Source: Vulcanimicrobiota bacterium
Lineage (GTDB): Bacteria; Vulcanimicrobiota; Vulcanimicrobiia; Vulcanimicrobiales; Vulcanimicrobiaceae
Assembly (NCBI GenBank): GCA_027307235.1
Contig: DAHUXH010000001.1
Location: forward strand, 13,609-77,608
Direction of reading: 5' to 3'
Length of the DNA stretch: 64,000 bases
Positions 1 through 64,000 of this stretch are shown here, one piece after another. The first letter of the stretch is position 1. The number at the start of each line of letters is the position of its first letter. The notes under the pieces are model-generated. The model was not told where the DNA came from. It worked only from the letters and a program-made list of their open reading frames with translations, and searched no databases. The position numbers and the translations under genes are program-made.

Positions 1-392
1 AGGTCGCGCGCGATCGCCATGCCGAGCGCCGCCGAGACGCTGGTGCTCGCGTGACCCGCACCGAATGCGTCATATTCCGACTCGCTGCGCATGGCAAAAC
101 CCGAGAGACCGCCGCCCTGGCGGATGGTGTGAAAGCGATCACGCCGCCCGGTCAGAATCTTGTGAACGTAGACCTGATGGCTCACGTCCCAGACGATCTT
201 GTCCTTGGGGAGGTCGAGCACGCGATGGAGCGCCAGCGTCAATTCGACGACGCCAAGATTGGGTGCGAGATGGCCGCCGTTGCGCGAGCACACGTCGATG
301 AGCAGATCGCGGATCTCGCGCGCGAGCACGTCAAGTTCCGTCCGGGTCAGTGCTTTGACGTCGCGCGGGGAGCCGATTCGTTCGATGACCAT
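1..392 (-). CDS. dxs: 1-deoxy-D-xylulose-5-phosphate synthase, N-terminal fragment (continues beyond window start)
   Basis: Not in the ORF track because no stop lies in the window. Minus-strand translation from ATG at 392 gives [123 protein letters not shown]. This is the conserved DXS N-terminus (GGHL, DVxHQxYxHKxLTGR, GHxSTS). Confidence 0.9.
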
Positions 393-512
393 GAAGCGGG
401 GACGCTTCGCGCTCCGGACCTCCCCATCCCCGCAGCGGCGCCTGCCCCTCGCTCGGCGCGGTCCGGCCGGTCTCCGACAGGGAGCGGCGGCGGTTGAGCC
501 AAAGCCGCCCTC

Positions 513-1157
513 GTGTCCGAGCAGCAGCAGCGGTCGGCCGCGGTCGTCCCCATCCAGCAGCGGCGGGTCTGGCGCGATCTCGCGAAGATTCTCTCGACGG
601 TATTCAACCCGTTCCTGACGGCGCTTGCCCTTTTCATCATCCTCGCGCTCACACGTGCCGCCGACACCTTCGATTTCTGGCGCCTCATCTTGCTCTCGAC
701 GTTCTTCACCTCGATCGGGCCGATGGTCTATGTCTTCTGGCTCTACGCCAGCGACCGGATCAGCGATCTCGACATGTCGGTGCGGCACGAGCGCGAGGCG
801 GTGTTTCACGTCTTCGTCGTCTTCTATCTCGCGGGAACGATCGTACTCTGGCTCATGCACGTGCCGATGCTGCTGGTCGCGGCAATGGCCGGGTACACGC
901 TCTCGACCATCGTCGTGCAATACATCACTCGCTACTGGAAGATCAGCACGCATGCGCTCGGCATCACGGCGCCGCTCGTGATTTTGCTCATGCTCTACGG
1001 GCGCGCGCCGTTGCCGTTCTTGATCCTGATCCCGATGGTGTGCTGGGCACGGGTGTATCTGCGCGCGCACACGTGGGCGCAGGTCGCGGCGGGTGCGGGG
1101 CTGGCGGTGTTTTCCACCGTGCTCTTCTTCCGTCTTTTCCATGTCGGCGCACTGTAG
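513..1157 (+). CDS. PAP2-superfamily-like integral membrane protein
   Basis: 214 aa with about 6 hydrophobic helices. The C-terminal half has KISTHALG and [12 protein letters not shown], which resemble the PSGH and SRxxxxxHxxxD motifs of PAP2 phosphatases. The last Asp is replaced by Gln. Confidence 0.5.
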
Positions 1158-3812
1158 ATGAGTTCGACGCTGCAGCCGGCCGCTGCGACGTACGACCGCT
1201 TCAGCGCCAGTCTGTCCGCGGCCGTCCAGGCGGTGCGTCAGGCGTCCGAGTCGATCGCCGCGACCGCGCAAGAACAGACAACGTTGATGGTCGCGCTCTC
1301 CGAGACTGCGGGCATCCTCGCCAAGCAGTCGCGTGAGACATCCGAGCGTCTGGTGAGCGCGCAGTCGCATGCGCGAGCAGCCGAGGAGGATCTCGGCAAT
1401 TCGTTCGGCGTCGTTGAAGCGCTGCTGACCTCGGTGCGGCAGCTCGCCGAACTCTCTGCCGCCACTGCCGCGGCGATGGACGACTTCGGGCGGCTGATGA
1501 GCGAGGTCGAGCGCATGACCGAGTTTGTCGAAGACGTCTCCGACGAAACGCAGTTGCTGGCGCTCAACGCCGCCATCGAAGCGGCGCGCGCCGGAGCGCA
1601 CGGACTCGGTTTCGCGGTCGTCGCGGGCGAAGTCGGACGGCTCGCCAAAACGACGCACGAATCGACGCTGACGATCAAGCGTCTGGTGGTCGACGTGCAA
1701 CGCGAAGCGACCGCGACCATCGCGGCGGTACGCGCCAATGCGCAGCGTTCCGCGGAATCCGCGCCGTTGGCCGACGTCGCACGCGCGTCGCTGGTCGAGA
1801 TCGCGGAACTCGCTTCCGATCTCGCGCAGGCCGTCGAGCGTTCCGTCACCGGAGGGCGCGAGCACAGCGCGATCGCCAACGAGATGCAGCGCGACACCGA
1901 TCTGCTCGCCAATGCCGCCGCCAAGCAAGGACGCGAAGCCCTCGAATCAGCCTTTGCAACGCAGCGCCTCGCGTATTACGGTGCCGAGATCGCGTATATC
2001 TCACGCACGCGCTCGTCGACTGCACACGAGCACACCTCGTTGCGCGTCGCCACGCTGCTGCCGCGCGGCTATCCGCCATCGCGCGCGTGGGAGTTCGTCG
2101 CGGAGCGCATCGCCGAGCGCACCGGCGGCCGCCTGCGCCTCGAACTCGAGATTCCATTCACCGGCGGAAATGAATTCGAAGCGCTGCTGCGCGTGCGTTC
2201 CGGTGAACTGGACATGGTGAGCGTCACCACGTTTGTCGCGGGCGCACTGCTGCCGGCTGCGCAACTCTTCGATCTTCCGTTCGTTTTCGACGACGTCCAC
2301 CGCGCGCACGCGCTGCTCGACGGTCCGCTCGGCCGTCATGTGCTCGATTCGTTCGGTTCCTTCGGATTGACGGGGATGGCGTATTTCGAGAACGGCATGC
2401 GTCATTTCACCAACTCGCTGCATCCGATTCGCCATCCCTCGGATTGCCGCAAGATGCGTATTCGCATTCAGGACTCCGTTGTCTATCTCGCGCTCATGCA
2501 CGCACTCGGTGCCACGCCCAAAGTGATCCCCTTCCCGGAGTTGCGGACGGCGCTGGCCAACGGCGAGATCGACGCGCAGGAGAACCCGCTGGAAAACATC
2601 CATGGCGCGCGCCTTCACGAAACGCAGAAACACCTGACGCTGACGTCGCACGCGTACAACACGCAGATCGTCTTGGCGAACGTCGATCGGCTTCGCCGGT
2701 TGAGCGACGAGGACCGCGCCGTCGTCCGCGAGGTCTTCGCCGAGGCGACGGTCATCCACCGCCGCATCGCGGCTCAAGCGGAACTCGAAGCGCTGACGGC
2801 GCTGCGCAAGCATCTCGACGTGATCGAACTCACCGCCGGCGAACGTGAGGAGTTCGTCAAAGCATCGCGCTTCGTGTGGGAACGCATGGAGCCGCTCTTT
2901 CCGGTCGATCTCTACCTGCTGCTGATGCAGCGCAACCTGGACGCCTGGACGCCGAGCGCTGCGTCGTCGCACGGCCCGTCGCGCTCGTTCACCGTTGACG
3001 ACGTGGTCAACGCCATCGACGGATCGGTCCAAGCGATGCACGCGACCGGGTCGCACGTCGCCGGAAACGCCCGCGTTCAAGCGGACAGCCTGCGCATGCT
3101 CGGAAGACAATCGGCCAAGCTCAACGAGTCCAACGCGCGTCTCGCCGCCCAGTTCGCGGCACTGCGCGCGCGCTTCGACACGGTGGCGCCGCACGTCGCC
3201 ACCATGCGCAGCACCGTCGATGAGCTCATCGCGACCATCGAGGTGCTCTCGTCGATGGCCCTGCAAAGCCGCATCGCGCTCGAGCAGTTCGCTGCCTCGA
3301 TGAAGCAGATCGTCGACATCATCGCGCTGGTTCGCACCGTCTCCGACAAGACGAATCTGCTCGCGCTCAACGCCGCGATCGAGGCCGCGCGCGCCGGTGA
3401 TCACGGCAAAGGCTTCAACGTGGTCGCCGGCGAGGTGCGCAGTCTCGCCGACAAGACGAAATCGTCGACACAAGAGATTCGTAAGGTTCTCGTCGATCTC
3501 GAAGCGCGCGGAAAAGAGGCGGCCGTGGCGATCGAGTCGGGCGTCGCGCAATCCGAACACAGCTCGAAACAGGCGCGGGCCGCGCAGGATGCCTTCAAAC
3601 GCATCGAGTCGTTCGCGCAGTCGGCGCTTGCGATGCTTCTGGATGCCGAGAACGCGGCGCGCGACGAGGCCTCACGCTCGCATGCGATGTCCGGAGATTA
3701 CTCGCAGATGGCCGAACTCGTCGACGACTATGCCGGCGCCAGCAGCGACGCCTTGAACGTTGCCGCCGAACTCGAGCGCCAGCGCAAATCACTGTTTGCC
3801 ATGAGCGCATAG
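1158..3812 (+). CDS. Soluble methyl-accepting chemotaxis-like protein: MCP signalling domain - DctP/TRAP solute-binding-like domain - second MCP signalling domain
   Basis: 884 aa. There are two signalling-tip motifs: [34 protein letters not shown] (about aa 130-163) and [34 protein letters not shown] (about aa 730-765). A DctP-like segment lies between them (about aa 292-580: [46 protein letters not shown]). I see no hydrophobic TM segment or signal peptide. Confidence 0.8.
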
Positions 3813-3821
3813 GAACGCAGC

Positions 3822-4865
3822 ATGACCTTCGACACGACGACCCGTTTGACGCACCTCGCCGAATGCGCCGGTTGCGCGGCAAAGTTCGACCAGCGCTCGC
3901 TCGCGGCGGTGCTGGCGGGTCTTCCGAGCTTCGCCGATCCGAACGTGCTGGTCGGCAATGCGAGCGCCGACGACGCCGCGATCTACCGCATCTCCGACGA
4001 CGTTGCGCTGGTGCTCACCGTCGATTTCTTTCCGCCGATCGTCGACGATCCGCGCACCTTCGGGCGCATCGCCGCGACCAATGCACTCTCCGACATCTAT
4101 GCGATGGGCGCGACGCCGCTCGCGGCGCTCGCGATCACCGCGTTCCCGGATGAGAACGTCGATCCGGCGGTGCTCCACGCGATTCTTGCCGGCGGGATCG
4201 AAGCGGCGTCGCAGGCCGGGATCGCCATCGTCGGCGGACACACCGTCAAAGACAGCGAGCCGAAATACGGCCTCTCGGTTGTCGGGCGCGTGCATCCCGA
4301 ACGCCACGTGCGCAACGACTCCGGCCGCGCGGGTGACGTCCTGGTGCTCACCAAGCCGCTCGGCACCGGCATTCTCACCACCGCGCGGCGCCGCGATCTC
4401 ATCGACGACGCCGCGCTCGAACCGGCGATCGAGGCGATGACGACGCTCAACCGCGGTGCGTCGGAGGCGATGCTCGCAGCGGGCGCATCAGCCGCAACCG
4501 ACGTCACCGGATTCGGATTGCTCGGACACCTGCACGAGATGTGCGCGGCGCGCCTGGGCGCGCGCATCGACAGCAGCGCCGTTCCGTTGCTCGCGCGTGC
4601 GCTCGACCTCGCCCGCTCCGGTGCCGTACCGGGCGGAACGCGCACGAATTACGAGACCGCGCGCAGCCGCGGTGTCAGCTTCGATGCCGGTGTCGAAGAC
4701 GCGCTGCGGCTGCTCCTGTGCGACGCGCAGACGTCGGGCGGCCTCCTGATCGCGATACCGCCCGATCGCGCCGATCATCTCACGCGCGAACTGAACGCGC
4801 GCACCATCCCGCACGCCCGCATCGGCACCCTCACCGAATCACCTGGAATTCAGATACTCGCCTAA
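3822..4865 (+). CDS. selD: Selenide, water dikinase (selenophosphate synthetase), Cys-type
   Basis: 347 aa. The N-terminal loop LTHLAECAGCAAKF aligns to the SelD GAGCGCK loop and has Cys rather than Sec. AIR-synthase-like motifs are present: DDAAIY, VLTVDFF, ATNALSDIYAMGA, GGHTV. Confidence 0.85.
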   Translation: MTFDTTTRLTHLAECAGCAAKFDQRSLAAVLAGLPSFADPNVLVGNASADDAAIYRISDDVALVLTVDFFPPIVDDPRTFGRIAATNALSDIYAMGATPLAALAITAFPDENVDPAVLHAILAGGIEAASQAGIAIVGGHTVKDSEPKYGLSVVGRVHPERHVRNDSGRAGDVLVLTKPLGTGILTTARRRDLIDDAALEPAIEAMTTLNRGASEAMLAAGASAATDVTGFGLLGHLHEMCAARLGARIDSSAVPLLARALDLARSGAVPGGTRTNYETARSRGVSFDAGVEDALRLLLCDAQTSGGLLIAIPPDRADHLTRELNARTIPHARIGTLTESPGIQILA

Positions 4866-5630
4866 ATCTAAGCGTTCGCACTCTGGGGATGCCTCGCCGG
4901 TGAGATCGATGATGTTGGTGCGGAATGCGTTCACGTCGCCGGTGGTCACGTAACGCGTCCTCCCCGAACCCGGTTGCAGACGGCGCGCCTGCGCAAGTGC
5001 CGCCGTGCGGCCGGCTTGTTCGAGAGCCGGGTCGATGCGCGCGACATGCTCACCGAGCACGTCGGCGAAGTAGGTGTCGAGCAACGGAAAATGCGTGCAA
5101 GCAAGCACAACCGCGTCGAGGTCGCGCGGAAGACCTTCGCATGCGGCTGCGACGGCGCGCGCGGCTTCGCCGCTCACGGCTTTACCGGCTTCGACTAATG
5201 GCACCAGCGCCGGCGCCGCGATTTCAACGACGTGCGCACCCGGCACGCGCGCACGAATGGTTCGCCCGTATGCGCCGGTCGCGGCGGTCGCCGTGGTTGC
5301 GATCACGCCGATGCGGCGGTATCCAGCGTCGCCAACCGCGATCGCCGCCGATTCGATGAGATTGAGAATATTGGCGCGCACGACCGGCCATCCGCTGACG
5401 TCCGCGACCGCGCACGAGGTGTTGCACGCCATGACGACGGCATCGACGCCTTGCGCGTCGAGCCATGACACGTTATTGCTCAGTAAACGCGCCAGCTCGC
5501 CGGACGTGCGGTCGCCGTACGGCACGTGCGCTTGATCGGCGAGAAAAAGCACGTCATGCTGCGGCAGAAGCTGCCGCACGCGACGAACGACGGTGAGCCC
5601 GCCAAGTCCTGAATCGAAGAGCCCGAGCAT
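4839..5630 (-). CDS. murI: Glutamate racemase
   Basis: 263 aa. MLGLFDSGLGGLTVV N-terminus, with MACNTS and LACTHFPLL motifs carrying the two catalytic Cys. Confidence 0.9.
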   Translation of the reverse strand: MLGLFDSGLGGLTVVRRVRQLLPQHDVLFLADQAHVPYGDRTSGELARLLSNNVSWLDAQGVDAVVMACNTSCAVADVSGWPVVRANILNLIESAAIAVGDAGYRRIGVIATTATAATGAYGRTIRARVPGAHVVEIAAPALVPLVEAGKAVSGEAARAVAAACEGLPRDLDAVVLACTHFPLLDTYFADVLGEHVARIDPALEQAGRTAALAQARRLQPGSGRTRYVTTGDVNAFRTNIIDLTGEASPECERLDLGEYLNSR

Positions 5631-5635
5631 GCCGC

Positions 5636-7522
5636 TTACTGGTTTGGCGCGGGGGGCGGCGCGCCTGCGTAGTCGCCGATGCCGTCAGCGATCGCTTGCG
5701 CCACGTGCTGTCGCCACTGCGGCGAGTTGAGTTTCGCGAAATCGTCGGGATTCGAAAGAAACGCGGTCTCGACCAGCGCCGCCGGCATCAGCGCGTGCAG
5801 CACGATATAGAATTTGCTTTTCACGACGCCATCGTCTTTGGTCGCGAGCCCTGCCGCCAAGCGCTGCCGGATCGCATCGGCGAGCGCGACGTCGCTCGGC
5901 TTGGCGTAGTACGTGGTCGTTCCGTTCGGTCCGGCGTTGATGAAGCTGTTCACGTGCACGCTGACCAGCAGCCGCGCACCGGCGTTGTTTGCAATGTCGT
6001 CGCGCGCCTGCAGCTCTTGACGCGCCGTGTCGTTGGGGGCGTAGACGTCGCTATCGTCGGTGTGCGTCATCGTGACTTCCCAACCGCGAGCCACCAGAAT
6101 CGCTTGGAGGCGGTTGGCCATGTCGAGCGCGAGAGCAGCCTCGCTGACACCGTTGCGAATGGCGCCGCGATCGCTGCCGCCGTGACCCGGGTCGATGACG
6201 ATCAAGCGCGGATTGGCCGGGACGTACGCCTGCGGACCGAACTTCCAGTTCGACGTATCGAGCGGATTGGGCGTCGCCTCGGCAACGACGGGAATCGCGC
6301 CTCCGATCGATCCCGTGCCGATGCGCGCTGCGTCGGCGGGCGCATCGACGGTCGCGACGTCGAGTTCGATGCCGGTCGCCGTCGGCAAAACATTCACCAG
6401 CTTCTCGCCGGTGAGCGACAGGGCGACACGCACGGTCGTCGGATCGAGTTGCCGAATGCGCACGGTCTGCACCGGATCGCCGAGCGCATCGTCGCGCGGC
6501 GGCATGGAGAGCTGCGCACCATGCAGATCGATCCAGAACCGGTTGTCCGGATCGCGCAGGCGATGCCATTCGAACGAAGCGCCGCCGCTCACGGTCACCG
6601 CGATGCGCACACCGGCGGGATCTGATTGCGCGGCGACGGCCGACACTAGTGCGATCGCCGCGGGCGATGCAGATGCTTGCAGCGCCGGCGTCGCCGACGC
6701 GAGCGGCTGCGGCGACGGCGACGGCGTCGTCACCGCCACGGTCGTCGCCGGCCCTCCTCCGAGCGGCATCGGTCCGGAGAGCCCGATCTTGAAATCGCGC
6801 CCGTCGTCGGTGTCGGCGACGCCGTGCGCCGCGCCCGGCGTCAATTGCAGTGAGATCAGCGTCGTCGGCGCGCGCGGCACGCCGGCAACGGAGACAACCA
6901 GCGACGACACGCCCGCGGCCTGCACCGGCTTGGTTCCGGCGAGCGTGCTGCCGACGCCGTCAAATGCCAGCGTGAGTTGACGTGCGTCGTCGGCGACGAC
7001 CCGCGCGTGCAGCGCGATCGCGGCGCGCGCGACCAGCGTCGTGCGCCCGCCCGAACTGCTCAGGTCAAGATCGGTGAGCTGCGGTTGCAGCAGACGTGTC
7101 CCGCCGTCGTTGACGATCGCGAGGTCGAGGGCGCCGAGCAATTCTTGCAACGGCACATAGGGAACCGCGTCTTGTTCAAACGGCGCGAACGATGCGGTGA
7201 GCGCCTTGGTCCCGACGTCGTAGCGTGTTTCGCCGACCGTAAAACTGATGATGACCGGCTGCGCGGTCGCGATCAGAACGGAACGATCGCCGGGTTTCCA
7301 GGTGAGATTCGCGCCGAGCGCACCGAGCAGCGTGCGAAATCCGGGATCGTCGGCGCCGATCGCAACGTTGCCGTTCTTACGAACGACGTGCGTGAAGTCG
7401 ATGCGCGTGGACTCGAAGACGAATGACGTGCCGGAATCGGCCCGCGCCGGTGCGCCGGGCAGAAGCAAACAGAGTGCCGCGAGTGCGGCGCTACCAATCC
7501 GAACGGCGAAGCGGCCCATCAA
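5636..7522 (-). CDS. N-acetylmuramoyl-L-alanine amidase (Amidase_3) with signal peptide, Cu-amine-oxidase-N-like domain and AMIN domain
   Basis: 628 aa. Signal peptide MMGRFAVRIGSAALAALCLLLPGAPARA. The C-terminus has VIDPGHGGSDRGA...LLVSVHVNSF...ALVETAFLSNPDD, typical of Amidase_3. The middle has RFWIDLHGAQL, which is AMIN-like. Confidence 0.85.
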   Translation of the reverse strand: MMGRFAVRIGSAALAALCLLLPGAPARADSGTSFVFESTRIDFTHVVRKNGNVAIGADDPGFRTLLGALGANLTWKPGDRSVLIATAQPVIISFTVGETRYDVGTKALTASFAPFEQDAVPYVPLQELLGALDLAIVNDGGTRLLQPQLTDLDLSSSGGRTTLVARAAIALHARVVADDARQLTLAFDGVGSTLAGTKPVQAAGVSSLVVSVAGVPRAPTTLISLQLTPGAAHGVADTDDGRDFKIGLSGPMPLGGGPATTVAVTTPSPSPQPLASATPALQASASPAAIALVSAVAAQSDPAGVRIAVTVSGGASFEWHRLRDPDNRFWIDLHGAQLSMPPRDDALGDPVQTVRIRQLDPTTVRVALSLTGEKLVNVLPTATGIELDVATVDAPADAARIGTGSIGGAIPVVAEATPNPLDTSNWKFGPQAYVPANPRLIVIDPGHGGSDRGAIRNGVSEAALALDMANRLQAILVARGWEVTMTHTDDSDVYAPNDTARQELQARDDIANNAGARLLVSVHVNSFINAGPNGTTTYYAKPSDVALADAIRQRLAAGLATKDDGVVKSKFYIVLHALMPAALVETAFLSNPDDFAKLNSPQWRQHVAQAIADGIGDYAGAPPPAPNQ

Positions 7523-8057
7523 GTGCGAGATGACCTCCCGGAAGCGTTTCGAGCGTGCGTCCTACGACTTTCACTTGCACGGCGTCGATGCCGCCGATCG
7601 ACGTAAGCGAGTACACCAGCGCCTTGAACTCACCGTTTTCGCCGAAGCTCCCGCCGGTCTGTTGTTCGACCTCGCGCGAAAGATCGACCGTCGCAGTCGT
7701 CGCAGTTACATCGACGGCAAGCACGTGCGTCCCCGGCGGAAATCGGATCGCTTGCACGTCGCTCGCGGGTCCCGCGACCGCCTGCACCGCGGCATATTTC
7801 ACGGTTTCACGCACATACGACGCATCGGACTCACCGGCTGCGCGCGGCCGCATCGACACCGGCCACGGCACCTCGGTCGTTCCGTCGAGCTTCGTGTAGT
7901 AGACCGTCAGCGACCCAGTAGCGGGCGTTGAACGGCGCGTCGAGAGCACCCACCACGACAGCGCGGAGGCCACGATCAGGAGTGCAACCAGCACCAGCAC
8001 GCGCTGCGAACGGCGCGGGGTCCGTGGTGTCATGCGTCGCGGTCGTTGCGCGGCCAT
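7491..8057 (-). CDS. GerM-domain protein (membrane anchored)
   Basis: 188 aa. N-terminal TM anchor, then LTVYYTKLDG...ETVKYAAVQAVAGP...FKALVYSLTSIGGIDAVQVKVVG, typical of the GerM/germane domain. It sits next to an amidase, as often seen. Confidence 0.7.
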   Translation of the reverse strand: MAAQRPRRMTPRTPRRSQRVLVLVALLIVASALSWWVLSTRRSTPATGSLTVYYTKLDGTTEVPWPVSMRPRAAGESDASYVRETVKYAAVQAVAGPASDVQAIRFPPGTHVLAVDVTATTATVDLSREVEQQTGGSFGENGEFKALVYSLTSIGGIDAVQVKVVGRTLETLPGGHLALDGPLRRSDW

Positions 8058-8062
8058 CGGTG

Positions 8063-8449
8063 TCAGTGAAACGCCGAGATGCGGCCGAACATCACGAGGC
8101 CGATGTAGCCGGTTCCGAGCAAGACCAGCAAGCCGAGCGCTGAGAGCGCGACGGGGATCGCCGCCGAGACACCCGTGCGTTCACCGAGCCGCCGGCCCGC
8201 CACGTAGGCGGCGGTCGCCACCAGCGCGCCAACGATGTGCAATGAAATCAGTGCGGTTTTGCCGGCCAGCGCTGCGCCGACGATGCCCGCGTAGACGACG
8301 CCGATCAGCACCTGCACGCCGATCAGCGCGACCATGACCCGCCGCCCGAGTTGCACCCACCCGAGCACGAGCGCGCACAATATCACGAGAAACGCGAATC
8401 CCCAGTGGATCGCGTCGACAACACTCACGAGATTCATGGATGGGGCCAT
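8063..8449 (-). CDS. Small 4-TM membrane protein, unknown function
   Basis: Only the last 128 codons of ORF 8063..9040 look genuine (MAPSMNLVSVVDAIHWGFAFLVILCALVLG...). They are uniformly hydrophobic helices. The upstream part of that ORF is Arg-rich and antisense to bcp. Confidence 0.6.
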   Translation of the reverse strand: MAPSMNLVSVVDAIHWGFAFLVILCALVLGWVQLGRRVMVALIGVQVLIGVVYAGIVGAALAGKTALISLHIVGALVATAAYVAGRRLGERTGVSAAIPVALSALGLLVLLGTGYIGLVMFGRISAFH

Positions 8450-8497
8450 TCGCTCGCCGGGCGACGGAATCCGCCGCTCGCACGCGAACAAGGACGC

Positions 8498-8965
8498 ATG
8501 CTGTCGATTGGAATGACCGCCCCCGAGGTGACCCTGCGCGACGAAAACGGCGCAGCGATGCCGCTGTCGAGCCTGCGCACGAAAACGCTCGTGCTCTACT
8601 TCTATCCCAAGGACGACACGCCCGGATGCACGATGGAAGCGTGCGCGTTTCGTGATGCGTACGAAGAGTTCACGCAGGCCGGAGCCGAGGTGATCGGCGT
8701 CAGCAGCGACGATCCGTCGTCGCATGGACGCTTCACCGCCAAGCATCGCCTGCCGTTCCGCTTGCTCTCTGATCCCGACGGCAGCGCCCGCAAAGCATTC
8801 GGCGTTCCCAAGACGCTGGGCATTCTCCCCGGCCGTGTGACGTTCGTCATCGATACCGGCGGCGTGATCCGGCACGTCTTCAACTCGCAGTTTCTGGCGA
8901 CCAAACATGTCGCGCAAGCGCTCGCCGTCGTGACGGAGCTGGCCGCAGCCCCCATCGCGACCTGA
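8498..8965 (+). CDS. bcp: Peroxiredoxin, Bcp/PrxQ type
   Basis: Start chosen at ATG 8498 (MLSIGMTAPEVTL...). YFYPKDDTPGCTMEAC is the peroxidatic-Cys motif. About 155 aa is typical for Bcp. Confidence 0.9.
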   Translation: MLSIGMTAPEVTLRDENGAAMPLSSLRTKTLVLYFYPKDDTPGCTMEACAFRDAYEEFTQAGAEVIGVSSDDPSSHGRFTAKHRLPFRLLSDPDGSARKAFGVPKTLGILPGRVTFVIDTGGVIRHVFNSQFLATKHVAQALAVVTELAAAPIAT

Positions 8966-9060
8966 CCCGCTCCTCGACCGGAGAGCGGCCGAAAAACCCG
9001 AGAATTTCTTGCGAAGGGCGCATTCGTCGCCGCTTCGCATTCCGAGGCTACGATGCGCAC

Positions 9061-11421
9061 ATGATCGACTTGCGGATCGCTCGCGCGCGCATCGACGAAC
9101 TCGACGTGTATTGGCGCGCGGCCGATTACCTGGGCGCGGCGCAGTTGTACCTGCGCGGCAACGCGCTGCTCCGCGAACCGCTGGCTCCGCACCACCTCAA
9201 GGAGCGCCCGCTCGGCCACTGGGGCACGCAACCTGGCCTCAATGCGGTCTATACACACCTCAACCGCCTGATCTCGGAGACCGGGGCCAAGATCATGCTC
9301 GTCGTCGGCCCCGGACATGGCGCACCGGCGATTCTCGCCAACCTCTATCTCGAGGGAACGCTCGCGCTGTACGAACCACGTTTCGCATACGGCGAAGCCG
9401 GACTCACGCATCTCGTGCGCAGCTTCTCGTGGCCGGGCGGCATGCCGAGCCACGTCACCGCTATGACGCCCGGCGCAATACACGAAGGCGGCGAACTCGG
9501 ATACTGCCTCTCGCACGCCTACGGAGCCGCGCTCGACAATCCCGATCTGCTCGTCGCCTGCATCATCGGCGACGGCGAGGCGGAGACCGGACCGCTGGCC
9601 GCGTCGTGGTTCTGCAATCGGTTCCTCGACCCGCGAACGAGCGGTGCGGTGCTCCCGATCCTGCATGTCAACGGTTACAAACTTTCAGGACCGACCGTGC
9701 TCGGCCGCATGAGTGACGAAGAGATCGGCGCATACCTGACCGGGCTTGGATACGATCCGCTGATCGTTCACGGCGAGCACCTGGCGACGCTGCACGTCGA
9801 TCTGTGGAGCGCGCTCGACCGCGGGTACGCGCGTATCAGCGAGATCCAGCAGCGCGCACGCACCAGGAATACGGTCGCATCGCCATGCTGGCCGGTCATC
9901 GTTCTGCGAACGGAAAAAGGCATCACCGGTCCGGCTTACGTCGATGGAGTTCCCTGCGCTGGGAGCTGGCACTCGCACGGGCTTCCCTTCGACGATCCCG
10001 CGAGCAACGCGCAGCATCGAACCTTGCTCGAGGCCTGGCTGCGTTCGTATCGTCCAGATGAACTCTTCGACGAGCGCGGCTTCCCCAACGACCTCGTGCT
10101 CGAATCGCTGCCACGCCCGGAGCTGCGCATGGGGCGCAACCGGCATACCAACGGCGGCACGCTGCTTCGTCCGCTCGTATTGCCGCCGCTCGACCGCTTC
10201 GCCGTCGACATCGAAGAACACGGCCGGCCGGCCCTGTCCGCGACCGCGCGTTTGGGTGACTACCTCGCACGTGTCTTTCAAGCCGACGCGTCATCACACA
10301 CGTTTCGCCTCTTCTGTCCCGACGAAACGACGTCAAACAAACTCGACGCGGTCTTTTCACAAACCGATCGCGCGTTTCTCTGGCCGCTCGAACCCGGTGA
10401 CGAAGCGCTTTCACCTGACGGGCGCGTCATCGAGGTGCTGAGCGAACATACCTGCGAGGGCATGCTCGAAGGCTACATCCTGACCGGACGTCACGGCCTG
10501 CACGCCTGTTACGAGGGGTTCATCTCCATCGTCGACTCGATGATCCATCAGCACACAAAATGGCTCAAGATGAGCCGCGAAACGGCCTGGCGCGCACCGG
10601 TCGCGTCGTTGAACATCCTGCTCAGTTCACACGTATGGCGTCAGGACCACAACGGCTTCTCGCATCAGGGTCCGGGCTTCATCAACTCGCTGCTGACCAG
10701 TAAGGGCACATTCATTCGTATCTACCTCCCGCCCGACGCGAACACGCTGCTCTGCGCGACCGAACACTGCTTGCAGAGCCACGATCTGGTCAATCTCATC
10801 ATCGCCGGCAAGAACGAGATGCCGCAGTGGCTGGACGTCGCGCAGGCGCGCCTGCATTGCGCGCGCGGTGCGTCGATCTGGGATTGGGCGAGTACGGCGG
10901 TCGATGATCCTGAGGTCATCCTCGCATCGTCGGGCGACGTGCCGACGATGGAAGCGCTCGCGGCGATCACGCTCGTGCGCACCCACGTTCCGGATTTGCG
11001 CGTTCGCTTCGTGAACGTCGTGGACCTCATGACGCTGCCGTCGAGCGCCGATCATCCGCACGGGATGTCCGACGCGCACTTCGCCGAGATATTCGGAACG
11101 CAAACCCCCGTCATTTTCGCTTTTCACGGCTATCCGCGCGTGCTGCACGAACTGCTGTATCACCGCACAAATCCGCAGCGCTTTCACGTCCGCGGATACG
11201 AGGAAGAGGGAACGACCACGACGCCGTTCGACATGGTCGTGCGCAATCACATCAGCCGCTATCACCTCTTCCATGAACTCTTCCGGCGCGTACCGCGCTT
11301 CTCGTCGCGGATGCCGGAATTCGACGGCCAACTGCAGGGCTGGATCGAGCAACACCACGCGTACATCGTTGAACACGGCGTCGATGTGCCCGCGGTGACG
11401 ACGTGGAAGTGGAGCGATTAG
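9061..11421 (+). CDS. xfp: Xylulose-5-phosphate/fructose-6-phosphate phosphoketolase
   Basis: 786 aa. VYWRAADYLGAAQLYL, GHWGTQPGLN, IHEGGELGY, SSHVWRQDHNGFSHQGPGF. Full-length phosphoketolase pattern. Confidence 0.92.
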   Translation: MIDLRIARARIDELDVYWRAADYLGAAQLYLRGNALLREPLAPHHLKERPLGHWGTQPGLNAVYTHLNRLISETGAKIMLVVGPGHGAPAILANLYLEGTLALYEPRFAYGEAGLTHLVRSFSWPGGMPSHVTAMTPGAIHEGGELGYCLSHAYGAALDNPDLLVACIIGDGEAETGPLAASWFCNRFLDPRTSGAVLPILHVNGYKLSGPTVLGRMSDEEIGAYLTGLGYDPLIVHGEHLATLHVDLWSALDRGYARISEIQQRARTRNTVASPCWPVIVLRTEKGITGPAYVDGVPCAGSWHSHGLPFDDPASNAQHRTLLEAWLRSYRPDELFDERGFPNDLVLESLPRPELRMGRNRHTNGGTLLRPLVLPPLDRFAVDIEEHGRPALSATARLGDYLARVFQADASSHTFRLFCPDETTSNKLDAVFSQTDRAFLWPLEPGDEALSPDGRVIEVLSEHTCEGMLEGYILTGRHGLHACYEGFISIVDSMIHQHTKWLKMSRETAWRAPVASLNILLSSHVWRQDHNGFSHQGPGFINSLLTSKGTFIRIYLPPDANTLLCATEHCLQSHDLVNLIIAGKNEMPQWLDVAQARLHCARGASIWDWASTAVDDPEVILASSGDVPTMEALAAITLVRTHVPDLRVRFVNVVDLMTLPSSADHPHGMSDAHFAEIFGTQTPVIFAFHGYPRVLHELLYHRTNPQRFHVRGYEEEGTTTTPFDMVVRNHISRYHLFHELFRRVPRFSSRMPEFDGQLQGWIEQHHAYIVEHGVDVPAVTTWKWSD

Positions 11422-11891
11422 TGGAACTGCGTGACTCTGTTTCCGTCAATTGCTCGTGCGTGCAGGCCGAGCAGGCATTGCCGCGCGTCTTCGCAAGCCA
11501 CCGCGCCGCCGACGGATCGATCCGCTTGCCGCTGCGCGTGTCGTTACGTCATTTTGGGCTTCCCGACGAACTTGCGGTCGAACGCGACGTCACGGTTCAC
11601 GTGCGCAAGCAGCGGGACGAAGCCAACCTCAATGACATCTTCAAGATCGACTGGTCACCGGCAAACGACGGTCCGTATCCGTCCTTCTCGGGGTCGCTGA
11701 TCGTCTGGGGCGAAGACGATCCCAGACACTCGTTCATCGAAGTCATGGGCTCATACGAACCACCCTTCGGTACGATGGGTGAACTCTTCGACGCAGCCAT
11801 GGGCTATCGTATCGCCAAACATACCGCTCACGAATTCCTCATCGCACTTGCGTCGCAGATCGAACGCGTCGCCGCCGAAACCGCAGGGTGA
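11403..11891 (+). CDS. Hypothetical protein, coupled to xfp
   Basis: 162-aa ORF with good coding appearance. An in-frame GTG at 11421 overlaps the xfp stop (TAGTG), so the start is either 11403 or 11421. I recognise no motif. Confidence 0.5.
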   Translation: MEVERLVELRDSVSVNCSCVQAEQALPRVFASHRAADGSIRLPLRVSLRHFGLPDELAVERDVTVHVRKQRDEANLNDIFKIDWSPANDGPYPSFSGSLIVWGEDDPRHSFIEVMGSYEPPFGTMGELFDAAMGYRIAKHTAHEFLIALASQIERVAAETAG

Positions 11892-11894
11892 TCA

Positions 11895-12347
11895 TTGATG
11901 TTCAAACATATCTTCGTGGCCGTCGATGGATCGGAGTGCTCGCTGCAAGCCATGAAGGTGGCAGCGGGGCTCGCCAAGGAGCAAGGCTCGCAATGCACGG
12001 TGTGCAGCGTCGTCGACATCGTGCGCGCCGCATCCTCGATGGCGTTCGCGTATGGCGATATCGTCGATGCCTGGATCAAAGAACTTCAGCGAGAAGCGCA
12101 CGAGGTCGTTACCTCCGCGCAGGCAAGCGTCGCCGATCTTGGCGTTTCGCTCGGGGAGACGGTGGTTGAAGGCTACCCGGCCGATGCGATCGTCGATACG
12201 GCCTCTAGCGCGCATGCGGATCTCATCGTCATGGGCAGCCACGGCCGCTCGGGCTTTCGCCGGCTCTTTCTCGGCAGTGTCGCCGAATCGGTGCTGCGGC
12301 TGTCGCCGGTCCCGGTCCTCATCGTTAAGGAACAGCAGTCACCGTAG
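11895..12347 (+). CDS. Universal stress protein (UspA family)
   Basis: 150 aa. FKHIFVAVDGSECS...ADLIVMGSHGRSGFRRLFLGSVAESVLRLSPVPVLIV, the classic Usp ATP-binding G-2x-G-9x-G(S/T) region. Confidence 0.9.
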   Translation: MMFKHIFVAVDGSECSLQAMKVAAGLAKEQGSQCTVCSVVDIVRAASSMAFAYGDIVDAWIKELQREAHEVVTSAQASVADLGVSLGETVVEGYPADAIVDTASSAHADLIVMGSHGRSGFRRLFLGSVAESVLRLSPVPVLIVKEQQSP

Positions 12348-12842
12348 GCGTCTGGGTCGGCTTGGGCGGTAGGGGAACACCGCCCCCACATCGTGCGCGT
12401 GAGGCGCCAGGCGCGAGCGCACGCGCAGACGTGCTTTTCTCCAGATTTTCGCCCCGATGACGCGATAGTCGTTTTCACGAATATACAGCGGTGCGAGTTC
12501 AAACCGGTCGATTTCGTCATTTTCGAACAATCGCGAGCAACTCGACAGCACGTGCGTCAGTGTGGCTATCATCTGTGCGGTGAGCGGAACACCTTCGGTG
12601 TGCAATTGCTCGAGCATCGATTCGGCGGCGGTACCCGGCACCGGAGACAGACGCTCCACAGGCCTGTCGCCCGTGCTGATGACGATCTTGCGGGAGCCGT
12701 CACCTTCGACGATCCCCTCGATCCGCAACGGGATCCCCCGCTCGAGTTCGCCGTGGGCGAGATAACGCGCATCGGTAACGGGGACGTGAATGCCGTACTC
12801 ATCGAGCATGGTACGGACGTCGCGCCCACGCAATGGGATCAT
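12339..12842 (-). CDS. Hypothetical protein with truncated ATP-grasp-like ends (acetate-CoA ligase/succinyl-CoA synthetase beta-like)
   Basis: 167 aa. The N-terminus RDVRTMLDEYGIHVP and the C-terminal FELAPLYIRENDYRVIGAKI resemble the first and last segments of ATP-grasp_2/5 domains. The central nucleotide-binding part is missing. The start overlaps the hsp20 stop (ATGA). Confidence 0.4.
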   Translation of the reverse strand: MIPLRGRDVRTMLDEYGIHVPVTDARYLAHGELERGIPLRIEGIVEGDGSRKIVISTGDRPVERLSPVPGTAAESMLEQLHTEGVPLTAQMIATLTHVLSSCSRLFENDEIDRFELAPLYIRENDYRVIGAKIWRKARLRVRSRLAPHAHDVGAVFPYRPSRPRRLR

Positions 12843-13330
12843 GCGCCCTCGACCGTCACCTTCTGCGGGCGCGAGCCTTCCACGGGCTGCGCGGTGACCG
12901 TTAGAATCCCGTCTTTGAGCGTCGCGTGGATCGACTTCGGATCGATGGGCTCGGGCAACACGATGACGCGATGCAGCGCATTGCGGCGAATTTCCTTGAA
13001 ATGGTACTCGGCCTTGGACTCTTCGCGGCGTTCCTCTCGTTTGCCCGAGATCACGATGCGATTGTCGTAACCTTCCACCTCAATCTCGTTCTTGGCGAAT
13101 CCTGGGGCGGAAATCTCAGCGATATAGCTGCCGTCCTTTTCGTAGAGATCGGCCGGGAAGGTCGGACTGATCGCGCCCGCACCGATGTCGAACCATTGGT
13201 CCATCATACGGCGCATCGCTTCGAATTGTGAGTCGAAGAACGGAACCCCGGTCGGGCTGAACCAGCGTTCGAGCGGACGCCGTGTTTTCGGCTCGATGGT
13301 ACCGGTCGTGGTTTCAGTAGTCTGTGTCAT
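12839..13330 (-). CDS. Hsp20/alpha-crystallin family small heat-shock protein
   Basis: Start set at ATG 13330, with GGAGG 6-7 nt upstream. Alpha-crystallin core: ADLYEKDGSYIAEISAPGFAKNEIEVEGYDNRIVISGKR...RVIVLPEPIDPKSIHATLKDGILTV. Confidence 0.9.
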   Translation of the reverse strand: MTQTTETTTGTIEPKTRRPLERWFSPTGVPFFDSQFEAMRRMMDQWFDIGAGAISPTFPADLYEKDGSYIAEISAPGFAKNEIEVEGYDNRIVISGKREERREESKAEYHFKEIRRNALHRVIVLPEPIDPKSIHATLKDGILTVTAQPVEGSRPQKVTVEGA

Positions 13331-13521
13331 CGGGTGAACCTCCATCCCACAGTATGCGAAAGAGATACGCGCTTCTTGAGCAGTTCCGATGAACAATCCA
13401 TGAACCGCGCCTTCACCAAAACTGCGCATCCGTGACGTACCATGTCATCGGAAACGAGGCGCCGCCGGTTTGGGAGAATCGTGAGCGAACGCTCGTCTAC
13501 TATTCGAAGGAGTAAAGAACC

Positions 13522-14166
13522 ATGATCACCGATTCCGAGTTGCACCGCAACGTGCTTGACGAACTCGAATTCGAGCCGCGTGTCGATTCGCGCGACATCG
13601 GCATCGCCGTCAATGCCGGCATCGTGACGATGACCGGAAAGGTCCGCAGCTTCACCGAAAAATGGGCCGCCGAGGACGCTCTTAAACGCGTCGACGGAGT
13701 TCGCGGGTTAGCCAACGAGCTGATCGTCGAACTTGCAGGCACACATCAAGTCGACGACACTGACCTTGCACAGACCGCCTCGAATTTGCTGCGCTGGACT
13801 CCCGGTTGCGAAGACATTCAGGTGGCCGTGTCGCACGGCGTCATTACGTTGAACGGAGAGGTCGACTGGCAATATCAAAAATATGAAGCCGAACGACTCA
13901 TACGCCCACTGCGCGGCGTCATCTCCGTCAATAACGTGATCGAGCTGCGTCACCGTGTCGCACCCGCGGACGTCAAACGCCGCATCGAGGGCGAGTTTCA
14001 ACGAACCGCTAGCTTGGATGCCAAAGACATCGATGTGACGACGCACGATGGCGGCGTCAAACTGACCGGCACCGTGCATAGCTGGGCTGAACGCCAGAAC
14101 GCCGAACGCGCCGCCTGGTCGATTCCGGGCGTGATGCGTGTGGAGAACGAACTTGCGATTGCATAA
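13522..14166 (+). CDS. BON-domain protein (three BON-like repeats, OsmY-like, no signal peptide seen)
   Basis: 214 aa. The repeated pattern D..I.V.V..G.VTLTG.V occurs three times: IGIAVNAGIVTMTGKVRS, IQVAVSHGVITLNGEVD, IDVTTHDGGVKLTGTVHS. Confidence 0.8.
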   Translation: MITDSELHRNVLDELEFEPRVDSRDIGIAVNAGIVTMTGKVRSFTEKWAAEDALKRVDGVRGLANELIVELAGTHQVDDTDLAQTASNLLRWTPGCEDIQVAVSHGVITLNGEVDWQYQKYEAERLIRPLRGVISVNNVIELRHRVAPADVKRRIEGEFQRTASLDAKDIDVTTHDGGVKLTGTVHSWAERQNAERAAWSIPGVMRVENELAIA

Positions 14167-14635
14167 CATACTGCGCTGTGCGGGTGGAACCGCAGCGCTG
14201 ATCGCTCTTGCGCTCTCGCCGCTCGGGGCTCAAACGCCGGCTTTGCAACAGACTCCCGGATCCCAGATCGCGGTCACGTCGTGCGACGCTCATCGTCACG
14301 ACATCAGCCAGCGCCACGGCTGGATCGACCCATACGGCATCTACCACCCGGCCGCGATGGACTTTCCGTATGAAGACGCCTTCCTCGCCATCACCTACAA
14401 GAACACAGCGCAGGTGGCAGCGACTGAGATCGACTTCGGCTTGGTTGCGCGCAGTTCGCTGGTTGCCGTGGCGAAGGATGTCGGGACGTTCAGCACGGGA
14501 GCCGTGATCGATCACGAGTTTTCGATCAGTCGCCAAGTGTTGCCGCTCGGAACCGCATTTCCGTACTGCGCGGTATTACGCGTGAAATATGCCGACGGAC
14601 GAGTGTGGACCAACCCGAATCCTCCGGAAATCTAG
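14138..14635 (+). CDS. Secreted hypothetical protein
   Basis: 165 aa. Signal-peptide-like segment AGGTAALIALALSPLGAQ. Overlaps the BON gene end by 29 nt, so the true start may be further downstream. No recognisable motif. Confidence 0.45.
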   Translation: MWRTNLRLHNILRCAGGTAALIALALSPLGAQTPALQQTPGSQIAVTSCDAHRHDISQRHGWIDPYGIYHPAAMDFPYEDAFLAITYKNTAQVAATEIDFGLVARSSLVAVAKDVGTFSTGAVIDHEFSISRQVLPLGTAFPYCAVLRVKYADGRVWTNPNPPEI

Positions 14636-14653
14636 GCCCCAGGACCGCAACGG

Positions 14654-15694
14654 GTGCGCATTCTGTCTCTTGACACCGGGTCGTCATCGCTGAAGTTCAC
14701 CCTGTACGACGTCCAAGGAACGGCGTGCGCTCCGGTCTTTTCGGATGAACTCGTCGATCTCGATTCCTCGTGGAACGCTCAGACGGTCATCGAAAAGGTG
14801 TGGAGCGCATGCGGCCTGGCCGCGGCTGCAGCCGATGCCGCCGGTCATCGCATCGTCTTCGGAGGCCCTGAGCACCGTGGGCCGATGCGTGCGACACCGG
14901 GCCTCCTCGACGAGATCGAGCGCTACGTGCCGATAGAACCGCTCCATCTTCGAAGCGCGTTGGATGTCATCTACGAAGTTGCGCGCCGCATCCGAGATCT
15001 GCCGCAAGTGCTGTGTTTCGATACGGCGTTCCATCGTTCGATGCCGCCGATCGCCAAGCGTTTCCCGCTGCCCGGCGATATCGATCCCATCGTGCAGCGC
15101 TACGGATTTCATGGACTTTCATATGAATACGTCGTCGCACACGTTCGCGAGGCATCGATCGGGCGCGTCGTCATCGCGCATCTGGGCAACGGCGCGAGTT
15201 TAGCTGCGCTCGCGAACGGCATGCCGATCGACACGACCATGGGATTCAGCCCGCTCGGCGGATTGATGATGGGCACGCGCCCGGGCGACCTCGACCCGGG
15301 CGTGCTGTTGTATCTGCTGCGGTCCGGTTACGACGCCGCGTCGCTGACCGAGTTGCTGAACCGCCGCTGCGGATTAGCTGGCGTATCCGGTTCGACATCG
15401 AGCATGCAAGCGCTCCTCGCCGCCGCCGCAACCGACGCGCGGGCAGCGCAGGCCGTCGATCTCTTCGTCTATCAGTTGACCAAGCACATCGGCGGGATGA
15501 TCGCCGCGCTCGGCGGCCTCGACACACTGATCTTCACCGGCGGAATCGGCGAACACGCGCAACCGATTCGCTCGCGCGTCGAGCAGGCACTCGCCTACGC
15601 GCGCTGCCGCACGATGGTGGTGCGCACGGACGAGAATCTCATGATCGCGCGCCACACGGCGGCCATGCTAGCATCTACGGGCGCCTCGCGTTAG
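14654..15694 (+). CDS. ackA: Acetate kinase (short form)
   Basis: 346 aa, GTG start. ILSLDTGSSSLKF, FDTAFHRSMP, RYGFHGLSYEY, AHLGNGASL, GTRPGDLDPG, IFTGGIGEH, RTDENLMIA. These are the acetate/propionate kinase signatures. Confidence 0.85.
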   Translation: MRILSLDTGSSSLKFTLYDVQGTACAPVFSDELVDLDSSWNAQTVIEKVWSACGLAAAAADAAGHRIVFGGPEHRGPMRATPGLLDEIERYVPIEPLHLRSALDVIYEVARRIRDLPQVLCFDTAFHRSMPPIAKRFPLPGDIDPIVQRYGFHGLSYEYVVAHVREASIGRVVIAHLGNGASLAALANGMPIDTTMGFSPLGGLMMGTRPGDLDPGVLLYLLRSGYDAASLTELLNRRCGLAGVSGSTSSMQALLAAAATDARAAQAVDLFVYQLTKHIGGMIAALGGLDTLIFTGGIGEHAQPIRSRVEQALAYARCRTMVVRTDENLMIARHTAAMLASTGASR

Positions 15695-16857
15695 CGCGCG
15701 ACCGGCACTTGCCTCGCGCGAAGGACGCCATCAACGGTCTCGAGGTAGGCTTGCCCAACCTTCTCCCACGTCATCCCGTGTCCGAAGGCGTAGGCGCGCT
15801 TGGCCATGGCGTCGCGCGCGAGGTCGTGCTCGATGATGCGTGTGAATGCTGCCAGCGTCGCACCCGCGTCCGCGAACGGCACAAGGACGCCGCGTTCCAT
15901 CGCCAAGACTTCGCGTGCGTAGTCGTGCGGAGCCGACAGGACGGCTTTTCCCGCTCCCATCGCGTACGCCAGCGTTTCGTTCGTCACGTGTTCGACGTTT
16001 AAGAATGGACTCACGTAGACGTCGGTCGCCGCGAGGTAACGCACCACTTCAGGAAGCGTCAGGTGGCGGTCGATGGTCACGACGTTCATCTCGGCGTCAT
16101 AGCGGCGAATGAGCGCACGCAGTTCCTCGCGATACTCCTGGCGTTGCCGCATCGGGACGTTCGGGTGCGCCGACCCGGCGATCACGTAGAGCACGTCGGG
16201 GTGGCGACCCGCGACCGATGCAACGGCTTGGATGGCCGTCTCCAGACCCGCATCGCTTTCGGTCGCGCCGAACGTGGTCAACACGAAGCGCCCTTCGAAT
16301 CCCACTGAGTGCTTCATCTCAGCGGTCTGGGCGAATGCCAGATCGGGAACACCGTATGCAATAATGTCGACGAGCCGTGGATCGACGGAATAGCGTTCGA
16401 TCAGCAGGGCTGCCTCCGTTTCGGAGAACACGACCATCCGTTCGCTGCGGCTGCACAGAAATTGCGTGAGCGAGAGCTGGGTGGGCGTCGGATCGGCCCG
16501 TACGGTGTGCAATGTCAAGATGAACGGCTTGCGAAGCGCTTCCACCAGATCTGCCAGCCATGAGCCGTCCGGCCCGCCGTAGAGCCCGTATTCATGCTGG
16601 ATATTGAGCACGACCGATGGATGCTGATTCACGAACTGTGCGGTAGCGGCATAGCTGGCACGATCGAATTGATCCAGCCGAGCGACTATCTGTTTGGGGT
16701 AGAGATACTTCGTGTCTCGAGCGTCGTCGACAGCCACGATTTCGCTCGACGTTCCAAGCTGCGCATCGAACGCCGGCAACAGGCTTGCGGTGTAATTCGC
16801 AATGTTTGATTGCCGTGGTGGATACGCTCCCAGGAACAGTACTGGCGAATCGGACAT
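15691..16857 (-). CDS. Glycosyltransferase, GT-B fold (group 1/GT4-like)
   Basis: Start set at ATG 16857 (MSDSPVLFLGAYPP) with GGAGGG upstream. The C-terminal half has YLAATDVYVSPFLNVEHVTNETLAYAMGAGKAVLS, typical of the Glycos_transf_1 region. Confidence 0.75.
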   Translation of the reverse strand: MSDSPVLFLGAYPPRQSNIANYTASLLPAFDAQLGTSSEIVAVDDARDTKYLYPKQIVARLDQFDRASYAATAQFVNQHPSVVLNIQHEYGLYGGPDGSWLADLVEALRKPFILTLHTVRADPTPTQLSLTQFLCSRSERMVVFSETEAALLIERYSVDPRLVDIIAYGVPDLAFAQTAEMKHSVGFEGRFVLTTFGATESDAGLETAIQAVASVAGRHPDVLYVIAGSAHPNVPMRQRQEYREELRALIRRYDAEMNVVTIDRHLTLPEVVRYLAATDVYVSPFLNVEHVTNETLAYAMGAGKAVLSAPHDYAREVLAMERGVLVPFADAGATLAAFTRIIEHDLARDAMAKRAYAFGHGMTWEKVGQAYLETVDGVLRARQVPVAR

Positions 16858-16987
16858 GACACCCTCCGAGTGAAGCATCGCGTTTGGGTGCGAATCCATG
16901 AGGAAGATTCTTGGAAGGGCGGTTCTCCGGGTCTTCAAACGATGCGGCTACCATGACGGTGCGCCGGCACATTGCGGGGAGTTCTTC

Positions 16988-17761
16988 ATGAATCGAGTCC
17001 TGGGAAAAGTCGCGATCGTCACGGGCGGTGCAATGGGCATCGGGAAGGCCTGCGCCCTCATGCTGGCCCGCGAGGGCGCGATGGTGGTCGTCACCGACAT
17101 CGACGCTGCGAGCGGTGGTGCCGTCGCGGGACAAATCGAGCGCGAAAACGGCAAGGCGATCTTCGTGAAACACGACGTCGCCTCCGAGAGCGACTGGAGC
17201 GTTGTGATGCGCGACACGCTTGCCACGTTCGGACGCCTCGACGTCCTGGTGAACAACGCCGGGATCGGAACGGTCGGCACCATTGAAGAAGCGACGCTCG
17301 AAGCATGGCGTCACCTCATGAGCATCAACTGCGACGGCGTCTTCCTCGGCATGCGCTACGCGATCGCCGCCATGAAGGCGTCGGGCGGCGGATCGATTGT
17401 GAATCTTTCCTCGATCTTGGGGCTGGTCGGCGACGGCGTTGCCGCTGCCTACTGTTCGAGCAAAGGCGCCGTGCGCTTGATGAGCAAGTCGGCGGCGCTG
17501 CACTGCGCCAAGTCAGGGTACAAGATCCGGGTCAACTCGGTGCATCCCGGCTACATCGAAACGCCGATGGTCGAGCATTTTCTCGATCTTGCGGCTGAAC
17601 GGCGTGCTCAGACTCTCAAAGACATTGAAGCCCTGCATCCGCTGGGTCACATCGGTGACGCCAGCGACGTCGCGTACGGCGTGCTTTACTTGAGTTCGGA
17701 TGAATCGAAGTTCGTCACCGGCAGCGAACTCGTCATCGACGGGGGCTACACCGCTCAATAG
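16988..17761 (+). CDS. Short-chain dehydrogenase/reductase (classical SDR)
   Basis: Start at ATG 16988 (MNRVLGKVAIVTGGAMGIG). TGxxxGxG, NNAG and YCSSK (YxxxK) motifs are present. Confidence 0.9.
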   Translation: MNRVLGKVAIVTGGAMGIGKACALMLAREGAMVVVTDIDAASGGAVAGQIERENGKAIFVKHDVASESDWSVVMRDTLATFGRLDVLVNNAGIGTVGTIEEATLEAWRHLMSINCDGVFLGMRYAIAAMKASGGGSIVNLSSILGLVGDGVAAAYCSSKGAVRLMSKSAALHCAKSGYKIRVNSVHPGYIETPMVEHFLDLAAERRAQTLKDIEALHPLGHIGDASDVAYGVLYLSSDESKFVTGSELVIDGGYTAQ

Positions 17762-17762
17762 C

Positions 17763-18209
17763 ATGATCGAAATCCTCGCGGACGATGAGATCGAACAGAT
17801 GCTGAAGGAACAAAGCGTCGGGCGCCTGGCCGTGCATGCCGACGGACAAACCTACCTCGTTCCGATCGCCTATGCGTATGCGAACGGCTGCATCTATGGT
17901 CACTCAGCGGAGGGACGCAAGGTGCGCATGATGCGGAAAAATCCGTACGTTTGTTTCGAGGTCGATGCGGTCGGCGATCTCTTCACGTGGCGCAGCGTGA
18001 TCGCATGGGGCACGTTTGAAGAGCTTCACGGCGACGACGCCGACGAGGCCATGCACATTTTACTGCTGAGATTTCTGCCGATGAAAACGCATCCGACCGT
18101 GCGAAGCATGTCGCAGCCGCGCCCGGGCGTCGACCCGTCGGCGGCCATCATCTATCGCATTCATCTGACGGAGAAGACCGGTCGCTTTGAGCGAACGGCC
18201 TTGACGTAG
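17763..18209 (+). CDS. Pyridoxamine 5'-phosphate oxidase-family (flavin-binding split barrel) protein
   Basis: Start at ATG 17763 (MIEILADDEIEQMLKEQSVGRLAV...). The pattern GRLA....G..YLVP..Y.....IY.HSA.G.K is typical of the Pyridox_ox_2/PNPOx-like family. Confidence 0.7.
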   Translation: MIEILADDEIEQMLKEQSVGRLAVHADGQTYLVPIAYAYANGCIYGHSAEGRKVRMMRKNPYVCFEVDAVGDLFTWRSVIAWGTFEELHGDDADEAMHILLLRFLPMKTHPTVRSMSQPRPGVDPSAAIIYRIHLTEKTGRFERTALT

Positions 18210-18212
18210 ATC

Positions 18213-18884
18213 GTGAGTTCCCGCTTCATCAACCGCGCGCACGCCGGCCGCGAACTCGCGCAACGCCTCCTTGCCTATGCGGACCGCCCTGATGTCATCG
18301 TCCTGGCGCTGCCGCGCGGCGGCGTTCCCGTCGCCTACGAAATCGCCACGCGTCTACACGCACCCATGGACGTCTATGCCGTTCGCAAGCTCGGCGTGCC
18401 GGGGCACGAAGAGTTGGCGATGGGTGCGGTCGCACCCGACGGCACGACGATTGTCGACCGCCAACTCCTCGACTTGGTAGGCGTGAGCACCGAGGAATTC
18501 CATGCCGTCGTGCAGCGTGAGCTCGCCGAAATTCGCCGCCGCGAGCACGCCTATCGCGACGAGCGGCCGCGGCCGAGCATCGACGGCAAGACCGTTTTGG
18601 TCGTCGACGACGGCCTAGCCACCGGCGCCACCATGAGCGCGGCGGTCAACGCGTTACGCGCACAACATCCGGCGAAGATCGTCGTCGCGGCGCCGGTCGG
18701 CTCGCCGGAGACCTGCGGGATGCTCGCAGAGATCGCCGACGACGTAGTCTGCGTCGACATGCCGCTCGCATTCGGTGCGGTCGGTATGTACTACGACGAT
18801 TTTCAGCAGACCGGCGATGACGAAGTACGCCAGCTCCTCGCACGAGCGGCCGAAGAGGCATCCAAGCGATGGAACATCGTGTGA
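18213..18884 (+). CDS. Phosphoribosyltransferase-family protein
   Basis: 223 aa, GTG start. FINRAHAGRELAQRL, LALPRGGVPVA and the PRPP loop VLVVDDGLATGATM. Confidence 0.85.
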   Translation: MSSRFINRAHAGRELAQRLLAYADRPDVIVLALPRGGVPVAYEIATRLHAPMDVYAVRKLGVPGHEELAMGAVAPDGTTIVDRQLLDLVGVSTEEFHAVVQRELAEIRRREHAYRDERPRPSIDGKTVLVVDDGLATGATMSAAVNALRAQHPAKIVVAAPVGSPETCGMLAEIADDVVCVDMPLAFGAVGMYYDDFQQTGDDEVRQLLARAAEEASKRWNIV

Positions 18885-19534
18885 CGCCGCCCGCTGCCGA
18901 TGTCGTCTTGACCATCCCCGGCGGAGTGCTCGGCGCTACGCTCGCGGTGCCCGACCATCCGATCGGTGTCGTGCTCTTCGCTCACGGAAGCGGCAGCAGT
19001 CGCTTCAGCCCGCGCAATCGTTTCGTCGCTGAACGTCTTCAACGCGCGAAACTTGCCACGATGCTGATCGACTTGCTGACCACCGACGAAGAGCGCACCG
19101 ATCGCGTGACCGCTGAGTTTCGATTCGACGTGTATCTGCTGGCGCGGCGTTTGGTCGCGGCGACGGAATGGGTCTCGCTTCATTTTGCGGCCGCACCGTT
19201 GCCCATCGCCTATTTTGGTGCGAGCACCGGGGCCGCGGCGGCGTTGATAGCGGCGGCCCGCTACGGCAGCGTCATCGTCGCCGTCGTGTCGCGCGGCGGC
19301 CGGCCGGATCTGGCCGGCGAGGCGCTCGCGCGCGTGCGCGCGCCGACGCTGCTCATTGTGGGCGGCGACGACGAAGCGGTGATCGCCCTGAACCAAAGCG
19401 CTCGCAGCGCGATGCGCGCACACAGCGAGCTTGAGATCGTGCCGGGCGCGACGCATCTCTTTGAAGAGCCCGGCGCACTGGAACGCGTAGCCGAGCTTGC
19501 CGCGAACTGGTTTTCTCGATACTGCGCGGCGTGA
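18869..19534 (+). CDS. Alpha/beta hydrolase, dienelactone-hydrolase-like
   Basis: 221 aa. VVLFAHGSGSSRFSPRN...YFGASTGAAAAL (nucleophile elbow G-x-S-x-G)...LLIVGGDDE...GATHLFEEPG. Confidence 0.75.
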   Translation: MEHRVTPPAADVVLTIPGGVLGATLAVPDHPIGVVLFAHGSGSSRFSPRNRFVAERLQRAKLATMLIDLLTTDEERTDRVTAEFRFDVYLLARRLVAATEWVSLHFAAAPLPIAYFGASTGAAAALIAAARYGSVIVAVVSRGGRPDLAGEALARVRAPTLLIVGGDDEAVIALNQSARSAMRAHSELEIVPGATHLFEEPGALERVAELAANWFSRYCAA

Positions 19535-20439
19535 TGCACCAGCGATTCACACACATCATCGAACGCTGCGCGAACAGGCCGCCGATTCGCATGGCGGTCG
19601 TGCACCCGTGCGACCGCATCTCGCTCGAAGGCACCATCGCCGCGGCTGATGCCAAACTTATCGCACCCGTGCTGGTCGGCAATGCCGAGAAGATTCGCTC
19701 GATCGCGCACCGCGAGTCGTTGGACATCGACGGCTATGCGATCGTCACCGCCGCGCACAGTCATGACGCCGCGGCCAAAGCAGTCGAGCTGGCGCGCGAC
19801 CACAGCGTTGATGCGATCATGAAGGGCAGCCTCCACTCCGACGAATTGATGCACGAAGTGACCACACCGTCGTCCGGTCTGCACACGCAGCGCCGCATCA
19901 GCCATGTCTTCGTCGTCGATGTGCCCACGTATGCATATCCGCTGCTGATCACCGATGCCGTGGTGAACATCGTCCCCACGCTCGATGAAAAGCGCGACAT
20001 CATCCAAAACGCAATTGACCTCGCGGCCGCGCTCGAAATCGCGCAACCGCGTGTCGCGATTCTTTCCGCCGTCGAGACCGTCACCGCGAAGATCTCGGCG
20101 ACGATCGACGCTGCGGCGCTCTGCAAGATGGCGGATCGCGCGCAGATCACGGGCGGCATTCTCGACGGCCCGCTCGCGCTCGACGACGCTGTCAGCGAAT
20201 CGGCCGCGCGCGACAAGCAGATCACCTCGCCGGTTGCCGGCCGCGCGAACATTCTGGTCGTCCCGGATCTCGAATCGGGCAACATGATCGCGAAGGCGCT
20301 GATTCTGCTTGCCGGTGCCGACGCTGCCGGAATCGTGCTGGGCGCGCGCGTGCCGATCGTCTTGACCAGCCGCGCCGACAGCGTCCCCACACGCGTCACA
20401 TCCTGCGCGATTGCGGCGCTGCTGACGCCGGTTCGCTAA
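19531..20439 (+). CDS. pta: Phosphate acetyl/butyryl transferase (PTA_PTB family)
   Basis: 302 aa. RMAVVHPCD...DAIMKGSLHSDELM...ITDAVVNIVPTLDEK...NILVVPDLESGNMIAK...PIVLTSRADS. The acetyl versus butyryl specificity is not decidable by eye. Confidence 0.8.
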   Translation: MMHQRFTHIIERCANRPPIRMAVVHPCDRISLEGTIAAADAKLIAPVLVGNAEKIRSIAHRESLDIDGYAIVTAAHSHDAAAKAVELARDHSVDAIMKGSLHSDELMHEVTTPSSGLHTQRRISHVFVVDVPTYAYPLLITDAVVNIVPTLDEKRDIIQNAIDLAAALEIAQPRVAILSAVETVTAKISATIDAAALCKMADRAQITGGILDGPLALDDAVSESAARDKQITSPVAGRANILVVPDLESGNMIAKALILLAGADAAGIVLGARVPIVLTSRADSVPTRVTSCAIAALLTPVR

Positions 20440-20445
20440 CGTTCG

Positions 20446-20961
20446 CTAGTTCGGCGGCGTGTGGGGAAAGACGTCGAAGTACGGCGTCTTTGGTTCGACT
20501 GAAGGCGGCAATGGTTCGGGAGCGGGTACGCCGGCGGGCCCGAGGCTCTTGATGAACCGGTAGATGGCACGGCGGTCGGTGGTCGTCAACGCGCGCAGAT
20601 CGTGCCAGACCATCGGCCAATGTCCGCCGCGCGTGCTGACCATGAACAGCCACTGCGTTTCGGAGACTTGTTGAAATTCGAGACGTACGTTGGGCGGATA
20701 GCTCGTCCCCCATGGACCGCGATATCCTGTCGAGCTCCCCATCATCCAGCGCGCGACCGGCACGCTGCCGTCCGACTCCCGCCACCCCGGTGTATGGCAG
20801 TCATTGCAGCCACCGAAGGCGACCAGGTAGCGCCCGCGCGCGATGAGCGGATCCGCGCGAGCAAATAGCGGGGCCTTGGCGATGGTCGGCATGCTGCTCC
20901 CGGCGAGAAGCGCCAGCAGCAGTCCGGCGACGATGGCGGAAGACGTTCGTAGGCGGCTCAT
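20446..20961 (-). CDS. Secreted mono-haem c-type cytochrome
   Basis: 171 aa. Signal peptide MSRLRTSSAIVAGLLLALLAGSS and a single CNDCH haem-c motif. Confidence 0.75.
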   Translation of the reverse strand: MSRLRTSSAIVAGLLLALLAGSSMPTIAKAPLFARADPLIARGRYLVAFGGCNDCHTPGWRESDGSVPVARWMMGSSTGYRGPWGTSYPPNVRLEFQQVSETQWLFMVSTRGGHWPMVWHDLRALTTTDRRAIYRFIKSLGPAGVPAPEPLPPSVEPKTPYFDVFPHTPPN

Positions 20962-21030
20962 GTTCCTAGCTTCTCAACAGGTTCGCCGCTTCTTCTTCTC
21001 GGCTGCCGCGGCTGACTCTACGCTGGTGTC

Positions 21031-23454
21031 GTGATTCCGTCGGGCCTGAGCGAACGCGAGGCGGCGCTTGTCTTGGAACGAGTCGGCCCCAATCAACTGC
21101 GCCGGCGCGGCTGGGTGCTGCTCGACATCCTCGGGCGCCAACTCGGCAACCCCGTGCTGCTGCTCCTGGCCGCCGTCGCGGTCCTCTCGATCGTTCTCGG
21201 TCAGCGCACCGACGCGACGATCGTCCTCGGGATCGTGCTTCTCAGCGTCGGACTCGGCACGCTCAACGAGTATCGTGCGTCAACCGTTATTCGCGACCTG
21301 CAAGCGCGCATCAGGCACGAGACGACGGTCATCCGTGACGGCGTCGCACGGCGCATCGACGCATCGCTGATCGTTCCGGGCGACGCCGTGCGCGTTGAAC
21401 TCGGCGACGTCATTCCCGCGGACATGCGGCTGGTCGCGGTCGAAAACGCCGCGTGCAACGAAGCAACGCTGACCGGCGAATCGCTGCCTTCCGAGAAACG
21501 CGAGAACGACTTCGCCTTCATGGGCACCATCCTCGTCGCCGGGCGAGCAATCGGCATCGTGAGCAACACCGGCATGCGCACGCAGCTCGGCCAGTTCGCC
21601 GCGCAGTTACGCCACCTCCCGCCCGTGACGGCGTTTGAAAAAGGCTTGCGCGAGTTTTCGATGCTGCTGGCCGTCATCACCGCGATCGTTGCCGTTGCCG
21701 TGATGACCGTCAGCGTTGCGTTCATCCATCGCTCGGTGTGGGAATCGTTGATGTTCGCGCTCGCGATTGCCGTGAGTTTGACGCCGCAACTGCTGCCGGC
21801 AATCGTCACGGTCTCGATGTCGATCGGCGCTCGCCGCATGGCCGAGGCCGGTGTGATCGTCAAACGCCTGGTCAGCATCGAAGACGTGGGCAACGTTCAA
21901 GTGCTCTTCACCGACAAGACGGGAACCTTGACTCAAGGAACCACAACGTTTGCATCGTCGATCGATGCGGCAGGCAACGAGGCCGCGACAACCTCGCTCT
22001 ACGGATTGCTCTGCGACACGACGAGCGGCAACGGTGCGGGAGCCGGCGCGAGCATCCTCGATCGCGCCCTGCGCGGCGGCGCGCGGCCCGAGATGCTGGC
22101 TGCGGCCTCGAAATTTACGCGCATCGCGGAACTGCCGTTCGACTACGAGCGGCGCATGACGTCGGTGCTCGTGGCGGACGGAGCCGGACCGCGCACGGTC
22201 GTCGTGAAAGGCGCGCCCGAATCCGTGCTGGCGCGTTGCGTCGACGTCCCCGACGGCGCTCGCTCGGTGCTCAACGCACATCTCGATTCCGGCTTGCGCG
22301 TTCTAGCGGTCGCGACCCGCGATGTTCCCGCGTCGGTCGCGCACATCGAACTCGACGATGAGCGTGACCTGCACGTGAGCGGCTTCTTGCTCTTCTCCGA
22401 TCCGGTCAAGAGCGATGCCGCAGCGTCGCTCGCGCAGTTGCGCGGGCTCGGCATCGCCGTCAAGATTCTCACCGGAGACAACGAGCGCGTCGCGGTCAGC
22501 GTCTGCGCCGAACTCGGCCTCCCGCACGACGGCGTGCTGCTTGGCGAGCGAGTCGACGCGATGAGCGACAGCCAACTCAGCGCGGCGCTCGCGAGCACCG
22601 CGATCTTCGCTCGCACGAATCCGGCGCAGAAGGCGCGCATCGTGCGCTTACAGCGCGCGATGAACATCGACGTCGGCTATCTCGGTGACGGCGTCAACGA
22701 CGCCGGAGCGCTCCATGAAGCCGATGTCGGTATCTCGGTCGAATCAGCCGTCGACGTCGCGCGCGACGCGGCCGACATCATCCTGACCACGAAGGACCTC
22801 GGTATCCTCGCGAGCGGCATCACCCAGGGGCGCAAAATCTTCGCGAACACCGTGAAGTACGTGCTGATGGCGACCTCATCCAATTTCGGCAACATGATCA
22901 GCACGGCGGCAGGTTCGATGATCTTACCGTTCTTGCCGATGTTGCCGTCGCAGGTGCTGCTCAACAACTTTCTCTATGACATCAGCGAGATCACGATTCC
23001 AACGGATAACGTCGACGCACCACAATTGCGCCGGCCTGCACATTGGGACATGCGGCTCATCCGCCGTTTTATGTCGGTGTTTGGACCGATCAACGCCGGC
23101 TTCGATTTCAGCATGTTCGCGCTGATGCTCTTGGTGCTCCACCTGAGTGCGCCGGCGTTTCGCACAGGTTTCTTCATCGAATCCTTCACCACGCAGACCA
23201 TCGTCATCTTCGCGTTGCGCACGCGCGGCTGGATGTTCAAGAGCCGCCCGAGCATACCGCTGACAGCGACGACACTGGCGTGCGCAGCGGCCGGCCTCGC
23301 TCTGCCGCTCTCGCCGCTGGGCGCGTTCTTCGGATTCGCCGGGCTGCCCATCTCGACGCTCGCAGCGGTGCTGGGCCTGATCGTGCTCTACGTCCTGATC
23401 GTGGAGGGAACCAAGCGCCTGTTCTTCAGGACTGAGAACCTCCGCCAGACTTGA
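21031..23454 (+). CDS. Cation-transporting P-type ATPase (P2/P3-like, MgtA/CtpF-like)
   Basis: 807 aa, GTG start. LTGESLP, DKTGTLTQG (phospho-Asp), TGDN, GDGVNDAGAL. About 10 TM segments. Confidence 0.88.
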   Translation: MIPSGLSEREAALVLERVGPNQLRRRGWVLLDILGRQLGNPVLLLLAAVAVLSIVLGQRTDATIVLGIVLLSVGLGTLNEYRASTVIRDLQARIRHETTVIRDGVARRIDASLIVPGDAVRVELGDVIPADMRLVAVENAACNEATLTGESLPSEKRENDFAFMGTILVAGRAIGIVSNTGMRTQLGQFAAQLRHLPPVTAFEKGLREFSMLLAVITAIVAVAVMTVSVAFIHRSVWESLMFALAIAVSLTPQLLPAIVTVSMSIGARRMAEAGVIVKRLVSIEDVGNVQVLFTDKTGTLTQGTTTFASSIDAAGNEAATTSLYGLLCDTTSGNGAGAGASILDRALRGGARPEMLAAASKFTRIAELPFDYERRMTSVLVADGAGPRTVVVKGAPESVLARCVDVPDGARSVLNAHLDSGLRVLAVATRDVPASVAHIELDDERDLHVSGFLLFSDPVKSDAAASLAQLRGLGIAVKILTGDNERVAVSVCAELGLPHDGVLLGERVDAMSDSQLSAALASTAIFARTNPAQKARIVRLQRAMNIDVGYLGDGVNDAGALHEADVGISVESAVDVARDAADIILTTKDLGILASGITQGRKIFANTVKYVLMATSSNFGNMISTAAGSMILPFLPMLPSQVLLNNFLYDISEITIPTDNVDAPQLRRPAHWDMRLIRRFMSVFGPINAGFDFSMFALMLLVLHLSAPAFRTGFFIESFTTQTIVIFALRTRGWMFKSRPSIPLTATTLACAAAGLALPLSPLGAFFGFAGLPISTLAAVLGLIVLYVLIVEGTKRLFFRTENLRQT

Positions 23455-23505
23455 ATTCACGGGTTATTCCCAAACGATTCGCACGGCCATTCTAGGCTAA
23501 ATAGC

Positions 23506-23958
23506 ATGTTTAGAAAGCTCTTGGTGCCGCTCGACGGATCGGAGTGCTCCGAGGAAGCTTTTTCGCTCGCGATCGACATTGCGCGTCAGCACACTGCCGA
23601 ACTCATCGTCTGCGTGGTCGCCGATCCCGCGCAGATTGCAAGCTACGTTCCGGCGACCGGGGCGTCGAGCGAGTCGTGGATCAAACGCCTGCGTCACGAA
23701 GCCGGTGAGATCGTCGACGACGCCGTCGGCCGCGCGCGCAGCCGAGGCGTGACGTGCAACGGCGAACTGCTCGTCGAAGGCGGCACTGCGGCTGCCCTAG
23801 TCGCGCACGCCAAGAGCAGCCACGCCGATGGCATCGTGATGGGAACGCACGGGCGCACCGGCGTCGCCCGCGCCCTCTTCGGCAGCGTCGCAAGCGCGGT
23901 CGTCCGCGACGCCGAGTGCGCGGTCATCACCGTGCGCATGGCACGGCGCCACTCGTAA
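23506..23958 (+). CDS. Universal stress protein (UspA family)
   Basis: 150 aa. FRKLLVPLDGSECS...ADGIVMGTHGRTGVARALFGSVASAVVRDAECAVITV. Paralogue of 11895..12347. Confidence 0.9.
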   Translation: MFRKLLVPLDGSECSEEAFSLAIDIARQHTAELIVCVVADPAQIASYVPATGASSESWIKRLRHEAGEIVDDAVGRARSRGVTCNGELLVEGGTAAALVAHAKSSHADGIVMGTHGRTGVARALFGSVASAVVRDAECAVITVRMARRHS

Positions 23959-23959
23959 A

Positions 23960-24280
23960 TCAGCGCTTCCCTTCGCTCATCGATCCGATGGCGTCGTAGT
24001 GTTCGACGAACTCGGGAAAATCCAAGAGGTACTTTTCGTCTTCTGGGTAGTAGCGCGCTTTGTTGATGTCGTCGCCGGCGAAGGCGCGAATCGAGTCGAG
24101 TGAATCCCAGAACGAGAGCGTCACAATCTCGCCGACTTCGTTTTCAATCCGCGTGAAGATGAATGCGCCGCGATTTCCGGCAGTACGGAAGTAGTCCGAA
24201 AGTCCGGTCTCTTCAACATAACGACGGTACGTGGCCAGATCTGCAGCGCGGGTTCTGCCGCGCCAAACGCGAGCGATCAT
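23960..24280 (-). CDS. ABM-like (antibiotic biosynthesis monooxygenase/Dabb fold) small protein
   Basis: Only the last 106 codons of ORF 23960..24913 look genuine (MIARVWRGRTRAADLATYRRYVEE...). GGAG lies upstream of ATG 24280. The rest of that ORF is Arg-rich and antisense to the GGDEF gene. Confidence 0.55.
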   Translation of the reverse strand: MIARVWRGRTRAADLATYRRYVEETGLSDYFRTAGNRGAFIFTRIENEVGEIVTLSFWDSLDSIRAFAGDDINKARYYPEDEKYLLDFPEFVEHYDAIGSMSEGKR

Positions 24281-24351
24281 CGACGAAGTCTCCTTGGAAG
24301 TGATGTGATGCTTTGAGGCTGTGACCCCGTATGCATTCCGGCGGTTGCAGC

Positions 24352-25389
24352 CTACTGTTTCCAGTAGGAGAACCGGTAGCAGTTCTTGCCGGCGGCCTTC
24401 GCCGAGTAGACCGCCCGATCGGCCGCGGCGATCAGTGCGTCGGCGTCTTTGCCGTATGCCGCTGAAAACGCGATCCCGATAGAACAACTCAACGCAGCCC
24501 CGCGCAGAGCCGCGTAGATGCGAAGCATGACGGCCTCGGCAGCCGCGTTGTCGGTCCTCGGCATGATCAGCGAGAATTCGTCGCCGGCAAAACGGGCGGG
24601 AACGTCGGTTTCGCGCGTTTGCGTGCGCAAGATGTCGGCGATCGCTTTCAGTGCGGCGTCGCCGCCGGCGTGACCGCGCGAATCGTTGATGCGCTTGAAA
24701 TCGTCGACGTCGATCATCGCGAAGGCCAGCGGCTGTTCGGTGCGAGCGGCGACTGCCAGTTCGGCAGCGAGCCGATCCATCAACGCGCGACGATTGCGCA
24801 GGCCGGTGAGCGGGTCGCGCATCGCCAGACGTTCCAACTCGGCGGCCATGCGCATGTTGTCGAGTTTGAGCGCTGCTTGCGTGGCGAGTTCTTGCAAGGC
24901 GGCGACGGCCCACGGCGACGGCGCGCGTTCGACCGCGCTGTCGGCATAGACGATCGAGGACGTGCCCGCGCCCGGACGCACGGCGGCCGCCGCGTACCAG
25001 CGGCGCGTGTCGAAGAGCGGAGCATCGGGATCATCGGCGAGTCCGGTTGCGGCATCGCTGTCGGCGCGCGCGATCCGACGCAACGCGCTGTATTCGGGGA
25101 ACTCACCGCCGTACTCAGAGGGCACAACCGCACCGCCGTCGAGTTCGAACGTCGCGATCGCCGCTTCAGATTCGACGTCAAACCAAAACACTCGCGCGAA
25201 GCCGAGGCCGAGCCATGCACCGCGCAACGCCGCCCTAACCAGGTCTTCTTCCGACGCAGACTTGGCGATCTCGACGAAGCTGCTCTGCAATCGCTCCAGT
25301 CGCTGCGCCTTGATCTGCTCGGCGTCTCGCTCGGTCTCGACCGCGGCCAGACGCTCGGTCAGGAAGGCAATCGGATCCGCATCCCTCAT
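24352..25389 (-). CDS. Diguanylate cyclase-like protein (GAF-like N-terminal domain + GGDEF domain with AGDEF motif and RxxD I-site)
   Basis: 345 aa. DPLTGLRNRRAL...FAMIDVDDFKRINDSRGHAGGD...RETDVPARFAGDEFSLIM. Confidence 0.85.
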   Translation of the reverse strand: MRDADPIAFLTERLAAVETERDAEQIKAQRLERLQSSFVEIAKSASEEDLVRAALRGAWLGLGFARVFWFDVESEAAIATFELDGGAVVPSEYGGEFPEYSALRRIARADSDAATGLADDPDAPLFDTRRWYAAAAVRPGAGTSSIVYADSAVERAPSPWAVAALQELATQAALKLDNMRMAAELERLAMRDPLTGLRNRRALMDRLAAELAVAARTEQPLAFAMIDVDDFKRINDSRGHAGGDAALKAIADILRTQTRETDVPARFAGDEFSLIMPRTDNAAAEAVMLRIYAALRGAALSCSIGIAFSAAYGKDADALIAAADRAVYSAKAAGKNCYRFSYWKQ

Positions 25390-25407
25390 GTGTTTCGAGT
25401 AGAGAAC

Positions 25408-25434
25408 GGAGTCCTCGACCTCGTCAAGGACTCC
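25408..25434 (-). terminator. Hairpin between PEBP stop and GGDEF start (possible intrinsic terminator)
   Basis: GGAGTCCT-11 nt-AGGACTCC, a perfect 8-bp stem. On the minus strand it is followed by GTTCTCTACTCG, which is only weakly T-rich. Confidence 0.35.
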
Positions 25435-25445
25435 ATCCAGGTTTC

Positions 25446-25961
25446 CTAATGACCGTACAGCGCGGTGAAGCTTGCTTGCGCGAGGACGTGTCCGCGAATG
25501 CCAAAGCGCAAGAACGCGTAGGTCGTGGTCGGACCAAACGGCATCTTCGCATCGAGTGCATAGAGCGTGAAGATATAATGGTGCGGCTTGTCACCGGCCG
25601 GAGGGCACGGACCCACATACCCGGTCTTGCCGAAGTCGTTCAGTCCGCTCACGGCTCCCTTCGCGTTGGCCGTCGAGGTTGCGGTCGCGGGGATGTCGAG
25701 CAAGAGATAGTGCACGAAGCCGACGGTCGTCGGTGCGTCAGGATCGAAGATGGTGAGCGCGAGCGCCTTCGCGCCCTTCGGCACGCCGCTCCACGTCAGG
25801 GTCGGCGTCTGATCTTGGCCCGTGCATCCGAATCCGTTGAGCACGAAGCGCAGCGGAATCGTGGCATTGGGATGAATGTCGGGACTCTGCAGGGTCATGG
25901 CGCCGGCCGGTGCGGCAACGGCGATGAGCGCGCTGAAAAGCGCGAAAAAGAACGTCTTCAT
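25446..25961 (-). CDS. YbhB/YbcL-family Raf-kinase-inhibitor-like (PEBP) protein, secreted
   Basis: Start set at ATG 25961 (MKTFFFALFSALIAVAAPAGA signal peptide). DPDAPT...HYLLLDIP...GYVGPCPPAGDKPHHYIFTLYALD are the PEBP bacterial signatures. Confidence 0.85.
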   Translation of the reverse strand: MKTFFFALFSALIAVAAPAGAMTLQSPDIHPNATIPLRFVLNGFGCTGQDQTPTLTWSGVPKGAKALALTIFDPDAPTTVGFVHYLLLDIPATATSTANAKGAVSGLNDFGKTGYVGPCPPAGDKPHHYIFTLYALDAKMPFGPTTTYAFLRFGIRGHVLAQASFTALYGH

Positions 25962-26039
25962 GGATTCGACTATACCGCACCGCGCGATGGATCGCCAGAT
26001 GGCGGCAGGGCGCGCGTCCGCGACGCGGTAGACGCCGGT

Positions 26040-27518
26040 ATGGAAGACGGGCTGCTGCACGACGTCGCGATCGTCGGCACGGGATTCGGCGGGATCGGTA
26101 TGGCGATCGCGCTTAAACGCGCGGGCATCGATTCGTTCGTCGTCCTCGAACGCGCCGGCGACGTCGGGGGAACGTGGCGGGACAACCACTATCCCGGCTG
26201 CGCCTGCGACATCCCATCGATGCTGTACTCATTTTCATTCGAGCCCAATCCCGATTGGACGCGCGTGTATCCGTCGCAACCGGAGATTTGGGCGTATCTG
26301 CGCCGCTGCACCGAGAAGTACGGCATCCGTCCGCACATTCGTTTCAACAGCGAGGTGCTCGCCGCTGTGTACGATGAGACGCGGATGGTGTGGACCATCC
26401 GCACGAGCAACGGTGACACGACCGTCGCGCGCGTGCTCGTCTGCGCGATGGGCGGCTTGAGCAATCCGCAGACCCCGCGTCTTCCCGGTCTCGAACGCTT
26501 CGCGGGCACGGTGTTTCATTCCGCGCAATGGAACCATGAGTATTCGCTTGCGAACAAGCGCGTGGCGGTGATCGGAACCGGTGCCAGCGCGGTGCAGTTC
26601 ATTCCCGAGATCGCGCCGGCGGTTGCGCGTCTGCTCGTGTTCCAGCGCACGCCGCCGTGGATCATTCCGCGATCCGACGCGCCGATCTCCGACGTGCAGC
26701 GAGCGCTTCGCCGGCACCTGCCGGGATACGCATGGCTCGTGCGCAAGCTGATCTACTGGTCGCTTGAGTTCCGTGCGCTCGGCTTCACCGTCGCTCCAAA
26801 AATACTCGGAATTGCCGAAGCGATCGCCCGAAGGCATCTGGCCTCCCACGTGCGCGATCCGGCATTGCGCCGCACGTTGACGCCCCACTACCGGATGGGA
26901 TGCAAACGCGTGCTGATCTCGGATACCTACTATCCGGCGTTGCAGCGACCGAACGTCGCGGTCGTGACTGCGCCGATTCGCGAGGTGCGCGAGCGGAGCA
27001 TCATCACCGCCGACGGCACGGAGCATGCGATCGACACGATTATCTTCGGCACGGGATTTCGCGCTCAAGAATTCATCTCGCCGGTGAACATCGTCGGACG
27101 CGGCGGCGTCGAGCTGACGGACGCGTGGAAAGATGCGCCCCAGGCCTACCTCGGCATCAACGTCGCCGGATTTCCGAATCTCCATTTCCTGGTCGGTCCC
27201 AACACCGGACTTGGACACAACTCGATGGTGCTGATGATCGAAGCGCAGATACGCTACGTGATGAGCGCGCTGCGGCTGATGCGCGAGCGCAAGGTCGACG
27301 CACTTGACGTTCGCACCGACGTGCAGAGCAGTTTCAACGACGCGCTGCAGCGACGCATGAGCCGGACCGTCTGGACGAGCGGCTGCACAAGCTGGTACCT
27401 CGACGAGCATGGCAAGAACACCACGCTCTGGCCGGGCTTCACCTTCGTGTACCGTCTGCTCACCCGGCGGGTCCGCCCCGAGCGCTATGACCTCGATAAG
27501 GAGGGCATCACGAATTAA
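26040..27518 (+). CDS. Flavin-dependent Baeyer-Villiger-type monooxygenase
   Basis: Start set at ATG 26040 (MEDGLLHDVAIVGTGFGGIG). GxGxxG occurs twice (GTGFGG, GTGASA). FAGTVFHSAQW matches the BVMO fingerprint FxGxxxHxxxW. Confidence 0.85.
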   Translation: MEDGLLHDVAIVGTGFGGIGMAIALKRAGIDSFVVLERAGDVGGTWRDNHYPGCACDIPSMLYSFSFEPNPDWTRVYPSQPEIWAYLRRCTEKYGIRPHIRFNSEVLAAVYDETRMVWTIRTSNGDTTVARVLVCAMGGLSNPQTPRLPGLERFAGTVFHSAQWNHEYSLANKRVAVIGTGASAVQFIPEIAPAVARLLVFQRTPPWIIPRSDAPISDVQRALRRHLPGYAWLVRKLIYWSLEFRALGFTVAPKILGIAEAIARRHLASHVRDPALRRTLTPHYRMGCKRVLISDTYYPALQRPNVAVVTAPIREVRERSIITADGTEHAIDTIIFGTGFRAQEFISPVNIVGRGGVELTDAWKDAPQAYLGINVAGFPNLHFLVGPNTGLGHNSMVLMIEAQIRYVMSALRLMRERKVDALDVRTDVQSSFNDALQRRMSRTVWTSGCTSWYLDEHGKNTTLWPGFTFVYRLLTRRVRPERYDLDKEGITN

Positions 27519-27535
27519 TTAGGAATACCTAATTT

Positions 27536-28618
27536 ATGAAGCAGGTCTTCCTAATGCTCCGCTGGTCCGGTTTTCTTGCGCTCATGGCGGCGGCCGGTTG
27601 GCCGGGGCAGGCGCGCGCCGTGCCGCTATTCGCCCACCGCTACGGCGTTTCGTGCCAGACCTGCCACTCGATCGTTCCGCGATTGAACGGCTTCGGTGAA
27701 TCGTTCAAGCAGGCGGGCTACCGCTGGCCTGGAGCCATCCACCCGCGAGGCGCCGTACCCCTCAGCATGAAGGTCAACCTCGCCGACGCGAGCAGCCAGG
27801 CGTCGGGCGGGCTGCCCAAAGCGATCGTGGACGAGGTCGAGTTCCTGATGATGGGCAGCTCGGGCCGCCACCTCACCTATAGGGTCGAGCAGTATCTGGT
27901 CGACGGCGGCGTGCCCGGTCGAACGCGTGACGCCTACCTGGAGTACCGCAGCGATGGCATCGGCGCATGGCAGACGCAGGCGCGTCCGCGCCTTGACGTA
28001 CAGATCGGCCAATTCACGCTGCCGCTGCCGAACGATCCCGAAACGCAGCGGCCGACGGAAAATCACTACGCGATCTTCGATCAAACCGTCGGCAGCAATC
28101 CATTCAATCTCTTCGACGATCGCGCCGGCATCAACATCGGCGCGAGCGATCACGGCGTTGAACTGCGCGTTCTTGCCTTGGCCAATCACGACGGTATGGC
28201 GGTGGCACGGCTCGGTACAGCATTCTTGTCGTTTTCCGCGTACCGCTATGGCGGCACGCGCGCTTTGGGCCCGATCGGCGATGCGTTCACGCGAAACGGT
28301 TTCGCGCTCACCAGCATACGCGGCAGAGCGCGCACGTCGCTGCTGCTGCAGACCGGCAATGACAGCAGCGCGGACGGCCTTGGAACCGCGGCATTTTCGA
28401 GCGGCGGCTATGTGCAAGAGGAATGGTCGCTCAGTTCGCACGCGATCGGCGCCGTTCGCTACGACGGCGTCAATGCACCCAATGGATTTCTGCGCTCGAC
28501 GACGCTGTCGTTGATTCTACGCCCGACGATGCGGAGTCGCTTCACCATTGAGGACGTTCTGAGCCCGCCGGGGTCGGCGACACACGGCCTGAGCGCGGCC
28601 TGGTTGTTCGCCTACTAG
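27536..28618 (+). CDS. Predicted outer-membrane beta-barrel protein with N-terminal CXXCH motif
   Basis: 360 aa. Signal peptide ...AAGWPGQARA, then PLFAHRYGVSCQTCHSIVPRLNGFGESF. The remainder shows an alternating hydrophobic pattern, and the C-terminus AAWLFAY ends in an aromatic residue. Confidence 0.6.
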   Translation: MKQVFLMLRWSGFLALMAAAGWPGQARAVPLFAHRYGVSCQTCHSIVPRLNGFGESFKQAGYRWPGAIHPRGAVPLSMKVNLADASSQASGGLPKAIVDEVEFLMMGSSGRHLTYRVEQYLVDGGVPGRTRDAYLEYRSDGIGAWQTQARPRLDVQIGQFTLPLPNDPETQRPTENHYAIFDQTVGSNPFNLFDDRAGINIGASDHGVELRVLALANHDGMAVARLGTAFLSFSAYRYGGTRALGPIGDAFTRNGFALTSIRGRARTSLLLQTGNDSSADGLGTAAFSSGGYVQEEWSLSSHAIGAVRYDGVNAPNGFLRSTTLSLILRPTMRSRFTIEDVLSPPGSATHGLSAAWLFAY

Positions 28619-28648
28619 AAGCCTCGAACGCAGGTAAGAGCGAGCGGC

Positions 28649-28679
28649 TTGACAGTAACCTGTTGAACAGGTTACTGTC
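28649..28679. promoter_or_regulatory. TTGACA box fused to a perfect 14-bp-arm palindrome (operator and/or terminator)
   Basis: TTGACA at 28649-28654. GACAGTAACCTGTT-g-AACAGGTTACTGTC spans 28651-28679. A TACTGT (-10-like) lies 18 nt after the -35. The element sits 39 nt upstream of the cupin ATG and 33 nt downstream of the beta-barrel gene stop. Confidence 0.45.
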
Positions 28680-28717
28680 TTTGAGGTGAACTCGACTCAG
28701 CTTTCGGAGGCATCGGT

Positions 28718-29119
28718 ATGAACCGGATGCAGCTCTTTCTCACCGCAATCGGCGGCTTGTTGCTCGCAAATCAGGCGGATGCCCGACAGGTCATCGTGCG
28801 CAAGGATCTCCTGAGCGCGCACTTCGGCGCGCGCACGTTCGATCGCATCGAGATCAAAGAGATCGACTTTTCTCCGGGCCAGAAGACGGGACTGCATCTG
28901 CATCCGGGCGGCACGGTCGGATACGTCCTCTCCGGCGCGATTGCGTTTCGAGTCGACGGCGAGGAGGGCAAGCTGCTGCGCGGCGGCGATGCGTTCTTTG
29001 AACCACCCAACACGCGTATTGTGACCTTTGACAACGCCTCCACCACCGAGGGCGCAACGTTTCTGGCGTTTTATCTCCTGGAAGGCAACGAGCCGTTGAT
29101 CACGATGCTCGCTTCATGA
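28718..29119 (+). CDS. Cupin-domain protein with signal-peptide-like N-terminus
   Basis: 133 aa. MNRMQLFLTAIGGLLLANQADA, then GLHLHPGG...GDAFFEPPN, the two cupin motifs. Confidence 0.75.
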   Translation: MNRMQLFLTAIGGLLLANQADARQVIVRKDLLSAHFGARTFDRIEIKEIDFSPGQKTGLHLHPGGTVGYVLSGAIAFRVDGEEGKLLRGGDAFFEPPNTRIVTFDNASTTEGATFLAFYLLEGNEPLITMLAS

Positions 29120-29691
29120 AGCCGACGGCCGCGCTCTCCGAATTTCGCTTCTATTACGGCTGCACGGCGTTGAACTTCACGGGAACGCTCGGCCGCCGCC
29201 TTTCCGAGGAACCCCTGGAGCGGCTCGACACGCCGAAACGCCTTTCGCACTGGCTGCTGGAAGCGCAGGTGCTCTCCGCGGCTGCGCCGGTCACAGCGAA
29301 GGGCCTGCGCGATGCCATCGCGTTGCGTGAAGCGATCGCACACATCGCACGGTCGTGCGTGGATGAAGAGAAGCCGCCCGAGCGTGCAGTGGCGATCGTG
29401 AATCGCTTTGCTGCGCCGCCTCCGGTTTCACTGAAACTCACGGCCGGCGGCACGGTGAAGCGGAGCGGCACGCCGCCGCTCGGCGCGGCATTATCAACGA
29501 TCGCACGCGACGCGATTGAGCTTTTTGCCGGCGAACGCCGCACGCTCATTCGCGCCTGCGCCATGGACGACTGCGGAGGCTTCTACATCGACGACTCCCG
29601 CGGAAAACGACGCCGCTGGTGTTCGATGGAACGCTGCGGCAATCGCGCCAAAGCCGAAACCTACCGAGAACGCTGGCTCGCCGGCATCTGA
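29116..29691 (+). CDS. CGNR zinc-finger protein (ABATE N-domain + zf-CGNR), putative transcription regulator
   Basis: 191 aa. The C-terminus CAMDDCGGFYIDDSRGKRRRWCSMERCGNRAKAETYRER is the zf-CGNR signature. The start overlaps the cupin stop (ATGA). Confidence 0.85.
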   Translation: MKPTAALSEFRFYYGCTALNFTGTLGRRLSEEPLERLDTPKRLSHWLLEAQVLSAAAPVTAKGLRDAIALREAIAHIARSCVDEEKPPERAVAIVNRFAAPPPVSLKLTAGGTVKRSGTPPLGAALSTIARDAIELFAGERRTLIRACAMDDCGGFYIDDSRGKRRRWCSMERCGNRAKAETYRERWLAGI

Positions 29692-29735
29692 CGGCGACCG
29701 CGAGCGGCGGCGGTCTGGCACTCACGTGAAGCATC

Positions 29736-29769
29736 GATTCTGCCGAACGTTGATTCTGGTTTGATTCTG
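29736..29769 (+). repeat. Three direct GATTCTG heptamers upstream of the 29796 gene
   Basis: GATTCTG at 29736, 29752 and 29763 (spacing 16 and 11 nt). They lie 27-60 nt upstream of ATG 29796. Confidence 0.4.
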
Positions 29770-29795
29770 ACAGCACCATGAAGGAGCGGGGTGTT

Positions 29796-30860
29796 ATGGC
29801 AAGCGGAGATCAAGGCGGAGCCAGCGAGAAAGTGTTGGAGTTCATTCGCGCGGCCAAGGCGCAGGGGATGGATGACGACTTCGTCACGAGGCTGCTTCGG
29901 CACAACGGGTGGTCGGAGCGCGCCATTTTTCAAACCTACTCGTCGTATTATGGGGAGCGGCTCCAGCAGCCCGTTCCGTCGCGAGGTGCCGGCATAGAGA
30001 ATGCCCGGCACGCTTTCTTCTATCTGCTCGCGTTCATCACGCTCGGGACCTGGACGTTCGCGCTCGGCAATCTCTTCTACGTGTTGATCGACCGCATGCT
30101 TCACGATCCTCTGGCCGCGGATTACACAGCCGATTATGTTCGCGCGAACATCTCGTTCGATCTGGCGGCCATCATCATTGCATTCCCCATCTTCCTCTGG
30201 ATGATGTGGATCATACAACATGAGGCTACGCAGCGTCCGGAAGTCCTAGATTCCGGCGTCCGCAAGTGGCTCACGTACTTGGCGCTCGTCGTCACCGCAT
30301 CGTCTCTCATCGGCGACGCGGTAGTCTTTCTGCAAGATTTTCTCAATGGCTCGCTGACCCAGGCATTCATTCTCAAGTCGGTGGTGCTGGTCGCGATCGC
30401 CGGCGGCGTCTTCGTGTACTACCTCGGAGCCGTGCGCGCGGAGACGGCGACCGTCCGCAGGGACCAGATTTTTGCCGGCGTTGCGATCGTTGCCGTTTGC
30501 ATCAGCATCGGGATCGGCTTCCTACAGAATGGGACGCCGCTGGCGCAACGGGAAAGCGCCTTCGATCAACGGCGAGTCAACGATCTTCAGCAGATAGCAA
30601 GTCTTCTTCGCGATTCGTGGACCGCAAACGGAAAGCACCAACTTCCTTCAAAGTTGGACGCGCTCTTCGTCAATAGGACGAGGCTGCTCGACCCGCAAAC
30701 GCACCACGCCTACACATATCACACGTATTCAGGACCGCGATACCGCCTGTGCGCTGTCTTCGAAACGAGTAACCTCAACGACCCCGGCAACGACGCCTGG
30801 CGACACGCCGCCGGTCTCACCTGCTTCAATCGCGACGCCAGCGCCCCAGGCGAATCGTAG
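29796..30860 (+). CDS. Multi-pass membrane protein, unknown function (soluble N-domain + about 5 TM + C-terminal soluble domain)
   Basis: ORF 29778..30860. I prefer ATG 29796 because AAGGAG lies 9 nt upstream. Hydrophobic helices: FFYLLAFITLGTWTFALGNLFYVLI, LAAIIIAFPIFLWMMWII, WLTYLALVVTASSLIGDAVVFL, VVLVAIAGGVFVYYL, IFAGVAIVAVCISIGIGFL. Confidence 0.6.
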   Translation: MASGDQGGASEKVLEFIRAAKAQGMDDDFVTRLLRHNGWSERAIFQTYSSYYGERLQQPVPSRGAGIENARHAFFYLLAFITLGTWTFALGNLFYVLIDRMLHDPLAADYTADYVRANISFDLAAIIIAFPIFLWMMWIIQHEATQRPEVLDSGVRKWLTYLALVVTASSLIGDAVVFLQDFLNGSLTQAFILKSVVLVAIAGGVFVYYLGAVRAETATVRRDQIFAGVAIVAVCISIGIGFLQNGTPLAQRESAFDQRRVNDLQQIASLLRDSWTANGKHQLPSKLDALFVNRTRLLDPQTHHAYTYHTYSGPRYRLCAVFETSNLNDPGNDAWRHAAGLTCFNRDASAPGES

Positions 30861-31051
30861 CAGACGCCAATATTATCGAAGCGCCCTCTCATCGCATCCG
30901 CTTCACTGTCGCGTCCGACTTCTCGCGCGCCGATTCGCGGCGCCGGGGCGCGACGATCGGCACGTGTCCTCCCGCATCCTCGCCGCCGGGCTTTACACAA
31001 CATTCTGGGAACTGGACGGGCCAACCCCACCCATAGCGGGCCCGCACATCC

Positions 31052-32053
31052 GTGGGAAGCGAACTACCAGCCTTTGCGCGAAGACCACAGGAGATGGATT
31101 GGTCGACGTGGATCGGGATTATCGGAACCCCTTTGGCATGGGCGGTTTCGGTGCTGCTGTTCGCCTCGGCTGCGATCTCGTATCTCAAGCTTCACGACGA
31201 ACGGGGCACGGAGAAGCGGCTGTGGCGGAACCTCGTCATTGGGATTCAGGTGCTCGCGGCCGTCACAGGCCTCCTCGGTAATCTTAATGCCCGCAGTCTC
31301 CGCAGTACGGTGTTCAAACTCCAAAAGACGCTAAACGAAACCGCCGCGCGGGACCGCGATTCCGAATCTTTGCTTGCGCGACAGAGCGCGCTTCTAAAGC
31401 GCCAGTCGCTCGAAATCTCACGGGCGAAGACTCAAATCATAACACTTCAATCGCAAAGCGCTTCGTTTACGCGACAACTCATGAATGCCGCAGAACAAGC
31501 AGCCACTGCGGAACAGCGAGCCACTGCGGTCGCCAGTACCGTTCATCTGACCACTACAAGGACCGGCGCGTTGCTGGCGCGGGCTCAGGCTGAAGCCCAA
31601 GACGCAAATGAACGTGCCATGGTGGCAGAGGCACGTGCTGTCCATGCAGAGGTCAAGGCCGGGGCATATCATCTCCCCGGTCCGACGGCTAAACGCATGA
31701 CTGCGACCCTGGACTCCTACAATCCCGGAACAATAGGCATCGCCTGCGACCCGGGCCTGGAGGTTACGTGCGCGGACCTCTATCAGGCCGCAAAAAAATC
31801 CCAGTGGCACGCCAGTGTCGCATATTCGGCCCTCATTTTTGCTCCCGGCCCCTTCGATGCGCCGATCAACGAGAGTCCAAACGATGGGCTAATCGTTTGG
31901 TATCGCGAGGGATATCGGGGAGCGGCGACAGCACTTGCCGACGTGCTCAGAACGGCGAGCTTTAGCGTGGCCATTCGCCTGACGCCGAACAACCCTGGAG
32001 AGAGCGATCTTGGGATATCGCTCTTATTCATAGGCGACGTGCAACGTCCGTAG
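31052..32053 (+). CDS. Membrane-anchored coiled-coil protein, unknown function
   Basis: 333 aa (GTG 31052; alternative ATG 31094). Two N-terminal TM helices, a long Ala/Gln/Glu-rich helical stretch, and a C-terminal globular part that is weakly LytR_C-like. Codon usage is visibly less GC-biased than in neighbouring genes. Confidence 0.55.
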   Translation: MGSELPAFARRPQEMDWSTWIGIIGTPLAWAVSVLLFASAAISYLKLHDERGTEKRLWRNLVIGIQVLAAVTGLLGNLNARSLRSTVFKLQKTLNETAARDRDSESLLARQSALLKRQSLEISRAKTQIITLQSQSASFTRQLMNAAEQAATAEQRATAVASTVHLTTTRTGALLARAQAEAQDANERAMVAEARAVHAEVKAGAYHLPGPTAKRMTATLDSYNPGTIGIACDPGLEVTCADLYQAAKKSQWHASVAYSALIFAPGPFDAPINESPNDGLIVWYREGYRGAATALADVLRTASFSVAIRLTPNNPGESDLGISLLFIGDVQRP

Positions 32054-32172
32054 CGCCAATCCGCAAATTGGCGTAATCCGAGGAATGCGTCTCCTTCTGT
32101 GTTCGTTAATCCGAAAATCGCGATTTCACGCGGCTAGTCCGCATGATAGTTAATCTGTAAAAAACGCTCAAT

Positions 32173-32206
32173 CCGCAAAATAGACTTTTGAAAATCTATT
32201 TTGCGG
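32173..32206 (-). terminator. Hairpin 13 nt downstream of tmRNA 3' end (probable ssrA terminator)
   Basis: CCGCAAAATAGA-10 nt-TCTATTTTGCGG, a perfect 12-bp stem. On the minus strand a TTTTTT run begins 9 nt after the stem. Confidence 0.5.
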
Positions 32207-32219
32207 ACAGAGCAAAAAT

Positions 32220-32570
32220 TGGTGGAGCTGTCGGGGAACTGCCCCCCGAGTCCGAAAAGCCTGACCGACGCGTTCTCCAAGCTCAGCTTCGATTTTTTCT
32301 TATTCGCGCGAGCGCCTTGAAGCCGGGCTTTCGCGTGCTGCAGATTCTTGATTTTGCACGCCCGTCGAATCAGGCGAACGTGCTAGCCGGAGTTTATGGC
32401 GGTAGGCGGGTTGATTCCGGCAACCTCCCGCTTCCCGTCGCTAACCTAGATTAGGCAGCGAGTGCGTATTGATTATCGGCAGATGTGCCGTTGCGATCGT
32501 TTTAGGAGGGCTCGCAGCTCCGCTTGCTGACGTCGACCACGGATCTCCTCGTCGAACCTGACTCAGCCCC
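32220..32570 (-). ncRNA. ssrA: tmRNA (transfer-messenger RNA)
   Basis: The minus strand reads 5' GGGGCTGAGTCAGGTTCGACGAGG ... GGACTCGGGGGGCAGTTCCCCGACAGCTCCACCA 3'. The acceptor stem is GGGGCUG/CAGCUCC with G3:U. The internal tag ORF is ...AAC GGC ACA TCT GCC GAT AAT CAA TAC GCA CTC GCT GCC TAA (..NGTSADNQYALAA stop). Length is 351 nt including the encoded CCA. Confidence 0.9.
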
Positions 32571-32640
32571 ATGGACACCCTATACTACCACAGGCCGCAA
32601 GCGAAGGTTTCCGCCGCCGGACCATTGGAGCAATCCGCGA

Positions 32641-34821
32641 TCAGCGCGTCAGCGCGGCCTGCCGTTCGTTGGCGATGGCCTCCCCGTCGTGGAAACCCGA
32701 GACCGCGCTGCGAATGCGTTCGGCTTCATTGCGCAACGACAGCGTGAGCTTGCGCAGCTCCTCGGTGGCGCCGGCGAGCCGCTCGCCGCGCTGAGCCACC
32801 GAGGCCACGTCGGTCGATGTGGACTGCACCGCGACGGCGCCGTTCGACGACGAGGCGAGCAAGCGTGCCGAAAGATCGGAGAGCGATTGCGCGAGGCCGG
32901 CGTTTTCGCCGGTCATGCGCTCGAGGAGCAGCGTTGATTCAAGCAGGGAGTCGGTCGCCGATTTCTGCTCGCGCTGGGAGAGCACGACCGCATCGATGCG
33001 CGAGCGCATCGAGCGCGCGTTCTCCACGATCTTTTCGAGTGCTCCGGTCACGAGCGACGTCTTCTGGCGGCCGCTCTCGACGGCTTCGCGACCGCGTTGC
33101 GTGACGTCGACCGCGCGCACGGTCTCGGTCTGCACCGACCGGATGAGCGACGCGATCTCCTTGGTGGCTCCCGCCGATGAGTCGGCAAGCTTGCGAATCT
33201 CGTCGGCGACCACCGCAAAGCCGCGGCCGTGCTCACCGGCACGCGCGGCTTCGATGGCGGCATTGAGCGCGAGGAGATTGGTTTGATCGGCGATCTCGTC
33301 GATTTTTTGTGTGATCGATCCAATCTGCTGTGAACTTTCGCGCAACGATCCGATCGTCTCCACGAGGTCGTGCATCACGCGCTGCGCTTCTTCCGACGTG
33401 CGATCGGCCTGTTCGATCGCGGTGGTCGCGTCGGATGCGCTGGCGTCGGCCGAGGTCGAGAGCGCGAGGACGTCGCCGGCAGCTTCGATCGTCGCGTTGG
33501 TAGTGCGCGAGAGTTGATCGATGCCCGATGCGTTGCTTTGCGCGGCTACACCCAGGCGATCGGCCACCGAACGCGCGCGATCGACCATCTCGGAAAGTTC
33601 GTCGGCCCCGGCGGCGACCAAGTCCATCGCCGCTCCGAGCGACCGCATCGACGACGTGGCGCTGGTGAGATCGCGCGCGTTCGCAGAGGCGTCGCCGGTG
33701 AACTGTTCGGCACGACCGGCGATCTGACGCGCTGATTCATCCAGCAGCAGCGCCGTCGTCTGCACCTCCGCGACCACCGAGCGAATGGCATCGACAACTT
33801 TCACGAACGCGATCGACACGACGTCGCGATCGGAATGCGGCGTGATGTCGATGGCGAGGTTGCCGCTCGCAAGACGCTCGCCGCTGTCCGCCAACCGCGT
33901 GAGCCCACGATTGGCCTGGGTGAAGGCATGCACGAGCAAACCCGCCTCGTGCGCGAACACCGGTTCACCAAACAGTTCGTCATCGCGGAACAGATCACCG
34001 TAGCGCATGCGTTCCATGAGATCGACAACGCGCATAATCGGCCGCGTGATTCCGGATACCAGCACGTTCGTGACCAGCACCGTGAACAGTATCGTAACCG
34101 CGAGCGCGCACAATCCGTAGATGAGTCCGAGATGCATCGCTTGATCGAAGGTCACGGTCTTGGATTGCACCTGAAGGAACAGGTGCAGCGCCCCGCCGAC
34201 GACGGTCGTCATCGTCAGCAGGGTGACGACGAAGAGCGGGAAGATCACGCGCAAACGGATGCCGCCGCGCGCATGACGCGGCTCGGGAACGAACGTGGAC
34301 GCGCCCTCCGCCACGATGGCAAGCAGGCGCACCGCCAGAATCTCTCCGCTGAAGAAGTTCAACGTGCCGTCGATGGTCCCGCCGATCATCACGGCGATCA
34401 GGAGCGGTCCGAGGTTCAACCACGTCGGCAGGCCGGCGAACGTGTTGCCGAGTGCGGTCACGCAGACTGCCCCGATCAGGTACGAAACCACGTAATCAAT
34501 GAAGAACCGGCGGGGGATGCCGCGCAGCACGGGCTGCGCCAACGATACGGCATCGTCGCCCGCTTCGAGCAGTGCGCGTTTTGCACGGTTCATCGAGCGC
34601 CGGTCGAGTGTCTGCGTCAGCGCAACCGATACTGCCGAGTAGATGACGGTCGCGACCGCGATCCACGTCAGCTCGTGGGCGGTGTAACTGCCGAGAATGG
34701 TTGCAATGAGAATCGTCGCGGGAACCGAAGCGAGGAGCGAACCGGATTGCCGAGTTTGAAAACGGCGCACGGTCGCGTCAAAACGCGCGGCTGCATCATG
34801 GCGGACGGCCTGCCCGGGCAT
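32641..34821 (-). CDS. Methyl-accepting chemotaxis protein with multi-TM N-terminal sensor module and HAMP
   Basis: 726 aa. About 6-7 hydrophobic helices in the first 280 aa or so, then a HAMP-like segment. Signalling tip: [34 protein letters not shown]. Confidence 0.88.
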
Positions 34822-34981
34822 ATTTCGATTGATCCTCCCGACGACGATAGGGTCCCGCCGAAACGAATAATCGACAACCCCATCGAAGAATCCGCCCGCT
34901 CGCTGTGGACTTTACGCAAGCAAAAACCTCGCCTTAATCTGAACGCGGGACAGCATTAAGAGAGTGTCAGATTTCCGTATG

Positions 34982-35016
34982 CAAAAAAGAGACTACGGCG
35001 ACGAATCGCCGTAGTC
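34982..35016 (-). terminator. Rho-independent terminator of the 35041..35412 gene
   Basis: On the minus strand, GACTACGGCGA-ttcg-TCGCCGTAGTC (11-bp perfect stem) is followed directly by TCTTTTTTG. Confidence 0.8.
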
Positions 35017-35040
35017 CACATGCCAGTCGAGGGCGAAGCG

Positions 35041-35412
35041 TTAGGTCGCGGTTCTCTCGGCTTCGGGTTGCCACATTTGCGTCAGCAGCGTCCCAACGAT
35101 GGTCATGATGATGGTACCGTACAAATTCGCCAGCCACGTGTTCGTATCGGGAGCCCGAAAGCTTGGCGCCAGCCATGTCGTCAACGCGAACAAGATGTAG
35201 TTGACGACGAATGAAAACAGTCCGTGCGTCAGCCAAGTCAGTGGCGCTGAGAGCAGACGCAGGATCGGTCCGAGGAGCATGTTGATGAGGCCGAAGATGA
35301 TTGCAGCGATGACTGCCGTCCAAATTCCGGCTTGGTGATTGAACCCCGGCACATACTTCGCGATGAGATAGAGCACGATGGCGTTGACGATGAAGCGGAT
35401 GAGCAGATGCAT
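35041..35412 (-). CDS. Small 4-TM membrane protein (DUF360/phage-holin-4_2-like)
   Basis: 123 aa. MHLLIRFIVNAIVLYLIAKYVPGF..GIWTAVIAAIIFGLINMLLGPILRLLSAPLTWLTHGLFSFVVN, typical of the YvlD/DUF360 family. Confidence 0.6.
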   Translation of the reverse strand: MHLLIRFIVNAIVLYLIAKYVPGFNHQAGIWTAVIAAIIFGLINMLLGPILRLLSAPLTWLTHGLFSFVVNYILFALTTWLAPSFRAPDTNTWLANLYGTIIMTIVGTLLTQMWQPEAERTAT

Positions 35413-35480
35413 CGTTTACCTCCTCGTACGGCGTCACGCATCGGGACGCCGCAGAAAGATGCTTTGGCGCTTATCTTCGC

Positions 35481-37406
35481 CTAGCCCTGCGCATGCGTTG
35501 CTTCGCCGTTGAGCGCGGCTTTGACGCGAGCCGCGAGCGCCGGCGTCATTCCTTTGATTGATGCGATCTCGTCGAGATCGGCGCGTTTGATCGCTGCGAC
35601 TGATCCGAAAGCCTCGAGCAGTCGCTTCTTGCGGACCGGTCCGACGCCGCCGAGCGCATCGAGCGCCGAGCGCTTCATTGCTTTCGCACGCCGCTCGCGG
35701 TGATACGTGACGGCGAAGCGATGCGCTTCGTCGCGCAAGCGCATCACCAAGTGCAAGCCGGGCGAATTTGGCGTTAGGACAATCGGCTCAGATTGCCCGG
35801 GCACGTACAGCCACTCGTTCTCCTTCGCAAGTCCGGCCACGGGAATGCCGGTGAGATCGAGTTCTTCGAGCACCTCGACGACCGCGTTCAACTGGCCTTT
35901 ACCGCCGTCGATCAACAGCAGGTCCGGCCGTTTCGCAAACTTTTCGCGCTTCGCCAACTCGCCCTCGATCGCGCGCTCGGTGCCGGTGCGCCGCAGGTAC
36001 CGCAGACGGCGACGCAACGTCTCTTGCATCATTGCGAAATCATTGGGACCGCGGTCGTATTGAATCTTGAACTTGCGATATTCGCTCTTCTTCGCGCGCC
36101 CTTCGACGAATACAACCATCGAAGCAACCGGATTGGTGCCCTGAACGTTGGAGATGTCGTAACATTCGATGCGGTGCGGCGGCCCGGGAAGTTCGAGCGC
36201 GTCGGCGAGTTCGGTGAGCGCGCGCGCTTGCGCGGTTTCCTGCACCTCCTGATGAGCAAGGAATGCCTTGAGATTTTGCTCTGCGTTCTTTCGCACCAGG
36301 CGCAGGTACTCCAGACGCGCGCCGCGTTGCGGAGCCAGTATGCGCACGCGCTGCCCTTTGAGATCGGAGAGCCACCGCTCGATCACGTCGCGATCTTCAG
36401 GAAGAGCGTCGACGAGCACTTCCTTGGGAATCGCGTAACTCACCACATCGCCAGGCGCGCGCTGCTTGAGCGGTACCGGCGCCTGATTGTCGCGTGCGAT
36501 GCGCGCACGGAGCGCTGACGCGACCTGCGGATCGGGCGCGCTCGCCGAGCGCGCGGTGTAGAACTGCTTGAGAAACTCGCTGACCAGTTCGTCGCCGGCT
36601 TGATCGTGAACGCCGTCGAGGATGAACTGCTCCTGGCCGATGAGTTTTCCGCCGCGCACGAAGAAGACTTGCATGCACGCTTGGCCTTGGGCGCGAGCCG
36701 ACGCGATCAAATCCATGTCCAGTCGAGATTTCCACACGACCTTTTGGCCTTCGGTGACGCGGCGGACTTGGACGATGCGATCGCGCAGGCGCGCGGCGGC
36801 TTCGAAATTGTACGCCTCCGCCGCTTCGGTCATCTCGTGCTGCAAGCGCGTCAGCAGCGACTCTTGCTTGCCTTCGAGGAAGAGCACGACTTCATCGATG
36901 GTGCGATTGTAATCTTCCTCGCTTTGATAGCCGACGCACGGCGCCAGACAGCGCTTGATGTGATACTGCAAGCACGGTCGCTTACGTTTTCCATCGATCG
37001 GCTCGCGACAGGTCCGCAGCGGAAACACCAGGCGAACAAGATCGACAAGTTGCCGCAAACCCTGGGCGTTCGTGTAGGGTCCGAAATAGCGCGATCCGTC
37101 GTCGCGCACGAAGCGCGTGAACACCACACGCGGAAACGGCTCGTTGGTGATCTTCAAGTACGGATAACGCTTGTCGTCGCGCAGACGAACGTTGAACGGC
37201 GGCTGGTAGCGCTTGATGAGGTTCGCTTCGAGGATCAGCGCCTCGACTTCGTTGGTGACGACGATCGTGCGAACGTCGACGACTCGCTCGACCATCGCCT
37301 GTGTGCGCGGATGATGCGCCGAGCTTTCCTGAAAGTACGAACGAACGCGATTGCGAAGGGAGATTGCCTTCCCGATGTACAGCACGCCGCCGTCGCGTCC
37401 CAGCAT
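35481..37406 (-). CDS. uvrC: Excinuclease ABC subunit C (coordinates are the ATG-delimited ORF; the true N-terminus is probably about 20 codons further upstream, near 37466)
   Basis: 641 aa. VLYIGKAISLRNRVRSYF (GIY-YIG), a UVR domain, an endonuclease V-like domain and a C-terminal HhH2. The conserved PGVY of the GIY motif is encoded immediately upstream of the first ATG (see finding). Confidence 0.9.
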   Translation of the reverse strand: MLGRDGGVLYIGKAISLRNRVRSYFQESSAHHPRTQAMVERVVDVRTIVVTNEVEALILEANLIKRYQPPFNVRLRDDKRYPYLKITNEPFPRVVFTRFVRDDGSRYFGPYTNAQGLRQLVDLVRLVFPLRTCREPIDGKRKRPCLQYHIKRCLAPCVGYQSEEDYNRTIDEVVLFLEGKQESLLTRLQHEMTEAAEAYNFEAAARLRDRIVQVRRVTEGQKVVWKSRLDMDLIASARAQGQACMQVFFVRGGKLIGQEQFILDGVHDQAGDELVSEFLKQFYTARSASAPDPQVASALRARIARDNQAPVPLKQRAPGDVVSYAIPKEVLVDALPEDRDVIERWLSDLKGQRVRILAPQRGARLEYLRLVRKNAEQNLKAFLAHQEVQETAQARALTELADALELPGPPHRIECYDISNVQGTNPVASMVVFVEGRAKKSEYRKFKIQYDRGPNDFAMMQETLRRRLRYLRRTGTERAIEGELAKREKFAKRPDLLLIDGGKGQLNAVVEVLEELDLTGIPVAGLAKENEWLYVPGQSEPIVLTPNSPGLHLVMRLRDEAHRFAVTYHRERRAKAMKRSALDALGGVGPVRKKRLLEAFGSVAAIKRADLDEIASIKGMTPALAARVKAALNGEATHAQG

Positions 37407-37474
37407 TTGATAGACGCCGGGCGCGTCTGGGACCTGGGCGAGCGTATGTTCGAGGTGCGTGTCTATGGCTTCGG

Positions 37475-38098
37475 CTAGAGACCTGCGCGTGCGGCGCGCC
37501 GGTTGCGCGCGAGCGCGATCCCACCCCAGAGCAGTGCGATCGCAACACAGAGAACGACCGCCAGCTTGGCGTACCGGTGGATCAGCGGCATCAATGCGTC
37601 GAGGTGTTCACCGAAGGCGAAGCCGACCCACACGAGCCCGCCGCAGAAGAGCGCCGAGCCCAGTGCCGTCCACAGATAGAACGCGGCCAAGTGCATGCGT
37701 GAAATACCGGCGGGAATGGCGGCGACGCCTCGCAGCACCGGAACGAACCGAAAGACGAAGATCGCGACGCTTCCGTGCCGATCGAAGAACGCATCGATCT
37801 TGTCGAGGTAGGCATGATGAAAGCGGACGTACTTTCCGTATTTCTCGACGAACGGACGCCCGCCGAAACGGCCGATGGCGTAGCCGAGCGTGCCGCCGGC
37901 CAGCTCGCCGAGGACCGCGACGATGATCGTAAGTACCACGCTGGGCAGATGTCCGCGCGCCGTGAGCGCGCCGGCTGCGGGAAGCACGATCTCGGTGCCG
38001 ATCGGAGCACCGATGTTCCCGAGCATCATGGCGATGAACAATCCCACGTATCCGAAGTGGTCGACCAGGCCGATCACGGCGTGCTGAAACGCTTGCAT
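37475..38098 (-). CDS. DedA-family membrane protein
   Basis: 207 aa. GYVGLFIAMMLGNIGAPIGTEIVLPAAG...GRPFVEKYGKYV...HGSVAIFVFRFVPVLRGVAAIPAG, the SNARE-associated/DedA signature. Confidence 0.85.
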   Translation of the reverse strand: MQAFQHAVIGLVDHFGYVGLFIAMMLGNIGAPIGTEIVLPAAGALTARGHLPSVVLTIIVAVLGELAGGTLGYAIGRFGGRPFVEKYGKYVRFHHAYLDKIDAFFDRHGSVAIFVFRFVPVLRGVAAIPAGISRMHLAAFYLWTALGSALFCGGLVWVGFAFGEHLDALMPLIHRYAKLAVVLCVAIALLWGGIALARNRRAARAGL

Positions 38099-38107
38099 GG
38101 CGGGCTC

Positions 38108-38515
38108 CTATGGCATGTCGGTCTTGGTGGCGCGGGCGCTCGTGGCGCGCCGCAGAATCTCGGCGGCCAAACTGCCGCCCTCCATGCGCATGGCTTCGAA
38201 CAGATCGATCGGCTCCACGTCGCGATCGCCGGCGCGGGCCTCCGCCAGCGCCACGATCTTGCGAACGCGCGGCGTGACGAGTATTCCCTCCCACAAGCGT
38301 TCGTCACCGGTGCCGAGCGAACGGCGAATCTCGGCATGCACTTCGGATACGTCAATATGGCCGACGCCCAGCGCCGCGAGCACGTCGGGGTCGCGTTCAG
38401 CGAGCAGCGCTTCGAGCATGTGCTCGGCGCCGACGTAGTAGTGGTTGTGGTTGCGGCAAGTCTGCTCCGCAGCTCTCAAAACTCGCCGTGCCGCCGGACT
38501 GAAACGGTTAAACAC
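38108..38515 (-). CDS. Stand-alone Clp N-terminal (Clp_R) domain protein
   Basis: 135 aa, GTG start. The two repeats FSPAARRVLRAAEQ..H.YVGAEHMLEALL and VTPRVRKIVALAEARA...IDLFEAM match the Clp_N repeat pattern. No AAA+ module follows. Confidence 0.7.
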   Translation of the reverse strand: MFNRFSPAARRVLRAAEQTCRNHNHYYVGAEHMLEALLAERDPDVLAALGVGHIDVSEVHAEIRRSLGTGDERLWEGILVTPRVRKIVALAEARAGDRDVEPIDLFEAMRMEGGSLAAEILRRATSARATKTDMP

Positions 38516-38533
38516 TCTTTACAGAACTTAAAC

Positions 38534-38562
38534 GGGGACCGTCGCGCCATGCGCCGGTCCCC
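38534..38562 (-). terminator. Hairpin downstream of tRNA-Pro
   Basis: GGGGACCG-12 nt-CGGTCCCC, a perfect 8-bp stem 10 nt after the tRNA 3' end on the minus strand. It is followed by GTTTAAGTTCTG. Confidence 0.4.
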
Positions 38563-38571
38563 GGGGGAATA

Positions 38572-38645
38572 TCGGGGCGACTGGATTCGAACCAGCGACC
38601 TCTTCGTCCCGAACGAAGCGCTCTACCAAGCTGAGCCACGCCCCG
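38572..38645 (-). tRNA. tRNA-Pro (anticodon CGG)
   Basis: The minus strand reads CGGGGCGTGGCTCAGCTTGGTAGAGCGCTTCGTTCGGGACGAAGAGGTCGCTGGTTCGAATCCAGTCGCCCCGA. Acceptor stem CGGGGCG/CGCCCCG. Anticodon stem CTTCG/CGAAG with loop TTCGGGA. T-loop GGTTCGAATCC. CCA is not encoded. Confidence 0.93.
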
Positions 38646-38732
38646 ACAAAACTCCCCTAGGTTCGTAGAGGCGTGGCCGGCTCCTGCCGCACCAGGGGAA
38701 CGGCTGATGCCTGCGAAGGGGGAGCGACGCTC

Positions 38733-39407
38733 ATGAGATATCTCATCGTGGGGTGCGGCCGCGTCGGGTCGGCACTCGCGAAGTTGCTTGACGCAGACGG
38801 TCACAAGGTGATCGTCGTCGACGAAAATCCAAGCGCCTTCAGACGCTTGGGTCAGAAATTTTCCGGCGACGTCGTCGTCGGGACCGGCATCGATTACGAC
38901 GTCCTCAAACGCGCCGGCGCGCAGACCGCGGACGGATTCGTGTCCTGCACCGACGGCGACAACCGCAACATCATGGCTGCGTTGATCGCGCAGCGCATGT
39001 TTCACATCAAGCACATCGTCGCGCGCATCTACGACCCGCCGCGCGGCCAAATGTATCGCGAACTCGGCATTCAAACCGTCGTTCCCACGACGGTCGGCGC
39101 CAAGATCATCCGCGACACGTTGATGGACGCACCGTGGGATCCGCTGCACTCGTTCGACTTCGGCAAAGTGACCTCGCTCTCGGCGGTCGTCGGCGTCACC
39201 GAAGCCGGCCGTACTGTCGGCGACATCGAGAAGCCGGGGCGCATTCGCATCGCGGCCGTGCGCCGCGCCGGTGAAGGCGTGATCGTCGCCGCCAACGACT
39301 ACGTGCTGCGCGAAGGCGACGAGATCAACGCCGTGGTCGCACCTGAAGCCATCTCGGAATTCGCGCAGCTCTTCGCGAGCGCACAAAGCACACGGATGAC
39401 GGCATAA
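38733..39407 (+). CDS. trkA: Trk/Ktr-type K+ uptake regulatory subunit (RCK: TrkA-N + TrkA-C)
   Basis: Start at ATG 38733 (MRYLIVGCGRVGSALAKLL) with GGGGGAG upstream. GxGxxG Rossmann motif, and a C-terminal TrkA-C-like segment (GRTVGDIEKPG...REGDEINAVV). Confidence 0.85.
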   Translation: MRYLIVGCGRVGSALAKLLDADGHKVIVVDENPSAFRRLGQKFSGDVVVGTGIDYDVLKRAGAQTADGFVSCTDGDNRNIMAALIAQRMFHIKHIVARIYDPPRGQMYRELGIQTVVPTTVGAKIIRDTLMDAPWDPLHSFDFGKVTSLSAVVGVTEAGRTVGDIEKPGRIRIAAVRRAGEGVIVAANDYVLREGDEINAVVAPEAISEFAQLFASAQSTRMTA

Positions 39408-39410
39408 CCG

Positions 39411-40094
39411 ATGTTTATTTTGATAGTCGGCGGCGGAAAAGTCGGCTCTTATCTGACGCGCGCCCTGCTGCAGCAAGGCCATGAAGTCGTGATGGTCGAG
39501 AAAGAAGCGCGCAAGGCCGAGATGCTGGAGCGCCTGATCGATCGCCAGGTAACGCTGGTCGGCGACGGCTGCGATCCGACAGTGCTCGAACAAGCCGGGA
39601 TCGGCCGAGCCGACGTCGTGGTCGCGGATACCGGTGACGACGAAGACAATCTCGTGGTCACGCTCATCGCGAAGAAGAAAACCAAGGCGCGCTGTATCGC
39701 GCGCGTCAACAATCCGAAGAACAAGCTGATCTTCGAATCGCTCGACACCGAAGACCCGGTCACGGTGATCTCGACGACCGAACTGATTCTCGACGTGCTC
39801 AACGAGCAGGTCAACGCCGCCAGCTTCCGCAGCGCGGTCGAGACGATGCATCTCTTCGGCAAGGGCAATCTCCAGCTCGTCAAACTCTCGGTTCCCGAAA
39901 ACTCGCCTGCGAGCGGCCGGCGACTCGCCGAACTTCCGTTTCCCCGCAACAGCGTGCTGGTGGCGATCGACCGCGGTGAAGACGAACTCACGATCCCAAG
40001 CGGCGACACCCAACTCAACTCCGGCGACCACGTCATCGCCATCGTAAAAAACGGCGCCGGCGAAAAACTCCGCATGCTCCTCTGCGGCAGCTAA
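39411..40094 (+). CDS. trkA: Trk/Ktr-type K+ uptake regulatory subunit, second paralogue
   Basis: 227 aa. MFILIVGGGKVGSYLTRALLQQGHEVVMVE...GRRLAELPFPRNSVLVAIDRG...LNSGDHVIAIV. Confidence 0.85.
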   Translation: MFILIVGGGKVGSYLTRALLQQGHEVVMVEKEARKAEMLERLIDRQVTLVGDGCDPTVLEQAGIGRADVVVADTGDDEDNLVVTLIAKKKTKARCIARVNNPKNKLIFESLDTEDPVTVISTTELILDVLNEQVNAASFRSAVETMHLFGKGNLQLVKLSVPENSPASGRRLAELPFPRNSVLVAIDRGEDELTIPSGDTQLNSGDHVIAIVKNGAGEKLRMLLCGS

Positions 40095-40729
40095 TTCAGA
40101 TATCCGCGATGGAAGGCGATGACCGCGGCCTGCGTGCGGTCGGAGGCTGAGAGTTTTTCCAGGATGTCGCGAATGTGGCCCTTGACGGTTCCCAGACCCA
40201 TGTGCAAACGTTCGGCGATCTCCGCGTTGCCGATCCCGTCGGCGATCAAACGCAGAATCTCGGTCTCGCGCGGCGAGAGCGGTGAAGCCGCTCCTTTCGA
40301 CGATTCATCCGACGTGAAGCGCGCGAGTACGACATGCGCGATGCGCGGATCGAAGTATGCTCCGCCTTCACGCGCGATCTCGACCGCCGCGATCACACGC
40401 TGCGGATCGGCCGTTTTCAACACATAGGCGTCGGCGCCGGCAGCAAGCGCCGCCAACACCTCGCGCTCATGGTCGGTCATGGTGACGATGACGACGTGCG
40501 TGGCCGGCAGCTCCGCGCGAATCCGCCGCGTGAGTTCGATGCCGTCCATTCCCGGAAGTCCGATGTCCAGCACGGCCACATCCGGCCGTTCCCTGGTTAT
40601 CGCATCCCAGCCCGCGATTCCGTCGGCGGCTTCGCCGACGACGTCGCACGTCGCCGAAAGCGTCGTCAGGAGTCCGGCGCGCGTGAGCGCGTGATCTTCG
40701 ACGATCACGACGCGAGCGCGGGCATTCAT
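40091..40729 (-). CDS. Response regulator, NarL/FixJ (LuxR HTH) family
   Basis: 212 aa. Receiver domain VVIVEDHALTRAGL...DVAVLDIGLPGMDG. C-terminal HTH LSPRETEILRLIADGIGNAEIAERLHMGLGTVKGHIRDILEKL. The start overlaps the stop of the upstream kinase gene by 4 nt (ATGA). Confidence 0.9.
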   Translation of the reverse strand: MNARARVVIVEDHALTRAGLLTTLSATCDVVGEAADGIAGWDAITRERPDVAVLDIGLPGMDGIELTRRIRAELPATHVVIVTMTDHEREVLAALAAGADAYVLKTADPQRVIAAVEIAREGGAYFDPRIAHVVLARFTSDESSKGAASPLSPRETEILRLIADGIGNAEIAERLHMGLGTVKGHIRDILEKLSASDRTQAAVIAFHRGYLN

Positions 40730-42315
40730 GCTTGCCCTGCTCGCGGAAACGTCACGGTGAAGACACTGCCCTTCGGCTCGCGCGGGCGGTATGCGATCGA
40801 TCCGCCGTGATGCTCGACGATGCGCCGAACGATGTACAATCCCAATCCCGTTCCACTCCCCATGCCGCCTCCGCCGCCGAAACGCTCGAAGAGCAGCGCG
40901 CGCCGTTCGACGGGAACGCCGTACCCGTCATCTTCAATGTCAATGCGTACCTGTTCCGCTTCGCCGTCGGCGCGAAGGCTGACCGCTCCGCCGGCCGGCG
41001 TCGCGGCGATCGCATTGGCGACCAGATTGGTGATCGCCCGGCGCAGTTCGGAAGCGTCACCCTCGACGATCGCGGGCAGCCCGGCGATGCTCGGCGTCAA
41101 CGTGACGTTCTTGCTGAGCGCGAGCGGGCGCAGCTCATCGACGACGCGTTCGACCTGCGTGCGCATGTCAACCGGCTCTCGCAGCGTTGACGCCTCGCCC
41201 GATTCATACCGCGCCACCAGCAGCAGCGTTTCCACCAAACGGCGGACGTCGTCGTTGCTCGACAGCGTCGAGCGCAGAATATCCCGGTACGCATCGGGAA
41301 GCGGGCCGTACGCTCCGTCGAGCGCTTGCTGCATCGTCACGCGGGCGGCGGCAAGCGGCGTTCGCAGATCGTGCGCGAGCGCATAGACGAGATCGCGAAT
41401 GACGCGGCTGCGTTCCTGCAATGCGTTCTTCTGCTCGGCAACCGCTTCATTTTGCTCGCCGAGTTGCGTGAACAGCCGCGCCTGGCGCAACGCGACCGCC
41501 GCACCGTCGGAAAACGCTTGCAACATGCGCTCGCTCTCGGCGTCGAACGCGTCGGCGCCCCCAAAGAGCAGCAGCACCGCGCGCATGTCACCTTCCACGA
41601 GCGGTGCCACCAAGGCCGCCTGCGCGCCTGCGGCTTCGATGACGGACCGCGCAATCGCGTCATCGAGCCCGACGCGATCGGCATGCCCGCGATCGAGCAC
41701 GCGCTGCACCAGCGACGCCACGTGCGGATCCATCGCCCGCCGTTCCAACCCGACGTCCGCGCCGCCGGCCGCAAACCGGTAGGTGTCCGGCACGCGCAAC
41801 GTCGAGCGACGAACGATCAGTCTGGCGCTCTGCGCACCCAGCAGATGGACGCACTCGCGCACGGCCGTGCGCATCACGAGTTCAACGTTGAGGCTCGCGC
41901 GCACCGCATCCAGTGCCGCACGCAATGACGCTTCCGCCTCGGCGCGCCGTTCACGCTCGCGTGACGCTCCCGCGCTGCGCGCGAACTCTTGCGCTTTGAC
42001 GGTCAAATATCCGACCAGCAGAAACGACGCACCCGACAGCACCCGGTCGCCGATTGCCACTGCTTGCCAGTGATAGCCCTCTTGGATGCCATTGACATAG
42101 CCCGCAGCGATATTCGCAACCTCGGAGAGCAGCACGAGGACGATGGTCAGCCGGCCGCGCAGCGCAAGGCCCGAGAGCGCGATCGGGCCATTGAGCAACA
42201 CGGCGGCAACGAACAGTTGCGGCGTCAGAAGATCGACGACCCAGCAGGCCGCGATCAGGGCAAAGCACAGCCACGGAATCGCCGCCTGGTATCGCGGAAA
42301 TGTCGCATCAGCCAC
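40726..42315 (-). CDS. Sensor histidine kinase: 4 TM - GAF - HisKA - HATPase_c (resembles the C-terminal half of KdpD)
   Basis: ORF 40726..42642. I prefer GTG 42315 (VADATFPRYQAAIPWLCF...) because the upstream 109 codons are Arg-rich and run towards the divergent gene. H-box YALAHDLRTPLAAA, G-boxes DDGYGVP and GTGLGLYIVRRIVEHHGGSI. Confidence 0.8.
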   Translation of the reverse strand: MADATFPRYQAAIPWLCFALIAACWVVDLLTPQLFVAAVLLNGPIALSGLALRGRLTIVLVLLSEVANIAAGYVNGIQEGYHWQAVAIGDRVLSGASFLLVGYLTVKAQEFARSAGASRERERRAEAEASLRAALDAVRASLNVELVMRTAVRECVHLLGAQSARLIVRRSTLRVPDTYRFAAGGADVGLERRAMDPHVASLVQRVLDRGHADRVGLDDAIARSVIEAAGAQAALVAPLVEGDMRAVLLLFGGADAFDAESERMLQAFSDGAAVALRQARLFTQLGEQNEAVAEQKNALQERSRVIRDLVYALAHDLRTPLAAARVTMQQALDGAYGPLPDAYRDILRSTLSSNDDVRRLVETLLLVARYESGEASTLREPVDMRTQVERVVDELRPLALSKNVTLTPSIAGLPAIVEGDASELRRAITNLVANAIAATPAGGAVSLRADGEAEQVRIDIEDDGYGVPVERRALLFERFGGGGGMGSGTGLGLYIVRRIVEHHGGSIAYRPREPKGSVFTVTFPRAGQA

Positions 42316-42334
42316 GGCACTTCGCGCGTTCTCT

Positions 42335-42356
42335 CCGCAGGTGCGGCTACCTGCGG
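42335..42356. promoter_or_regulatory. Perfect 8-bp inverted repeat in the divergent kinase / KdpD-N intergenic region
   Basis: CCGCAGGT-gcggct-ACCTGCGG, lying between GTG 42315 (minus strand) and ATG 42360 (plus strand). Confidence 0.3.
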
Positions 42357-42359
42357 CGG

Positions 42360-44558
42360 ATGGACGCGGTGCGACACCGAAGCTCCGCGCCAGAGATGAA
42401 TCGCCACGACAGCACCCACGACGAAGATATGCGTCGCCGCGCCGCCGCGCAAAGTGCGCTCGAAGAGGTCGGCAGCCGCGCGCGACTGCTCGTCTACATC
42501 GCGAGCGCCCCCGGTGCCGGGAAGACACGCCGTCTGCTCGACGACGCGCAACGCGCCCGGACGGCGGGACGCAACGCGATGATCGGCTGGGTCGAAACCA
42601 AGGATCGTCCGGACCTCGATCGTCTGGCCGCCGACATTCCACGCATACCGCCGCGCATGGTCACCGTCGGCGGCGAGCAGTTCGCAGAATTCGATCTCGA
42701 AGCGGCGATCGCGGCGAAGCCCGACGTGGTCGTGCTCGACGAACTCGCGCACGACAATCTCGCGGGGTCGTCGAATGCGAAACGCTGGCAAGACGCATTG
42801 ACGCTGCGCGAACACGGCATCTCGGTCATGGGCGCATTCAACATCGCACACCTGGAAACGGCCGCGCCGGTCGCGGAGGCGGCGCTCGGCTATCCCGTGC
42901 GCGAAATCGTGCCACTGTCGTTTTTGAAATCCGCCGACGAGGTGATCGCGCTCGACGTCTCCCCTGAACTACTCGAACGCCGTCTGCACTCCGGGAAGAT
43001 CGTACGCGACGAAGACGTCGGCCGCGCGCTGGCGGGATCGTTCAAACCGCAAACGCTCTACGTCTTGCGCCAGTTGCTGCTGCGCACGATCGACGAACTG
43101 ACGATCCCCGCGATCTCCGCCGACGCGGTCTCGACCGCGGCCGCCATCCTTCCCCTGCGCTTCGCCGATCCGTTGCCGTTCTTGCGCCGCACCGCCGCTA
43201 TCGCCAGCGCCCTCGACCTGGGCCTCGAAATCTACTGCGCTCCCGGCGCCTCGATGGATGTGCTCTCCGCGATGGGGCATGACTTGGACGCGGAAGTGTT
43301 GCAAGCGCCGCATGAGCCGCGCGACGAGGACATCGACCGCGTCCGCGCATCGCTGGTCGCGGTACCGCTGTCGAAACTCGCGTCGCGCTGGGCGAACCGG
43401 CGCATCGATCGCGATCTGTTCATCGCCGGCCCAGGGCAGACGTTTCTCTCGCAGCCGCCGCTCTCATCGCAACTCTCCGGCGCACTCGGCGATCGCCTGC
43501 GCATCGGATACGGCAAGTTGACCGTCTATCTCGGCGCCGTAGCCGGATCGGGAAAAACGTATGCGATGCTCGATCGCGGCCATGTCCTCAAGGCCGAGGG
43601 CGCCGACGTCGTCGCCGGATTCATCGAGACACACGGCCGCAAGGAGACGGCTGCGATGCTCGAAGGGCTGGAAGTTCTCCCGCGCAAGCGCATCGTCTCC
43701 GGCACCATCACCTACGAGGAGTTCGATCGCGAAGCGCTGATCGCGCGGCGCCCGAAAGTCGCGCTCATCGACGAACTCGCGCACACCAACGCGCCCGGAT
43801 CGCGTGCAGCCAAACGCTACGAAGACGTGCTCGCGATTCTCCGCGCCGGCATCGACGTGATCACCACCTTGAACGTGCAACATCTCGAAGCCCTGGGTGA
43901 TGCGGTCTTTCGCCTCACCGGGACAGTCGTGCGCGAAACGTTGCCCGACGGCATTCTCGCGCTCGCCGACGAGGTGATCTTGATCGACGTCACGCCGGAG
44001 ACGCTGCGAGAACGACTGCGCGCCGGAAAGATCTACCCGCCCGAGCGCATCGAAGCGGCGCTCTCCAACTTCTTCCGCACCGACAATCTGCGCGCGCTGC
44101 GCGAATTAGCCGTTCGCGAAGCGATGCGCGCGAAAGATCGCGAGCGCGTCTCCGCGCCCTTTGAACGCTTACTGCTGGCCGTCGCCGCACGCAAGAGCGA
44201 TCTTCCGATGATCGCGCGCTGTTCGAAGATCGCCGTGCGCTTGGGAGTCGACTTCGTGGTCGCCAACGTCAGCCCGCCGGACGAGAAACAAGACCCCGGC
44301 GTGGTCGCGGCCTTTGCAGCTCAGACGCAGCGCGCGGGCGGAACCTGGATCAACGAACGCCACGCCGACGTTCCCAAGCGCATCCTGGAGATCGCACGTT
44401 CGCAATCCGAAACAACCGTCGCCGTCGGTGGAACCGTGCGCACACCGCGCTGGCCGCAACCCAACTCCTTCGCACGGCGCCTGCTGGATGCCGGAGCCCG
44501 CGAACTCATCGTCCTAGCCCGCCGCCACGAACACATCGAAACCATCGAAGCCGACTAA
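42360..44558 (+). CDS. Tandem-duplicated KdpD N-terminal sensor (KdpD-N + Usp-like) protein without TM or kinase domains
   Basis: ORF 42300..44558. The start is uncertain (ATG 42300/42360/42396/42429). There are two KdpD-N modules: LLVYIASAPGAGKT...DELAHDN...GISVMGAFNIAHLE and LTVYLGAVAGSGKTYAM...DELAHTNAPGS...GIDVITTLNVQHLE...FFRTDNLRALRELA. Each is followed by a Usp-like segment. Confidence 0.8.
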   Translation: MDAVRHRSSAPEMNRHDSTHDEDMRRRAAAQSALEEVGSRARLLVYIASAPGAGKTRRLLDDAQRARTAGRNAMIGWVETKDRPDLDRLAADIPRIPPRMVTVGGEQFAEFDLEAAIAAKPDVVVLDELAHDNLAGSSNAKRWQDALTLREHGISVMGAFNIAHLETAAPVAEAALGYPVREIVPLSFLKSADEVIALDVSPELLERRLHSGKIVRDEDVGRALAGSFKPQTLYVLRQLLLRTIDELTIPAISADAVSTAAAILPLRFADPLPFLRRTAAIASALDLGLEIYCAPGASMDVLSAMGHDLDAEVLQAPHEPRDEDIDRVRASLVAVPLSKLASRWANRRIDRDLFIAGPGQTFLSQPPLSSQLSGALGDRLRIGYGKLTVYLGAVAGSGKTYAMLDRGHVLKAEGADVVAGFIETHGRKETAAMLEGLEVLPRKRIVSGTITYEEFDREALIARRPKVALIDELAHTNAPGSRAAKRYEDVLAILRAGIDVITTLNVQHLEALGDAVFRLTGTVVRETLPDGILALADEVILIDVTPETLRERLRAGKIYPPERIEAALSNFFRTDNLRALRELAVREAMRAKDRERVSAPFERLLLAVAARKSDLPMIARCSKIAVRLGVDFVVANVSPPDEKQDPGVVAAFAAQTQRAGGTWINERHADVPKRILEIARSQSETTVAVGGTVRTPRWPQPNSFARRLLDAGARELIVLARRHEHIETIEAD

Positions 44559-44561
44559 GAA

Positions 44562-45137
44562 TCAGGGCTTCTTGCCATCCAGGGCTAGGTTGAGTTGCAT
44601 GACGTTTACTCGCGGCTCGCCGAGGAAGCCGAGTTCACGGCCTTGCACGTTCGCGGCGATCACGGCTTTGACCGCGTCGAGCGTGAGCCCGCGTGCCTTC
44701 GCGACGCGCGGTGCTTGCCAATAGGCGCTCTCGGGGCTGATGTCGGGGTCGATGCCGCTGCCGCTCGACGTCACGAGATCCATCGGCGGCGGGCCGACCG
44801 CATCGGGATCGGACTTGCGCAGCGATGCAATCGTCGCTTTCGTCGCGTCGATCAGCTTCTTCGCCGAGGGCGCGAGGTTGGTGGGGCTGGTGTTGGTCGG
44901 ATCGTAGCCCTTCCCGGCAGCCGACGGCCGGCCCCAGAAGTACTGCGGCTTGGTCCACAATTGCCCGATGATGTCCGAGCCGACGACCTTTCCGTTGACC
45001 TCGACGAGCGAGCCGTTCGCCTGTTTGGGGAAGAGCACGTTGGCGATGCCGGTCATCGCGAGCGGGTAGATGAGCCCCAGCAAGACGACCGTGACGATCG
45101 TGATTCGTATCGAAGTGCCGATGTGTCTTAGCATCAT
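44562..45137 (-). CDS. kdpC: K+-transporting ATPase subunit C
   Basis: 191 aa. N-terminal TM, then GLIYPLAMTGIANVLFP..ANGSL...SSGSGIDPDISPESA..Q..RVA.ARGL, the KdpC signatures. Confidence 0.92.
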   Translation of the reverse strand: MMLRHIGTSIRITIVTVVLLGLIYPLAMTGIANVLFPKQANGSLVEVNGKVVGSDIIGQLWTKPQYFWGRPSAAGKGYDPTNTSPTNLAPSAKKLIDATKATIASLRKSDPDAVGPPPMDLVTSSGSGIDPDISPESAYWQAPRVAKARGLTLDAVKAVIAANVQGRELGFLGEPRVNVMQLNLALDGKKP

Positions 45138-45143
45138 TCGTCC

Positions 45144-47210
45144 TTACGTCAAGTGGAGCGCGGCGAGCATCATGTCGATCAGCTTGATGCCGACGAACGG
45201 AATAATGATTCCGCCAACCCCGTAGATCATCACGTTGTTGAACAAGACGGAGTTGGCGCCTCTCGGGGTATATTTCACACCGCGAAGCGCCAGCGGCACC
45301 AACGCGATGATGATCAGCGCATTGAAGATCACCGCTGAGAGAATCGCGCTTTGCGAGGTGGTGAGGCGCATGATGTTGAGTACGCCCATCGCCGGATACG
45401 CGGTCGCGAACATCGCGGGGAGGATCGCGAAGTACTTGGCGACGTCGTTGGCGATCGAAAAGGTGGTGAGCGCGCCGCGTGTCATCAGCAACTGCTTGCC
45501 GATCTCAACCACCTCGATCAGTTTGGTCGGATCCGAATCGAGATCGACCATGTTCGCCGCTTCCTTGGCGGCTTGCGTTCCGGAATTCATCGCCACGCCG
45601 ACATCAGCTTGCGCCAGCGCCGGTGCATCGTTGGTTCCGTCGCCGGTCATCGCTACCAGACGCCCCGAAGCCTGTTCGCGCTTGATGAGGTCCATCTTGG
45701 TTTCGGGGGTCGCCTGCGCCAGGAAGTCGTCGACGCCGGCTTCTTTGGCGATCGCCGCAGCCGTGAGCGGGTTGTCGCCGGTGATCATGACGGTGCGAAT
45801 TCCCATCGCGCGCAAACGCGCGAAGCGCTCCGTCATGTTCGGTTTGAGAATGTCCTTGAGGTAGATCACACCGAGCACGTTCTTGCTGCGCGCCAACAGC
45901 AGCGGCGTTCCGCCCGCGCGAGCGATACGCTCGACTTCGCCTTCGAGTTCGGTGCTCGGCGCGCCGCCCGATTCACGCACCCACGCGAGCACCGCATCGG
46001 GAGCGCCCTTGCGAATCTGCGTACCGTCGGGAAGATCGACGCCGCTCATGCGCGTGTATGCGCTGAAGGGCACGAAGATCGCATCTTTGGGAAGCACGCC
46101 GTCACCCGACACGACGCCGGAGTTCTGCGCGAGCAGGACGATCGAACGGCCTTCGGGCGTCTCGTCAGGCAGCGACGACAGATACGCAGCCAACGCCGCA
46201 TCATTTTTTGCAACCGCCTTGGCGGTGACAATCTCCACGGCTTGCCGATTGCCGAGCGTGATCGTGCCGGTCTTGTCGAGCAACAGCGTGTCGACGTCGC
46301 CGGCGGCTTCAACCGCGCGCCCGCTCATCGCGAGCACGTTGCGCTGCATCACGCGATCCATCCCGGCGATGCCGATTGCCGAGAGCAGTCCGCCGATGGT
46401 CGTCGGAATCAAGCAGACGAGCAGCGCGATCAGCACGGTAACCGTCTGATGCGCGCCCGCATAGACGGAGAACGGTGCGAGCGTGGCGACCGCGATCAAG
46501 AAGATGATCGTCAACCCCGCGAGCAAGATCGAAAGTGCGATCTCGTTGGGCGTCTTCTGCCGCTTCGCGCCTTCGACGAGCGAGATCATGCGGTCGAGAA
46601 AACTCTCTCCCGGATTGGTCGTCACACGAACGACGATCTGATCGGAGAGCACGCGCGTGCCGCCCGTGACCGCGCTGCGGTCTCCGCCCGACTCCCGGAT
46701 GACTGGAGCGGATTCGCCGGTGATCGCCGACTCGTCGATCGTCGCCGCGCCTTTGATGACGTCACCGTCTGCCGGAACGATATCACCCGCATCAACCATC
46801 ACCACGTCGCCCTTGCGAAGCGCGCTCGCGGCGACCGTGCGGACCGTCGTGCCGTCGGGACCAAGCAGTTTCGCCGACGTGTCCGACTTACTGCGACGGA
46901 GAAATTCGGCCTGCGCTTTGCCGCGCCCCTCAGCCATCGCCTCGGCGAAGTTCGCGAAGAGCACCGTGAACCACAGCCAAAGCGAGATCGCGAGATCGAA
47001 ACCGGTTTGCTGGCTGTGCGACGCGAGATCGCGCGCAAAGAAGATGAGCGTGACGAATGCACCAACTTCAACGATGAACATGACCGGGTTGCGCGCCTGC
47101 CACCGCGGATCGAGTTTCGGAAACGAATCCGCGATCGCGCGCGTGATGATGGCGCTATCGAAGAGCGAGCGTGCCTTCGGACGACGCTCCAAACGGCGTT
47201 GTGACAGCAT
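45144..47210 (-). CDS. kdpB: K+-transporting ATPase subunit B (P-type ATPase)
   Basis: Start set at ATG 47210 ([18 protein letters not shown]), one nt after the kdpA stop. [42 protein letters not shown] and [16 protein letters not shown] are present. Confidence 0.93.
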
Positions 47211-47211
47211 G

Positions 47212-48912
47212 CTAGAACGTCTTTCCTTGCAGCACTTGCAGATGTTCAACGATGGGGCCGAGCGAGTCGGCCGGGAGGAATGTCAGCGCACCGACGATGA
47301 TGATCGTACCGAGCAGTAAGCCGACGAAGATCGGCGAGTGGGTCGTGAATGTGCCCGCCCCCATCGGCGACGCCTTCTTACCGGCGAGCGCGCCGGCGAG
47401 TGCGAGCGCCGGGATCGCGACACTAAACCGTCCGAACATCATGTTGACGCCGGTAGCGATGTTGTAGAACAGGTTGGAACCGAGGCCCGCGAATGCACTG
47501 CCGTTGTTGGCATTCGTGGACGTGAAGGCGTAGAGAATCTCGGAGAAGCCGTGAGCGCCGTTGTTGCTCAACGTCGCCAAGCCTTGCGGCACGAGTACCG
47601 CCACCGCGGTCGGGACCAAGCACAGCACCGGAGTCACCAAGACGGCGAGAATCGCAAACTGCACTTCGCGACGCTCGATCTTCTTTCCAAGAAACTCCGG
47701 TGTGCGCCCGACCATCAAACCGGCGATGAACACCGTCAACACGACGAATACGATCATGCCGTAGAGTCCGCTGCCGACGCCGCCGAAGATGATCTCACCC
47801 AGTTGCATGTTGACCAAGGGAACCAAGCCCGCCAGCGGCATGAACGAGTCGAGAGCGGCGTTGACGGCTCCGCACGACGTGTCGGTCGTGACCGTGGCGA
47901 AGAGCGCGGATGCTGCCGCTCCGAATCGAAGCTCTTTTCCTTCGAGGTTTGCTCCGGCTACGCCAAGTTGATGCACCAGCGGGTTGCCGCCCGCCTCACC
48001 CCAATACGCGACGGTGAATCCGATGGCGAAGATCACCGACATGGCAGTGAAGATCGCCCAGCCTTGCCGCGTGTCTTTCACCATCTTGCCGTACATGTAG
48101 ACCAGTCCGGCCGGAATCAGGAAGATCAGCAACATTTCGAAGAAGTTGGAGAACGGCGTCGGATTTTCGTTCGGCGATGCCGAGTTCGCACCGACGAAGC
48201 CGCCGCCGTTGGTTCCCAGTTCCTTGATCACTTCTTGCGAGGCCATCGGACCGCCGGTGATCTGCTGCGAGAAGCCTTCGAGCGACGAGACCGTCTGATA
48301 AGCATGAAGGTTCTGCGGCACGCCTTGCATGACGAGCAGCAAGCCGCCGACGACGGAGATCGGCAACAGCACGTAGAGCGTTGCGCGCGTCAGATCCACC
48401 CAGAAGTTGCCGAGCGTCTTCGCTGACGTTCTCGCGACGCCGCGCACGACCGCCACCGCGATCGCGATGCCGACGGCCGCCGACACGAAGTTATGCCAGG
48501 CAAGTCCAGCCATCTGCGAGAGATAACTCAGCGCGTTTTCGCCGGAGTAGAACTGCCAGTTCGTGTTCGTCAGGAAGCTGACCGCCGTGTTCCATGCCAG
48601 GTCGGGCGCCATCGGCGGCATGTGCTGCGGATTGAACGGCAGCCATTGCTGCGTCCGCAGCAACACGTACAAGTACGCGAAGCCGGCGAGGGAAAATCCG
48701 AGCATCGCCAGCGCGTACGTGTACCATGGCATCTCTTCATCGACGCGCACGCCGCACAAGCGATAGATCAGCTTCTCGATCGGTTCGATCACCGGCGAGA
48801 GCCACGTGCGCCCACCCTCAAAAACGCGCACCAGGTAGAGACCGAGCGGCTTCGTGAGGGCTAAGATGATGAGGAAGTAGATGACTGCTTGCAGCCAACC
48901 GATAGCGGTCAT
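47212..48912 (-). CDS. kdpA: K+-transporting ATPase subunit A
   Basis: 566 aa. [27 protein letters not shown]...TNTNWQ..SGE....LSQM...NF.SAA.G; LGTNGGGF. Typical KdpA selectivity-filter-like segments. Confidence 0.93.
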
Positions 48913-48921
48913 GAATCGCTC

Positions 48922-49011
48922 CTAGAACTTCTCTGGACGCAGCATTGCGAACACGAGGTACGCAAGGCCGCTGACAGTGAGCACGATTCCCAGTATGTCG
49001 TCAAACTGCAT
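48922..49011 (-). CDS. kdpF: K+-transporting ATPase subunit F
   Basis: Not in the ORF track as such. The minus strand gives ATG CAG TTT ... = MQFDDILGIVLTVSGLAYLVFAMLRPEKF (29 aa) with the conserved C-terminal RPEKF. GGAG lies between its stop and the kdpA ATG. Confidence 0.85.
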   Translation of the reverse strand: MQFDDILGIVLTVSGLAYLVFAMLRPEKF

Positions 49012-49015
49012 GGCG

Positions 49016-49102
49016 CTACACCTTCTCGCATCCGATGACGTAGAAATCCAAGATCGCAAAACAGGCGATCGACAAGAGCGCGAGGCCGAGTTCGAGCATC
49101 AT
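49016..49102 (-). CDS. 28-aa hydrophobic micro-protein between the porin gene and kdpF
   Basis: MMLELGLALLSIACFAILDFYVIGCEKV. Its ATG overlaps the porin stop (TAATG), and GGGAG lies 11 nt upstream. Its stop is 4 nt before the kdpF ATG. One TM helix. Confidence 0.5.
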   Translation of the reverse strand: MMLELGLALLSIACFAILDFYVIGCEKV

Positions 49103-50286
49103 TAGAATTGCGCTCCCAATTCGAGCAGCGCGCGCGTTTGGGTAGAGTTTTTGCCCGCCGGTCCAAACGTGAGCCCCGGCGTGAAGTTGGTCGCCTGAAC
49201 TCCGGAGAGTTCGGCACGGACGAAGAACGCGTTCATCTTGTAGGCCGGCGTGAACGTCCACGTGGTGGCGCGACTGCCTGGACCGTATCCCAAGAAGTCC
49301 GCATTCGCCGAAGTGTCGGTGGTCCCAGAGTGGTTCGTGAACGACTCGTAGCGCGCGGCCAGCGAATACCGGTCGTTGAACGCGTAGTTCGCGAGCATCA
49401 CCGCGCCGGCCGCGCTCTCGCTGCTCGTGAATCCAAGCGACGCCGCCGCCGGCGAGTGGATGAGAAGCAGATACGGTAGGACCTGCAGTTTTCCGAACTG
49501 CTGCGTGAGCATGAAGTCATACTCGCTCTTGTTCGCGATCGAGGTCGTCACGTTGCCCGGCGTACCTGCGCCCGGCGCGATGAAGGCGAATTGCAAGTTC
49601 GTGTTCGCGCTCGGCATCCAGCCGAGCAGTCCTTCGACCGCGCGGTGGCTTCCGGTGTAATAGCCGTCGTTCGCCTCGAGATTGCCGGTGAACTTCCCTT
49701 GCGTGTAGGTTGCGCGCACGCCGCGGCTGATCGTCGGCTCCGCGTTGAACCCGAGCCCGCGCTGGATGTTCAAATTCTGATAGGTGAACGGGCTCTCTTG
49801 ACCGAGCAGCGCCGCCATCTTGCCGGCAGTCACCGTCAGGCTGGGACTCGCAACATACGAAACGTTCGCCAGCGGTATGTATCCGAAGAGCGTGGAGTTC
49901 GCGCTGTCCTGCGTCGTCGTGTTGAGCGACTGCCCGATGACCGGCAACGCGTACGCGCCGACGGTAACGCTGAACTGCAACGCCCCGGTATTCTTCGTCA
50001 GCGTGGCGAGGGCGTTGCCGATCTCCGTCCGGCTGGTGCGATCGGCACCGGTCGGCGTGTCGAGCGCTCCGACTGCATTGACGTTGTTAGTATGTGCGCT
50101 GTACAGCGAGAATGCGCCGTGCAGCGAGTACGCGGGCGTCGGGGTTGGGTTCGCCGTCGGAGCCGGGCTCGGCGAGGGCGCGGGGGTCTGCGTCTGCGCG
50201 CGCAGTGCGACCGGCGTCAGCGCGGTCATGACAAGAGCCGCCAACAAGAAACGGCGGGAAGCGTGGTATAGCATCCGTTCGAGCAT
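49102..50286 (-). CDS. Outer-membrane porin-like beta-barrel protein, first gene of the kdp transcription unit
   Basis: 394 aa. Signal peptide ...LTPVALRAQ, a Pro/Thr/Ser-rich linker and alternating beta-strand patterns. The C-terminal LLELGAQF ends in Phe. Confidence 0.7.
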   Translation of the reverse strand: MLERMLYHASRRFLLAALVMTALTPVALRAQTQTPAPSPSPAPTANPTPTPAYSLHGAFSLYSAHTNNVNAVGALDTPTGADRTSRTEIGNALATLTKNTGALQFSVTVGAYALPVIGQSLNTTTQDSANSTLFGYIPLANVSYVASPSLTVTAGKMAALLGQESPFTYQNLNIQRGLGFNAEPTISRGVRATYTQGKFTGNLEANDGYYTGSHRAVEGLLGWMPSANTNLQFAFIAPGAGTPGNVTTSIANKSEYDFMLTQQFGKLQVLPYLLLIHSPAAASLGFTSSESAAGAVMLANYAFNDRYSLAARYESFTNHSGTTDTSANADFLGYGPGSRATTWTFTPAYKMNAFFVRAELSGVQATNFTPGLTFGPAGKNSTQTRALLELGAQF

Positions 50287-50338
50287 ACCAGCGACCGCAC
50301 CGGTGTGCTACCCTCCGAACGGATGATCCGAACGGATG
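50272..50338 (-). promoter_or_regulatory. Triplicated 10-12 nt element around the SD and start codon of the porin/kdp unit
   Basis: Minus-strand RNA: CAUCCGUUCGGA-u-CAUCCGUUCGGA-GGGUAGCACACCGGUGCGGUCGCUGGU-AUG-CU-CGAACGGAUG. There are two direct copies upstream (50314-50338 on the plus strand) and one perfect 10-nt inverted copy in codons 2-5 (50272-50281). Confidence 0.45.
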
Positions 50339-50339
50339 G

Positions 50340-51440
50340 TCAGGCGGTCTTTCGACGTGCCGGGATCAGTCGCCGGATGACCAGCGGGATGACGGAACCG
50401 CTTCCCAGCAGTGAGCCGAGCGTCACGGCGAACGTCGCATCGATGATCGCCTCGCGATAGGGAACGCTAGGCGGCAGTGCGAGCGCTAGCGCAAGGCAAA
50501 GCGCGCCGCGCACACCGGCGACGCGCACGACGTCCAGCCATTGGCGCGGAAAGCCGGCGGGCCACAGCAAGCCGCTCACCGCCAAGCGCGAAACGGCGAC
50601 GCCGGCGATCGCTGCGAGCACGAAGACCGGTTGCGCAACGACCACCGAGATGTGCAGCGCAGCGCCCACCAGGAAGAACACGAGGCCATTGGCGACGATG
50701 GCGGCGACGTCCCAAAAACGATTCACATCGTCGGCGATCCGCAAACCAACCCAGGCACGCTCGTACCACCGCAGCGCAATCCCGAACGAGATCACGGTAA
50801 ATATCCCCGACAAGCCGAGCCATTCACCCAGAAAATACGTCGCATAGGCGCACAGCAGCGTCGCCGCGATTTGCAGGCGCGCAGCCGTTCGGCCGTGCAG
50901 CAATGCCGCTACCGCCCATGCGAGTCCCAAACCGAGCACGATGCCGCCGCCTGCTCCCAACAGAGCGAGCGTCATGTGCAACGCGATCGCGCGGCTCGTG
51001 ACGCCGCCGGCTAGCGCCGCCAGCACGCCTCGATACAACACGACGGCAACCGCGTCGTTGAACAGCGCCTCGCTCTCGATGATCGTGGCGAGTGTCTGCG
51101 GCACCTTGAGCCGCCGAAAGATCGCCACCACTGCGATCGGATCGGTCGCGCTCAAGATCGCACCTGCCAGTGCGGCAGACGCGATGGGAATGCCGACGAG
51201 GCCAAGCGCGCCCGCGATGATCGCTGCCGTCAGCACAACCCCCGGTCCGGCTAAGGCTGCAATCGGCAGCCACTGCCGCTTGAGCGCACGGTAGTTCAAG
51301 TTCCACGCGGCCTCGAACACCAGTGGCGGCAAGAACACGTACAGCGTGGCGTGGCCGAACGCATACGTGAGCCGGCCAGGCTCGATACTGCCGAACACGA
51401 TACCCGCCGCGACGATGACGAGAATCGCCCACATCTTCAT
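50340..51440 (-). CDS. Cation:proton antiporter (CPA1/NhaP-like, short)
   Basis: 366 aa, about 10-11 TM. LPPLVFEAAWNLNYRAL...GAILSATDPIAVVAIF...IIESEALFNDAVAVVLY. These are Na_H_Exchanger family motifs. Confidence 0.8.
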   Translation of the reverse strand: MKMWAILVIVAAGIVFGSIEPGRLTYAFGHATLYVFLPPLVFEAAWNLNYRALKRQWLPIAALAGPGVVLTAAIIAGALGLVGIPIASAALAGAILSATDPIAVVAIFRRLKVPQTLATIIESEALFNDAVAVVLYRGVLAALAGGVTSRAIALHMTLALLGAGGGIVLGLGLAWAVAALLHGRTAARLQIAATLLCAYATYFLGEWLGLSGIFTVISFGIALRWYERAWVGLRIADDVNRFWDVAAIVANGLVFFLVGAALHISVVVAQPVFVLAAIAGVAVSRLAVSGLLWPAGFPRQWLDVVRVAGVRGALCLALALALPPSVPYREAIIDATFAVTLGSLLGSGSVIPLVIRRLIPARRKTA

Positions 51441-51450
51441 CGCGCGTTCG

Positions 51451-52671
51451 CTAATGCGTGTGGGTGAAGTTGCCGACGGCGACTTGATGCGCGCGAATGG
51501 CGTCGATCGCGGCGCGCATGCCGAGCGGGTTGTTGGGGCGTCCGACCAGATCGAAATAGACGTGCGGATCGATGTTCAGCGTACGCGTCTGCACCATCGT
51601 CACCGGCACCTCGTGCAAGAACGTTTGCATCGCACGAATCTCATCTTCGTCGTCGGTGACGCCGGGATGGGCGAGCAGATTCAGGCTCACCCGCAGGCCG
51701 TGCCGCACGGCAAGTGCGATCGAGGCCAGCACGTTGTCCAACGAGTACATCATCGGACGGTAGTATGCCGCGTACACGTCGTGGCGAAACGAGTTGAGAC
51801 TGATGCGCACCGCTTGCAACCCCGCGTCGATACAACGCTTCAGTTCGTTGGTCATGCTGCCGTTGGTATTGAGATTGATCGTTCCGTTGGAGCTCCGCTC
51901 CCTAATCTTCTCGATCGCGCGTGCGATTGTGATGCCGCGCAGCAGCGGCTCGCCTTCGCATCCTTGCCCGAACGAGACGATCCCGTCCTCGACGCGCTCC
52001 AGATGATGCACGGCGATGCGCGCGAGTTCACCGGCGGTGGTTTCATAGGCGATGCGCGTCTGCGGCGACGGAATACCAGCGTCTTGCCCGAGTTCGCTGA
52101 TGCAGCCGACGCAGCGCGCGTTGCATTTCGGCGAGACCGGCAACGCCGCTTCACCGCGTTCGAGAAACACATTTTGTGCGGTGAAGCACCCGTAATCGCG
52201 CGAGCAGAGCGCCACCTGGCGCAGCACGCGGTTCTCGGGATCGCCTGCCAGCCGCGCATCGAGGATCCGTTCGAGTTCTCCGTCGCCGAAATAGCGCGGC
52301 GTCCAGTCTTCGCTCTCGTCGGTGCGCATCGCGGCGACGTGGAGTTCGTCGTCGACGACGCACGCGAACGTGTAGCCGAACAGCGGCAGCGCGGGCGCGC
52401 CGGCCCGCGTTTCCAGCGCGGGCACCGTCAAGCGTGTGTAGCCTGCGGGGAGTATCGCAGCGAGCGCTGTGCGCCGCTTCTCGATGCCACGCGTCGAGCG
52501 CGGGCTACGCCCCGGCAGCATGGTGGAGACCGTTCCGGGCGGTGCGGGAATCAATTCTTCGGCCCGTGGTTCACGCACGACACCGCCGTCGGCGAGCGGC
52601 ATGCGCGTGCCGTCGAAGAAGATGCGCCCGCGCGCGTCGCAATAGGCGAGCCCAACGGCGCGAGCGGACAT
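51451..52671 (-). CDS. Radical SAM protein with about 190-aa N-terminal extension, unknown substrate
   Basis: ORF 51451..52710 has a TTG start that overlaps dapF by 35 nt. I prefer ATG 52671 (MSARAVGLAYCD). CNARCVGC (CxxxCxxC) lies about aa 190-200 of the trimmed protein, followed by GEPLL and NTNGS motifs. Confidence 0.75.
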   Translation of the reverse strand: MSARAVGLAYCDARGRIFFDGTRMPLADGGVVREPRAEELIPAPPGTVSTMLPGRSPRSTRGIEKRRTALAAILPAGYTRLTVPALETRAGAPALPLFGYTFACVVDDELHVAAMRTDESEDWTPRYFGDGELERILDARLAGDPENRVLRQVALCSRDYGCFTAQNVFLERGEAALPVSPKCNARCVGCISELGQDAGIPSPQTRIAYETTAGELARIAVHHLERVEDGIVSFGQGCEGEPLLRGITIARAIEKIRERSSNGTINLNTNGSMTNELKRCIDAGLQAVRISLNSFRHDVYAAYYRPMMYSLDNVLASIALAVRHGLRVSLNLLAHPGVTDDEDEIRAMQTFLHEVPVTMVQTRTLNIDPHVYFDLVGRPNNPLGMRAAIDAIRAHQVAVGNFTHTH

Positions 52672-52675
52672 CGAG

Positions 52676-53518
<843 letters not shown>

Positions 53519-53525
53519 GGCGGGA

Positions 53526-54425
53526 TTACGAGCGCTTCGACGACCAGAGCCGCTCGGCCTCGGCCGGCAGTTCCGACGGCGTCACCCAGCGCACAGCCGG
53601 CTCGCCGCGAAACCAGCTGCGCTGGCGGCGTGCGTACTGCCGCGTCGCACGAACCAACGACGCTCGCATTTCCCGATCCGTCAGCCATCCGCGCAGGTAG
53701 CCCAACGCCTGCGGATACCCGACGGCGCTGGCCGCAACGGCGTCCGGGCCGATGCGCTCGGCTTCTTCCGTGAGCCCGCTCGCGAGCATCGCATCAACGC
53801 GCACCACGATGCGCCGGTCGAGTTCCTCGACCGGCACGTCGAGCGCGAGTTTCACGAACGGATACCCGGCCGACGCGAGCGTGCGCAGCGGTGCGGTGCG
53901 CGCTCGCGACGCATCGGGGGCAAGCGCCACTTCGAGCGCGCGCAGCACGCGATACGTGTCGCCGGGGTGCAGCATCGTGGCGCGACGCGCATCGCGTGTT
54001 CGCAACCAGGTGAAGAGAAATTCGCCGTCGTGCGCGCGAGCCTCGCGCGCCAATCGTTCACGAAGGTGTTCGTCGTATTCCGGCGCGAGGCTCACCGCAC
54101 CGGTCAGCGCGCGAATGTAAAATCCCGTTCCGCCCACGACGATGACACGCTTGCCGCGAGCGACGATGTCGTCGATGGCTCGCATCGCGTCCTGCGTGAA
54201 GCGCGCCGCCGAGTAGCGTTCGTGCGGATCGAGGAAGTCCACGAGATGGTGCGGCACGGCCAAGAGTTGTTCCGGCGCCGGAGCCGCCGTTCCGACCGGC
54301 ATCCCGCGATAGATTTGACGCGAATCCGCCCCGACGATCTCCGCGCCGAACGCCCGTGCCACCTCAACGGCGAGCTGGGATTTTCCGCTCGCGGTCGGCC
54401 CGCAGAGAACGAGGATCGGTTCCAC
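53526..54425 (-). CDS. miaA: tRNA dimethylallyltransferase
   Basis: 299 aa. ILVLCGPTASGKS (P-loop), VGADSRQIYRGMPVGTAAP, PHHLVDFLDP. Confidence 0.92.
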   Translation of the reverse strand: MEPILVLCGPTASGKSQLAVEVARAFGAEIVGADSRQIYRGMPVGTAAPAPEQLLAVPHHLVDFLDPHERYSAARFTQDAMRAIDDIVARGKRVIVVGGTGFYIRALTGAVSLAPEYDEHLRERLAREARAHDGEFLFTWLRTRDARRATMLHPGDTYRVLRALEVALAPDASRARTAPLRTLASAGYPFVKLALDVPVEELDRRIVVRVDAMLASGLTEEAERIGPDAVAASAVGYPQALGYLRGWLTDREMRASLVRATRQYARRQRSWFRGEPAVRWVTPSELPAEAERLWSSKRS

Positions 54426-56131
54426 TACATTCGCTTGAACATGCGCGCGACGTCGTCGGGGCTCAAACGAACGATCGTCGGACGGCCGTGCGGACAGTGC
54501 ATCGGATTCTCGCAGAGCAGCAGCCGATCGATCAACGCGGTCATCTCGGCCGATTCCAGCGTCTCGCCCGCGACCGTGACCGAGTGACAGGCGAGCGAGG
54601 CCCAGACGCGCTCCTCCACGTTGCGCTGCTTGCCGTCCTCGATCAGATCGTCGAGAAAGCCGTCAACGTCGAAGCCGCGCGCGCGGTATCCCGCCGGAGT
54701 CGCGGTGATGCGATAGGTGCGCTCGCCGAAGGCTTCGATCTCCAGGCCGCCGTCGCGTAAGGACGGGATCGCGGTATCCAGAACGGCGCTGCGCGCCGCA
54801 TCGAGTTCGACGATCTGCGCCACCAGCAGCGGTTCGCTCGGCGCCGGCTTGCGCGCGCCTTCCAGAATGGCTTCATACGCGATGCGCTCGTGCGCCGCAT
54901 GCTGATCGACCAGCACCAATGCGCTGCCGTCGGTCGCGAGCACGAAGGTACGATTGAGTTGCGCGAGGACGCGCAGACCGCTCGACGACGGCGCGCCGTT
55001 TGCGGCCGGCGCGGATGCCGGCATCTCGAACAGCGCTTGTATCCGCGGCGCCAACTCGTCCATCGCCGCGGGCGCGAGCGAGACGCTGATCGCGTCACCA
55101 AGACGTTGCCGTGCCTGCGCGCGCAGCGTCGCCGAGATCGCGCGACGGGTGGTGTCAAAGGCCTGTTCGGCAAAGCGCAAACGCACCTCGCTCTTGGTGG
55201 GATGGACGTTGGGATCGACGTGATCGGCCGGCACGTCGAGAAACAGCACGCCGTACGGATGCCGGCCGACCATTGTGAACGTGGCATACCCCGACGTCCA
55301 CGCTCCGGCGAGCAGCGAGGTGCGCAACAGCCGGCCGTTGACAAAGAGTATTTGCATGCGCCGATCGGCGCGATCGTTCCCCGGCGTGCTGATGAACCCG
55401 CGCAACTGGCCGGTGAGCGACGTGGTCGCCGCGCCGTCGAGCGCGATCATCGACTCGGACGCGGCCTTTCCGAATACGGCCGTTAGCCGCGCGCGTGAGT
55501 CATCGCTGGGCGGTAGCGTCCAAACCTCCTTACCGTCATGTCGCAACACGAACGCGATGCGCGGATACGCAAGCGCGAATTGCGTGAGCCAGCCCGAGAT
55601 GCGATTGAACTCCGCGCTCGGCGAGCGTAGATAGTCACGGCGCACCGGAACGTTCTCGAAGAGCGCGCGGGCGCGCACCGTCGTTCCGAGCGGCGAAGCC
55701 GCCGGCTCGATCGCACCCGTCTCCTCGGCATGCGACTCGACGCGAGCCCCGATCTGCGATGTGCGCGTGCGTGAGATGAGTTCCACGCGCGCGACCGCCG
55801 CTATGCTGGCAAGACCTTCACCGCGAAATCCGAGCGAGCCGATCTGCGTCAATTCGTGGGCGTGACGCAGTTTGCTGGTGGCATGGCGCCGCACCGCGAG
55901 CGCCAACTGATCGGCAGCGATTCCCACGCCGTCGTCGCTTACTTCGACCTGTTCGATGCCGCCGCGTTCGAGACTGACAACGATGCGCGTCGCACCCGCG
56001 TCAACCGCGTTCTCGACGAGTTCCTTGACGACCGAGAGCGGCCGCTCGATGACCTCTCCAGCCGCGATCTGACCGATCGTCACCGCATCGAGCAGTTGAA
56101 TGTCCGCCATGCGTTCGGCCTTTCCGTTCAC
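54425..56131 (-). CDS. mutL: DNA mismatch repair protein MutL
   Basis: 568 aa (GTG 56131 overlaps the mutS stop; alternative ATG 56110). IAAGEVIERPLSVVKELVENAVDAGA, DDGVGI, GFRGEGLASI. C-terminal dimerisation domain with CPHGRPT. Confidence 0.92.
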   Translation of the reverse strand: MNGKAERMADIQLLDAVTIGQIAAGEVIERPLSVVKELVENAVDAGATRIVVSLERGGIEQVEVSDDGVGIAADQLALAVRRHATSKLRHAHELTQIGSLGFRGEGLASIAAVARVELISRTRTSQIGARVESHAEETGAIEPAASPLGTTVRARALFENVPVRRDYLRSPSAEFNRISGWLTQFALAYPRIAFVLRHDGKEVWTLPPSDDSRARLTAVFGKAASESMIALDGAATTSLTGQLRGFISTPGNDRADRRMQILFVNGRLLRTSLLAGAWTSGYATFTMVGRHPYGVLFLDVPADHVDPNVHPTKSEVRLRFAEQAFDTTRRAISATLRAQARQRLGDAISVSLAPAAMDELAPRIQALFEMPASAPAANGAPSSSGLRVLAQLNRTFVLATDGSALVLVDQHAAHERIAYEAILEGARKPAPSEPLLVAQIVELDAARSAVLDTAIPSLRDGGLEIEAFGERTYRITATPAGYRARGFDVDGFLDDLIEDGKQRNVEERVWASLACHSVTVAGETLESAEMTALIDRLLLCENPMHCPHGRPTIVRLSPDDVARMFKRM

Positions 56132-58650
56132 TCAAAGCGGAGCAGCGAAAGCTGCTGCTCGCGCGTCAACGGACGCAGATCCCGCTTACGCAGCGGCAGA
56201 TTCGCTTCGACGTCGGCGTTGCCGGAGAGCATCTCGGCGATCTCCTGGGCGCGCTCGACCACGGCGTTCGGCAAGCCCGCCATGCGTGCCACTTCGATGC
56301 CGAACGACCGCGACGAACTGCCGGGCTGCACGCGGTGCGAGAACACGGGCGCGCCGCCGCGCGCGGTATTTTCCACAGCGGTGATGTGGTAATTCGCGAC
56401 CAATTTCCAGTGATCGGCAAGCGCGCACAGTTCGTGGAAGTGCGTCGCGAACAAGACCATCGGCGCTTGCGCTTGGGAACCGAGCAGATATTCGCAGATC
56501 GCCTGCGCGATCGAGAGGCCGTCGATCGTCCCGGTGCCGCGCCCGACTTCGTCGATCAGCAGCAGCGAATGGCGGGTGCAGCGGCGCAGAATAGTGGCGG
56601 CTTCGGCCATCTCCAAATAAAACGTCGATTGCCCCGACGCGAGATCGTCGCCCGCGCCGATGCGCGTGAACATGCGATCGACCACGCCCAGGCGCATCGA
56701 CGCAGCCGGCACGAACGAGCCGATCTGCGCCATGATCACGAGCAGTCCGGTCTGGCGCAGGTAGGTCGACTTGCCGCCCATGTTGGGTCCGGTCAACAAG
56801 ATGAAGCGGTGTTCGCTCGCCCGCAGCGCGAGATCGTTGGGGACGAAATGCGTGAGCAGCACGGCCTCCATCACCGGATGACGGCCGTCCACGATCTCAA
56901 GCACGCTCTCCGCTTCGAAGTCGGGGCGCACGTAGCCGCGCTCGGCCGCGCACTGCGCGAGCGATGCGAGCACGTCGATCTGCGCGACGGCGTCGGCCGC
57001 CTGCAGCAGATCGTCGGCGCGCGCCGCGATGCGATCGACCAACTCGGCGTAGAACTGCTCTTCAAGCCGCAACTGACGCGACTGCGCGGTCGCGATCGCC
57101 GCTTCGAGTTCTTTGAGTTCGGGTGTGATGTAACGTTCGCCGGTCGTCAGCGTCTGCTTGCGCACGTAGTCGGCAGGCACCTGATCGACTGATGACTTGG
57201 AGACTTCGATCGCATAGCCGAACGTCGAGACGTACTTGACCTTCAACGTCTTGATGCCGGTACGCAGGCGCTCGCGCTCCTCCAATTCCGCCAGCTTCCC
57301 GCGCGCGTCGGTGCGCAGGGCGACGCACTCGCGCAATTCCTCGCTCGCATCCGGCCGAATGACACCGCCGTCCGCCAGATTCGCTGGCGGTTCATCGACG
57401 AGCGTGCGTTGCAGGTCGGCCGTCATCTCCGAGAAATCGGCGATCCGTTCGACCAGCACCGCGAGCACCGGCGGCGCCGCCGCGGCGAGCGGCCGCAGTG
57501 CATCGAGCGTCCGGCGCAGCGACGCGAGGTCACGCGGCATCGCGCGCCGGTAGCGCACCTTCTGCGCGATGCGTTCGAGATCGAAGCATCCGCGCAAGGT
57601 CGTCTGCACGGCGTCGCGGCGCACGTGATCGGCGACCAGCGCCGCGACGCACGCTTGCCGCTCGCCGATGGCCTGCGCATCGACCAGCGGCGCCAACAGC
57701 CAGCGCCCGAGCATGCGTGAGCCCATCGAGGTCGCGCAGCGATCCAGGGTGTCGAGCAGCGTCGCGCGCGCATTCGCGCCCAAGGCTTTGGTCAATTCCA
57801 AATGCTTGCGGGTCGCCGGATCGAGCGCGAGAAATGCCTGATGACGATAGACCTGCGGCGCTCGAAGCGCAACGTCGTCGCCGACCGGGCGCAGCATCCC
57901 GTCAGTCATGCGCAAACCGGTCGTCACGCCGGTGCGCTTCACGAATGCCGCGAGTGCGTCGAGCGCGCGGTGCATGGCGAGCGATTCGTCGAGCGAGAAG
58001 CCGTCGACGATGCGCCGTTCGCGCGCATCGACGAGCGAAATCGCGGGCGGCGTCACGCGCGCTCCAAGGCTCTCGATCTGCGGCGCCATCGTCGCGCGAA
58101 TCTCCGCCGGAAGGTCGGCGACCACCTCAGCCGGACCGATGCGCCCGAGTTCGGTCAGCGTGTCGTCGTACGCGCTCTCGCCGGAGATCGCCGTCGCGGC
58201 GCAGTAGCCGGTCGAGACGTCCGCATAGGCAAGCGCGAAGACGTCACCGTTGGCACTGAGCGCCGCCAAATAGTTGTTCTGACGTCCGTCGAGCAGTTGT
58301 TCTTCGAGCAGCGTGCCCGGCGTGATCAGGCGCACGACGTCGCGCCGCACGAGCTTGTTGGCCTGCGGCGCTTCGAGTTGCTCGGCTAGGGCCACCACGT
58401 AGCGCGCTTGCACCAACCGCGCAAGGTACTGCGCCAGCGCATGGTGCGGAACTCCGGCCATCGCGACGCGTTTGCCGCCCCCGGCCTCTTTGCTGGTCAA
58501 CGCGATCTGCAAGGCGCGCGAGATCGTCTCAGCATCCTCACCGTAGGCTTCGTAGAAATCGCCGACACGCGAGAGCAAGATCGCTTCGGGATGCCGCTGC
58601 TTCATACCGAAGTACTGCTCGAGCATCGGCGAATACTTGGGCTCGCTCAT
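56128..58650 (-). CDS. mutS: DNA mismatch repair protein MutS
   Basis: 840 aa. YSPMLEQYFGMKQRHPEAILLSRVGDFYE, GPNMGGKSTYLRQ (Walker A), LLLIDEVGRGT, ATHFHEL. Confidence 0.95.
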   Translation of the reverse strand: MSEPKYSPMLEQYFGMKQRHPEAILLSRVGDFYEAYGEDAETISRALQIALTSKEAGGGKRVAMAGVPHHALAQYLARLVQARYVVALAEQLEAPQANKLVRRDVVRLITPGTLLEEQLLDGRQNNYLAALSANGDVFALAYADVSTGYCAATAISGESAYDDTLTELGRIGPAEVVADLPAEIRATMAPQIESLGARVTPPAISLVDARERRIVDGFSLDESLAMHRALDALAAFVKRTGVTTGLRMTDGMLRPVGDDVALRAPQVYRHQAFLALDPATRKHLELTKALGANARATLLDTLDRCATSMGSRMLGRWLLAPLVDAQAIGERQACVAALVADHVRRDAVQTTLRGCFDLERIAQKVRYRRAMPRDLASLRRTLDALRPLAAAAPPVLAVLVERIADFSEMTADLQRTLVDEPPANLADGGVIRPDASEELRECVALRTDARGKLAELEERERLRTGIKTLKVKYVSTFGYAIEVSKSSVDQVPADYVRKQTLTTGERYITPELKELEAAIATAQSRQLRLEEQFYAELVDRIAARADDLLQAADAVAQIDVLASLAQCAAERGYVRPDFEAESVLEIVDGRHPVMEAVLLTHFVPNDLALRASEHRFILLTGPNMGGKSTYLRQTGLLVIMAQIGSFVPAASMRLGVVDRMFTRIGAGDDLASGQSTFYLEMAEAATILRRCTRHSLLLIDEVGRGTGTIDGLSIAQAICEYLLGSQAQAPMVLFATHFHELCALADHWKLVANYHITAVENTARGGAPVFSHRVQPGSSSRSFGIEVARMAGLPNAVVERAQEIAEMLSGNADVEANLPLRKRDLRPLTREQQLSLLRFE

Positions 58651-58653
58651 CGG

Positions 58654-60057
58654 TTACGTCGCGATCAAATCGATGAGCGGCGCGGCCACCGCAGCGCCGG
58701 GCTCACCGGCATGCGCCGCGCGGCGCACGATCGTTCCGGTGCAGCCCCACACGTGCGCGGTCTCGATGCGCACGTCGAGCCACGGCTCGCGCGCATACAG
58801 CGCTTCGTCATAATCCGGCGGCATCGGCGCGATCGCGGTCACGTTGTCGCTGGTCTTGGTCGTCAGTTTGGTCGCGTCTTTTTTCGATGGTCCGACGACG
58901 AGCGCGCGCACCGTCGAGCCGATCTTTCGATCGTGATAGGCGCGCGTCACCGTGTTCTGCGCATCGTATAAGCGCGCGTACCGCGCTTTCTTGACGATTT
59001 CATCCACCTGTTCCCAGCGCGCGGCCGGCGTTCCGCGCCGGATCGAGTACATGAACGTGAAGGCGTTGGCAAAGACGCCGCTCCTCACCAGACCCATCGT
59101 GGCTTCGAAATCGTCGTCGGTCTCGCCGGGGAAGCCGACGATGATGTCGGTCGTGATCGCCCAGTCCGGCAGATGACGATGAAAGAGCGCCACTTTTTCG
59201 TCGAACTGCGCGCGCGTGTACTTGCGATTCATCCGGCGCAACATCGCATCGCTCCCCGATTGCAGCGGCAGGTGAACGCGCGGATTCAAAGCCGGCAGCG
59301 CGGCGAAATCGGCAATCATCTTCTCGGTGAAATCTTTGGGGTGCGGCGAGATGAACGTCAAGCGTTCGAGGCCGTCGAGCGCAGCCACCTCGCGGCACAG
59401 ATCGCCGAAATCCGCTCCGCTGATCGGATCGCGCCAGGCGTTGACGGTCTGACCGACCAGCATCACCTCGCGCGCTCCGCTCGCGAGCTTCTCGCGCACC
59501 TCTTCGACAATCTCGCGTGCTGGCCGGTGATCGAACCGCCCGCGCACGTGCGGCACGATGCAAAACGTGCAGTAATACGAACAGCCGCGCTGCACCGTGA
59601 CGAAGGCACGCAGATGCGAGAATGCATCGGTCACGGCATCGGCCGCACCGCCGAGCGGGAGCAGCAGCGCCCGCTCCTGAGTGAACTCGGTGTCCTCAAA
59701 GTCCTCGCGCCACGACGTCAGCGTGTCGCCGAGTTGCACGAGTTCGCTCGTGCCGAAGACGGCGTCGACGTGCGGCGCGAGCTTCTGCATGCGGTCGCGG
59801 TCCTGCTCGGCCAGACATCCAGTCACCACCAAGCGCACCCCGGGATCGGCTTCCTTGAGGACGTTGAAGTGGTTGATGCGCCCGTACGCGCGCCGCTCCG
59901 CGTTGTCGCGCACGGTGCAGGTGTTGACCACCAGGACATTGGCGTCTTCGGGACGGGTCGCGATCGAATACCCGGCAGCGGTCGCGCGATCCGCCACATA
60001 CTGCGAATCCGCCTCGTTCATCTGACAGCCGAAGGTTTCGATATACACGCTAGCCAT
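58654..60057 (-). CDS. miaB: tRNA-2-methylthio-N6-dimethylallyladenosine synthase
   Basis: Start set at ATG 60057 (MASVYIETFGCQMNEADS). Radical-SAM cluster CSYYCTFC and a TRAM domain at the C-terminus. Confidence 0.9.
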   Translation of the reverse strand: MASVYIETFGCQMNEADSQYVADRATAAGYSIATRPEDANVLVVNTCTVRDNAERRAYGRINHFNVLKEADPGVRLVVTGCLAEQDRDRMQKLAPHVDAVFGTSELVQLGDTLTSWREDFEDTEFTQERALLLPLGGAADAVTDAFSHLRAFVTVQRGCSYYCTFCIVPHVRGRFDHRPAREIVEEVREKLASGAREVMLVGQTVNAWRDPISGADFGDLCREVAALDGLERLTFISPHPKDFTEKMIADFAALPALNPRVHLPLQSGSDAMLRRMNRKYTRAQFDEKVALFHRHLPDWAITTDIIVGFPGETDDDFEATMGLVRSGVFANAFTFMYSIRRGTPAARWEQVDEIVKKARYARLYDAQNTVTRAYHDRKIGSTVRALVVGPSKKDATKLTTKTSDNVTAIAPMPPDYDEALYAREPWLDVRIETAHVWGCTGTIVRRAAHAGEPGAAVAAPLIDLIAT

Positions 60058-60172
60058 GGAGCAAGCCCTCACGTTCGCCACCGCCGCGCTCTCTCACCCT
60101 TCCCAACAAAAAGCGGCGCCGCAGCGGGCGGCGGGCGGGGTCGCGAGCCGTGACGGCTAACAAGGGGGCCCG

Positions 60173-61561
60173 GTGGATACGGAGTTTTCGGCCGAATCTG
60201 GCCTCGGCATGCTGCGACCGGCAACCGTGGCGATCGTCGGCCGCCCCAACGTCGGCAAGAGCGCGCTGTTCAATCGATTGATCGGGCGGCGGCTGGCTAT
60301 CGTCGAGGATACCCCCGGCGTGACGCGTGACCGGCTCTATGCCGTCTGCGAATGGCAGCGCCGCACGTTCAGCGTCGTCGACACGGCGGGCATCGATCCA
60401 GCCGCCGACGTCGCGCACGGCGAGCAGTTCGCCGAAGCGACCCGGCGCCAAGCCGAGGCGGCCGCGCAGGAAGCCGACCTGCTCATCTTCGTGGTCGATG
60501 CCCAAGAGGGACTCCACCCGCTCGACCTGGAGGTCGCGCAGATTCTGCGCAAGACGCGCCGGCCGATCGTTCTCGTCGCCAACAAGGGCGAATCGCAGAC
60601 GGCGGCGTCGAGCGCCTACGGCGAGTTCTCGCGCATCGGATTCGGCGAACCGTTCATCGTTTCGGCGATCCACGGCGAAGGGACGGGCGACTTGCTCGAC
60701 CGCATCGTCGAGCTGCTTCCGCCCGAAGGCGCGGGTCCGCCGACCGACGGCGAACTCTCCCTGGCCATCATCGGGCGCCCCAACGTGGGCAAGAGTTCGA
60801 TTCTCAATGCGCTCATCGGCGAAGAGCGCGTCATCGTCTCCGACGTTCCGGGCACGACCCGCGATGCGATCGATTCCGTCTTCACCTGGCACGACGGCCG
60901 CTACCGTTTGATCGATACCGCCGGCGTGCGCAAGAAACCCGAAGCGCACGGCGCCATCGAATACTACGCCGCGCTGCGCAGCCTCAACGCGATCGCGCGC
61001 TGCGACATCGCGCTGCTGGTCTTCGATTCTATGGTCGGCTTGACGCAGCAGGACCGGCGCCTGGCGGGCATCGTGCTCGAAGAACGCAAAGGCCTGATCA
61101 TCGTCGGCAACAAGTGGGACCTGGCACGCGAGCAGGGCGAGTACAACCAAGGTGAATTGATCAACGTGATCCACGAACAGGTGCCGTTCGCGCGGTTCGC
61201 GCCGGTGACGTTCCTCTCGGCCAAGACCCACCGGCGTCTAGGCAGCCTGATGCCGATGGTGGCGCACGTCGCCGAAAACCTCGACCGTCGCATTCCCACC
61301 GCGCAGCTCAATGCGATCGTTCGCGATGCGACGCTCGCGCATCCGGCACCCGCAGCCGGCGGCAAGCTCTTCAAGATCTACTACTGCTCGCAGCCGGCCA
61401 CGCATCCGCCGCTCTTCATCTTCCACTGCAACGACCCCGAACTCGTGCAATCGTCGTACAAACGGTTCTTGGAGAACATCTTGCGCGAGCACTTCGATTT
61501 CGAGGGCGTTCCGCTCACACTCGAATTCCGGCCGCGTCGCGACAACGAGGATCGCTCATGA
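60173..61561 (+). CDS. der: Ribosome-associated GTPase Der/EngA (double GTPase)
   Basis: 462 aa, GTG start. Two G domains (GRPNVGKSALFN...DTAG; GRPNVGKSSILN...DTAG..NKWD) plus a KH-like C-terminus. Confidence 0.93.
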   Translation: MDTEFSAESGLGMLRPATVAIVGRPNVGKSALFNRLIGRRLAIVEDTPGVTRDRLYAVCEWQRRTFSVVDTAGIDPAADVAHGEQFAEATRRQAEAAAQEADLLIFVVDAQEGLHPLDLEVAQILRKTRRPIVLVANKGESQTAASSAYGEFSRIGFGEPFIVSAIHGEGTGDLLDRIVELLPPEGAGPPTDGELSLAIIGRPNVGKSSILNALIGEERVIVSDVPGTTRDAIDSVFTWHDGRYRLIDTAGVRKKPEAHGAIEYYAALRSLNAIARCDIALLVFDSMVGLTQQDRRLAGIVLEERKGLIIVGNKWDLAREQGEYNQGELINVIHEQVPFARFAPVTFLSAKTHRRLGSLMPMVAHVAENLDRRIPTAQLNAIVRDATLAHPAPAAGGKLFKIYYCSQPATHPPLFIFHCNDPELVQSSYKRFLENILREHFDFEGVPLTLEFRPRRDNEDRS

Positions 61562-62235
61562 TTACGCCCACCGATCACTCGTTCGTGCTCAGGAATCCGG
61601 TGGTGCCGGTGGTCTGGTTCATCGCCTCGTTCCTCGTGGGTTCGATCCCGTTCGGGTATCTCGTCGGGCGCTTCGTCTACCGCACCGACATTCGCAAGGC
61701 GGGCAGCGGCAACATCGGCGCGATGAACGCGCTGCGCACGCTGGGGAAATCCGGCGCGGTGGTCGTGTTGCTGCTCGACGCGCTCAAAGGCTTCGTGCCG
61801 GTCTGGTACGTGCAGCATCTGCTGACGCTCCATCTGCCGAGCGGCGTCATGCTCTCACCTGCGGCGGCGATCGTCGTGGCCGGCGTCGCCACATGCGCGG
61901 TCGTCGCCCATTGCTTTTCGCCGTGGCTGCGCTTTCGCGGCGGAAAAGGCGTCGCCACGTCGTTCGGCGTGATCTTCGCACTCAGTTGGCCGGCGGGATG
62001 CGTCGTGATCGGCGCATGGCTGCTCGGCGCGCTCGTCACGCGCTACTCGTCGGTCGGCTCGATGCTCGCGCACGTGGTGGCTCCGTTCGCGATCGGGGCG
62101 TTCACCCATCAGCCGGCGTTCGTTTGCTACACGGTGCTCGCGATGCTGCTCATCATGCTGCGTCACCGGGAGAACATCGCGCGCTTGCGAGCCGGGAGCG
62201 AGAACCGGATCCGCCTCACTCGCGAGCGCACGTAA
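61558..62235 (+). CDS. plsY: Glycerol-3-phosphate acyltransferase PlsY
   Basis: 225 aa. GSIPFGYLVGR....DIRK.GSGNIGAMNALR..G...........DALKG and FRGGKGVAT. Confidence 0.9.
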   Translation: MITPTDHSFVLRNPVVPVVWFIASFLVGSIPFGYLVGRFVYRTDIRKAGSGNIGAMNALRTLGKSGAVVVLLLDALKGFVPVWYVQHLLTLHLPSGVMLSPAAAIVVAGVATCAVVAHCFSPWLRFRGGKGVATSFGVIFALSWPAGCVVIGAWLLGALVTRYSSVGSMLAHVVAPFAIGAFTHQPAFVCYTVLAMLLIMLRHRENIARLRAGSENRIRLTRERT

Positions 62236-62241
62236 GCCTGT

Positions 62242-62276
62242 CTTGTCGCAAACCTTACGCGAGGTTTGGCGACAAG
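62242..62276 (+). terminator. Strong hairpin immediately after the plsY stop
   Basis: CTTGTCGCAAACCT-tacgcg-AGGTTTGgCGACAAG: a 14-bp stem with one bulged G and no clear T-tract. It covers the TTG 62243 start proposed by the ORF track. Confidence 0.35.
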
Positions 62277-62302
62277 GGACCAGGGGTACCGTTACAGTGA
62301 CC

Positions 62303-62689
62303 ATGATGAGCGAGCGACGGGCGGGGCTTGAGGATTTTACCGACGCCCCGCTTCTCTTGGACGATCTGTACGACATCTTCGGCGAGAACGCCGAGGCGAT
62401 GATGACCTTCCTGCGCGACGAGTCGATACCGTCGATTGAATCGGGTCTGCTCTCGCTTGCCGCCGCGATCGCCGATGAAAACGGCGAGCAAGCGATTCTC
62501 GATGCCCATCGCCTGCGCGGCAGCTCGGCGATGATCGGCGCGCTCAACATCAGCGCCGCCCTGGGCGAGATAGAAGACGACCTTCGTCGCAGCGACTGGC
62601 AACATGTTCCCGAGCGCTTCGTCATCGCCACCGCCCACCTGCAGCGGGTCGCGGTCTGGCTCGCGGAACGAAACCGCTCGGTCGCCTAG
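62303..62689 (+). CDS. Stand-alone HPt (histidine phosphotransfer) domain protein
   Basis: ORF 62243..62689. I prefer ATGATG 62303 because the TTG start lies inside the hairpin. DAHRLRGSSAMIGAL matches the HPt HxxKG-type phospho-His helix. Confidence 0.6.
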   Translation: MMSERRAGLEDFTDAPLLLDDLYDIFGENAEAMMTFLRDESIPSIESGLLSLAAAIADENGEQAILDAHRLRGSSAMIGALNISAALGEIEDDLRRSDWQHVPERFVIATAHLQRVAVWLAERNRSVA

Positions 62690-62734
62690 CTCCGACCAGG
62701 GCTCTCCGACCTGCCCTTCGTATTGGGCACGGTC

Positions 62735-63298
62735 ATGATTTCGTCCAACGATTTTCGTAATGGCGTCACTATCGTGCTTGATAACAACCTTTGGACCGTT
62801 ATCGAGTTCTTGCACGTCAAACCCGGCAAGGGGTCGGCCTTCGTCCGCACGCGCCTCAAGAACGTCAAGACGGGAGCGACCGTCGAACGCACGTTCCGCG
62901 CGGGTGAAAAAGTCGAGCGCGCGACCGTCGAGACCCGCCAGATGCAAATGCTCTACAACGACGCCGACGGTTTCCATTTCATGGACCAGGAGTCGTTCGA
63001 GAACATCACGATTCAGCGCGAACTGATCGGCGATCCGGCCGACTTCCTCAAGGACGGCATGGCCGTCGACGTACAGTTTCACGATAGCCTCCCGATCGGT
63101 GTCGCGCTGCCGGCGCACGTGGAGCTGCGCATCGTCGAAACCGACCCCGGCTTCAAAGGTGACACCGCGACCAACACCTTCAAGCCGGCGAAACTCGAGA
63201 CCGGTGCAACGGTGCAGGTGCCGCTGTTCGTCAATCCCGACGATGTGATTCGCATCGACACGCGCGATCGCCGCTACATCGGACGCGTAAACAGCTAG
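62735..63298 (+). CDS. efp: Elongation factor P
   Basis: Start at ATG 62735 (MISSNDFRNGVTIVLDNNLWTVIEFLHVKPGKGSAFVRTRLKNV). Full three-domain EF-P pattern. Confidence 0.93.
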   Translation: MISSNDFRNGVTIVLDNNLWTVIEFLHVKPGKGSAFVRTRLKNVKTGATVERTFRAGEKVERATVETRQMQMLYNDADGFHFMDQESFENITIQRELIGDPADFLKDGMAVDVQFHDSLPIGVALPAHVELRIVETDPGFKGDTATNTFKPAKLETGATVQVPLFVNPDDVIRIDTRDRRYIGRVNS

Positions 63299-64000
63299 GT
63301 GCTGCTCCCGCTCGGACTGTTCGCCGCCGCGCTCGCGGCGAGCGTGTTCGGATCGATGGTGGGTTTGGGAGGCGGGTTCATTTTGGTTCCCATCCTGCGC
63401 CTGGCTTTCGGATTCGCTCCGGCCGAAGCCGCCGGAACCGCGCTCGCGCTCGTCGTCGCCAATAGCGGGGCGGGCGCGACGACATACTTGTTGCAGAAGC
63501 GCGTCCATGTCACCGTCGGCGTCATGCTCGCGCTGGGCGGCATTCCCGGCAGCATACTCGGCGCGATGATCTCGCACGAGATCAGTGCGCTCACGTTCGA
63601 CTGGCTGCTTGCAACATTTCTCGTCGTCGTCGCATCCGACATGGTGCTCAATCGTCACAAACGCGCGGCTCGCGACGAAACGCGCCGGATCACCGAGATG
63701 AAGGGTATGTCCTATCGCGCGAGCGTCGCGGTCGGCTTCCTCGTGGGCATAGCGTCGAGTCTGTTCGGCATCGGGGGCGGCGTGATCGTCGTGCCGACGC
63801 TGCTCTATCTTTCCGAACTTCCCGCGCACGCCATCAGCGCCACCTCGCATTTCGCGATCGTGTTGACGTCGCCGGTCGGATTGGTGACGCACGCGTTCCA
63901 GCACGACATCCGCCTGGCAGACGTGCTGCCGCTGGTCGCGGGCGGCCTGCTTGGCGGTCCGATCGGAGCGCGTCTCTCGTTGCGTTTGAAATCACCGCAA
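63299..64000 (+). CDS. TauE/SafE-family (sulfite exporter-like) membrane protein, truncated by window end
   Basis: Not in the ORF track because no stop lies in the window. GTG 63299 follows the efp stop: VLLPLGLFAAALAASVFGSMVGLGGGFILVPIL...SLFGIGGGVIVVPTLLYL. This is the duplicated GxGGG motif of the TauE family. Confidence 0.75.
   Translation, partial: MLLPLGLFAAALAASVFGSMVGLGGGFILVPILRLAFGFAPAEAAGTALALVVANSGAGATTYLLQKRVHVTVGVMLALGGIPGSILGAMISHEISALTFDWLLATFLVVVASDMVLNRHKRAARDETRRITEMKGMSYRASVAVGFLVGIASSLFGIGGGVIVVPTLLYLSELPAHAISATSHFAIVLTSPVGLVTHAFQHDIRLADVLPLVAGGLLGGPIGARLSLRLKSPQ

Follow-up and report, generated by a model that had tools for sequence, protein, structure and literature searches.

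The gene at positions 1158..3812 of the DNA analysed (a stretch of 64,000 nucleotides, called here the window) encodes a receptor of 884 amino acids in which a DctP-type solute-binding domain is held between two non-identical methyl-accepting (MCP) signalling hairpins, named here MA1 and MA2. The design is real, is confined to the phylum Eremiobacterota and is a variant of known receptor types, and we consider it very probable, judging by sequence, that the protein is a cytoplasmic chemoreceptor which senses through its DctP domain. The features of the locus are as follows.

513..1157 (+): PAP2-like membrane protein, upstream neighbour (Pfam PAP2 26.7 bits, slightly below the cut-off)
1158..3812 (+): receptor gene MA1-DctP-MA2, 884 aa, soluble (ORF list, Pfam and NCBIfam domains, 82 other full-length homologous clusters)
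1173..2006 (+): MA1 hairpin, residues 6-283 (MCPsignal when scanned alone, AF2 secondary structure)
1542..1646 (+): non-canonical tip of MA1, residues 129-163 (compared within the family and with relatives and other MCPs)
1929..2006 (+): junction helix from MA1 to the sensor, residues 258-283, highly conserved (alignment columns, junction alignment with two-domain relatives)
2007..2036 (+): linker 1, residues 284-293, variable (pLDDT below 50 at 286-291, conservation 0.44, indels at 288-292)
2037..2927 (+): DctP/TRAP solute-binding domain, residues 294-590, no signal peptide (Pfam, TIGR00787, PDB matches, Foldseek)
2928..2993 (+): linker 2, residues 591-612, of variable length and sequence (pLDDT below 50 at 603-608, conservation 0.42, insertions after 603-604)
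2994..3806 (+): MA2 hairpin, residues 613-883 (MCPsignal when scanned alone, AF2 secondary structure, in-register comparison)
3345..3449 (+): MA2 tip, residues 730-764 (tip comparison)

A binding domain between two signalling hairpins in one soluble protein

The sequence-only reading of this DNA had described a single ORF with two MCP signalling domains around a DctP domain and had expected Pfam to find MCPsignal twice and DctP once, and both were obtained. When the ends of the ORF (884 codons, ATG start) were scanned separately, MCPsignal (PF00015, gathering cut-off 34.6 bits) was passed by the N-terminal 292 aa with 85.4 bits and by the C-terminal 290 aa with 111.5 bits, and both of the tips quoted in that reading were found. 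A scan of the whole protein placed a complete DctP domain (PF03480) between the hairpins, at residues 301-577, with 209.5 bits (cut-off 23.4), and matched MCPsignal in two stretches. The proposal that the protein has no TM helix, signal peptide or HAMP domain also held, as the maximum 19-residue Kyte-Doolittle mean over the whole receptor was 1.65 and fell within the DctP core, hydropathy gave no TM segment or signal peptide, no lipobox is present, inspection of hydropathy and sequence found no hydrophobic or twin-arginine signal at the N-terminus, and the Pfam scan of the whole protein gave no HAMP match. The receptor is, as predicted from these features, cytoplasmic and soluble. Its start codon directly abuts the TAG stop codon of the PAP2-like ORF at 513..1157 (CACTGTAG followed at once by ATGAGT), as had been noted.

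An architecture this unusual could arise from a chimeric assembly, or from two to three genes joined through sequencing error, and in one relative, from Dactylopiibacterium (L003), a TM-HAMP-hairpin ORF is separated from a DctP ORF by a stop codon. An artefact of this kind nevertheless has a negligible probability here. The complete architecture recurs, at 877-903 aa and 53-74% identity, in 82 other full-length clusters from many independent assemblies (NCBI, JGI, ENA and Logan, on contigs of up to 2 Mb), nearly all labelled Eremiobacterota, which excludes the assembly chimera for which a check had been proposed. Base composition was level and codon bias even over both domain junctions of the gene, its GC3 of 0.81 is typical for genes of the window, and the trees of MA1 and MA2 are congruent. 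The 82 clusters, hairpins free of indels in 52 sequences and independent assemblies in which the surrounding genes differ (L001, L002 and L087) all speak for a real gene that is under selection.

The central domain also exceeded the NCBIfam TIGR00787 (dctP) cut-off of 175 with 194.4 bits and passed the NF037995 threshold. Searching the PDB by sequence returned 82 matches, the best being 4p47 (E 2.8e-48), and Foldseek recovered a complete two-lobe SBP fold (TMt 0.87-0.91, rmsd 2-3 A), with TRAP binding proteins throughout its best 50 matches. R415, R436, D472, Q474, E475 and N476 were invariant in 52 family sequences, and R436 (nt 2463-2465) aligned with the conserved TRAP arginine of 4p47. In TRAP SBPs this arginine pairs with the carboxylate of the substrate, and an intracellular organic acid held by R436 is the most likely ligand of the receptor's DctP domain. 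As identity to solved structures does not exceed ~32%, the ligand is not readable from the nearest of them; the substrates named in the top Foldseek descriptions disagree, with a sugar acid for 7bbr and a C4-dicarboxylate for 9dsy.

The domain thus shares its fold, signature residues and carboxylate arginine with periplasmic TRAP SBPs (DctP, SiaP, 4p47, 7bbr and 9dsy). Those proteins, however, are secreted, stand alone and deliver their substrate to DctQM permeases, whereas the domain described here is signal-less, forms part of a cytoplasmic receptor and has no permease genes in its vicinity. NCBI and JGI both name the protein a 'DctP family TRAP transporter solute-binding subunit', in keeping with its passing both NCBIfam thresholds, and by that name it would feed a DctQM permease, the coiled coils being incidental. 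This identity is highly improbable and is refuted in practice by topology, as the protein lacks both a signal peptide and a lipobox and its DctP domain stands between two hairpins that score far above Pfam thresholds. None of cheA, cheW, cheY, dctQ and dctM was found by Pfam among the ~45 predicted genes of the window, in agreement with the earlier statement on the che genes, and no che gene, dctQ or dctM was found at five other family loci (L001, L002, L083, L085 and L087); for che the scope was the entire 64-kb window and 10 kb around the gene in L001, L002 and L087.

Two related hairpins with different tips

In the AF2 secondary structure MA1 is formed by helices 6-144 and 146-283, with ~20 heptads per arm, and MA2 by helices 613-745 and 751-883. 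The two hairpins have the same length and register, at an offset of 601, and no indels occurred in either of them among 52 aligned family sequences; MA2 matched the CtpM model of NCBIfam without gaps over 197 residues. In the tree the MA1 clade is sister to the MA2 clade and branches congruently with it and, because of this and of their identical length, the hairpins look like ancient internal duplicates, as had been suggested. They appear to have specialised after the duplication, MA1 with a conserved but degenerate tip and MA2 with a canonical one.

A conserved MCP tip is present in both hairpins, and that of MA1 deviates at L150 and G160, the positions equivalent to Tsr R394 and R404 in the tip alignment. 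L150 and G160 were found in 52/52 MA1 tips, whereas MA2, the relatives and other MCPs have R/K and R at these positions; MA2 keeps the canonical basic residues as K751 and R761 and has N754 instead of the usual Ala. Canonical R/K and R were present in all 16 comparison tips scored, including those of the double-tip proteins P0106, P0117 and P0119. In E. coli Tsr, R394 contacts CheA P3/P4, and R404 is part of the CheW interface and of a trimer salt bridge. The MA1 tip is also without an equivalent of Tsr E391, and MA2 keeps the equivalents of all three residues. MA1 residues L133, L136, N137, I140 and R144 are what we take to be Tsr I377, L380, N381, V384 and R388, in an in-register mapping of our own to the Tsr sequence. 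These Tsr residues are listed for the CheW/CheA-P5 interface.

Conservation by column over the 52 sequences was 0.69-0.86 for MA1 compared with 0.56-0.77 for MA2, and in the distal half it was 0.69-0.73 for MA1 compared with 0.56-0.65 for MA2. These values bear on the proposal that MA2 is the only hairpin to signal, in ordinary homodimers with CheA/CheW, and that MA1 is a structural or regulatory element, which might autoinhibit, serve as a stalk for oligomerisation or bind another partner. Such a division of labour would suit both the loss of the three Tsr equivalents from the MA1 tip alone and the higher MCPsignal score of MA2, but we judge it improbable, because, of the two hairpins, MA1 is conserved more strongly, its tip is invariant and shows no decay, it keeps the remaining CheW/CheA-P5 interface residues (under our in-register mapping to Tsr), and the equivalent hairpin of two-domain relatives is their sole signalling domain and has a canonical tip.

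The strict-consensus methylation motif (Glx-Glx) was found in neither hairpin, and the sole relaxed match was kept in 1/52 sequences. An invariant AQEQT at MA1 residues 37-41 is methylation-site-like and lies outside the pattern. As a canonical methylation motif is conserved in neither hairpin, adaptation, and even dependence on CheR/CheB, is uncertain.

Relatives with a single hairpin and the public annotation

Clustering of 1.84 billion proteins at 50% identity left a single representative of the family. A simpler architecture, in which a hairpin is followed by DctP, was found in ~30-35 representatives from several phyla, either soluble or membrane-anchored; profile matches spanned positions ~12-590 in ~30 representatives, and in the junction alignment with P0091-P0131 the length of the C-arm was conserved. 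The soluble forms are ~600 aa long (P0095, P0127), the membrane-anchored forms ~700 aa (P0101 of Sporomusa carbonis), and one partial soluble two-domain relative, on a 2.4-kb contig, was labelled Xanthomonadales. In relatives of the order TM-HAMP-MA-DctP the DctP domain must be cytoplasmic. These two-domain receptors are the closest sequence relatives, at 33-39% identity, and their hairpins are sister to MA1 and MA2 together. They share with the present receptor a hairpin, a C-arm of similar length and then a cytoplasmic DctP domain, but they end after that domain and have a single hairpin, whose tip is canonical (most have R at both positions); they are presumably ordinary homodimers. A scan of genome contigs with the generic tip peptide LLALNAAIE gave ordinary MCPs, with no Eremiobacterota among the matches listed.

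Helicobacter TlpD also has a sensor, CZB, that is C-terminal to its signalling domain, and in receptors of the TlpD type, as proposed here, the signal enters the distal end of the bundle from a domain after the hairpin. In SBP-dependent chemoreception, where an SBP docks on receptors of the Tar/Trg type, the closed, ligand-bound SBP is the stimulus, as it would be in the present receptor. Both differ from the arrangement described here, in which a tethered, cytoplasmic, TRAP-type SBP is followed by a second hairpin.

The architecture had been expected not to be an already annotated family. This proved partly wrong, as such proteins are deposited and annotated (UniProt E6Q620 and E6PCG5 are unreviewed entries of the MA1-DctP-MA2 architecture), although under a misleading transporter-subunit name, assigned automatically from the single top-scoring model. 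The two-domain relatives are mostly named as TRAP binding proteins too. A search of the literature for DctP-chemoreceptor fusions yielded no more than general remarks that domains of the SBP type can serve as sensor domains. The annotation error is systematic and, because receptors carry the names of transporter subunits, chemoreceptors are undercounted in Eremiobacterota and other groups. The wider architecture, with DctP placed after a signalling hairpin, extends across several phyla, and whichever arrangement of the two hairpins applies, a TRAP binding protein would have been recruited as an intracellular sensor in ~30-35 sequence families.

Possible arrangements of the two hairpins

Chemoreceptors are normally symmetric homodimers, yet their signalling is asymmetric: in each dimer a single subunit is turned toward the kinase, and the ligand, on binding, shifts one subunit. 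As both subunits are the same, it has been difficult to find out how much this asymmetry matters. If MA1 and MA2 pair with each other, the receptor would offer a ready-made asymmetric system with two covalently distinct halves, which differ at exactly the positions of contact with CheA and CheW.

In the working model that we infer for the ligand class, the coupling route, the pairing of the hairpins and the output, the sensor would be a complete TRAP-type DctP domain, now without the signal peptide and the transporter partners that it once had. An intracellular organic acid would bind the domain via the invariant R436, the Venus-flytrap domain would close, and closure would be passed to the hairpins mainly via the junction helix that ends MA1, a route suggested because residues 258-277 (columns G258-E277 of the family alignment) are invariant and linker 2 is variable. 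As both of the linkers that flank DctP have low model confidence, rigid mechanical coupling is not evident. MA2 would keep the canonical tip that contacts CheA and CheW, and MA1, with its degenerate tip, would carry the link to the sensor. MA1 would pair with MA2, either within one chain or domain-swapped, in a hetero-bundle, so that each four-helix bundle would be an asymmetric pseudo-dimer with one sensor bridging both halves, and the receptor would act by controlling a CheA kinase whose gene lies at another place in the genome.

The pairing of MA1 with MA2 is a plausible topology to which we would give slightly less than an even chance. Tips that have degenerated in a complementary way, hairpins of equal length and flexible linkers, which would permit the chain to fold back, are consistent with it, and on physical grounds of our own the neighbouring hairpin would be present at a high effective concentration. 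Against this, the distal half of MA2 is less conserved than that of MA1, which would fit different environments better than a shared bundle, and DosM, the sole experimentally studied double-hairpin receptor, is an extended rod. A monomer structure prediction would lean toward self-packing. The pTM was tried as a test of hairpin packing and did not discriminate, with 0.62 for the receptor and 0.59 for the one-hairpin control P0095.

A natural single-chain 'dimer' can be put forward tentatively, as a possibility well short of even: MA1 and MA2 would form one asymmetric four-helix bundle and their tips would split the jobs of the two subunits, with contacts to CheA and CheW kept by one tip alone. 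The lobes of DctP would then sit on different halves of the bundle and, by closing on a cytoplasmic organic acid, would shift the hairpins relative to each other. If true, this would be the first receptor of its class with a fixed, built-in asymmetry and one sensor per bundle.

The sequence-only reading had taken one signalling domain per receptor as the canon. The present protein does depart from this by having two, but receptors with two such domains were already known. DosM (Vibrio cholerae VC1403) is, according to published work, a double-signalling-domain receptor of F9-class cytoplasmic arrays that occurs in ~2% of complete genomes; it is described as a rod that spans the two baseplates of a cytoplasmic array, and as being encoded in F9 clusters that adjoin a triple-CheW gene (with cheA, cheB and cheR). 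Both DosM and the present receptor are soluble, have two MCP hairpins per polypeptide and no transmembrane region, and may link or organise cytoplasmic receptor arrays.

By analogy with DosM, the receptor could instead be a homodimer with opposed MA1-MA1' and MA2-MA2' bundles inserted into two CheA/CheW baseplates, its pair of DctP domains lying at the mid-plane of a cytoplasmic array of the sandwich type, where the protein would both tether the layers and sense a metabolite. DosM, the sole characterised receptor with two signalling domains, works in this way, and the soluble receptors studied to date form two-layer arrays. Starting from the two-domain relatives, fusion of a hairpin-DctP receptor to a hairpin of the opposite layer would be evolutionarily simple, the differing tips and distal-half conservation would suit two non-equivalent environments, and sensor-less proteins of ~650 aa with two MCPsignal domains occurred in the same searches. 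We nonetheless regard spanning of this kind as rather unlikely. The domains of DosM are described as directly in tandem, whereas here ~330 residues, comprising the 297-aa DctP domain and two flexible linkers of variable length, come between the hairpins and provide no rigid spacer. Neither the triple-CheW gene that is the hallmark of F9 clusters nor any che gene adjoins the receptor in the window or at the five other loci. One of the tips here, that of MA1, has lost the two conserved arginines kept as R/K and R by the 16/16 comparison tips, and a homodimeric MA1 tip would be without both of them entirely. Of the DosM homologs in the published survey, 98% are sensor-less, and CZB is the only sensor that it reports. 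If the receptor did span an array, no spanner before it would have held a metabolite sensor at the mid-plane between two layers, and it would open a way to learn what cytoplasmic arrays respond to.

Chemosensory genes of the lineage and neighbours of the receptor gene

Vulcanimicrobium alpinus (Eremiobacterota) has cheA, cheW, cheY, cheC, cheB and cheR. The sole cultured species has only three genes annotated as mcp, and the sole cultured member of the Eremiobacterota moves by type IV pili, not flagella. The window contains a further MCP gene, at 32641..34821 (-), on which the sequence-only reading had not remarked.

The PAP2-like gene upstream of the receptor gene was also present in L001 and not in L002 or L087, so that synteny is kept in the closest clade only. 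In the clade with 55% identity the receptor gene sits upstream of a branched-chain-type ABC transporter.

Domain content and distribution of the receptor family

The receptor ORF was found at 1158..3812 on the + strand (884 codons, start ATG), its ATG abutting the TAG stop of the PAP2-like ORF that precedes it (...CACTGTAG followed directly by ATGAGT). The sequence-only reading had proposed a soluble protein with two MCP signalling domains flanking a TRAP-type binding domain, and the Pfam scan returned MCPsignal in two stretches and DctP at residues 301-577 (209.5 bits), with HAMP absent. Scanned as separate fragments, the N-terminal and C-terminal thirds matched MCPsignal at 85.4 and 111.5 bits respectively (cut-off 34.6 bits), and NCBIfam TIGR00787 (dctP) was also passed (194.4 bits against a threshold of 175). 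No transmembrane helix was detected, as the 19-residue hydropathy mean peaked at 1.65, within the DctP core, and hydropathy likewise gave no signal peptide-like segment at the N-terminus. The observation on the receptor was confirmed in all details. When the hairpin 1 (MA1) and hairpin 2 (MA2) regions were aligned, 41% identity was found over 120 residues (E 2e-22). Base composition and codon bias were steady over both domain junctions of the gene.

A search of 5.8 billion proteins recovered, besides the window protein, 82 other full-length clusters (877-903 aa, 53-74% identity), all with identical Pfam content, from NCBI, JGI, ENA and Logan assemblies with contigs of up to 2 Mb. An artefactual ORF was ruled out by this recurrence in independent assemblies. 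Named clusters belonged to Candidatus Eremiobacterota, Baltobacteraceae, Vulcanimicrobiaceae or Velthaea, with one labelled Verrucomicrobiae, and UniProt holds unreviewed entries for the three-part family from a mine-drainage metagenome. These labels place the window in an Eremiobacterota genome. An exhaustive HMMER family-profile search of 1.84 billion representatives of 50%-identity clusters gave the three-part architecture in one full-length representative (P0068) plus fragments, so the family forms one tight, phylum-restricted group. In an alignment of 52 members the hairpins were free of indels save for a one-residue insertion in one sequence, other length variation being confined to the termini, the linkers on either side of DctP and a single position within it (residue 336).

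Relatives with one hairpin and known receptor designs

The HMMER search and the first protein search also gave approximately 30-35 representatives in which a C-terminal DctP domain comes after a signalling hairpin. Some are soluble (~600 aa); others, of ~700 aa, have N-terminal transmembrane segments, to which the Sporomusa carbonis protein P0101 adds HAMP. No membrane segment separates the hairpin from DctP in the membrane-anchored forms, which necessarily puts DctP in the cytoplasm. Placing a cytoplasmic DctP sensor behind a hairpin is thus a design that recurs, to which the window protein adds a second hairpin. At a locus in Candidatus Dactylopiibacterium carminicum (L003, 9539..11485), a TM-HAMP-hairpin ORF stops and a DctP ORF begins 10 bases on, an arrangement that represents either the decay of a hairpin-DctP receptor to a pseudogene or a version that is naturally in two pieces.

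Public names for these proteins at NCBI PGAP and JGI were 'DctP family TRAP transporter solute-binding subunit' or 'TRAP-type transport system periplasmic protein', and this was seen family-wide (P0002-P0083, P0090-P0104, P0305-P0316), so that chemoreceptor counts are too low, and TRAP counts too high, in Eremiobacterota and other genomes. The receptor family is real, conserved, uncharacterised and misnamed, and merits experimental study.

Receptors with two signalling domains are already known, and Pfam domains of the solute-binding protein type are generally known as sensor domains of signalling proteins; the window protein unites these two themes and is not categorically new. Other double-MCPsignal proteins in our searches were sensor-less forms of ~650 aa and tandem membrane receptors. 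The metagenomic protein P0109 (1067 aa, CHASE3 - MCPsignal - PAS - PAS - MCPsignal) likewise carries a sensor between two signalling hairpins, and seems to have arisen by fusing a membrane receptor to a soluble PAS receptor. Literature searches found no description of a DctP-chemoreceptor fusion or of the three-part family.

Predicted structure and the DctP sensor

An AlphaFold2 model built from the family alignment was confident (mean pLDDT 84, pTM 0.62), with low confidence restricted to residues 1-7, 286-291 and 603-608. It comprised:

residues 6-144 and 146-283, the two helices of hairpin 1
residues 294-590, a mixed alpha/beta domain
residues 613-745 and 751-883, the two helices of hairpin 2

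Superposing the modelled middle domain on TRAP binding proteins of known structure gave TMt 0.87-0.91 (rmsd 2-3 A), and the domain had 82 PDB sequence matches, headed by 4p47 (E 2.8e-48). Identity to solved structures did not exceed ~32%, too low for an individual ligand to be read from them. Nine DctP residues are invariant in the family (R415, R436, D472, Q474, E475, N476, H498, Y500 and N501), and sequence alignment placed R436 in register with the conserved TRAP-family arginine of 4p47. In TRAP binding proteins this arginine (R147 of SiaP) is the partner of the substrate carboxylate. The fold match, the invariant residues and R436 together suggested that the DctP domain is ligand-competent, with organic acids as the expected ligand class. 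DctQ and DctM genes were absent from the window and from the neighbourhoods of five relatives.

Non-equivalence and proposed pairing of the two hairpins

MA1 and MA2 are equal in length (offset 601, ~20 heptads per arm). Hairpin 2 aligned without gaps to the P. aeruginosa CtpM model over 197 residues, and the match to CtpM, which we take to be a 40-heptad class receptor, suggests the same class for hairpin 2. In a crude neighbour-joining tree of tip-centred segments, drawn without bootstrap, the MA1 clade was sister to the MA2 clade with congruent internal branching, and the hairpins of the soluble two-domain relatives formed the sister group of the two together, a pattern that fits an internal duplication in the family ancestor followed by co-evolution of the hairpins.

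Judged from the alignment, MA1 and MA2 are not equivalent. Mean column conservation by quarter was 0.69-0.86 in MA1 against 0.56-0.77 in MA2; the final 25 MA1 residues ahead of DctP are nearly invariant, and the linker from DctP to MA2 varies in both sequence and length. At the MA1 tip, Leu150 and Gly160 were present in 52/52 sequences, while the equivalent MA2 positions hold K/R and R, sixteen other MCP tips hold R/K and R, and the two-domain relatives hold R in 19/19 and R in 16/19. This fixed asymmetry between the tips is an unexpected feature. By in-register mapping on the E. coli Tsr sequence, we take these positions to be R394 and R404. An acidic residue is missing from MA1 at the Tsr E391 position, and at A397 most MA2 sequences have N or D where the others have Ala. 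In array models Tsr R394 touches CheA P3 and P4, and replacing it by Cys or Ser (R394C/S) causes a partial defect. R404 comes to within 4 A of CheW in two array structures, and its salt bridge with E402 stabilises the trimer. A motif search of the family alignment found no conserved canonical methylation motif in either hairpin.

We consider it likely that the protein is a cytoplasmic chemoreceptor in which the tethered TRAP binding domain would sense an intracellular organic acid and relay its signal out through the conserved MA1 junction. For the hairpins we tentatively favour a hetero-bundle, MA1 pairing with MA2. The linkers permit such pairing, and it accords with the equal hairpin lengths and with the complementary way in which tip residues have been lost; in our own reasoning, the very high effective concentration of neighbouring hairpins would also favour it. 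The sole geometry with experimental precedent is that of Vibrio cholerae DosM, an extended, two-tipped rod that spans both CheA/CheW layers of F9-class cytoplasmic arrays. Homo-bundles facing apart, with the sensors in the mid-plane, would fit the finding that the distal halves are unequally conserved; we hold such a rod to be less likely here, as the window protein, unlike DosM, has a flexible 330-residue insertion, no F9 context and a degenerate MA1 tip. Full F9 clusters occur in ~2% of complete genomes, and 98% of the DosM homologs surveyed are without a sensor, the sole sensor recorded being CZB. The pTM values for the window protein and a one-hairpin control (0.62 and 0.59) were near-equal, and so did not discriminate between geometries.

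Genomic neighbourhood

The receptor gene is an orphan. The sequence-only reading had noted that the window lacks cheA, cheW and cheY; no che gene of any kind lies in it, and none was found within 10 kb of any family member examined. Vulcanimicrobium alpinus, the phylum's sole cultured representative, has cheA, cheW, cheY, cheC, cheB and cheR, showing that pathway partners exist in the phylum; just three of its genes are annotated mcp, and it performs phototaxis via type IV pili and has no flagellin.

In the closest clade a PAP2 gene precedes the receptor, as in the window, and in a 55%-identity clade a beta-lactamase-like gene precedes it and an ABC transporter comes after. At two loci of this 55%-identity clade (L002, 12716..17006; L087, 12730..17020) a complete transporter of the branched-chain-amino-acid type (Peripla_BP_6, two permeases, two ATPases) lies immediately 3' of the receptor on the same strand, and is kept in the two genomes. 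Directly downstream of the window receptor is an AIR-synthase-related gene (3822..4865, +; AIRS/AIRS_C, SelD/ThiL/HypE-like). It is missing from the corresponding, syntenic locus in the closest relative (L001), where a glutamate racemase gene directly follows the receptor, and so looks like a lineage-specific insertion.

Other genes in the window

A second, membrane-bound MCP (32641..34821, -, 726 aa) has a canonical tip. Its N-terminal region of ~270 residues contains several hydrophobic stretches and matches no Pfam sensor domain, and so may be a sensor embedded in the membrane. Four ORFs of 225-360 aa had no Pfam match at E 0.001 (8063..9040, -; 12393..13070, +; 27536..28618, +; 31052..32053, +); the count passing a codon-bias filter was given as three of the four, and the filter did not retain 12393..13070 and 31052..32053.

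A 752-aa protein (42300..44558, +) adjoins a kdpABC operon (44562..48912, -); it matches the KdpD N-terminal sensor domain only, in two stretches, HisKA and HATPase matches being absent. Just upstream (40091..42642, -) are the genes of a separate GAF-HisKA-HATPase kinase and of a NarL-type regulator. The listed ORF start of the 752-aa protein overlaps its neighbour by ~340 nt, so the real start is probably later. A stand-alone Hpt-domain protein (62243..62689, +, 148 aa) sits beside der (EngA), plsY and efp, and its vicinity contains neither a kinase nor a receiver. The stretch 9061..20439 looks like a phosphoketolase/acetyl-phosphate module, with genes for phosphoketolase (9061..11421), acetate kinase (14654..15694) and a phosphotransacetylase-like protein (19531..20439); a universal stress protein gene lies within it (11895..12347), and a second further downstream (23506..23958).

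Follow-up and report, generated by a model that had tools for sequence, protein, structure and literature searches.

The question raised by this locus is whether a run of stress-type genes packed around a sugar-splitting pathway is controlled as one unit, and which regulator and signal such control would involve. The window, a 64,000-nucleotide stretch, belongs to the 2.41-Mb genome of a soil bacterium in the little-studied phylum Eremiobacterota (Vulcanimicrobiota). A sequence-only reading had described a contiguous stress-type island around a complete phosphoketolase-acetate kinase-phosphotransacetylase module, and this was borne out when gene identities were assigned by Pfam and NCBIfam family searches; gene starts and genome-wide gene calls came from a simple purpose-made caller. 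Judged from its sequence, we lean towards reading the segment at ~8966-23958 as a single co-regulated stress/energy-limitation regulon island, in which an ATP-yielding sugar-splitting pathway has been kept clustered with stress-protection genes.

The phosphoketolase (XFP; 9061..11421, + strand) has the three Pfam domains XFP_N, XFP and XFP_C and scored 1175.6 bits against NCBIfam NF003619 (cut-off 962). The acetate/propionate kinase (Ack; 14654..15694, +; Pfam Acetate_kinase) is short and divergent and scores under the curated NCBIfam cut-offs, and all of its catalytic motifs are conserved when aligned to solved acetate kinases (PDB 6ioy). The phosphate acetyltransferase (Pta; 19531-20439, +) is PRK11890-type and scored 466 bits against NF008852 (cut-off 413). 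Going by annotation, XFP would convert fructose-6-P or xylulose-5-P to acetyl-phosphate, Ack would use acetyl-phosphate to yield ATP and acetate at no redox cost, and Pta would connect acetyl-phosphate with acetyl-CoA.

Around this core, two universal stress proteins (USPs) and Hsp20, BON, SRPBCC, PNPOx-like, PRTase and hydrolase, SDR and MgtA-type ATPase genes would form a protective and accessory set. Translationally coupled to xfp is the gene for fam11403 (11403..11891, +), earlier listed as a coupled unknown; its Pfam search returned no match and the homologues found were all unannotated. Its AF2 model (pLDDT 81) was matched by Foldseek to ZhuI, MSMEG_0129 and Bet v 1-like folds, and the product is predicted to be an SRPBCC/START-fold protein, with several paralogues in this genome and others in relatives. 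USP1 (11895..12347, +; Pfam Usp 3.7e-36) is single-domain with generic UspA/MJ0577-type relatives in the PDB, and USP2 lies at 23506..23958 (+; Pfam Usp 7.1e-29). The small heat-shock protein Hsp20 (12839..13330, -; Pfam HSP20 1.5e-18) was given its start at 13330 from the SD sequence. Downstream of it, a 167-aa protein (12339..12842, -) had been called an ATP-grasp remnant; it is conserved, with homologues adjoining ack, xfp or hsp20 in the relatives G007, G010, L001 and L002, but the ATP-grasp_5 match at its ends is weak (Pfam E 0.003). Divergent from hsp20 is a triple-BON protein (13522..14166, +; Pfam BON x3) with an NCBIfam OsmY-like match under the cut-off, followed by a secreted protein (14138..14635, +) with no family match and no assigned function, a 63% identical homologue of which lies between xfp and ack in locus L003.

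A GT1/GT4-type glycosyltransferase (15691..16857, -; Pfam Glycos_transf_1, NCBIfam matches weak only) is divergent from a five-gene operon (16988..20439, +) identified with Pfam and NCBIfam. This operon encodes an SDR (16988-17761, +; Pfam), a PNPOx-like flavoprotein (17763-18209, +; Pfam Pyridox_ox_2), a PRTase (18213-18884, +; Pfam), an alpha/beta hydrolase with a weak DLH match (18869-19534, +) and, as its last gene, pta. The next gene (20446..20961, -) had been read as cytochrome c; a signal peptide and a CNDCH motif can be read from its sequence and suggest a putative secreted monohaem protein, but family searches returned no match and its coding score is low. The P-type ATPase (21031..23454, +) had been likened to CtpF, and this IIA-type identity was rejected: in addition to its Pfam domains, it passes the MgtA-type (IIIB) model TIGR01524 (619.8 bits, cut-off 610.75).

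The island was originally drawn as far as a GGDEF gene (24352-25389, -; Pfam GGDEF, with an AGDEF motif). This gene and a 106-aa ORF (23960-24280, -) are contiguous with the island, but both are absent from relatives' islands and have no motif or synteny link to it. The family searches confirmed most of the proposed gene identities but gave no support to the 'ABM' assignment of the 106-aa ORF or to a GAF region in the GGDEF protein. An FMO gene could likewise be tied to the island by neither motif nor synteny. Directly upstream of xfp, a Bcp/PrxQ-type thiol peroxidase (8498..8965, +) matches NCBIfam thiol peroxidase models under their cut-off and has a better coding score than the N-terminal portion of an over-extended minus-strand ORF (8063-9040); it is treated as a flank gene and only a possible island member.

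The sequence-only reading had found no convincing shared motif by eye. An unbiased enumeration of the 64 trinucleotides at periods of 8-13 across the 763 intergenic bp of the island showed otherwise, with GAA at period 11 being the only pattern seen at least twice. The cis-element consists of three GnGAA units in direct repeat with an 11-bp period, and it is common to at least four island promoters, those of xfp-SRPBCC-USP1, SDR-PNPOx-PRT-hydrolase-pta, the ATPase and USP2. The box before xfp (CCGAAA-N5-GAGAAT-N5-GCGAAG; 8989..9016, +) is followed after ~35 nt by a TACGAT -10-like hexamer ending 6 nt short of the ATG, and the box before the SDR operon (GCGAAT-N5-AGGAAG-N5-TGGAAG; 16890..16917, +) has the same architecture, with a TACCAT hexamer ~35 nt further on. 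The third (AAGAAG-N5-GCGAAC-N5-GAGAAG; 20970..20997, -) is between the putative cytochrome c and ATPase genes, and the fourth, ahead of USP2 (GCGAAT-N5-GGGAAT-N5-GTGAAT; 23455..23482, -), is the genome's best-scoring site. The boxes lie in either orientation and at varying distances from -10-like hexamers, so that their effect may be activation or repression.

Two-unit versions belong to the BON-ack operon: the hsp20/BON divergent region (13389..13490, +) contains ATGAAC-N5-ATGAAC at 13389 and GAGAAT-N5-GCGAAC at 13474. Another, at 27510, precedes the gene for a CXXCH-bearing putative outer-membrane barrel (27536..28618, +), a possible outlying island member whose paralogue (contig C12, 1886-3070) stands behind a full box and recurs in relatives' islands. 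Such two-unit sites are common and of low information content. The full pattern was observed 19 times genome-wide against 22.6 expected from composition, and four of these hits fall in four different regions within the 763 bp (Poisson P 5.4e-11). The eight best PWM hits in the genome are all intergenic, and the four outside the window are all ahead of regulon-type genes, the box elsewhere in the genome preceding a cupredoxin/haem-barrel operon, a nitroreductase and an SRPBCC-cupin-M50/CBS protease operon.

The arrangement recurs in other genomes, with the nearest xfp loci found in Vulcanimicrobiota, Baltobacteraceae and Rubrimentiphilum MAGs. Of 16 loci in relatives, 15 have ack adjacent to xfp, and 12 carry genes for USP, fam11403, Hsp20, BON, P-ATPase, PNPOx or the regulator-kinase pair described below no more than 20 kb from xfp. 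Co-occurrence in relatives had been suggested as a check on the island, and the homologues do gather around xfp-ack rather than being scattered. In an independent test on 33 loci of other genomes, the box occurred at 0.379 hits/kb where intergenic DNA faces regulon-type genes, compared with 0.033 hits/kb in the remaining intergenic DNA and 0.014 hits/kb within coding sequence, an enrichment of ~10-fold or more before the same gene families (P 3.6e-12). Given that these families recur around relatives' xfp-ack and that the operons share a cis-element, the clustering goes beyond chance.

Response regulators of the OmpR/PhoB family bind DNA at tandem direct repeats with 11-bp spacing, or one helical turn. 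Twelve OmpR-type regulators are encoded in the genome, and from its neighbourhood and its family's binding mode we infer that one of them, here RR (contig C12, 177463-178152; REC and Trans_reg_C domains), is most likely the regulator acting at the GAA boxes. In this genome RR is on a different contig from the island, where it and its partner HK neighbour SRPBCC paralogues and a ba3-type cytochrome oxidase of the high-affinity class (COX1 aligned over its full length to Thermus ba3, 377 bits). The closest solved relatives of RR are MtrA, RegX3, BaeR, KdpE and PhoP. Orthologues occur in 30 of 41 relatives (46-64% identity), inside such islands in many of them; at nearly all of the loci inspected they adjoin genes for xfp, USP, fam11403, ba3 oxidase, Hsp20 or ATPase. 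In G006, G028 and G010 the box stands ahead of operons containing RR itself, as expected for autoregulation; in the class-level relatives G032, G033 and G037 the strict three-unit repeat is absent, though the pair lies directly upstream of xfp. HK is a short soluble kinase with three conserved cysteines, and its canonical phosphorylation route is uncertain because the G1/F/G2 ATP-binding boxes are absent in this genome. RR with HK would act on the GAA boxes of the island promoters, and oxygen or energy limitation may be read via the HK cysteines.

Several other accounts of the island were weighed. Mere adjacency, with the repeat a compositional accident, would fit the near-expected genome-wide count and the frequency of two-unit sites; it is extremely improbable in view of the concentration of hits in island intergenic DNA, the intergenic position of the best hits and the independent enrichment in relatives. 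Very improbable, too, is a DosR/DevR-type regulon as in mycobacteria and Streptomyces, run by the window's only LuxR-type response regulator (REC+GerE) with a GAF kinase (GAF-HisKA-HATPase; 40091..42315, -; Pfam), a pair located 15 kb downstream. The gene-family content is DosR-like, but the DosR box GGGAC-N4-GTCCC does not occur in the 64 kb even with one mismatch, the island promoters have no common palindrome, and the pair adjoins kdpABC and a KdpD sensor-domain gene. Relatives' island-linked regulators are orthologues of the OmpR-type RR and match the LuxR regulator only generically, at 28-29%; the pair has no link to the island in relatives and is not supported as its regulator. Neither an FNR box nor a Rex operator was found in the island. 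A CopR/CusR-type copper or redox-homeostasis regulon with the stress genes as incidental neighbours, quite unlikely in our judgement, would account for the HK cysteines, for the cupredoxins and CuA/CuB oxidase near the pair and for a P1B-type ATPase in G032, G033 and G037; against it, the genes behind most of the promoters with a box are unrelated to metals (xfp, the SDR-pta operon, USP, nitroreductase, SRPBCC) and the island ATPase is MgtA-type, not P1B.

A general stress regulon (for desiccation, osmotic, acid or starvation stress, for example) rather than one for oxygen limitation, with the GAA-box regulator answering envelope or energy stress in general, is a possibility of some substance, if still doubtful. 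Gene sets for osmotic, desiccation and general stress typically include BON/OsmY-like proteins, Hsp20, USPs, glycosyltransferases and MgtA-type pumps, no O2-sensing domain such as PAS-haem or GAF can be recognised in HK, and Eremiobacterota are frequent in dry, acidic, oligotrophic habitats (PMC9758169, PMC11437008). Against this stand the repeated linkage of the RR-HK pair with ba3-type oxidase, cupredoxin and cytochrome genes, the induction of the same family set under low oxygen in Burkholderia cenocepacia (PMC3721108), and the response of Acidobacterium capsulatum to nanoxia, in which USPs, pta and a sensor kinase increase (PMC11636273). For the regulon island favoured here, low oxygen or energy limitation is probably the inducing signal, by analogy with the B. 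cenocepacia lxa locus and the DosR regulon and from the ba3 oxidase linkage.

One physically clustered low-oxygen island with ack and pta is already known, the lxa locus of B. cenocepacia (PMC3721108). By gene content, the present island is analogous both to that locus and to the DosR regulon of mycobacteria, but it is wired differently. The resemblance to DosR proposed from sequence holds at the level of shared families (USPs, alpha-crystallin, PNPOx-like protein, PRTase and hydrolase, P-type ATPase) and extends to the nitroreductase and M50/CBS protease behind GAA motifs elsewhere in the genome; it stops there, in that the island USPs are single-domain and only weakly like Rv2623, the ATPase is MgtA-type and there is no DosR box. 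The GAA-type control signal common to these genes had gone unnoticed before, and it points to a two-component regulator unlike those known from comparable low-oxygen gene sets.

Gene identities were determined by scanning the genes proposed in a sequence-only reading, which had described a DosR-like stress island at 9061-25389, against Pfam and NCBIfam, and nearly every gene named there was borne out. The phosphoketolase (XFP, gene xfp, 9061-11421) contained all three XFP domains and scored 1175.6 bits against NF003619 (cut-off of 962), and the PRK11890-type phosphate acetyltransferase (Pta, 19531-20439) scored 466.4 bits against NF008852 (cut-off of 413). The acetate/propionate-family kinase (Ack, 14654-15694, 346 aa) fell below the curated NCBIfam cut-offs, and its motifs were aligned to PDB 6ioy (GSSSLK, HRIVFGG, FDTAFH, RYGFHG, HLGNGAS, GTRPGDLDP, and FTGGIGE). 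Because these catalytic motifs all match solved acetate kinases despite the low profile score, the XFP-Ack-Pta module is plausibly complete, as had been proposed.

The same scans identified two single-domain universal stress proteins (USPs, 11895-12347 and 23506-23958), Hsp20 (12839-13330, minus strand), a triple-BON protein (13522-14166), a GT1/GT4 enzyme (15691-16857, minus strand), an SDR (16988-17761), a Pyridox_ox_2 flavoprotein (17763-18209), a PRTase (18213-18884), an alpha/beta hydrolase that overlaps it and matches DLH weakly (18869-19534), a P-type ATPase (21031-23454), and a GGDEF protein (24352-25389). Several names required revision. The ATPase passed the MgtA-type IIIB model and not the IIA/CtpF type, and the "ABM" ORF was without family support. 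In the putative GAF-GGDEF protein the GGDEF domain was retained and the GAF part was without family support, and the only support for "cytochrome c" was a signal peptide plus a CNDCH motif. The unknown protein coupled to xfp had an SRPBCC/START fold (AF2 model with pLDDT 81 and pTM 0.79) with Foldseek matches to ZhuI, MSMEG_0129, and Bet v 1-type folds, and a profile search of its family returned only 17 proteins, all unannotated. The PNPOx-like flavoprotein was closest to Mll6688 and Nim-like proteins, and the USPs had weak similarity to Rv2623. In a plasmid database, neighbors of the Pta homologue were an Azospirillum DUF3141-pta-ack context with no stress island.

The ORF immediately upstream of xfp encodes a Bcp/PrxQ-like peroxiredoxin that ends before xfp, and therefore 8966-9060 is true intergenic DNA. 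A 325-aa minus-strand ORF (8063-9040) also covers part of this region; it has relatives only for its C-terminal ~128 aa (8063-8449, a membrane protein), and its N-terminal part overlaps the real plus-strand peroxiredoxin gene. Since this ORF is over-extended, the regulatory box ahead of xfp described below is intergenic. At the right-hand end, the GGDEF gene, a small ORF, and an FMO-like gene were not demonstrably part of the island, and a haem-barrel gene (27536-28618) may belong to it as an outlier. Between the divergent GGDEF (minus strand) and FMO-like (plus strand) genes is a perfect dyad whose arms measure 8 bp (GGAGTCCT-N11-AGGACTCC, 25408-25434); it may serve some other regulator as an operator and does not have the DosR-box arrangement.

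Pairwise comparison of the island intergenic regions revealed recurring GnGAA units, where the sequence-only reading had found no convincing shared motif. Three such units at an 11-bp period (the GAA box) were common to four island promoters: before xfp (8989-9016, plus strand), before the SDR operon (16890-16917, plus strand), between the cytochrome c and ATPase genes (20970-20997, minus strand), and before the second USP gene, USP2 (23455-23482, minus strand). The divergent hsp20/BON region held two-unit versions only. Genome-wide, GAA-N8-GAA-N8-GAA occurred 19 times against 22.6 expected from composition, and 4 of these 19 fell in island intergenic regions. When all 64 trinucleotides were enumerated at periods of 8-13, only GAA at period 11 occurred at least twice within the intergenic DNA of the island, 763 bp in total (four occurrences in four regions; Poisson P of 5.4e-11). 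Using a simple weight matrix, all eight of the best genome sites were intergenic, and the best four outside the window were located ahead of an SRPBCC paralogue-cupin-M50/CBS protease operon, a cupredoxin and haem-barrel operon, a nitroreductase gene, and a stretch without a confident gene call. This second haem-barrel gene (within 1886-3426 of contig C12) is a paralogue of the one at 27536-28618, and both proteins combine a signal peptide and a single CXXCH motif with a C-terminus resembling that of a porin; the C12 copy is paired with the cupredoxin behind a full GAA box, and homologues recur in relatives beside ba3 oxidase genes and the candidate regulator described below.

An independent motif test was performed on 33 loci from other genomes, none of which had been used to define the motif. 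Hit density was 0.379 hits/kb (P of 3.6e-12) where intergenic DNA faces a homologue of a regulon-type gene, while the same loci held 0.033 hits/kb in other intergenic DNA and 0.014 hits/kb in coding DNA. The pooled consensus was gnGAAnnnncn-ggGAAggactn-GnGAAG, and the sites consist of two to four direct repeats at approximately one helical turn. The xfp and SDR promoters are alike, with the box followed after ~35 nt by a TAC(G/C)AT hexamer, and this common layout suggests upstream activation. The ATPase and USP2 promoters differ in that their box has the opposite orientation and stands nearer to the -10-like hexamer. A TAnnnT hexamer ends 6-7 nt before the start codon of xfp (9043-9063), the ATPase gene (21013-21033), and USP2 (23489-23508); given this proximity and the absence of a Shine-Dalgarno sequence, these transcripts may be leaderless. 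GGAG-type ribosome-binding sites were observed at the SDR, Hsp20, GT, and BON genes. A scan for sigma-70 consensus promoters gave no match in any island intergenic region, and terminator-like matches were at chance level.

The host assembly (2.41 Mb in 20 contigs, 96.6% complete) belongs to a lineage for which the nearest public phosphoketolase loci (57-60% identity) were found in metagenome-assembled genomes labelled Vulcanimicrobiota, Candidatus Baltobacteraceae, and Candidatus Rubrimentiphilum, all of which fall in the phylum Vulcanimicrobiota (Eremiobacterota, WPS-2). Island GC content (0.60-0.65, compared to ~0.64 across the window) gave no strong sign of recent import. The distribution of xfp was patchy, with the gene present in 19 of 41 genomes (the host included). 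In order to compare island content across relatives, up to 40 kb around each xfp gene, at 13 loci and then 3 more, was compared to the host proteins. Ack was adjacent to xfp in 15 of the 16 loci, and at least one further island family (USP, SRPBCC, Hsp20, BON, the 12339-type ORF, P-type ATPases, PNPOx, Pta, or the secreted 14138 protein) occurred within 20 kb in 12 of 16. Homologues are therefore not scattered in relatives, since xfp-ack and the other families cluster there. Gene order and membership differed between genomes, and the SDR, PRTase, hydrolase, GT, GGDEF, and small ORF were peculiar to the host version.

Among the 12 OmpR-type regulators of the host genome, the likely regulator of the GAA boxes, by guilt by association rather than proof, is a response regulator on contig C12 (RR, 177463-178152; Response_reg 1.4e-25, Trans_reg_C 1.6e-21), whose closest solved relatives are MtrA, RegX3, BaeR, KdpE, and PhoP. 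Regulators embedded in the islands of relatives were RR orthologues (46-64% identity), and 30 of 41 relatives carry RR. Its gene immediately adjoins xfp in genomes G007, G028 (three copies), G032, G033, and G037 and at locus L003, and in G010 and G018 the two are no more than 10 kb apart. Where there is no xfp, RR adjoins SRPBCC paralogues, USPs, Hsp20, P-type ATPases, and, in very many cases, an operon for a haem-copper oxidase; the oxidase near RR in the host is clearly of the ba3 type (377 bits, full length, to Thermus ba3). The xfp-ack loci of G035 and G036, which lack RR, had neither stress neighbors nor an intergenic box. A box also precedes the operon containing RR in G006, G028, and G010, which is consistent with the usual autoregulatory arrangement.

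RR is followed by the gene for a short soluble kinase partner (HK, 178152-178913 of C12) that has no transmembrane, PAS, or GAF domain. An H box (HEIGNAL) and an N box were present in HK, and the G1/F/G2 ATP-lid region was deleted in the host and several relatives but kept in other orthologues. Of its cysteines, three (one in FNIC and two in a C-x6/7-C pattern that immediately precedes the N box) were conserved in ~13 of 15 orthologues. Directly upstream of RR is a stand-alone receiver-like ORF (177074-177366 of C12), which may be a pseudo-receiver given that, by eye, it has Glu in place of the expected phospho-acceptor Asp. The DNA immediately downstream of HK (178900-179090 of C12) contains long inverted repeats that are nearly perfect.

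Other operators and regulators were weighed against RR. DosR is a NarL/LuxR-family regulator acting on a 20-bp palindrome, and its hypoxia survival regulon is governed by a two-component system; DosR-type wiring of the island could be supplied by a LuxR-type regulator and GAF kinase within the window (40091-42315). This pair adjoins kdp genes, and the island regulators of relatives are OmpR-type RR orthologues. The DosR core box (GGGAC-N4-GTCCC, up to one mismatch) had zero matches in the 64-kb window, and no palindromic dyad common to the island intergenic regions was found. Kdp sensing itself appears split at this locus (40091-48912), where a protein of 732 aa (42360-44558) that has two KdpD sensor domains but lacks a kinase is divergent from the GAF-HisKA-HATPase kinase and its LuxR-type, not OmpR-type, response regulator, next to kdpCBA. 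A second OmpR-type regulator (position 305719 of contig C10) has a weak upstream box (score of 16.3); it was ranked below RR because it has no neighborhood link to island genes in relatives.

Control by FNR, CRP, or Rex was searched for at the level of operators. No FNR box (TTGAT-N4-ATCAA) was present in the island, the FNR/CRP search gave one match at chance level outside it, and the lone clear CRP-family gene is on a contig other than that of the window. No Rex operator was found in the island; the sole perfect Rex-type operator of the genome (TGTGAAACTTTTCACA) is intergenic at position 74738 of C12, and a Rex homologue is encoded at position 27834 of contig C20. In three class-level relatives without the direct-repeat box, a Rex-operator-like inverted repeat with a variable spacer (TGTGAAG-N4-5-CTTCACA) occurs once per locus between the HK stop codon and xfp (G032, L020/L021; G033, L022/L023; G037, L018/L019), and could act either as an operator or as a terminator hairpin.

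With RR as the preferred regulator, binding to GAA boxes would co-regulate approximately eight promoters, and the inducing condition would be oxygen or energy limitation. In that state, sugar phosphates that had been stored or scavenged would feed substrate-level ATP formation through XFP and Ack with no net yield of NAD(P)H, and Pta would balance acetyl-phosphate against acetyl-CoA. The ba3 oxidase would scavenge residual oxygen while the USPs, Hsp20, BON, and other proteins shield the non-growing cell. Acetyl-phosphate is a small-molecule phosphodonor for OmpR-family regulators. RR could sense it directly, given that HK of the host lacks the ATP-binding boxes and that XFP, the first enzyme of the regulon, makes acetyl-phosphate while Ack and Pta drain it. 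A scheme of this kind, with RR as an acetyl-phosphate sensor, HK as a redox-gated, Cys-dependent phosphatase, and the ubiquitous neighboring SRPBCC proteins as ligand-binding co-sensors, is improbable on balance; if true, acetyl-phosphate sensing would constitute a feed-forward energy-status switch specific to Eremiobacterota, in which a regulon is wired to its own metabolite.

Overall, the observation of a stress island was confirmed and its interpretation partly supported. A motif, a candidate regulator pair, and a regulon probably reaching other contigs and other genera are added, turning a gene list into a testable regulon with a defined box, a named candidate pair of regulators conserved across the class, approximately eight promoters, and 25-30 genes. 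Redox-neutral ATP formation by XFP and Ack would be linked to an oxidase of the high-affinity ba3 class and to protective proteins. Oligotrophic and acidic soils, mosses, and polar deserts harbor Eremiobacterota in abundance, yet the physiology of the phylum is almost unstudied. No description of a phosphoketolase or stress regulon in this phylum was found in the literature searched. A dormancy/low-oxygen kit (USP, sHsp, BON, nitroreductase, PNPOx, P-type ATPase, and ack/pta) appears to have been assembled again in a third phylum and under a third kind of regulator, with an OmpR-type candidate in place of the actinobacterial DosR and the Anr of Burkholderia, which bears on how aerobes survive periods of anoxia.

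As a rule, regulators of the OmpR/PhoB family bind direct repeats arranged in tandem at a spacing of one helical turn, for example, the pho box of PhoB and the sites of KdpE, PhoP, and MtrA, as well as those of ArcA and ResD for oxygen limitation. RR resembles this family in its REC and winged-helix domains, and the GAA sites do so as tandem direct repeats at four island and four other promoters that are kept in relatives. HK differs from the kinases of such systems in being short, soluble, and, in the host, without ATP-lid boxes. We know of no characterized OmpR/PhoB member matching the GnGAA half-site and regulon content.

The resemblance to the DosR regulon held at the family level but not as orthology, box, or regulator type. 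Both regulons include USPs, alpha-crystallin, nitroreductase, PNPOx-like proteins, a PRTase with a hydrolase, a P-type ATPase, and an M50/CBS protease, and both would suit the idea of two-component control over survival in hypoxia. The island differs in its single-domain USPs, an MgtA-type rather than CtpF/IIA ATPase, the absence of the DosR palindrome, and an OmpR-type candidate regulator. The OsdR cluster of Streptomyces coelicolor is considered here together with the DosR/DevR regulon of Mycobacterium tuberculosis. To our knowledge, the mycobacterial DosR regulon is scattered and contains no XFP-Ack-Pta module.

In Pseudomonas aeruginosa, Anr-dependent pyruvate fermentation proceeds via AckA-Pta, with USPs. 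The soil bacterium Acidobacterium capsulatum is respiro-fermentative under nanoxia, with USPs, pta, and a sensor kinase up (PMC11636273). These aerobes, of soil or opportunist habit, induce USPs, acetate formation of the pta/ack type, and a sensor kinase once oxygen is exhausted, much as is proposed for the island host. They differ in that pyruvate or acetyl-CoA, rather than phosphoketolase, is the source of their acetyl-phosphate, in genes that are not described as one island, and in their regulators.

Of the systems described so far, the one that comes closest is lxa of Burkholderia cenocepacia J2315, a low-oxygen-activated locus of ~50 genes that was read as aiding non-growing survival under anoxia and was likened to DosR by its authors (Sass et al. 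2013, PMC3721108). The physical clustering with an acetyl-phosphate pathway, which the sequence-only reading had emphasized, is present but not new in itself because the lxa locus already combines clustering with ack/pta. Both clusters contain USPs, an alpha-crystallin sHsp, a BON-type phospholipid-binding protein, ack, a phosphate acetyl/butyryl transferase, cytochrome c, and a cation ATPase (PMC3721108). A nitroreductase lies within the lxa cluster, whereas in the host it is located elsewhere behind the same GAA box. The main text on lxa makes no mention of phosphoketolase, and PHA synthesis, ribonucleotide reductase, alcohol dehydrogenases, and Anr/CRP-type regulators belong to lxa only (PMC3721108). 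The island, in comparison, spans 15 kb in a different phylum, includes xfp, and carries OmpR-style direct repeats instead of FNR boxes. From its gene content and regulatory sites, it is best described as a putative functional analogue of DosR and lxa and not as a DosR regulon.

Follow-up and report, generated by a model that had tools for sequence, protein, structure and literature searches.

A doubled KdpD-N/Usp protein and a divergently encoded 4TM-GAF kinase with a NarL-type partner beside kdpFABC in Eremiobacterota: a variant of the split KdpD

The N-terminal domain of KdpD (KdpD-N) is an atypical serine kinase (ASK) that acts on KdpB and switches it off (Silberberg et al. 2024, PMC11018627). 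In E. coli, the serine phosphorylated by KdpD-N lies in the TGES motif of KdpB, the W39/R190 double mutation nearly abolishes the activity, and the K+-sensing TM/GAF part of KdpD controls it; KdpD-N of E. coli and the short KdpD of Deinococcus have both been shown to phosphorylate KdpB and turn the pump off (PMC11018627). Split systems with an ASK and a separate histidine kinase are also on record, and read-through expression has been proposed to matter there (PMC11018627). A split KdpD was published for Alicyclobacillus as early as 2006 (Schleussinger et al. 2006, as related in PMC11018627), and a "KdpD domain, Usp domain x2" class comprises 86 species (Suppl. Data 2 of Silberberg et al. 2024, PMC11018627). 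The arrangement described here, in which such a module adjoins the genes for the high-affinity potassium pump of an uncultured soil bacterium, therefore belongs with the known split KdpD as a variant and is no new kind of system, and its presentation in the initial annotation as unprecedented has to be given up. The novelty lies in a membrane sensor specific to the lineage, in its partner of the NarL type, and in a double palindrome that is conserved 5' of the kdp operon. Within the whole stretch of DNA that was analysed (64 kb, hereafter the window), the regulatory part of the locus consists of the following features:

40091..40729, minus strand: NarL/FixJ-type response regulator (REC + GerE HTH), 212 aa (Pfam)
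40726..42315, minus strand: sensor histidine kinase, 529 aa (Pfam matches and family alignment)
42316..42395, no strand: intergenic spacer of 80 bp from which the kinase operon and the doubled KdpD-N gene diverge
42396..44558, plus strand: soluble (KdpD-N + Usp-like) x2 protein, 720 aa (two PF02702 stretches; identical to P0001)
42480..43100, plus strand: module 1 KdpD-N, residues ~29-235 (PF02702, 203.8 bits; diverged)
43131..43430, plus strand: Usp-like tail of module 1, residues ~246-345 (AF2 model and Foldseek tandem-type USP matches)
43512..44147, plus strand: module 2 KdpD-N, residues ~373-584 (PF02702, 284.4 bits; canonical)
44163..44519, plus strand: Usp-like tail of module 2, residues ~590-708 (E. 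coli KdpD alignment; AF2 fold; Foldseek 7ji4, the output leaving open which tail aligned)

The start of the doubled gene is that of the database gene call (42396; 720 aa, P0001, 100% identical), the open reading frame itself being 42300-44558 (+). Two consecutive KdpD-N modules beside kdpFABC, with Walker A, Walker B-like and third motifs in each and no TM or kinase part, had been described from the outset, and all of this is borne out: module 1 carries A-x5-GKT-RR (SAPGAGKT), DELAHDN and FNIAHLE, module 2 carries G-x5-GKT-Y (AVAGSGKT), DELAHTN and LNVQHLE, and neither TM segments nor HisKA or HATPase domains were found in the protein. Module 2 and E. coli KdpD residues 23-360 share 42% identity, the tail of the module remaining collinear (BLASTP) with the Usp region up to residue 360; with the P. 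syringae KdpD-N structure 2r8r the identity is 51% (Foldseek; phmmer E 3.4e-62). An HMM built from module 2 gives module 1 about 150-175 bits and module 2 about 300-418 bits, and module 1 sits on a long separate branch of an NJ tree. The claim of Usp-like tails stands as regards fold, with a 5-strand/4-helix alpha/beta pattern in both tails of the AF2 model (mean pLDDT 80 for the protein) and Foldseek matches to 2r8r (TM-score 0.94), to the USP domain of S. aureus KdpD (7ji4, TM-score 0.81, whichever tail it covers) and to tandem USPs, whereas the Pfam Usp family matches neither tail even at E<=10. Region I of the second tail resembles the E. coli type (R..R-x8-F.VAH); motif inspection did not reveal in it the S. 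aureus c-di-AMP-binding motif SXS-x20-FTAXY, in contrast to the Deinococcus protein, which is activated by c-di-AMP.

Both modules are kept in all 120 of the clusters listed, which come from NCBI, JGI, ENA and Logan assemblies, measure 699-733 aa and are 61-100% identical. The residues defined by mutagenesis (Walker A GKT, D109/E110, R190) are present in both modules: the catalytic residues of module 2 are invariant throughout (120/120), and module 1 retains GKT (GKS in one relative), D-E, H113 and R190 in every case, together with the lineage-specific changes G30A (120/120), W39R (119/120) and A40R (120/120).

The short KdpD/Usp kinases (Deinococcus geothermalis KdpD, cyanobacterial KdpD-N, NF038185) likewise consist of KdpD-N and Usp without TM or kinase parts, share with this locus the conserved Walker A/B residues and KdpB serine target, and have as their expected role the post-translational inhibition of KdpFABC that we propose here as well. 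They are, however, single modules of about 370 aa, and the NCBIfam model NF038185 ("KdpD-like non-kinase potassium sensor") scores the doubled protein at 473.6, under its 550-bit cut-off. Designating the doubled protein a "sensor", as was done initially, is incomplete in that it leaves aside what was found for KdpD-N in 2024, namely serine-kinase activity towards KdpB (PMC11018627). The Alicyclobacillus-type systems also have one soluble (KdpD-N, Usp) x2 chain devoid of a kinase part, with a separate membrane TM-GAF kinase and a regulator encoded beside kdp, a layout that we verified in A. mali (L070) and, in another gene order, in a Bacillota MAG (L016). In Alicyclobacillus, the doubled gene comes after kdpC and shares the strand of kdpFABC, GKTY and DELAHTN mark both modules as canonical, the divergent kinase comprises DUF4118, GAF_3, HisKA and HATPase, and an OmpR-type KdpE 51% identical to that of E. 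coli serves as regulator; here, by contrast, the doubled gene and kdpC converge, module 1 has diverged, the kinase has no DUF4118, and the regulator is of the GerE/NarL type. Outside the lineage, doubling was found in Alicyclobacillus mali, in the Bacillota MAG, in Cyanaurora (a MAG of Gloeobacterales) and in a MAG labelled Acidoferrum; a DUF4118 kinase lies nearby in three of these four genomes, and KdpE as well in two. Modules 1 and 2 of Bacillota form sister clades in the NJ tree, which points to a separate duplication.

The divergently encoded kinase, whose start is most likely the GTG at 42315 within the reading frame 40726-42642 (-), the 109 residues before it being Arg-rich read-through, has the composition first described, namely four TM segments, a GAF domain (PF13185/PF01590), HisKA with the H-box AHDLRTPL, and HATPase_c. 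E. coli KdpD shows the same order in residues 400-894 (4 TM, GAF, DHp, CA), and both kinases lie beside kdpFABC. The idea that this is the missing C-terminal half of KdpD holds for domain order and context but not for the membrane part: DUF4118, the KdpD membrane domain, matches 0 of 30 kinase-family members, and in a profile-profile comparison with the KdpD TM+GAF alignment the TM region stays below 1% probability, while the 94% reached from the end of TM4 through GAF is taken to be generic among GAF domains. The family alignment shows its own set of invariant polar residues in the TM region (D28, TPQLF 31-35, P44, S48, Y73, N75, D90-R91). The BLASTP alignment with E. coli KdpD is collinear once TM4 ends (26% over 437 aa), and of the NCBIfam models those for CztS/RppB/PhoR score the kinase core higher (121-128 bits) than does KdpD (86.6 bits, cut-off 1123). 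Judged by its sequence, the likeness is thus one of architecture and genomic context, not of orthology; the kinase looks like a non-orthologous replacement of the KdpD half, and its putative assignment to Kdp draws wholly on synteny and the cis element described below. A sensor-domain HMM search was exhaustive over 1.84 billion representatives, and among the best 150 matches listed, full-length sensor matches are confined to proteins of ~500 aa and to shorter fragments, the sole exception being a 1092-aa call (P0246); no fusion to KdpD-N was seen among them, P0246 itself having no KdpD-N domain. In the matches listed and the loci examined, the sensor family is seen solely beside kdp and the doubled gene.

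The regulator matches Response_reg (2.3e-25) and GerE (4.5e-18), its best NCBIfam model being NarL with 144 bits, under the 250-bit cut-off. A 4-nt overlap (ATGA) joins its ATG to the kinase TGA, so that the two genes read as translationally coupled, with a partner of the NarL/FixJ (GerE) type and not an OmpR-type KdpE, both as initially noted. Where the E. coli system has two polypeptides with a winged-helix KdpE, this one has three, with a GerE-type regulator and without DUF4118. FixL/FixJ is a precedent for a HisKA kinase with a LuxR-type regulator, and it and others likewise join a HisKA-type DHp to a translationally coupled LuxR-HTH protein, their input domains and targets being unrelated. 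The pairing, singled out early as unusual, is accordingly precedented, though atypical when set against C. glutamicum, where HisKA pairs with OmpR-type and HisKA_3 with LuxR-type regulators (PMC3353115).

The neighbouring pump genes and the site in front of them are:

44562..45137, minus strand: kdpC (PF02669, 3.8e-70)
45144..47249, minus strand: kdpB, start codon uncertain (63% identical to E. coli KdpB)
47212..48912, minus strand: kdpA (PF03814, 2.8e-241)
48922..49011, minus strand: kdpF, 29 aa (PF09604, 1.9e-7)
49016..49102, minus strand: hydrophobic small ORF, 28 aa, MMLELGLALLSIACFAILDFYVIGCEKV (sequence inspection; conserved)
49102..50286, minus strand: BBP2 (OmpL-like) beta-barrel porin gene (PF07642, 1.1e-44)
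50314..50336, no strand: candidate operator, two 10-bp palindromes TCCGTTCGGA with a 13-bp period

KdpB retains the TGES motif, and the stretch with E161/S162 is identical to E. coli KdpB. The porin gene, whose stop overlaps the start of the small ORF, is the first of an apparent porin-kdpFABC operon and is conserved in position in L002, L003, L006 and L015; an operon head of porin gene plus small ORF sets the locus apart from the E. coli KdpD/KdpE system. The candidate operator ends 27 nt 5' of the porin ATG, has the consensus TCCGWWCGGA-n3-TCCGWWCGGA, and is the only perfect palindrome pair in the 64-kb window; from base composition, we estimate a chance expectation of ~0.003 per 100 bp for the exact 10-mer. 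In the window, L002, L003, L015, L085, L086 and L087 the double palindrome immediately precedes the gene that opens the kdp operon; partial or degenerate copies occur in L005, L006, L008, L009, L010 (both kdp copies) and L014, and the kinase/doubled-gene intergenic region does not contain it. The E. coli KdpE site is a direct repeat, whereas the candidate operator is palindromic, as suits a GerE-type HTH dimer of the LuxR/NarL family; its binder could nevertheless be some other regulator.

The synteny of kdp neighbours is conserved in relatives: the layout is common to 15 of 15 independent Eremiobacterota (Vulcanimicrobiota) loci and the window, a sample that takes in the three most divergent kinase relatives sampled. 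In all of them the kinase and GerE regulator are linked to the doubled gene, and kdpABC lies at most about 4 kb away wherever the locus extends far enough. The doubled gene stands tail-to-tail with kdpFABC, convergent with kdpC and with 3 nt between both stop codons, hence outside, not downstream in, the kdp operon; no terminator-like site was found between doubled gene and kdpC. In this orientation the locus departs from the split systems with proposed read-through, which weighs against the main reading below. Its divergent pairing with the kinase persists where kdpFABC has relocated (L002, L007, L009), and in L009 kinase, regulator and kdpFABC run head-to-tail on a single strand, the regulator gene directly upstream of the kdp operon with a palindrome-like element in between. 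The divergent region is short in the related loci as well, no motif in it is conserved across them, and in the window it contains an 8-bp inverted repeat, CCGCAGGT-n6-ACCTGCGG. No riboswitch was found in the window. In the window, L086 and L087, TrkA_N/TrkA_C genes lie just past the regulator.

Our main reading, to which we give a probability of about 0.6, is that Kdp control in Eremiobacterota uses two devices, a serine kinase acting on KdpB and a kinase/NarL-type pair acting on the operon. The 720-aa doubled protein most likely works on its own as an atypical serine kinase, which would phosphorylate the TGES serine of KdpB and turn the pump off when K+ is sufficient. Its fused modules probably form an intramolecular pseudo-dimer, in which module 1, given W39R at the adenine-stacking position and G30A in the P-loop, may be the specialised or regulatory half; as W39R changes one of the pair W39/R190, it may even be inactive. 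The pair encoded divergently most likely governs transcription of porin-kdpFABC: the 4TM-GAF kinase, presumably sensing K+ through its membrane/GAF part, would phosphorylate the coupled regulator, which would bind the double palindrome as a dimer or pair of dimers, so that the two would replace KdpD-C/KdpE in function without orthology.

Alternatively, the doubled protein might be a detached sensory half that binds either the 4TM-GAF kinase or the complex of regulator and DNA and thereby adjusts kinase/phosphatase output, the two proteins jointly rebuilding one KdpD, with which an extra serine-kinase role would be compatible. We regard this as the less probable, if still substantial, option. 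The invariant divergent pairing across a short spacer (80 bp in the window), even with kdpFABC moved away, speaks for it, as does the governance of E. coli ASK activity by the TM/GAF part; moreover, Heermann, Altendorf and Jung reportedly found in 2003 that the N-terminal domain of E. coli KdpD, expressed by itself, affects KdpE-dependent expression, and an Anabaena/E. coli chimeric KdpD is said to have been functional in the hands of Ballal and co-workers in 2002. Against it, the membrane part of the kinase is not a KdpD-C homologue, so that a conserved KdpD-N/KdpD-C interface cannot be assumed, and KdpD-N fusions to the sensor family are missing from the best 150 matches, the long P0246 among them.

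That the kinase/regulator pair instead serves the doubled gene, the TrkA-like genes or unrelated targets, another factor occupying the kdp palindrome, appears improbable to us. The NCBIfam ranking places the kinase nearer to generic HisKA kinases than to KdpD, TrkA genes adjoin the regulator, and L087 has a second perfect palindrome pair 5' of a TrkA_N gene, but TrkA genes in a shared regulon would still make a K+ regulon, and the association of the sensor family, wherever it was found, with kdp and the doubled gene, the L009 arrangement, and the fit of a palindromic operator to a GerE-type dimer all count against it. An assembly artefact, raised at the start as a possible source of the duplication, is ruled out by the presence of both modules in all 120 clusters and by 15 independent loci at which the gene recurs; the wider notion of an artefact of assembly or gene calling, or of a decaying pseudogene copy, has nothing specific in its favour beyond the greater divergence of module 1, and with both modules in a single ORF, their catalytic residues conserved, and an identical architecture in cultured Alicyclobacillus, we give it virtually no credence.

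The small ORF between the porin gene and kdpF matched no Pfam family; similar ORFs (MLLExG...CF..LDLYV.GCE) lie 5' of kdpF in L005, L010, L007-L009 and L085-L087.

KdpD and KdpE constitute a textbook two-component system, and in the Eremiobacterota (Vulcanimicrobiota), a phylum with, to our knowledge, almost no genetics, the transcriptional arm of Kdp control may have been replaced by a non-orthologous system made up of a kinase with a previously undescribed 4-TM sensor domain, a NarL-type regulator, and a new double-palindrome operator, with the pump-inhibiting KdpD-N serine kinase being kept as an asymmetric tandem pseudo-dimer. We hold this reading at a probability of roughly one in three. 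The initial annotation, which described the Kdp sensor as split between a doubled KdpD-N/Usp protein and a separate kinase paired with a NarL-type regulator, stands as an observation, and its interpretation stands in part. The features of the window that concern us are listed below, where L086, like the other L numbers used in this text, denotes a database locus compared with the window.

32220-32570, minus strand: tmRNA gene (Rfam, 106.6 bits), seemingly unrelated to the Kdp module
38572-38645, minus strand: tRNA gene (Rfam), seemingly unrelated to the Kdp module
38673-40094, plus strand: two adjacent TrkA_N + TrkA_C genes, convergent with the response regulator gene
40091-40729, minus strand: response regulator gene, whose own ATG overlaps the kinase stop codon
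40726-42315, minus strand: histidine kinase gene, most likely with a GTG start at 42315 (529 aa)
42396-44558, plus strand: doubled KdpD-N gene (public gene call, 720 aa)
44562-45137, minus strand: kdpC, convergent with the doubled gene
45144-47249, minus strand: kdpB
47212-48912, minus strand: kdpA
48922-49011, minus strand: kdpF
49016-49102, minus strand: small ORF, 28 aa, hydrophobic (MMLELGLALLSIACFAILDFYVIGCEKV), between the porin gene and kdpF
49102-50286, minus strand: BBP2/OmpL-like beta-barrel porin gene, heading the kdp operon, its stop overlapping the small-ORF start
50340-51440, minus strand: Na+/H+-exchanger-family (Na_H_Exchanger) gene by domain match, with a counterpart in L086

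The kinase-regulator operon is divergent from the doubled gene across a gap of 80 bp, and the ORF coordinates bear out the proposed overlap of the regulator start with the kinase stop. The G+C content is about 60-67% across the window with no compositional break. The MAGs that supply the nearest protein relatives bear the labels Vulcanimicrobiaceae, Baltobacteraceae, Cybelea, or Eremiobacteraeota, and from such relatives, 61-74% identical, we place the window in the Eremiobacterota. The TrkA pair and the Na_H_Exchanger gene give the region the look of an island for cation homeostasis; on the far side of the regulator, L086 and L087 have similar TrkA genes, and L002 and L003 have none.

The doubled protein carries two independent KdpD-N (PF02702) stretches, scoring 203.8 and 284.4 bits against a cut-off of 26.1 bits and here called module 1 and module 2, and shows no match to TM, HisKA, or HATPase domains, Pfam thus confirming the predicted two-module chain devoid of membrane and kinase parts; the motifs quoted in the initial annotation are all present in the translations, and Foldseek superposes the model on the KdpD-N structure 2r8r with a TM score of 0.94 and an rmsd of 1.7. 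That the duplication might be an assembly artefact is ruled out by its relatives, counted here as the best 120 database protein clusters, which are 699-733 aa long, 61-100% identical, and two-module in 120 of 120 cases. The KdpD-N catalytic residues are the Walker A motif G-x5-GKT, the W39/R190 adenine pair, and D109/E110 (E. coli KdpD numbering), of which the Walker A Lys/Thr, the Walker B Asp-Glu, and Arg190 were found by mutagenesis to be required for serine-kinase activity (PMC11018627). Module 2 keeps the whole catalytic set (Walker A G-x5-GKT, Walker B D109/E110, R190), with Tyr, Met, Val, or Phe at position 39, and module 1 keeps GKT, D-E, and R190 with G30A and W39R changed. Across all 120 relatives the Walker A Lys/Thr, Walker B Asp-Glu, and Arg190 are retained in both modules, the one exception being a GKS in module 1, and the module 1 substitutions recur with similar constancy (G30A in 120/120, W39R in 119/120, A40R in 120/120); its DELAHDN motif, the counterpart of DELAHTN in module 2, is found in 108/120. 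Since the catalytic residues of module 1 are conserved and its changes are fixed or nearly so, it is diverged rather than decaying, and the doubled protein is, by this pattern of conservation, real and under selection.

What such a protein might do follows from recent work, KdpD-N having been recognised only in 2024 as an atypical serine kinase that phosphorylates KdpB at Ser162 and, when K+ is high, renders the pump inactive (Silberberg et al. 2024, PMC11018627). The isolated KdpD-N domain suffices to phosphorylate KdpB, and a short Deinococcus KdpD/Usp protein, which is stimulated by c-di-AMP, does so likewise (PMC11018627). The KdpB target motif, TGES (E161/S162), is identical here. Neither the split nor the doubling is without precedent, so that current understanding is not overturned: the serine kinase and the histidine kinase lie on separate chains in many species (PMC11018627), KdpD/Usp proteins accompanied by a separate TM/GAF/DHpCA kinase are tabulated for 140 species, and a class with the KdpD domain and the Usp domain each present twice is tabulated for 86 species (80 Bacillota, 2 Cyanobacteriota, and 4 Nitrospirota), among them Alicyclobacillus acidocaldarius and Gloeobacter (PMC11018627, Suppl. 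Data 2). A split kdpD of Alicyclobacillus was described in 2006 (Schleussinger, as cited in PMC11018627). With two KdpD-N and two Usp-like domains and without TM, GAF, or DHpCA, the doubled protein belongs to this doubled class, and a scan of one genome per GTDB species, mapped by BLAST and HMMER, yielded four loci beyond the Eremiobacterota-type group that encode two-module proteins.

L070, Alicyclobacillus mali: the doubled gene lies behind kdpC in the same orientation, and divergent from the operon are a kinase (DUF4118-GAF_3-HisKA-HATPase) and a KdpE of the OmpR type
L016, Bacillota MAG: KdpE together with a kinase that matches E. coli KdpD over its TM-GAF region and core, downstream of the doubled gene by about 7 kb
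L013, Candidatus Cyanaurora (Gloeobacterales): no neighbouring regulators seen in the locus
L044, MAG labelled Acidoferrum: a DUF4118 kinase

These systems differ from that of the window. The ORFs adjoining the Bacillota doubled genes are KdpE-like (50-51% identical to E. coli KdpE), whereas the window regulator is of the GerE type, and the Bacillota and Cyanaurora proteins have two canonical modules, whereas module 1 has diverged in ours. In L044 (3414-5657), module 1 is canonical and module 2 (84.9 bits) is without Walker A and DELAH, an asymmetry opposite to that of the Eremiobacterota protein, which suggests from the sequences independent routes to an asymmetric tandem. A neighbour-joining tree of KdpD-N modules, a crude method open to long-branch effects, argues against a single duplication shared with the Bacillota: their modules 1 and 2 form sister clades, and module 1 of the Eremiobacterota branches separately, on a long branch. 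The comparison thus suggests that doubling arose more than once.

Neither tail of the doubled protein matched the Pfam Usp model, and their designation as Usp-like rests on their fold and on an alignment with E. coli KdpD: the module 2 tail is collinear with the E. coli KdpD Usp region, AlphaFold2 (70-sequence alignment, mean pLDDT 80) predicts a 5-strand/4-helix alpha/beta pattern after both KdpD-N domains, and Foldseek retrieves the KdpD USP domain 7ji4 (TM 0.81) together with tandem-type USPs. With its low pTM of 0.51, this model does not fix how the two halves are placed with respect to each other. In c-di-AMP-binding KdpD USP domains of the S. aureus type, region I carries SXS-x20-FTAXY (PMC4686210). 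By eye, this motif is not seen in region I of the module 2 tail, which reads LLLAVAARKSDLPMIARCSKIAVRLGVDFVVANV (family consensus R..R-x8-FAVAH) and is nearer the E. coli RXXXR-x8-WXAVY type than the S. aureus c-di-AMP type.

The initial annotation said that the kinase looks like the missing C-terminal half of KdpD, which holds for architecture and fails for homology. In its favour, the kinase has four TM segments followed, in order, by Pfam GAF_2/GAF, HisKA, and HATPase_c, the arrangement of KdpD (4 TM, GAF, DHp, CA), and BLASTP aligns it collinearly with E. coli KdpD from the end of TM4 (26% identity over 437 aa, E 7e-27). Against it, the NCBIfam KdpD model NF007793 reaches only 86.6 bits (cut-off 1123 bits), confined to the kinase core, where the CztS, RppB, and PhoR models outscore it, and DUF4118 (PF13493) was matched at E ≤ 1 by none of 30 kinase family members, the positive controls, E. 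coli KdpD and the kinases of A. mali and L044, each giving a match. Profile comparison by hhalign with KdpD TM+GAF sequences aligned from the fetched loci gave 94% probability from the end of TM4 through GAF only, which we take to be generic rather than KdpD-specific GAF homology, and below 1% over TM1-TM3. The membrane part of the family has its own invariant residues (D28, T31-P-Q-L-F35, P44, S48, Y73, N75, and D90-R91), and among the matches listed by a word-indexed and a profile search this sensor signature occurred only in same-lineage relatives of about 500 aa or in shorter fragments. The profile search was exhaustive, running the kinase TM+GAF profile against 1.84 billion representatives; beneath the kinase family its list is filled by giant multi-GAF proteins with summed repeats and therefore says little on the TM domain outside the family. 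The sole long match, P0246 (1092 aa), was examined as a possible KdpD-N fusion and is not one. The sensor region matched nothing among PDB sequences (best E 0.71). We read the kinase, from these comparisons, as a probable non-orthologous replacement of the KdpD C-terminal half.

The regulator had been called a LuxR-HTH protein of the NarL/FixJ type instead of an OmpR-type KdpE, a call that is upheld by a REC domain joined to a GerE match (PF00196, 4.5e-18) and by the lack of a Pfam match to the Trans_reg_C winged-helix output. Its best NCBIfam models are NarL (144 bits against a cut-off of 250), the unnamed PRK15369 (137), and MadR (134), and on these scores it belongs to the NarL/FixJ family without being an equivalog of a named regulator. 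A palindromic site is what a dimeric HTH protein of the GerE/LuxR type would be expected to bind, and OmpR-family KdpE binds direct repeats. Two perfect 10-bp palindromes, TCCGTTCGGA, with a 13-bp period occupy 50314-50336, ending 27 nt upstream of the porin ATG, and are the sole perfect pair in the window. The same double site stands right before the first kdp-operon gene (porin or small ORF/kdpF) in L002, L003, L015, L085, L086, and L087, with partly degenerate versions in L005, L006, L008, L009, L014, and both kdp copies of L010, so that at least 12 related loci carry it, some in degenerate form, at the matching position. As base composition gives an expectation of about 0.003 exact 10-mers per 100 bp, this positional recurrence is far beyond chance, and we infer that the double palindrome is a candidate operator of the adjacent NarL-type regulator and of a K+ regulon. 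In several loci a TAnnnT-like hexamer follows 25-35 nt downstream, a spacing that would put the double palindrome at about -35 to -60, as for an activator. The kinase/doubled-gene intergenic regions, where it might have pointed to autoregulation, are without it save for a weak ACCGTTCGGT in L003. A second perfect pair, at 12824-12846 of L087, lies about 40 nt upstream of a gene for a 556-aa TrkA_N protein (11115-12785, minus strand), which suggests that the same regulator may also control a Trk/Ktr-type component.

The order regulator, kinase, and divergent doubled gene is invariant in the window and 15 independent loci, including those around three of the most divergent kinase relatives, and because this divergent pairing is invariant it is plausible that the doubled protein also interacts with the kinase. 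In most loci kdpABC follows the doubled gene tail to tail; L002 and L007 have it about 3-4 kb farther off, and L009 has it immediately after the regulator, in the same orientation. The stops of the doubled gene and kdpC in the window are 3 nt apart on opposite strands (44556-44564), a scan found no terminator-like site between them, and since in most related loci (L003, L006, L008, L010, L014, and L015) the ends of the two genes touch or overlap, the convergent transcripts should overlap.

In the mechanism that we consider most likely, the doubled protein would be a putative KdpB serine kinase and off-switch of the pump, its fused halves probably standing in for a KdpD N-terminal dimer in which module 2 supplies the canonical catalytic unit and module 1 a specialised partner, and the 4TM-GAF kinase and NarL-type regulator would act as the transcriptional on-switch via the double palindrome. 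If this is true, the 4-TM domain may be a new membrane K+ sensor, the double palindrome would define a small K+ regulon comprising porin-kdpFABC and, in some genomes, TrkA-like genes, and the head-on placement of the doubled gene could make pump and inhibitor expression mutually exclusive. More broadly, the serine-kinase and transcriptional arms of Kdp control would be able to evolve independently, the KdpD-N arm being kept and even doubled, with an asymmetric, lineage-fixed first module, and the kinase/regulator arm having given way to an unrelated membrane sensor and a regulator of another DNA-binding class, the upstream cis-element having changed to match. New here are the lineage-specific DUF4118-less kinase, its NarL-type partner with a matching palindromic candidate operator, the diverged first module, the convergent gene layout, and the extension to a further phylum. 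The system offers a natural test case for the role of a second KdpD-N module, a candidate new membrane input domain tied to K+, and a candidate defined operator for a NarL-type regulator.

Several minor observations remain. Sigma-70 promoter and terminator consensus scans over 40000-50500 gave no more matches than chance, and Rfam, which returned only the tmRNA and tRNA in the window, detected no c-di-AMP or other riboswitch for kdp. An 8-bp inverted repeat, CCGCAGGT-n6-ACCTGCGG (42338-42359), lies in the kinase/doubled-gene intergenic region and is unconserved in related loci. A second kdpA copy in L010 (16626-18369) is oriented opposite to the first operon and separated from it by about 3.7 kb. 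The ORFs for kdpB in L002 (15517-17647), kdpC in L003 (12137-12725), and the doubled gene in L012 (9749-11972) are each split in two, for which assembly frameshifts are a likelier explanation than real pseudogenes. ORFs resembling the 28-aa small ORF, which has no Pfam family, precede kdpF in L005, L007-L010, and L085-L087, and small ORFs upstream of kdpF have been reported in Deinococcus and Alicyclobacillus; its product may be an extra small Kdp subunit. A porin gene also stands ahead of kdp in L002, L003, L006, and L015, and the porin may provide an outer-membrane entry route co-expressed with the pump.
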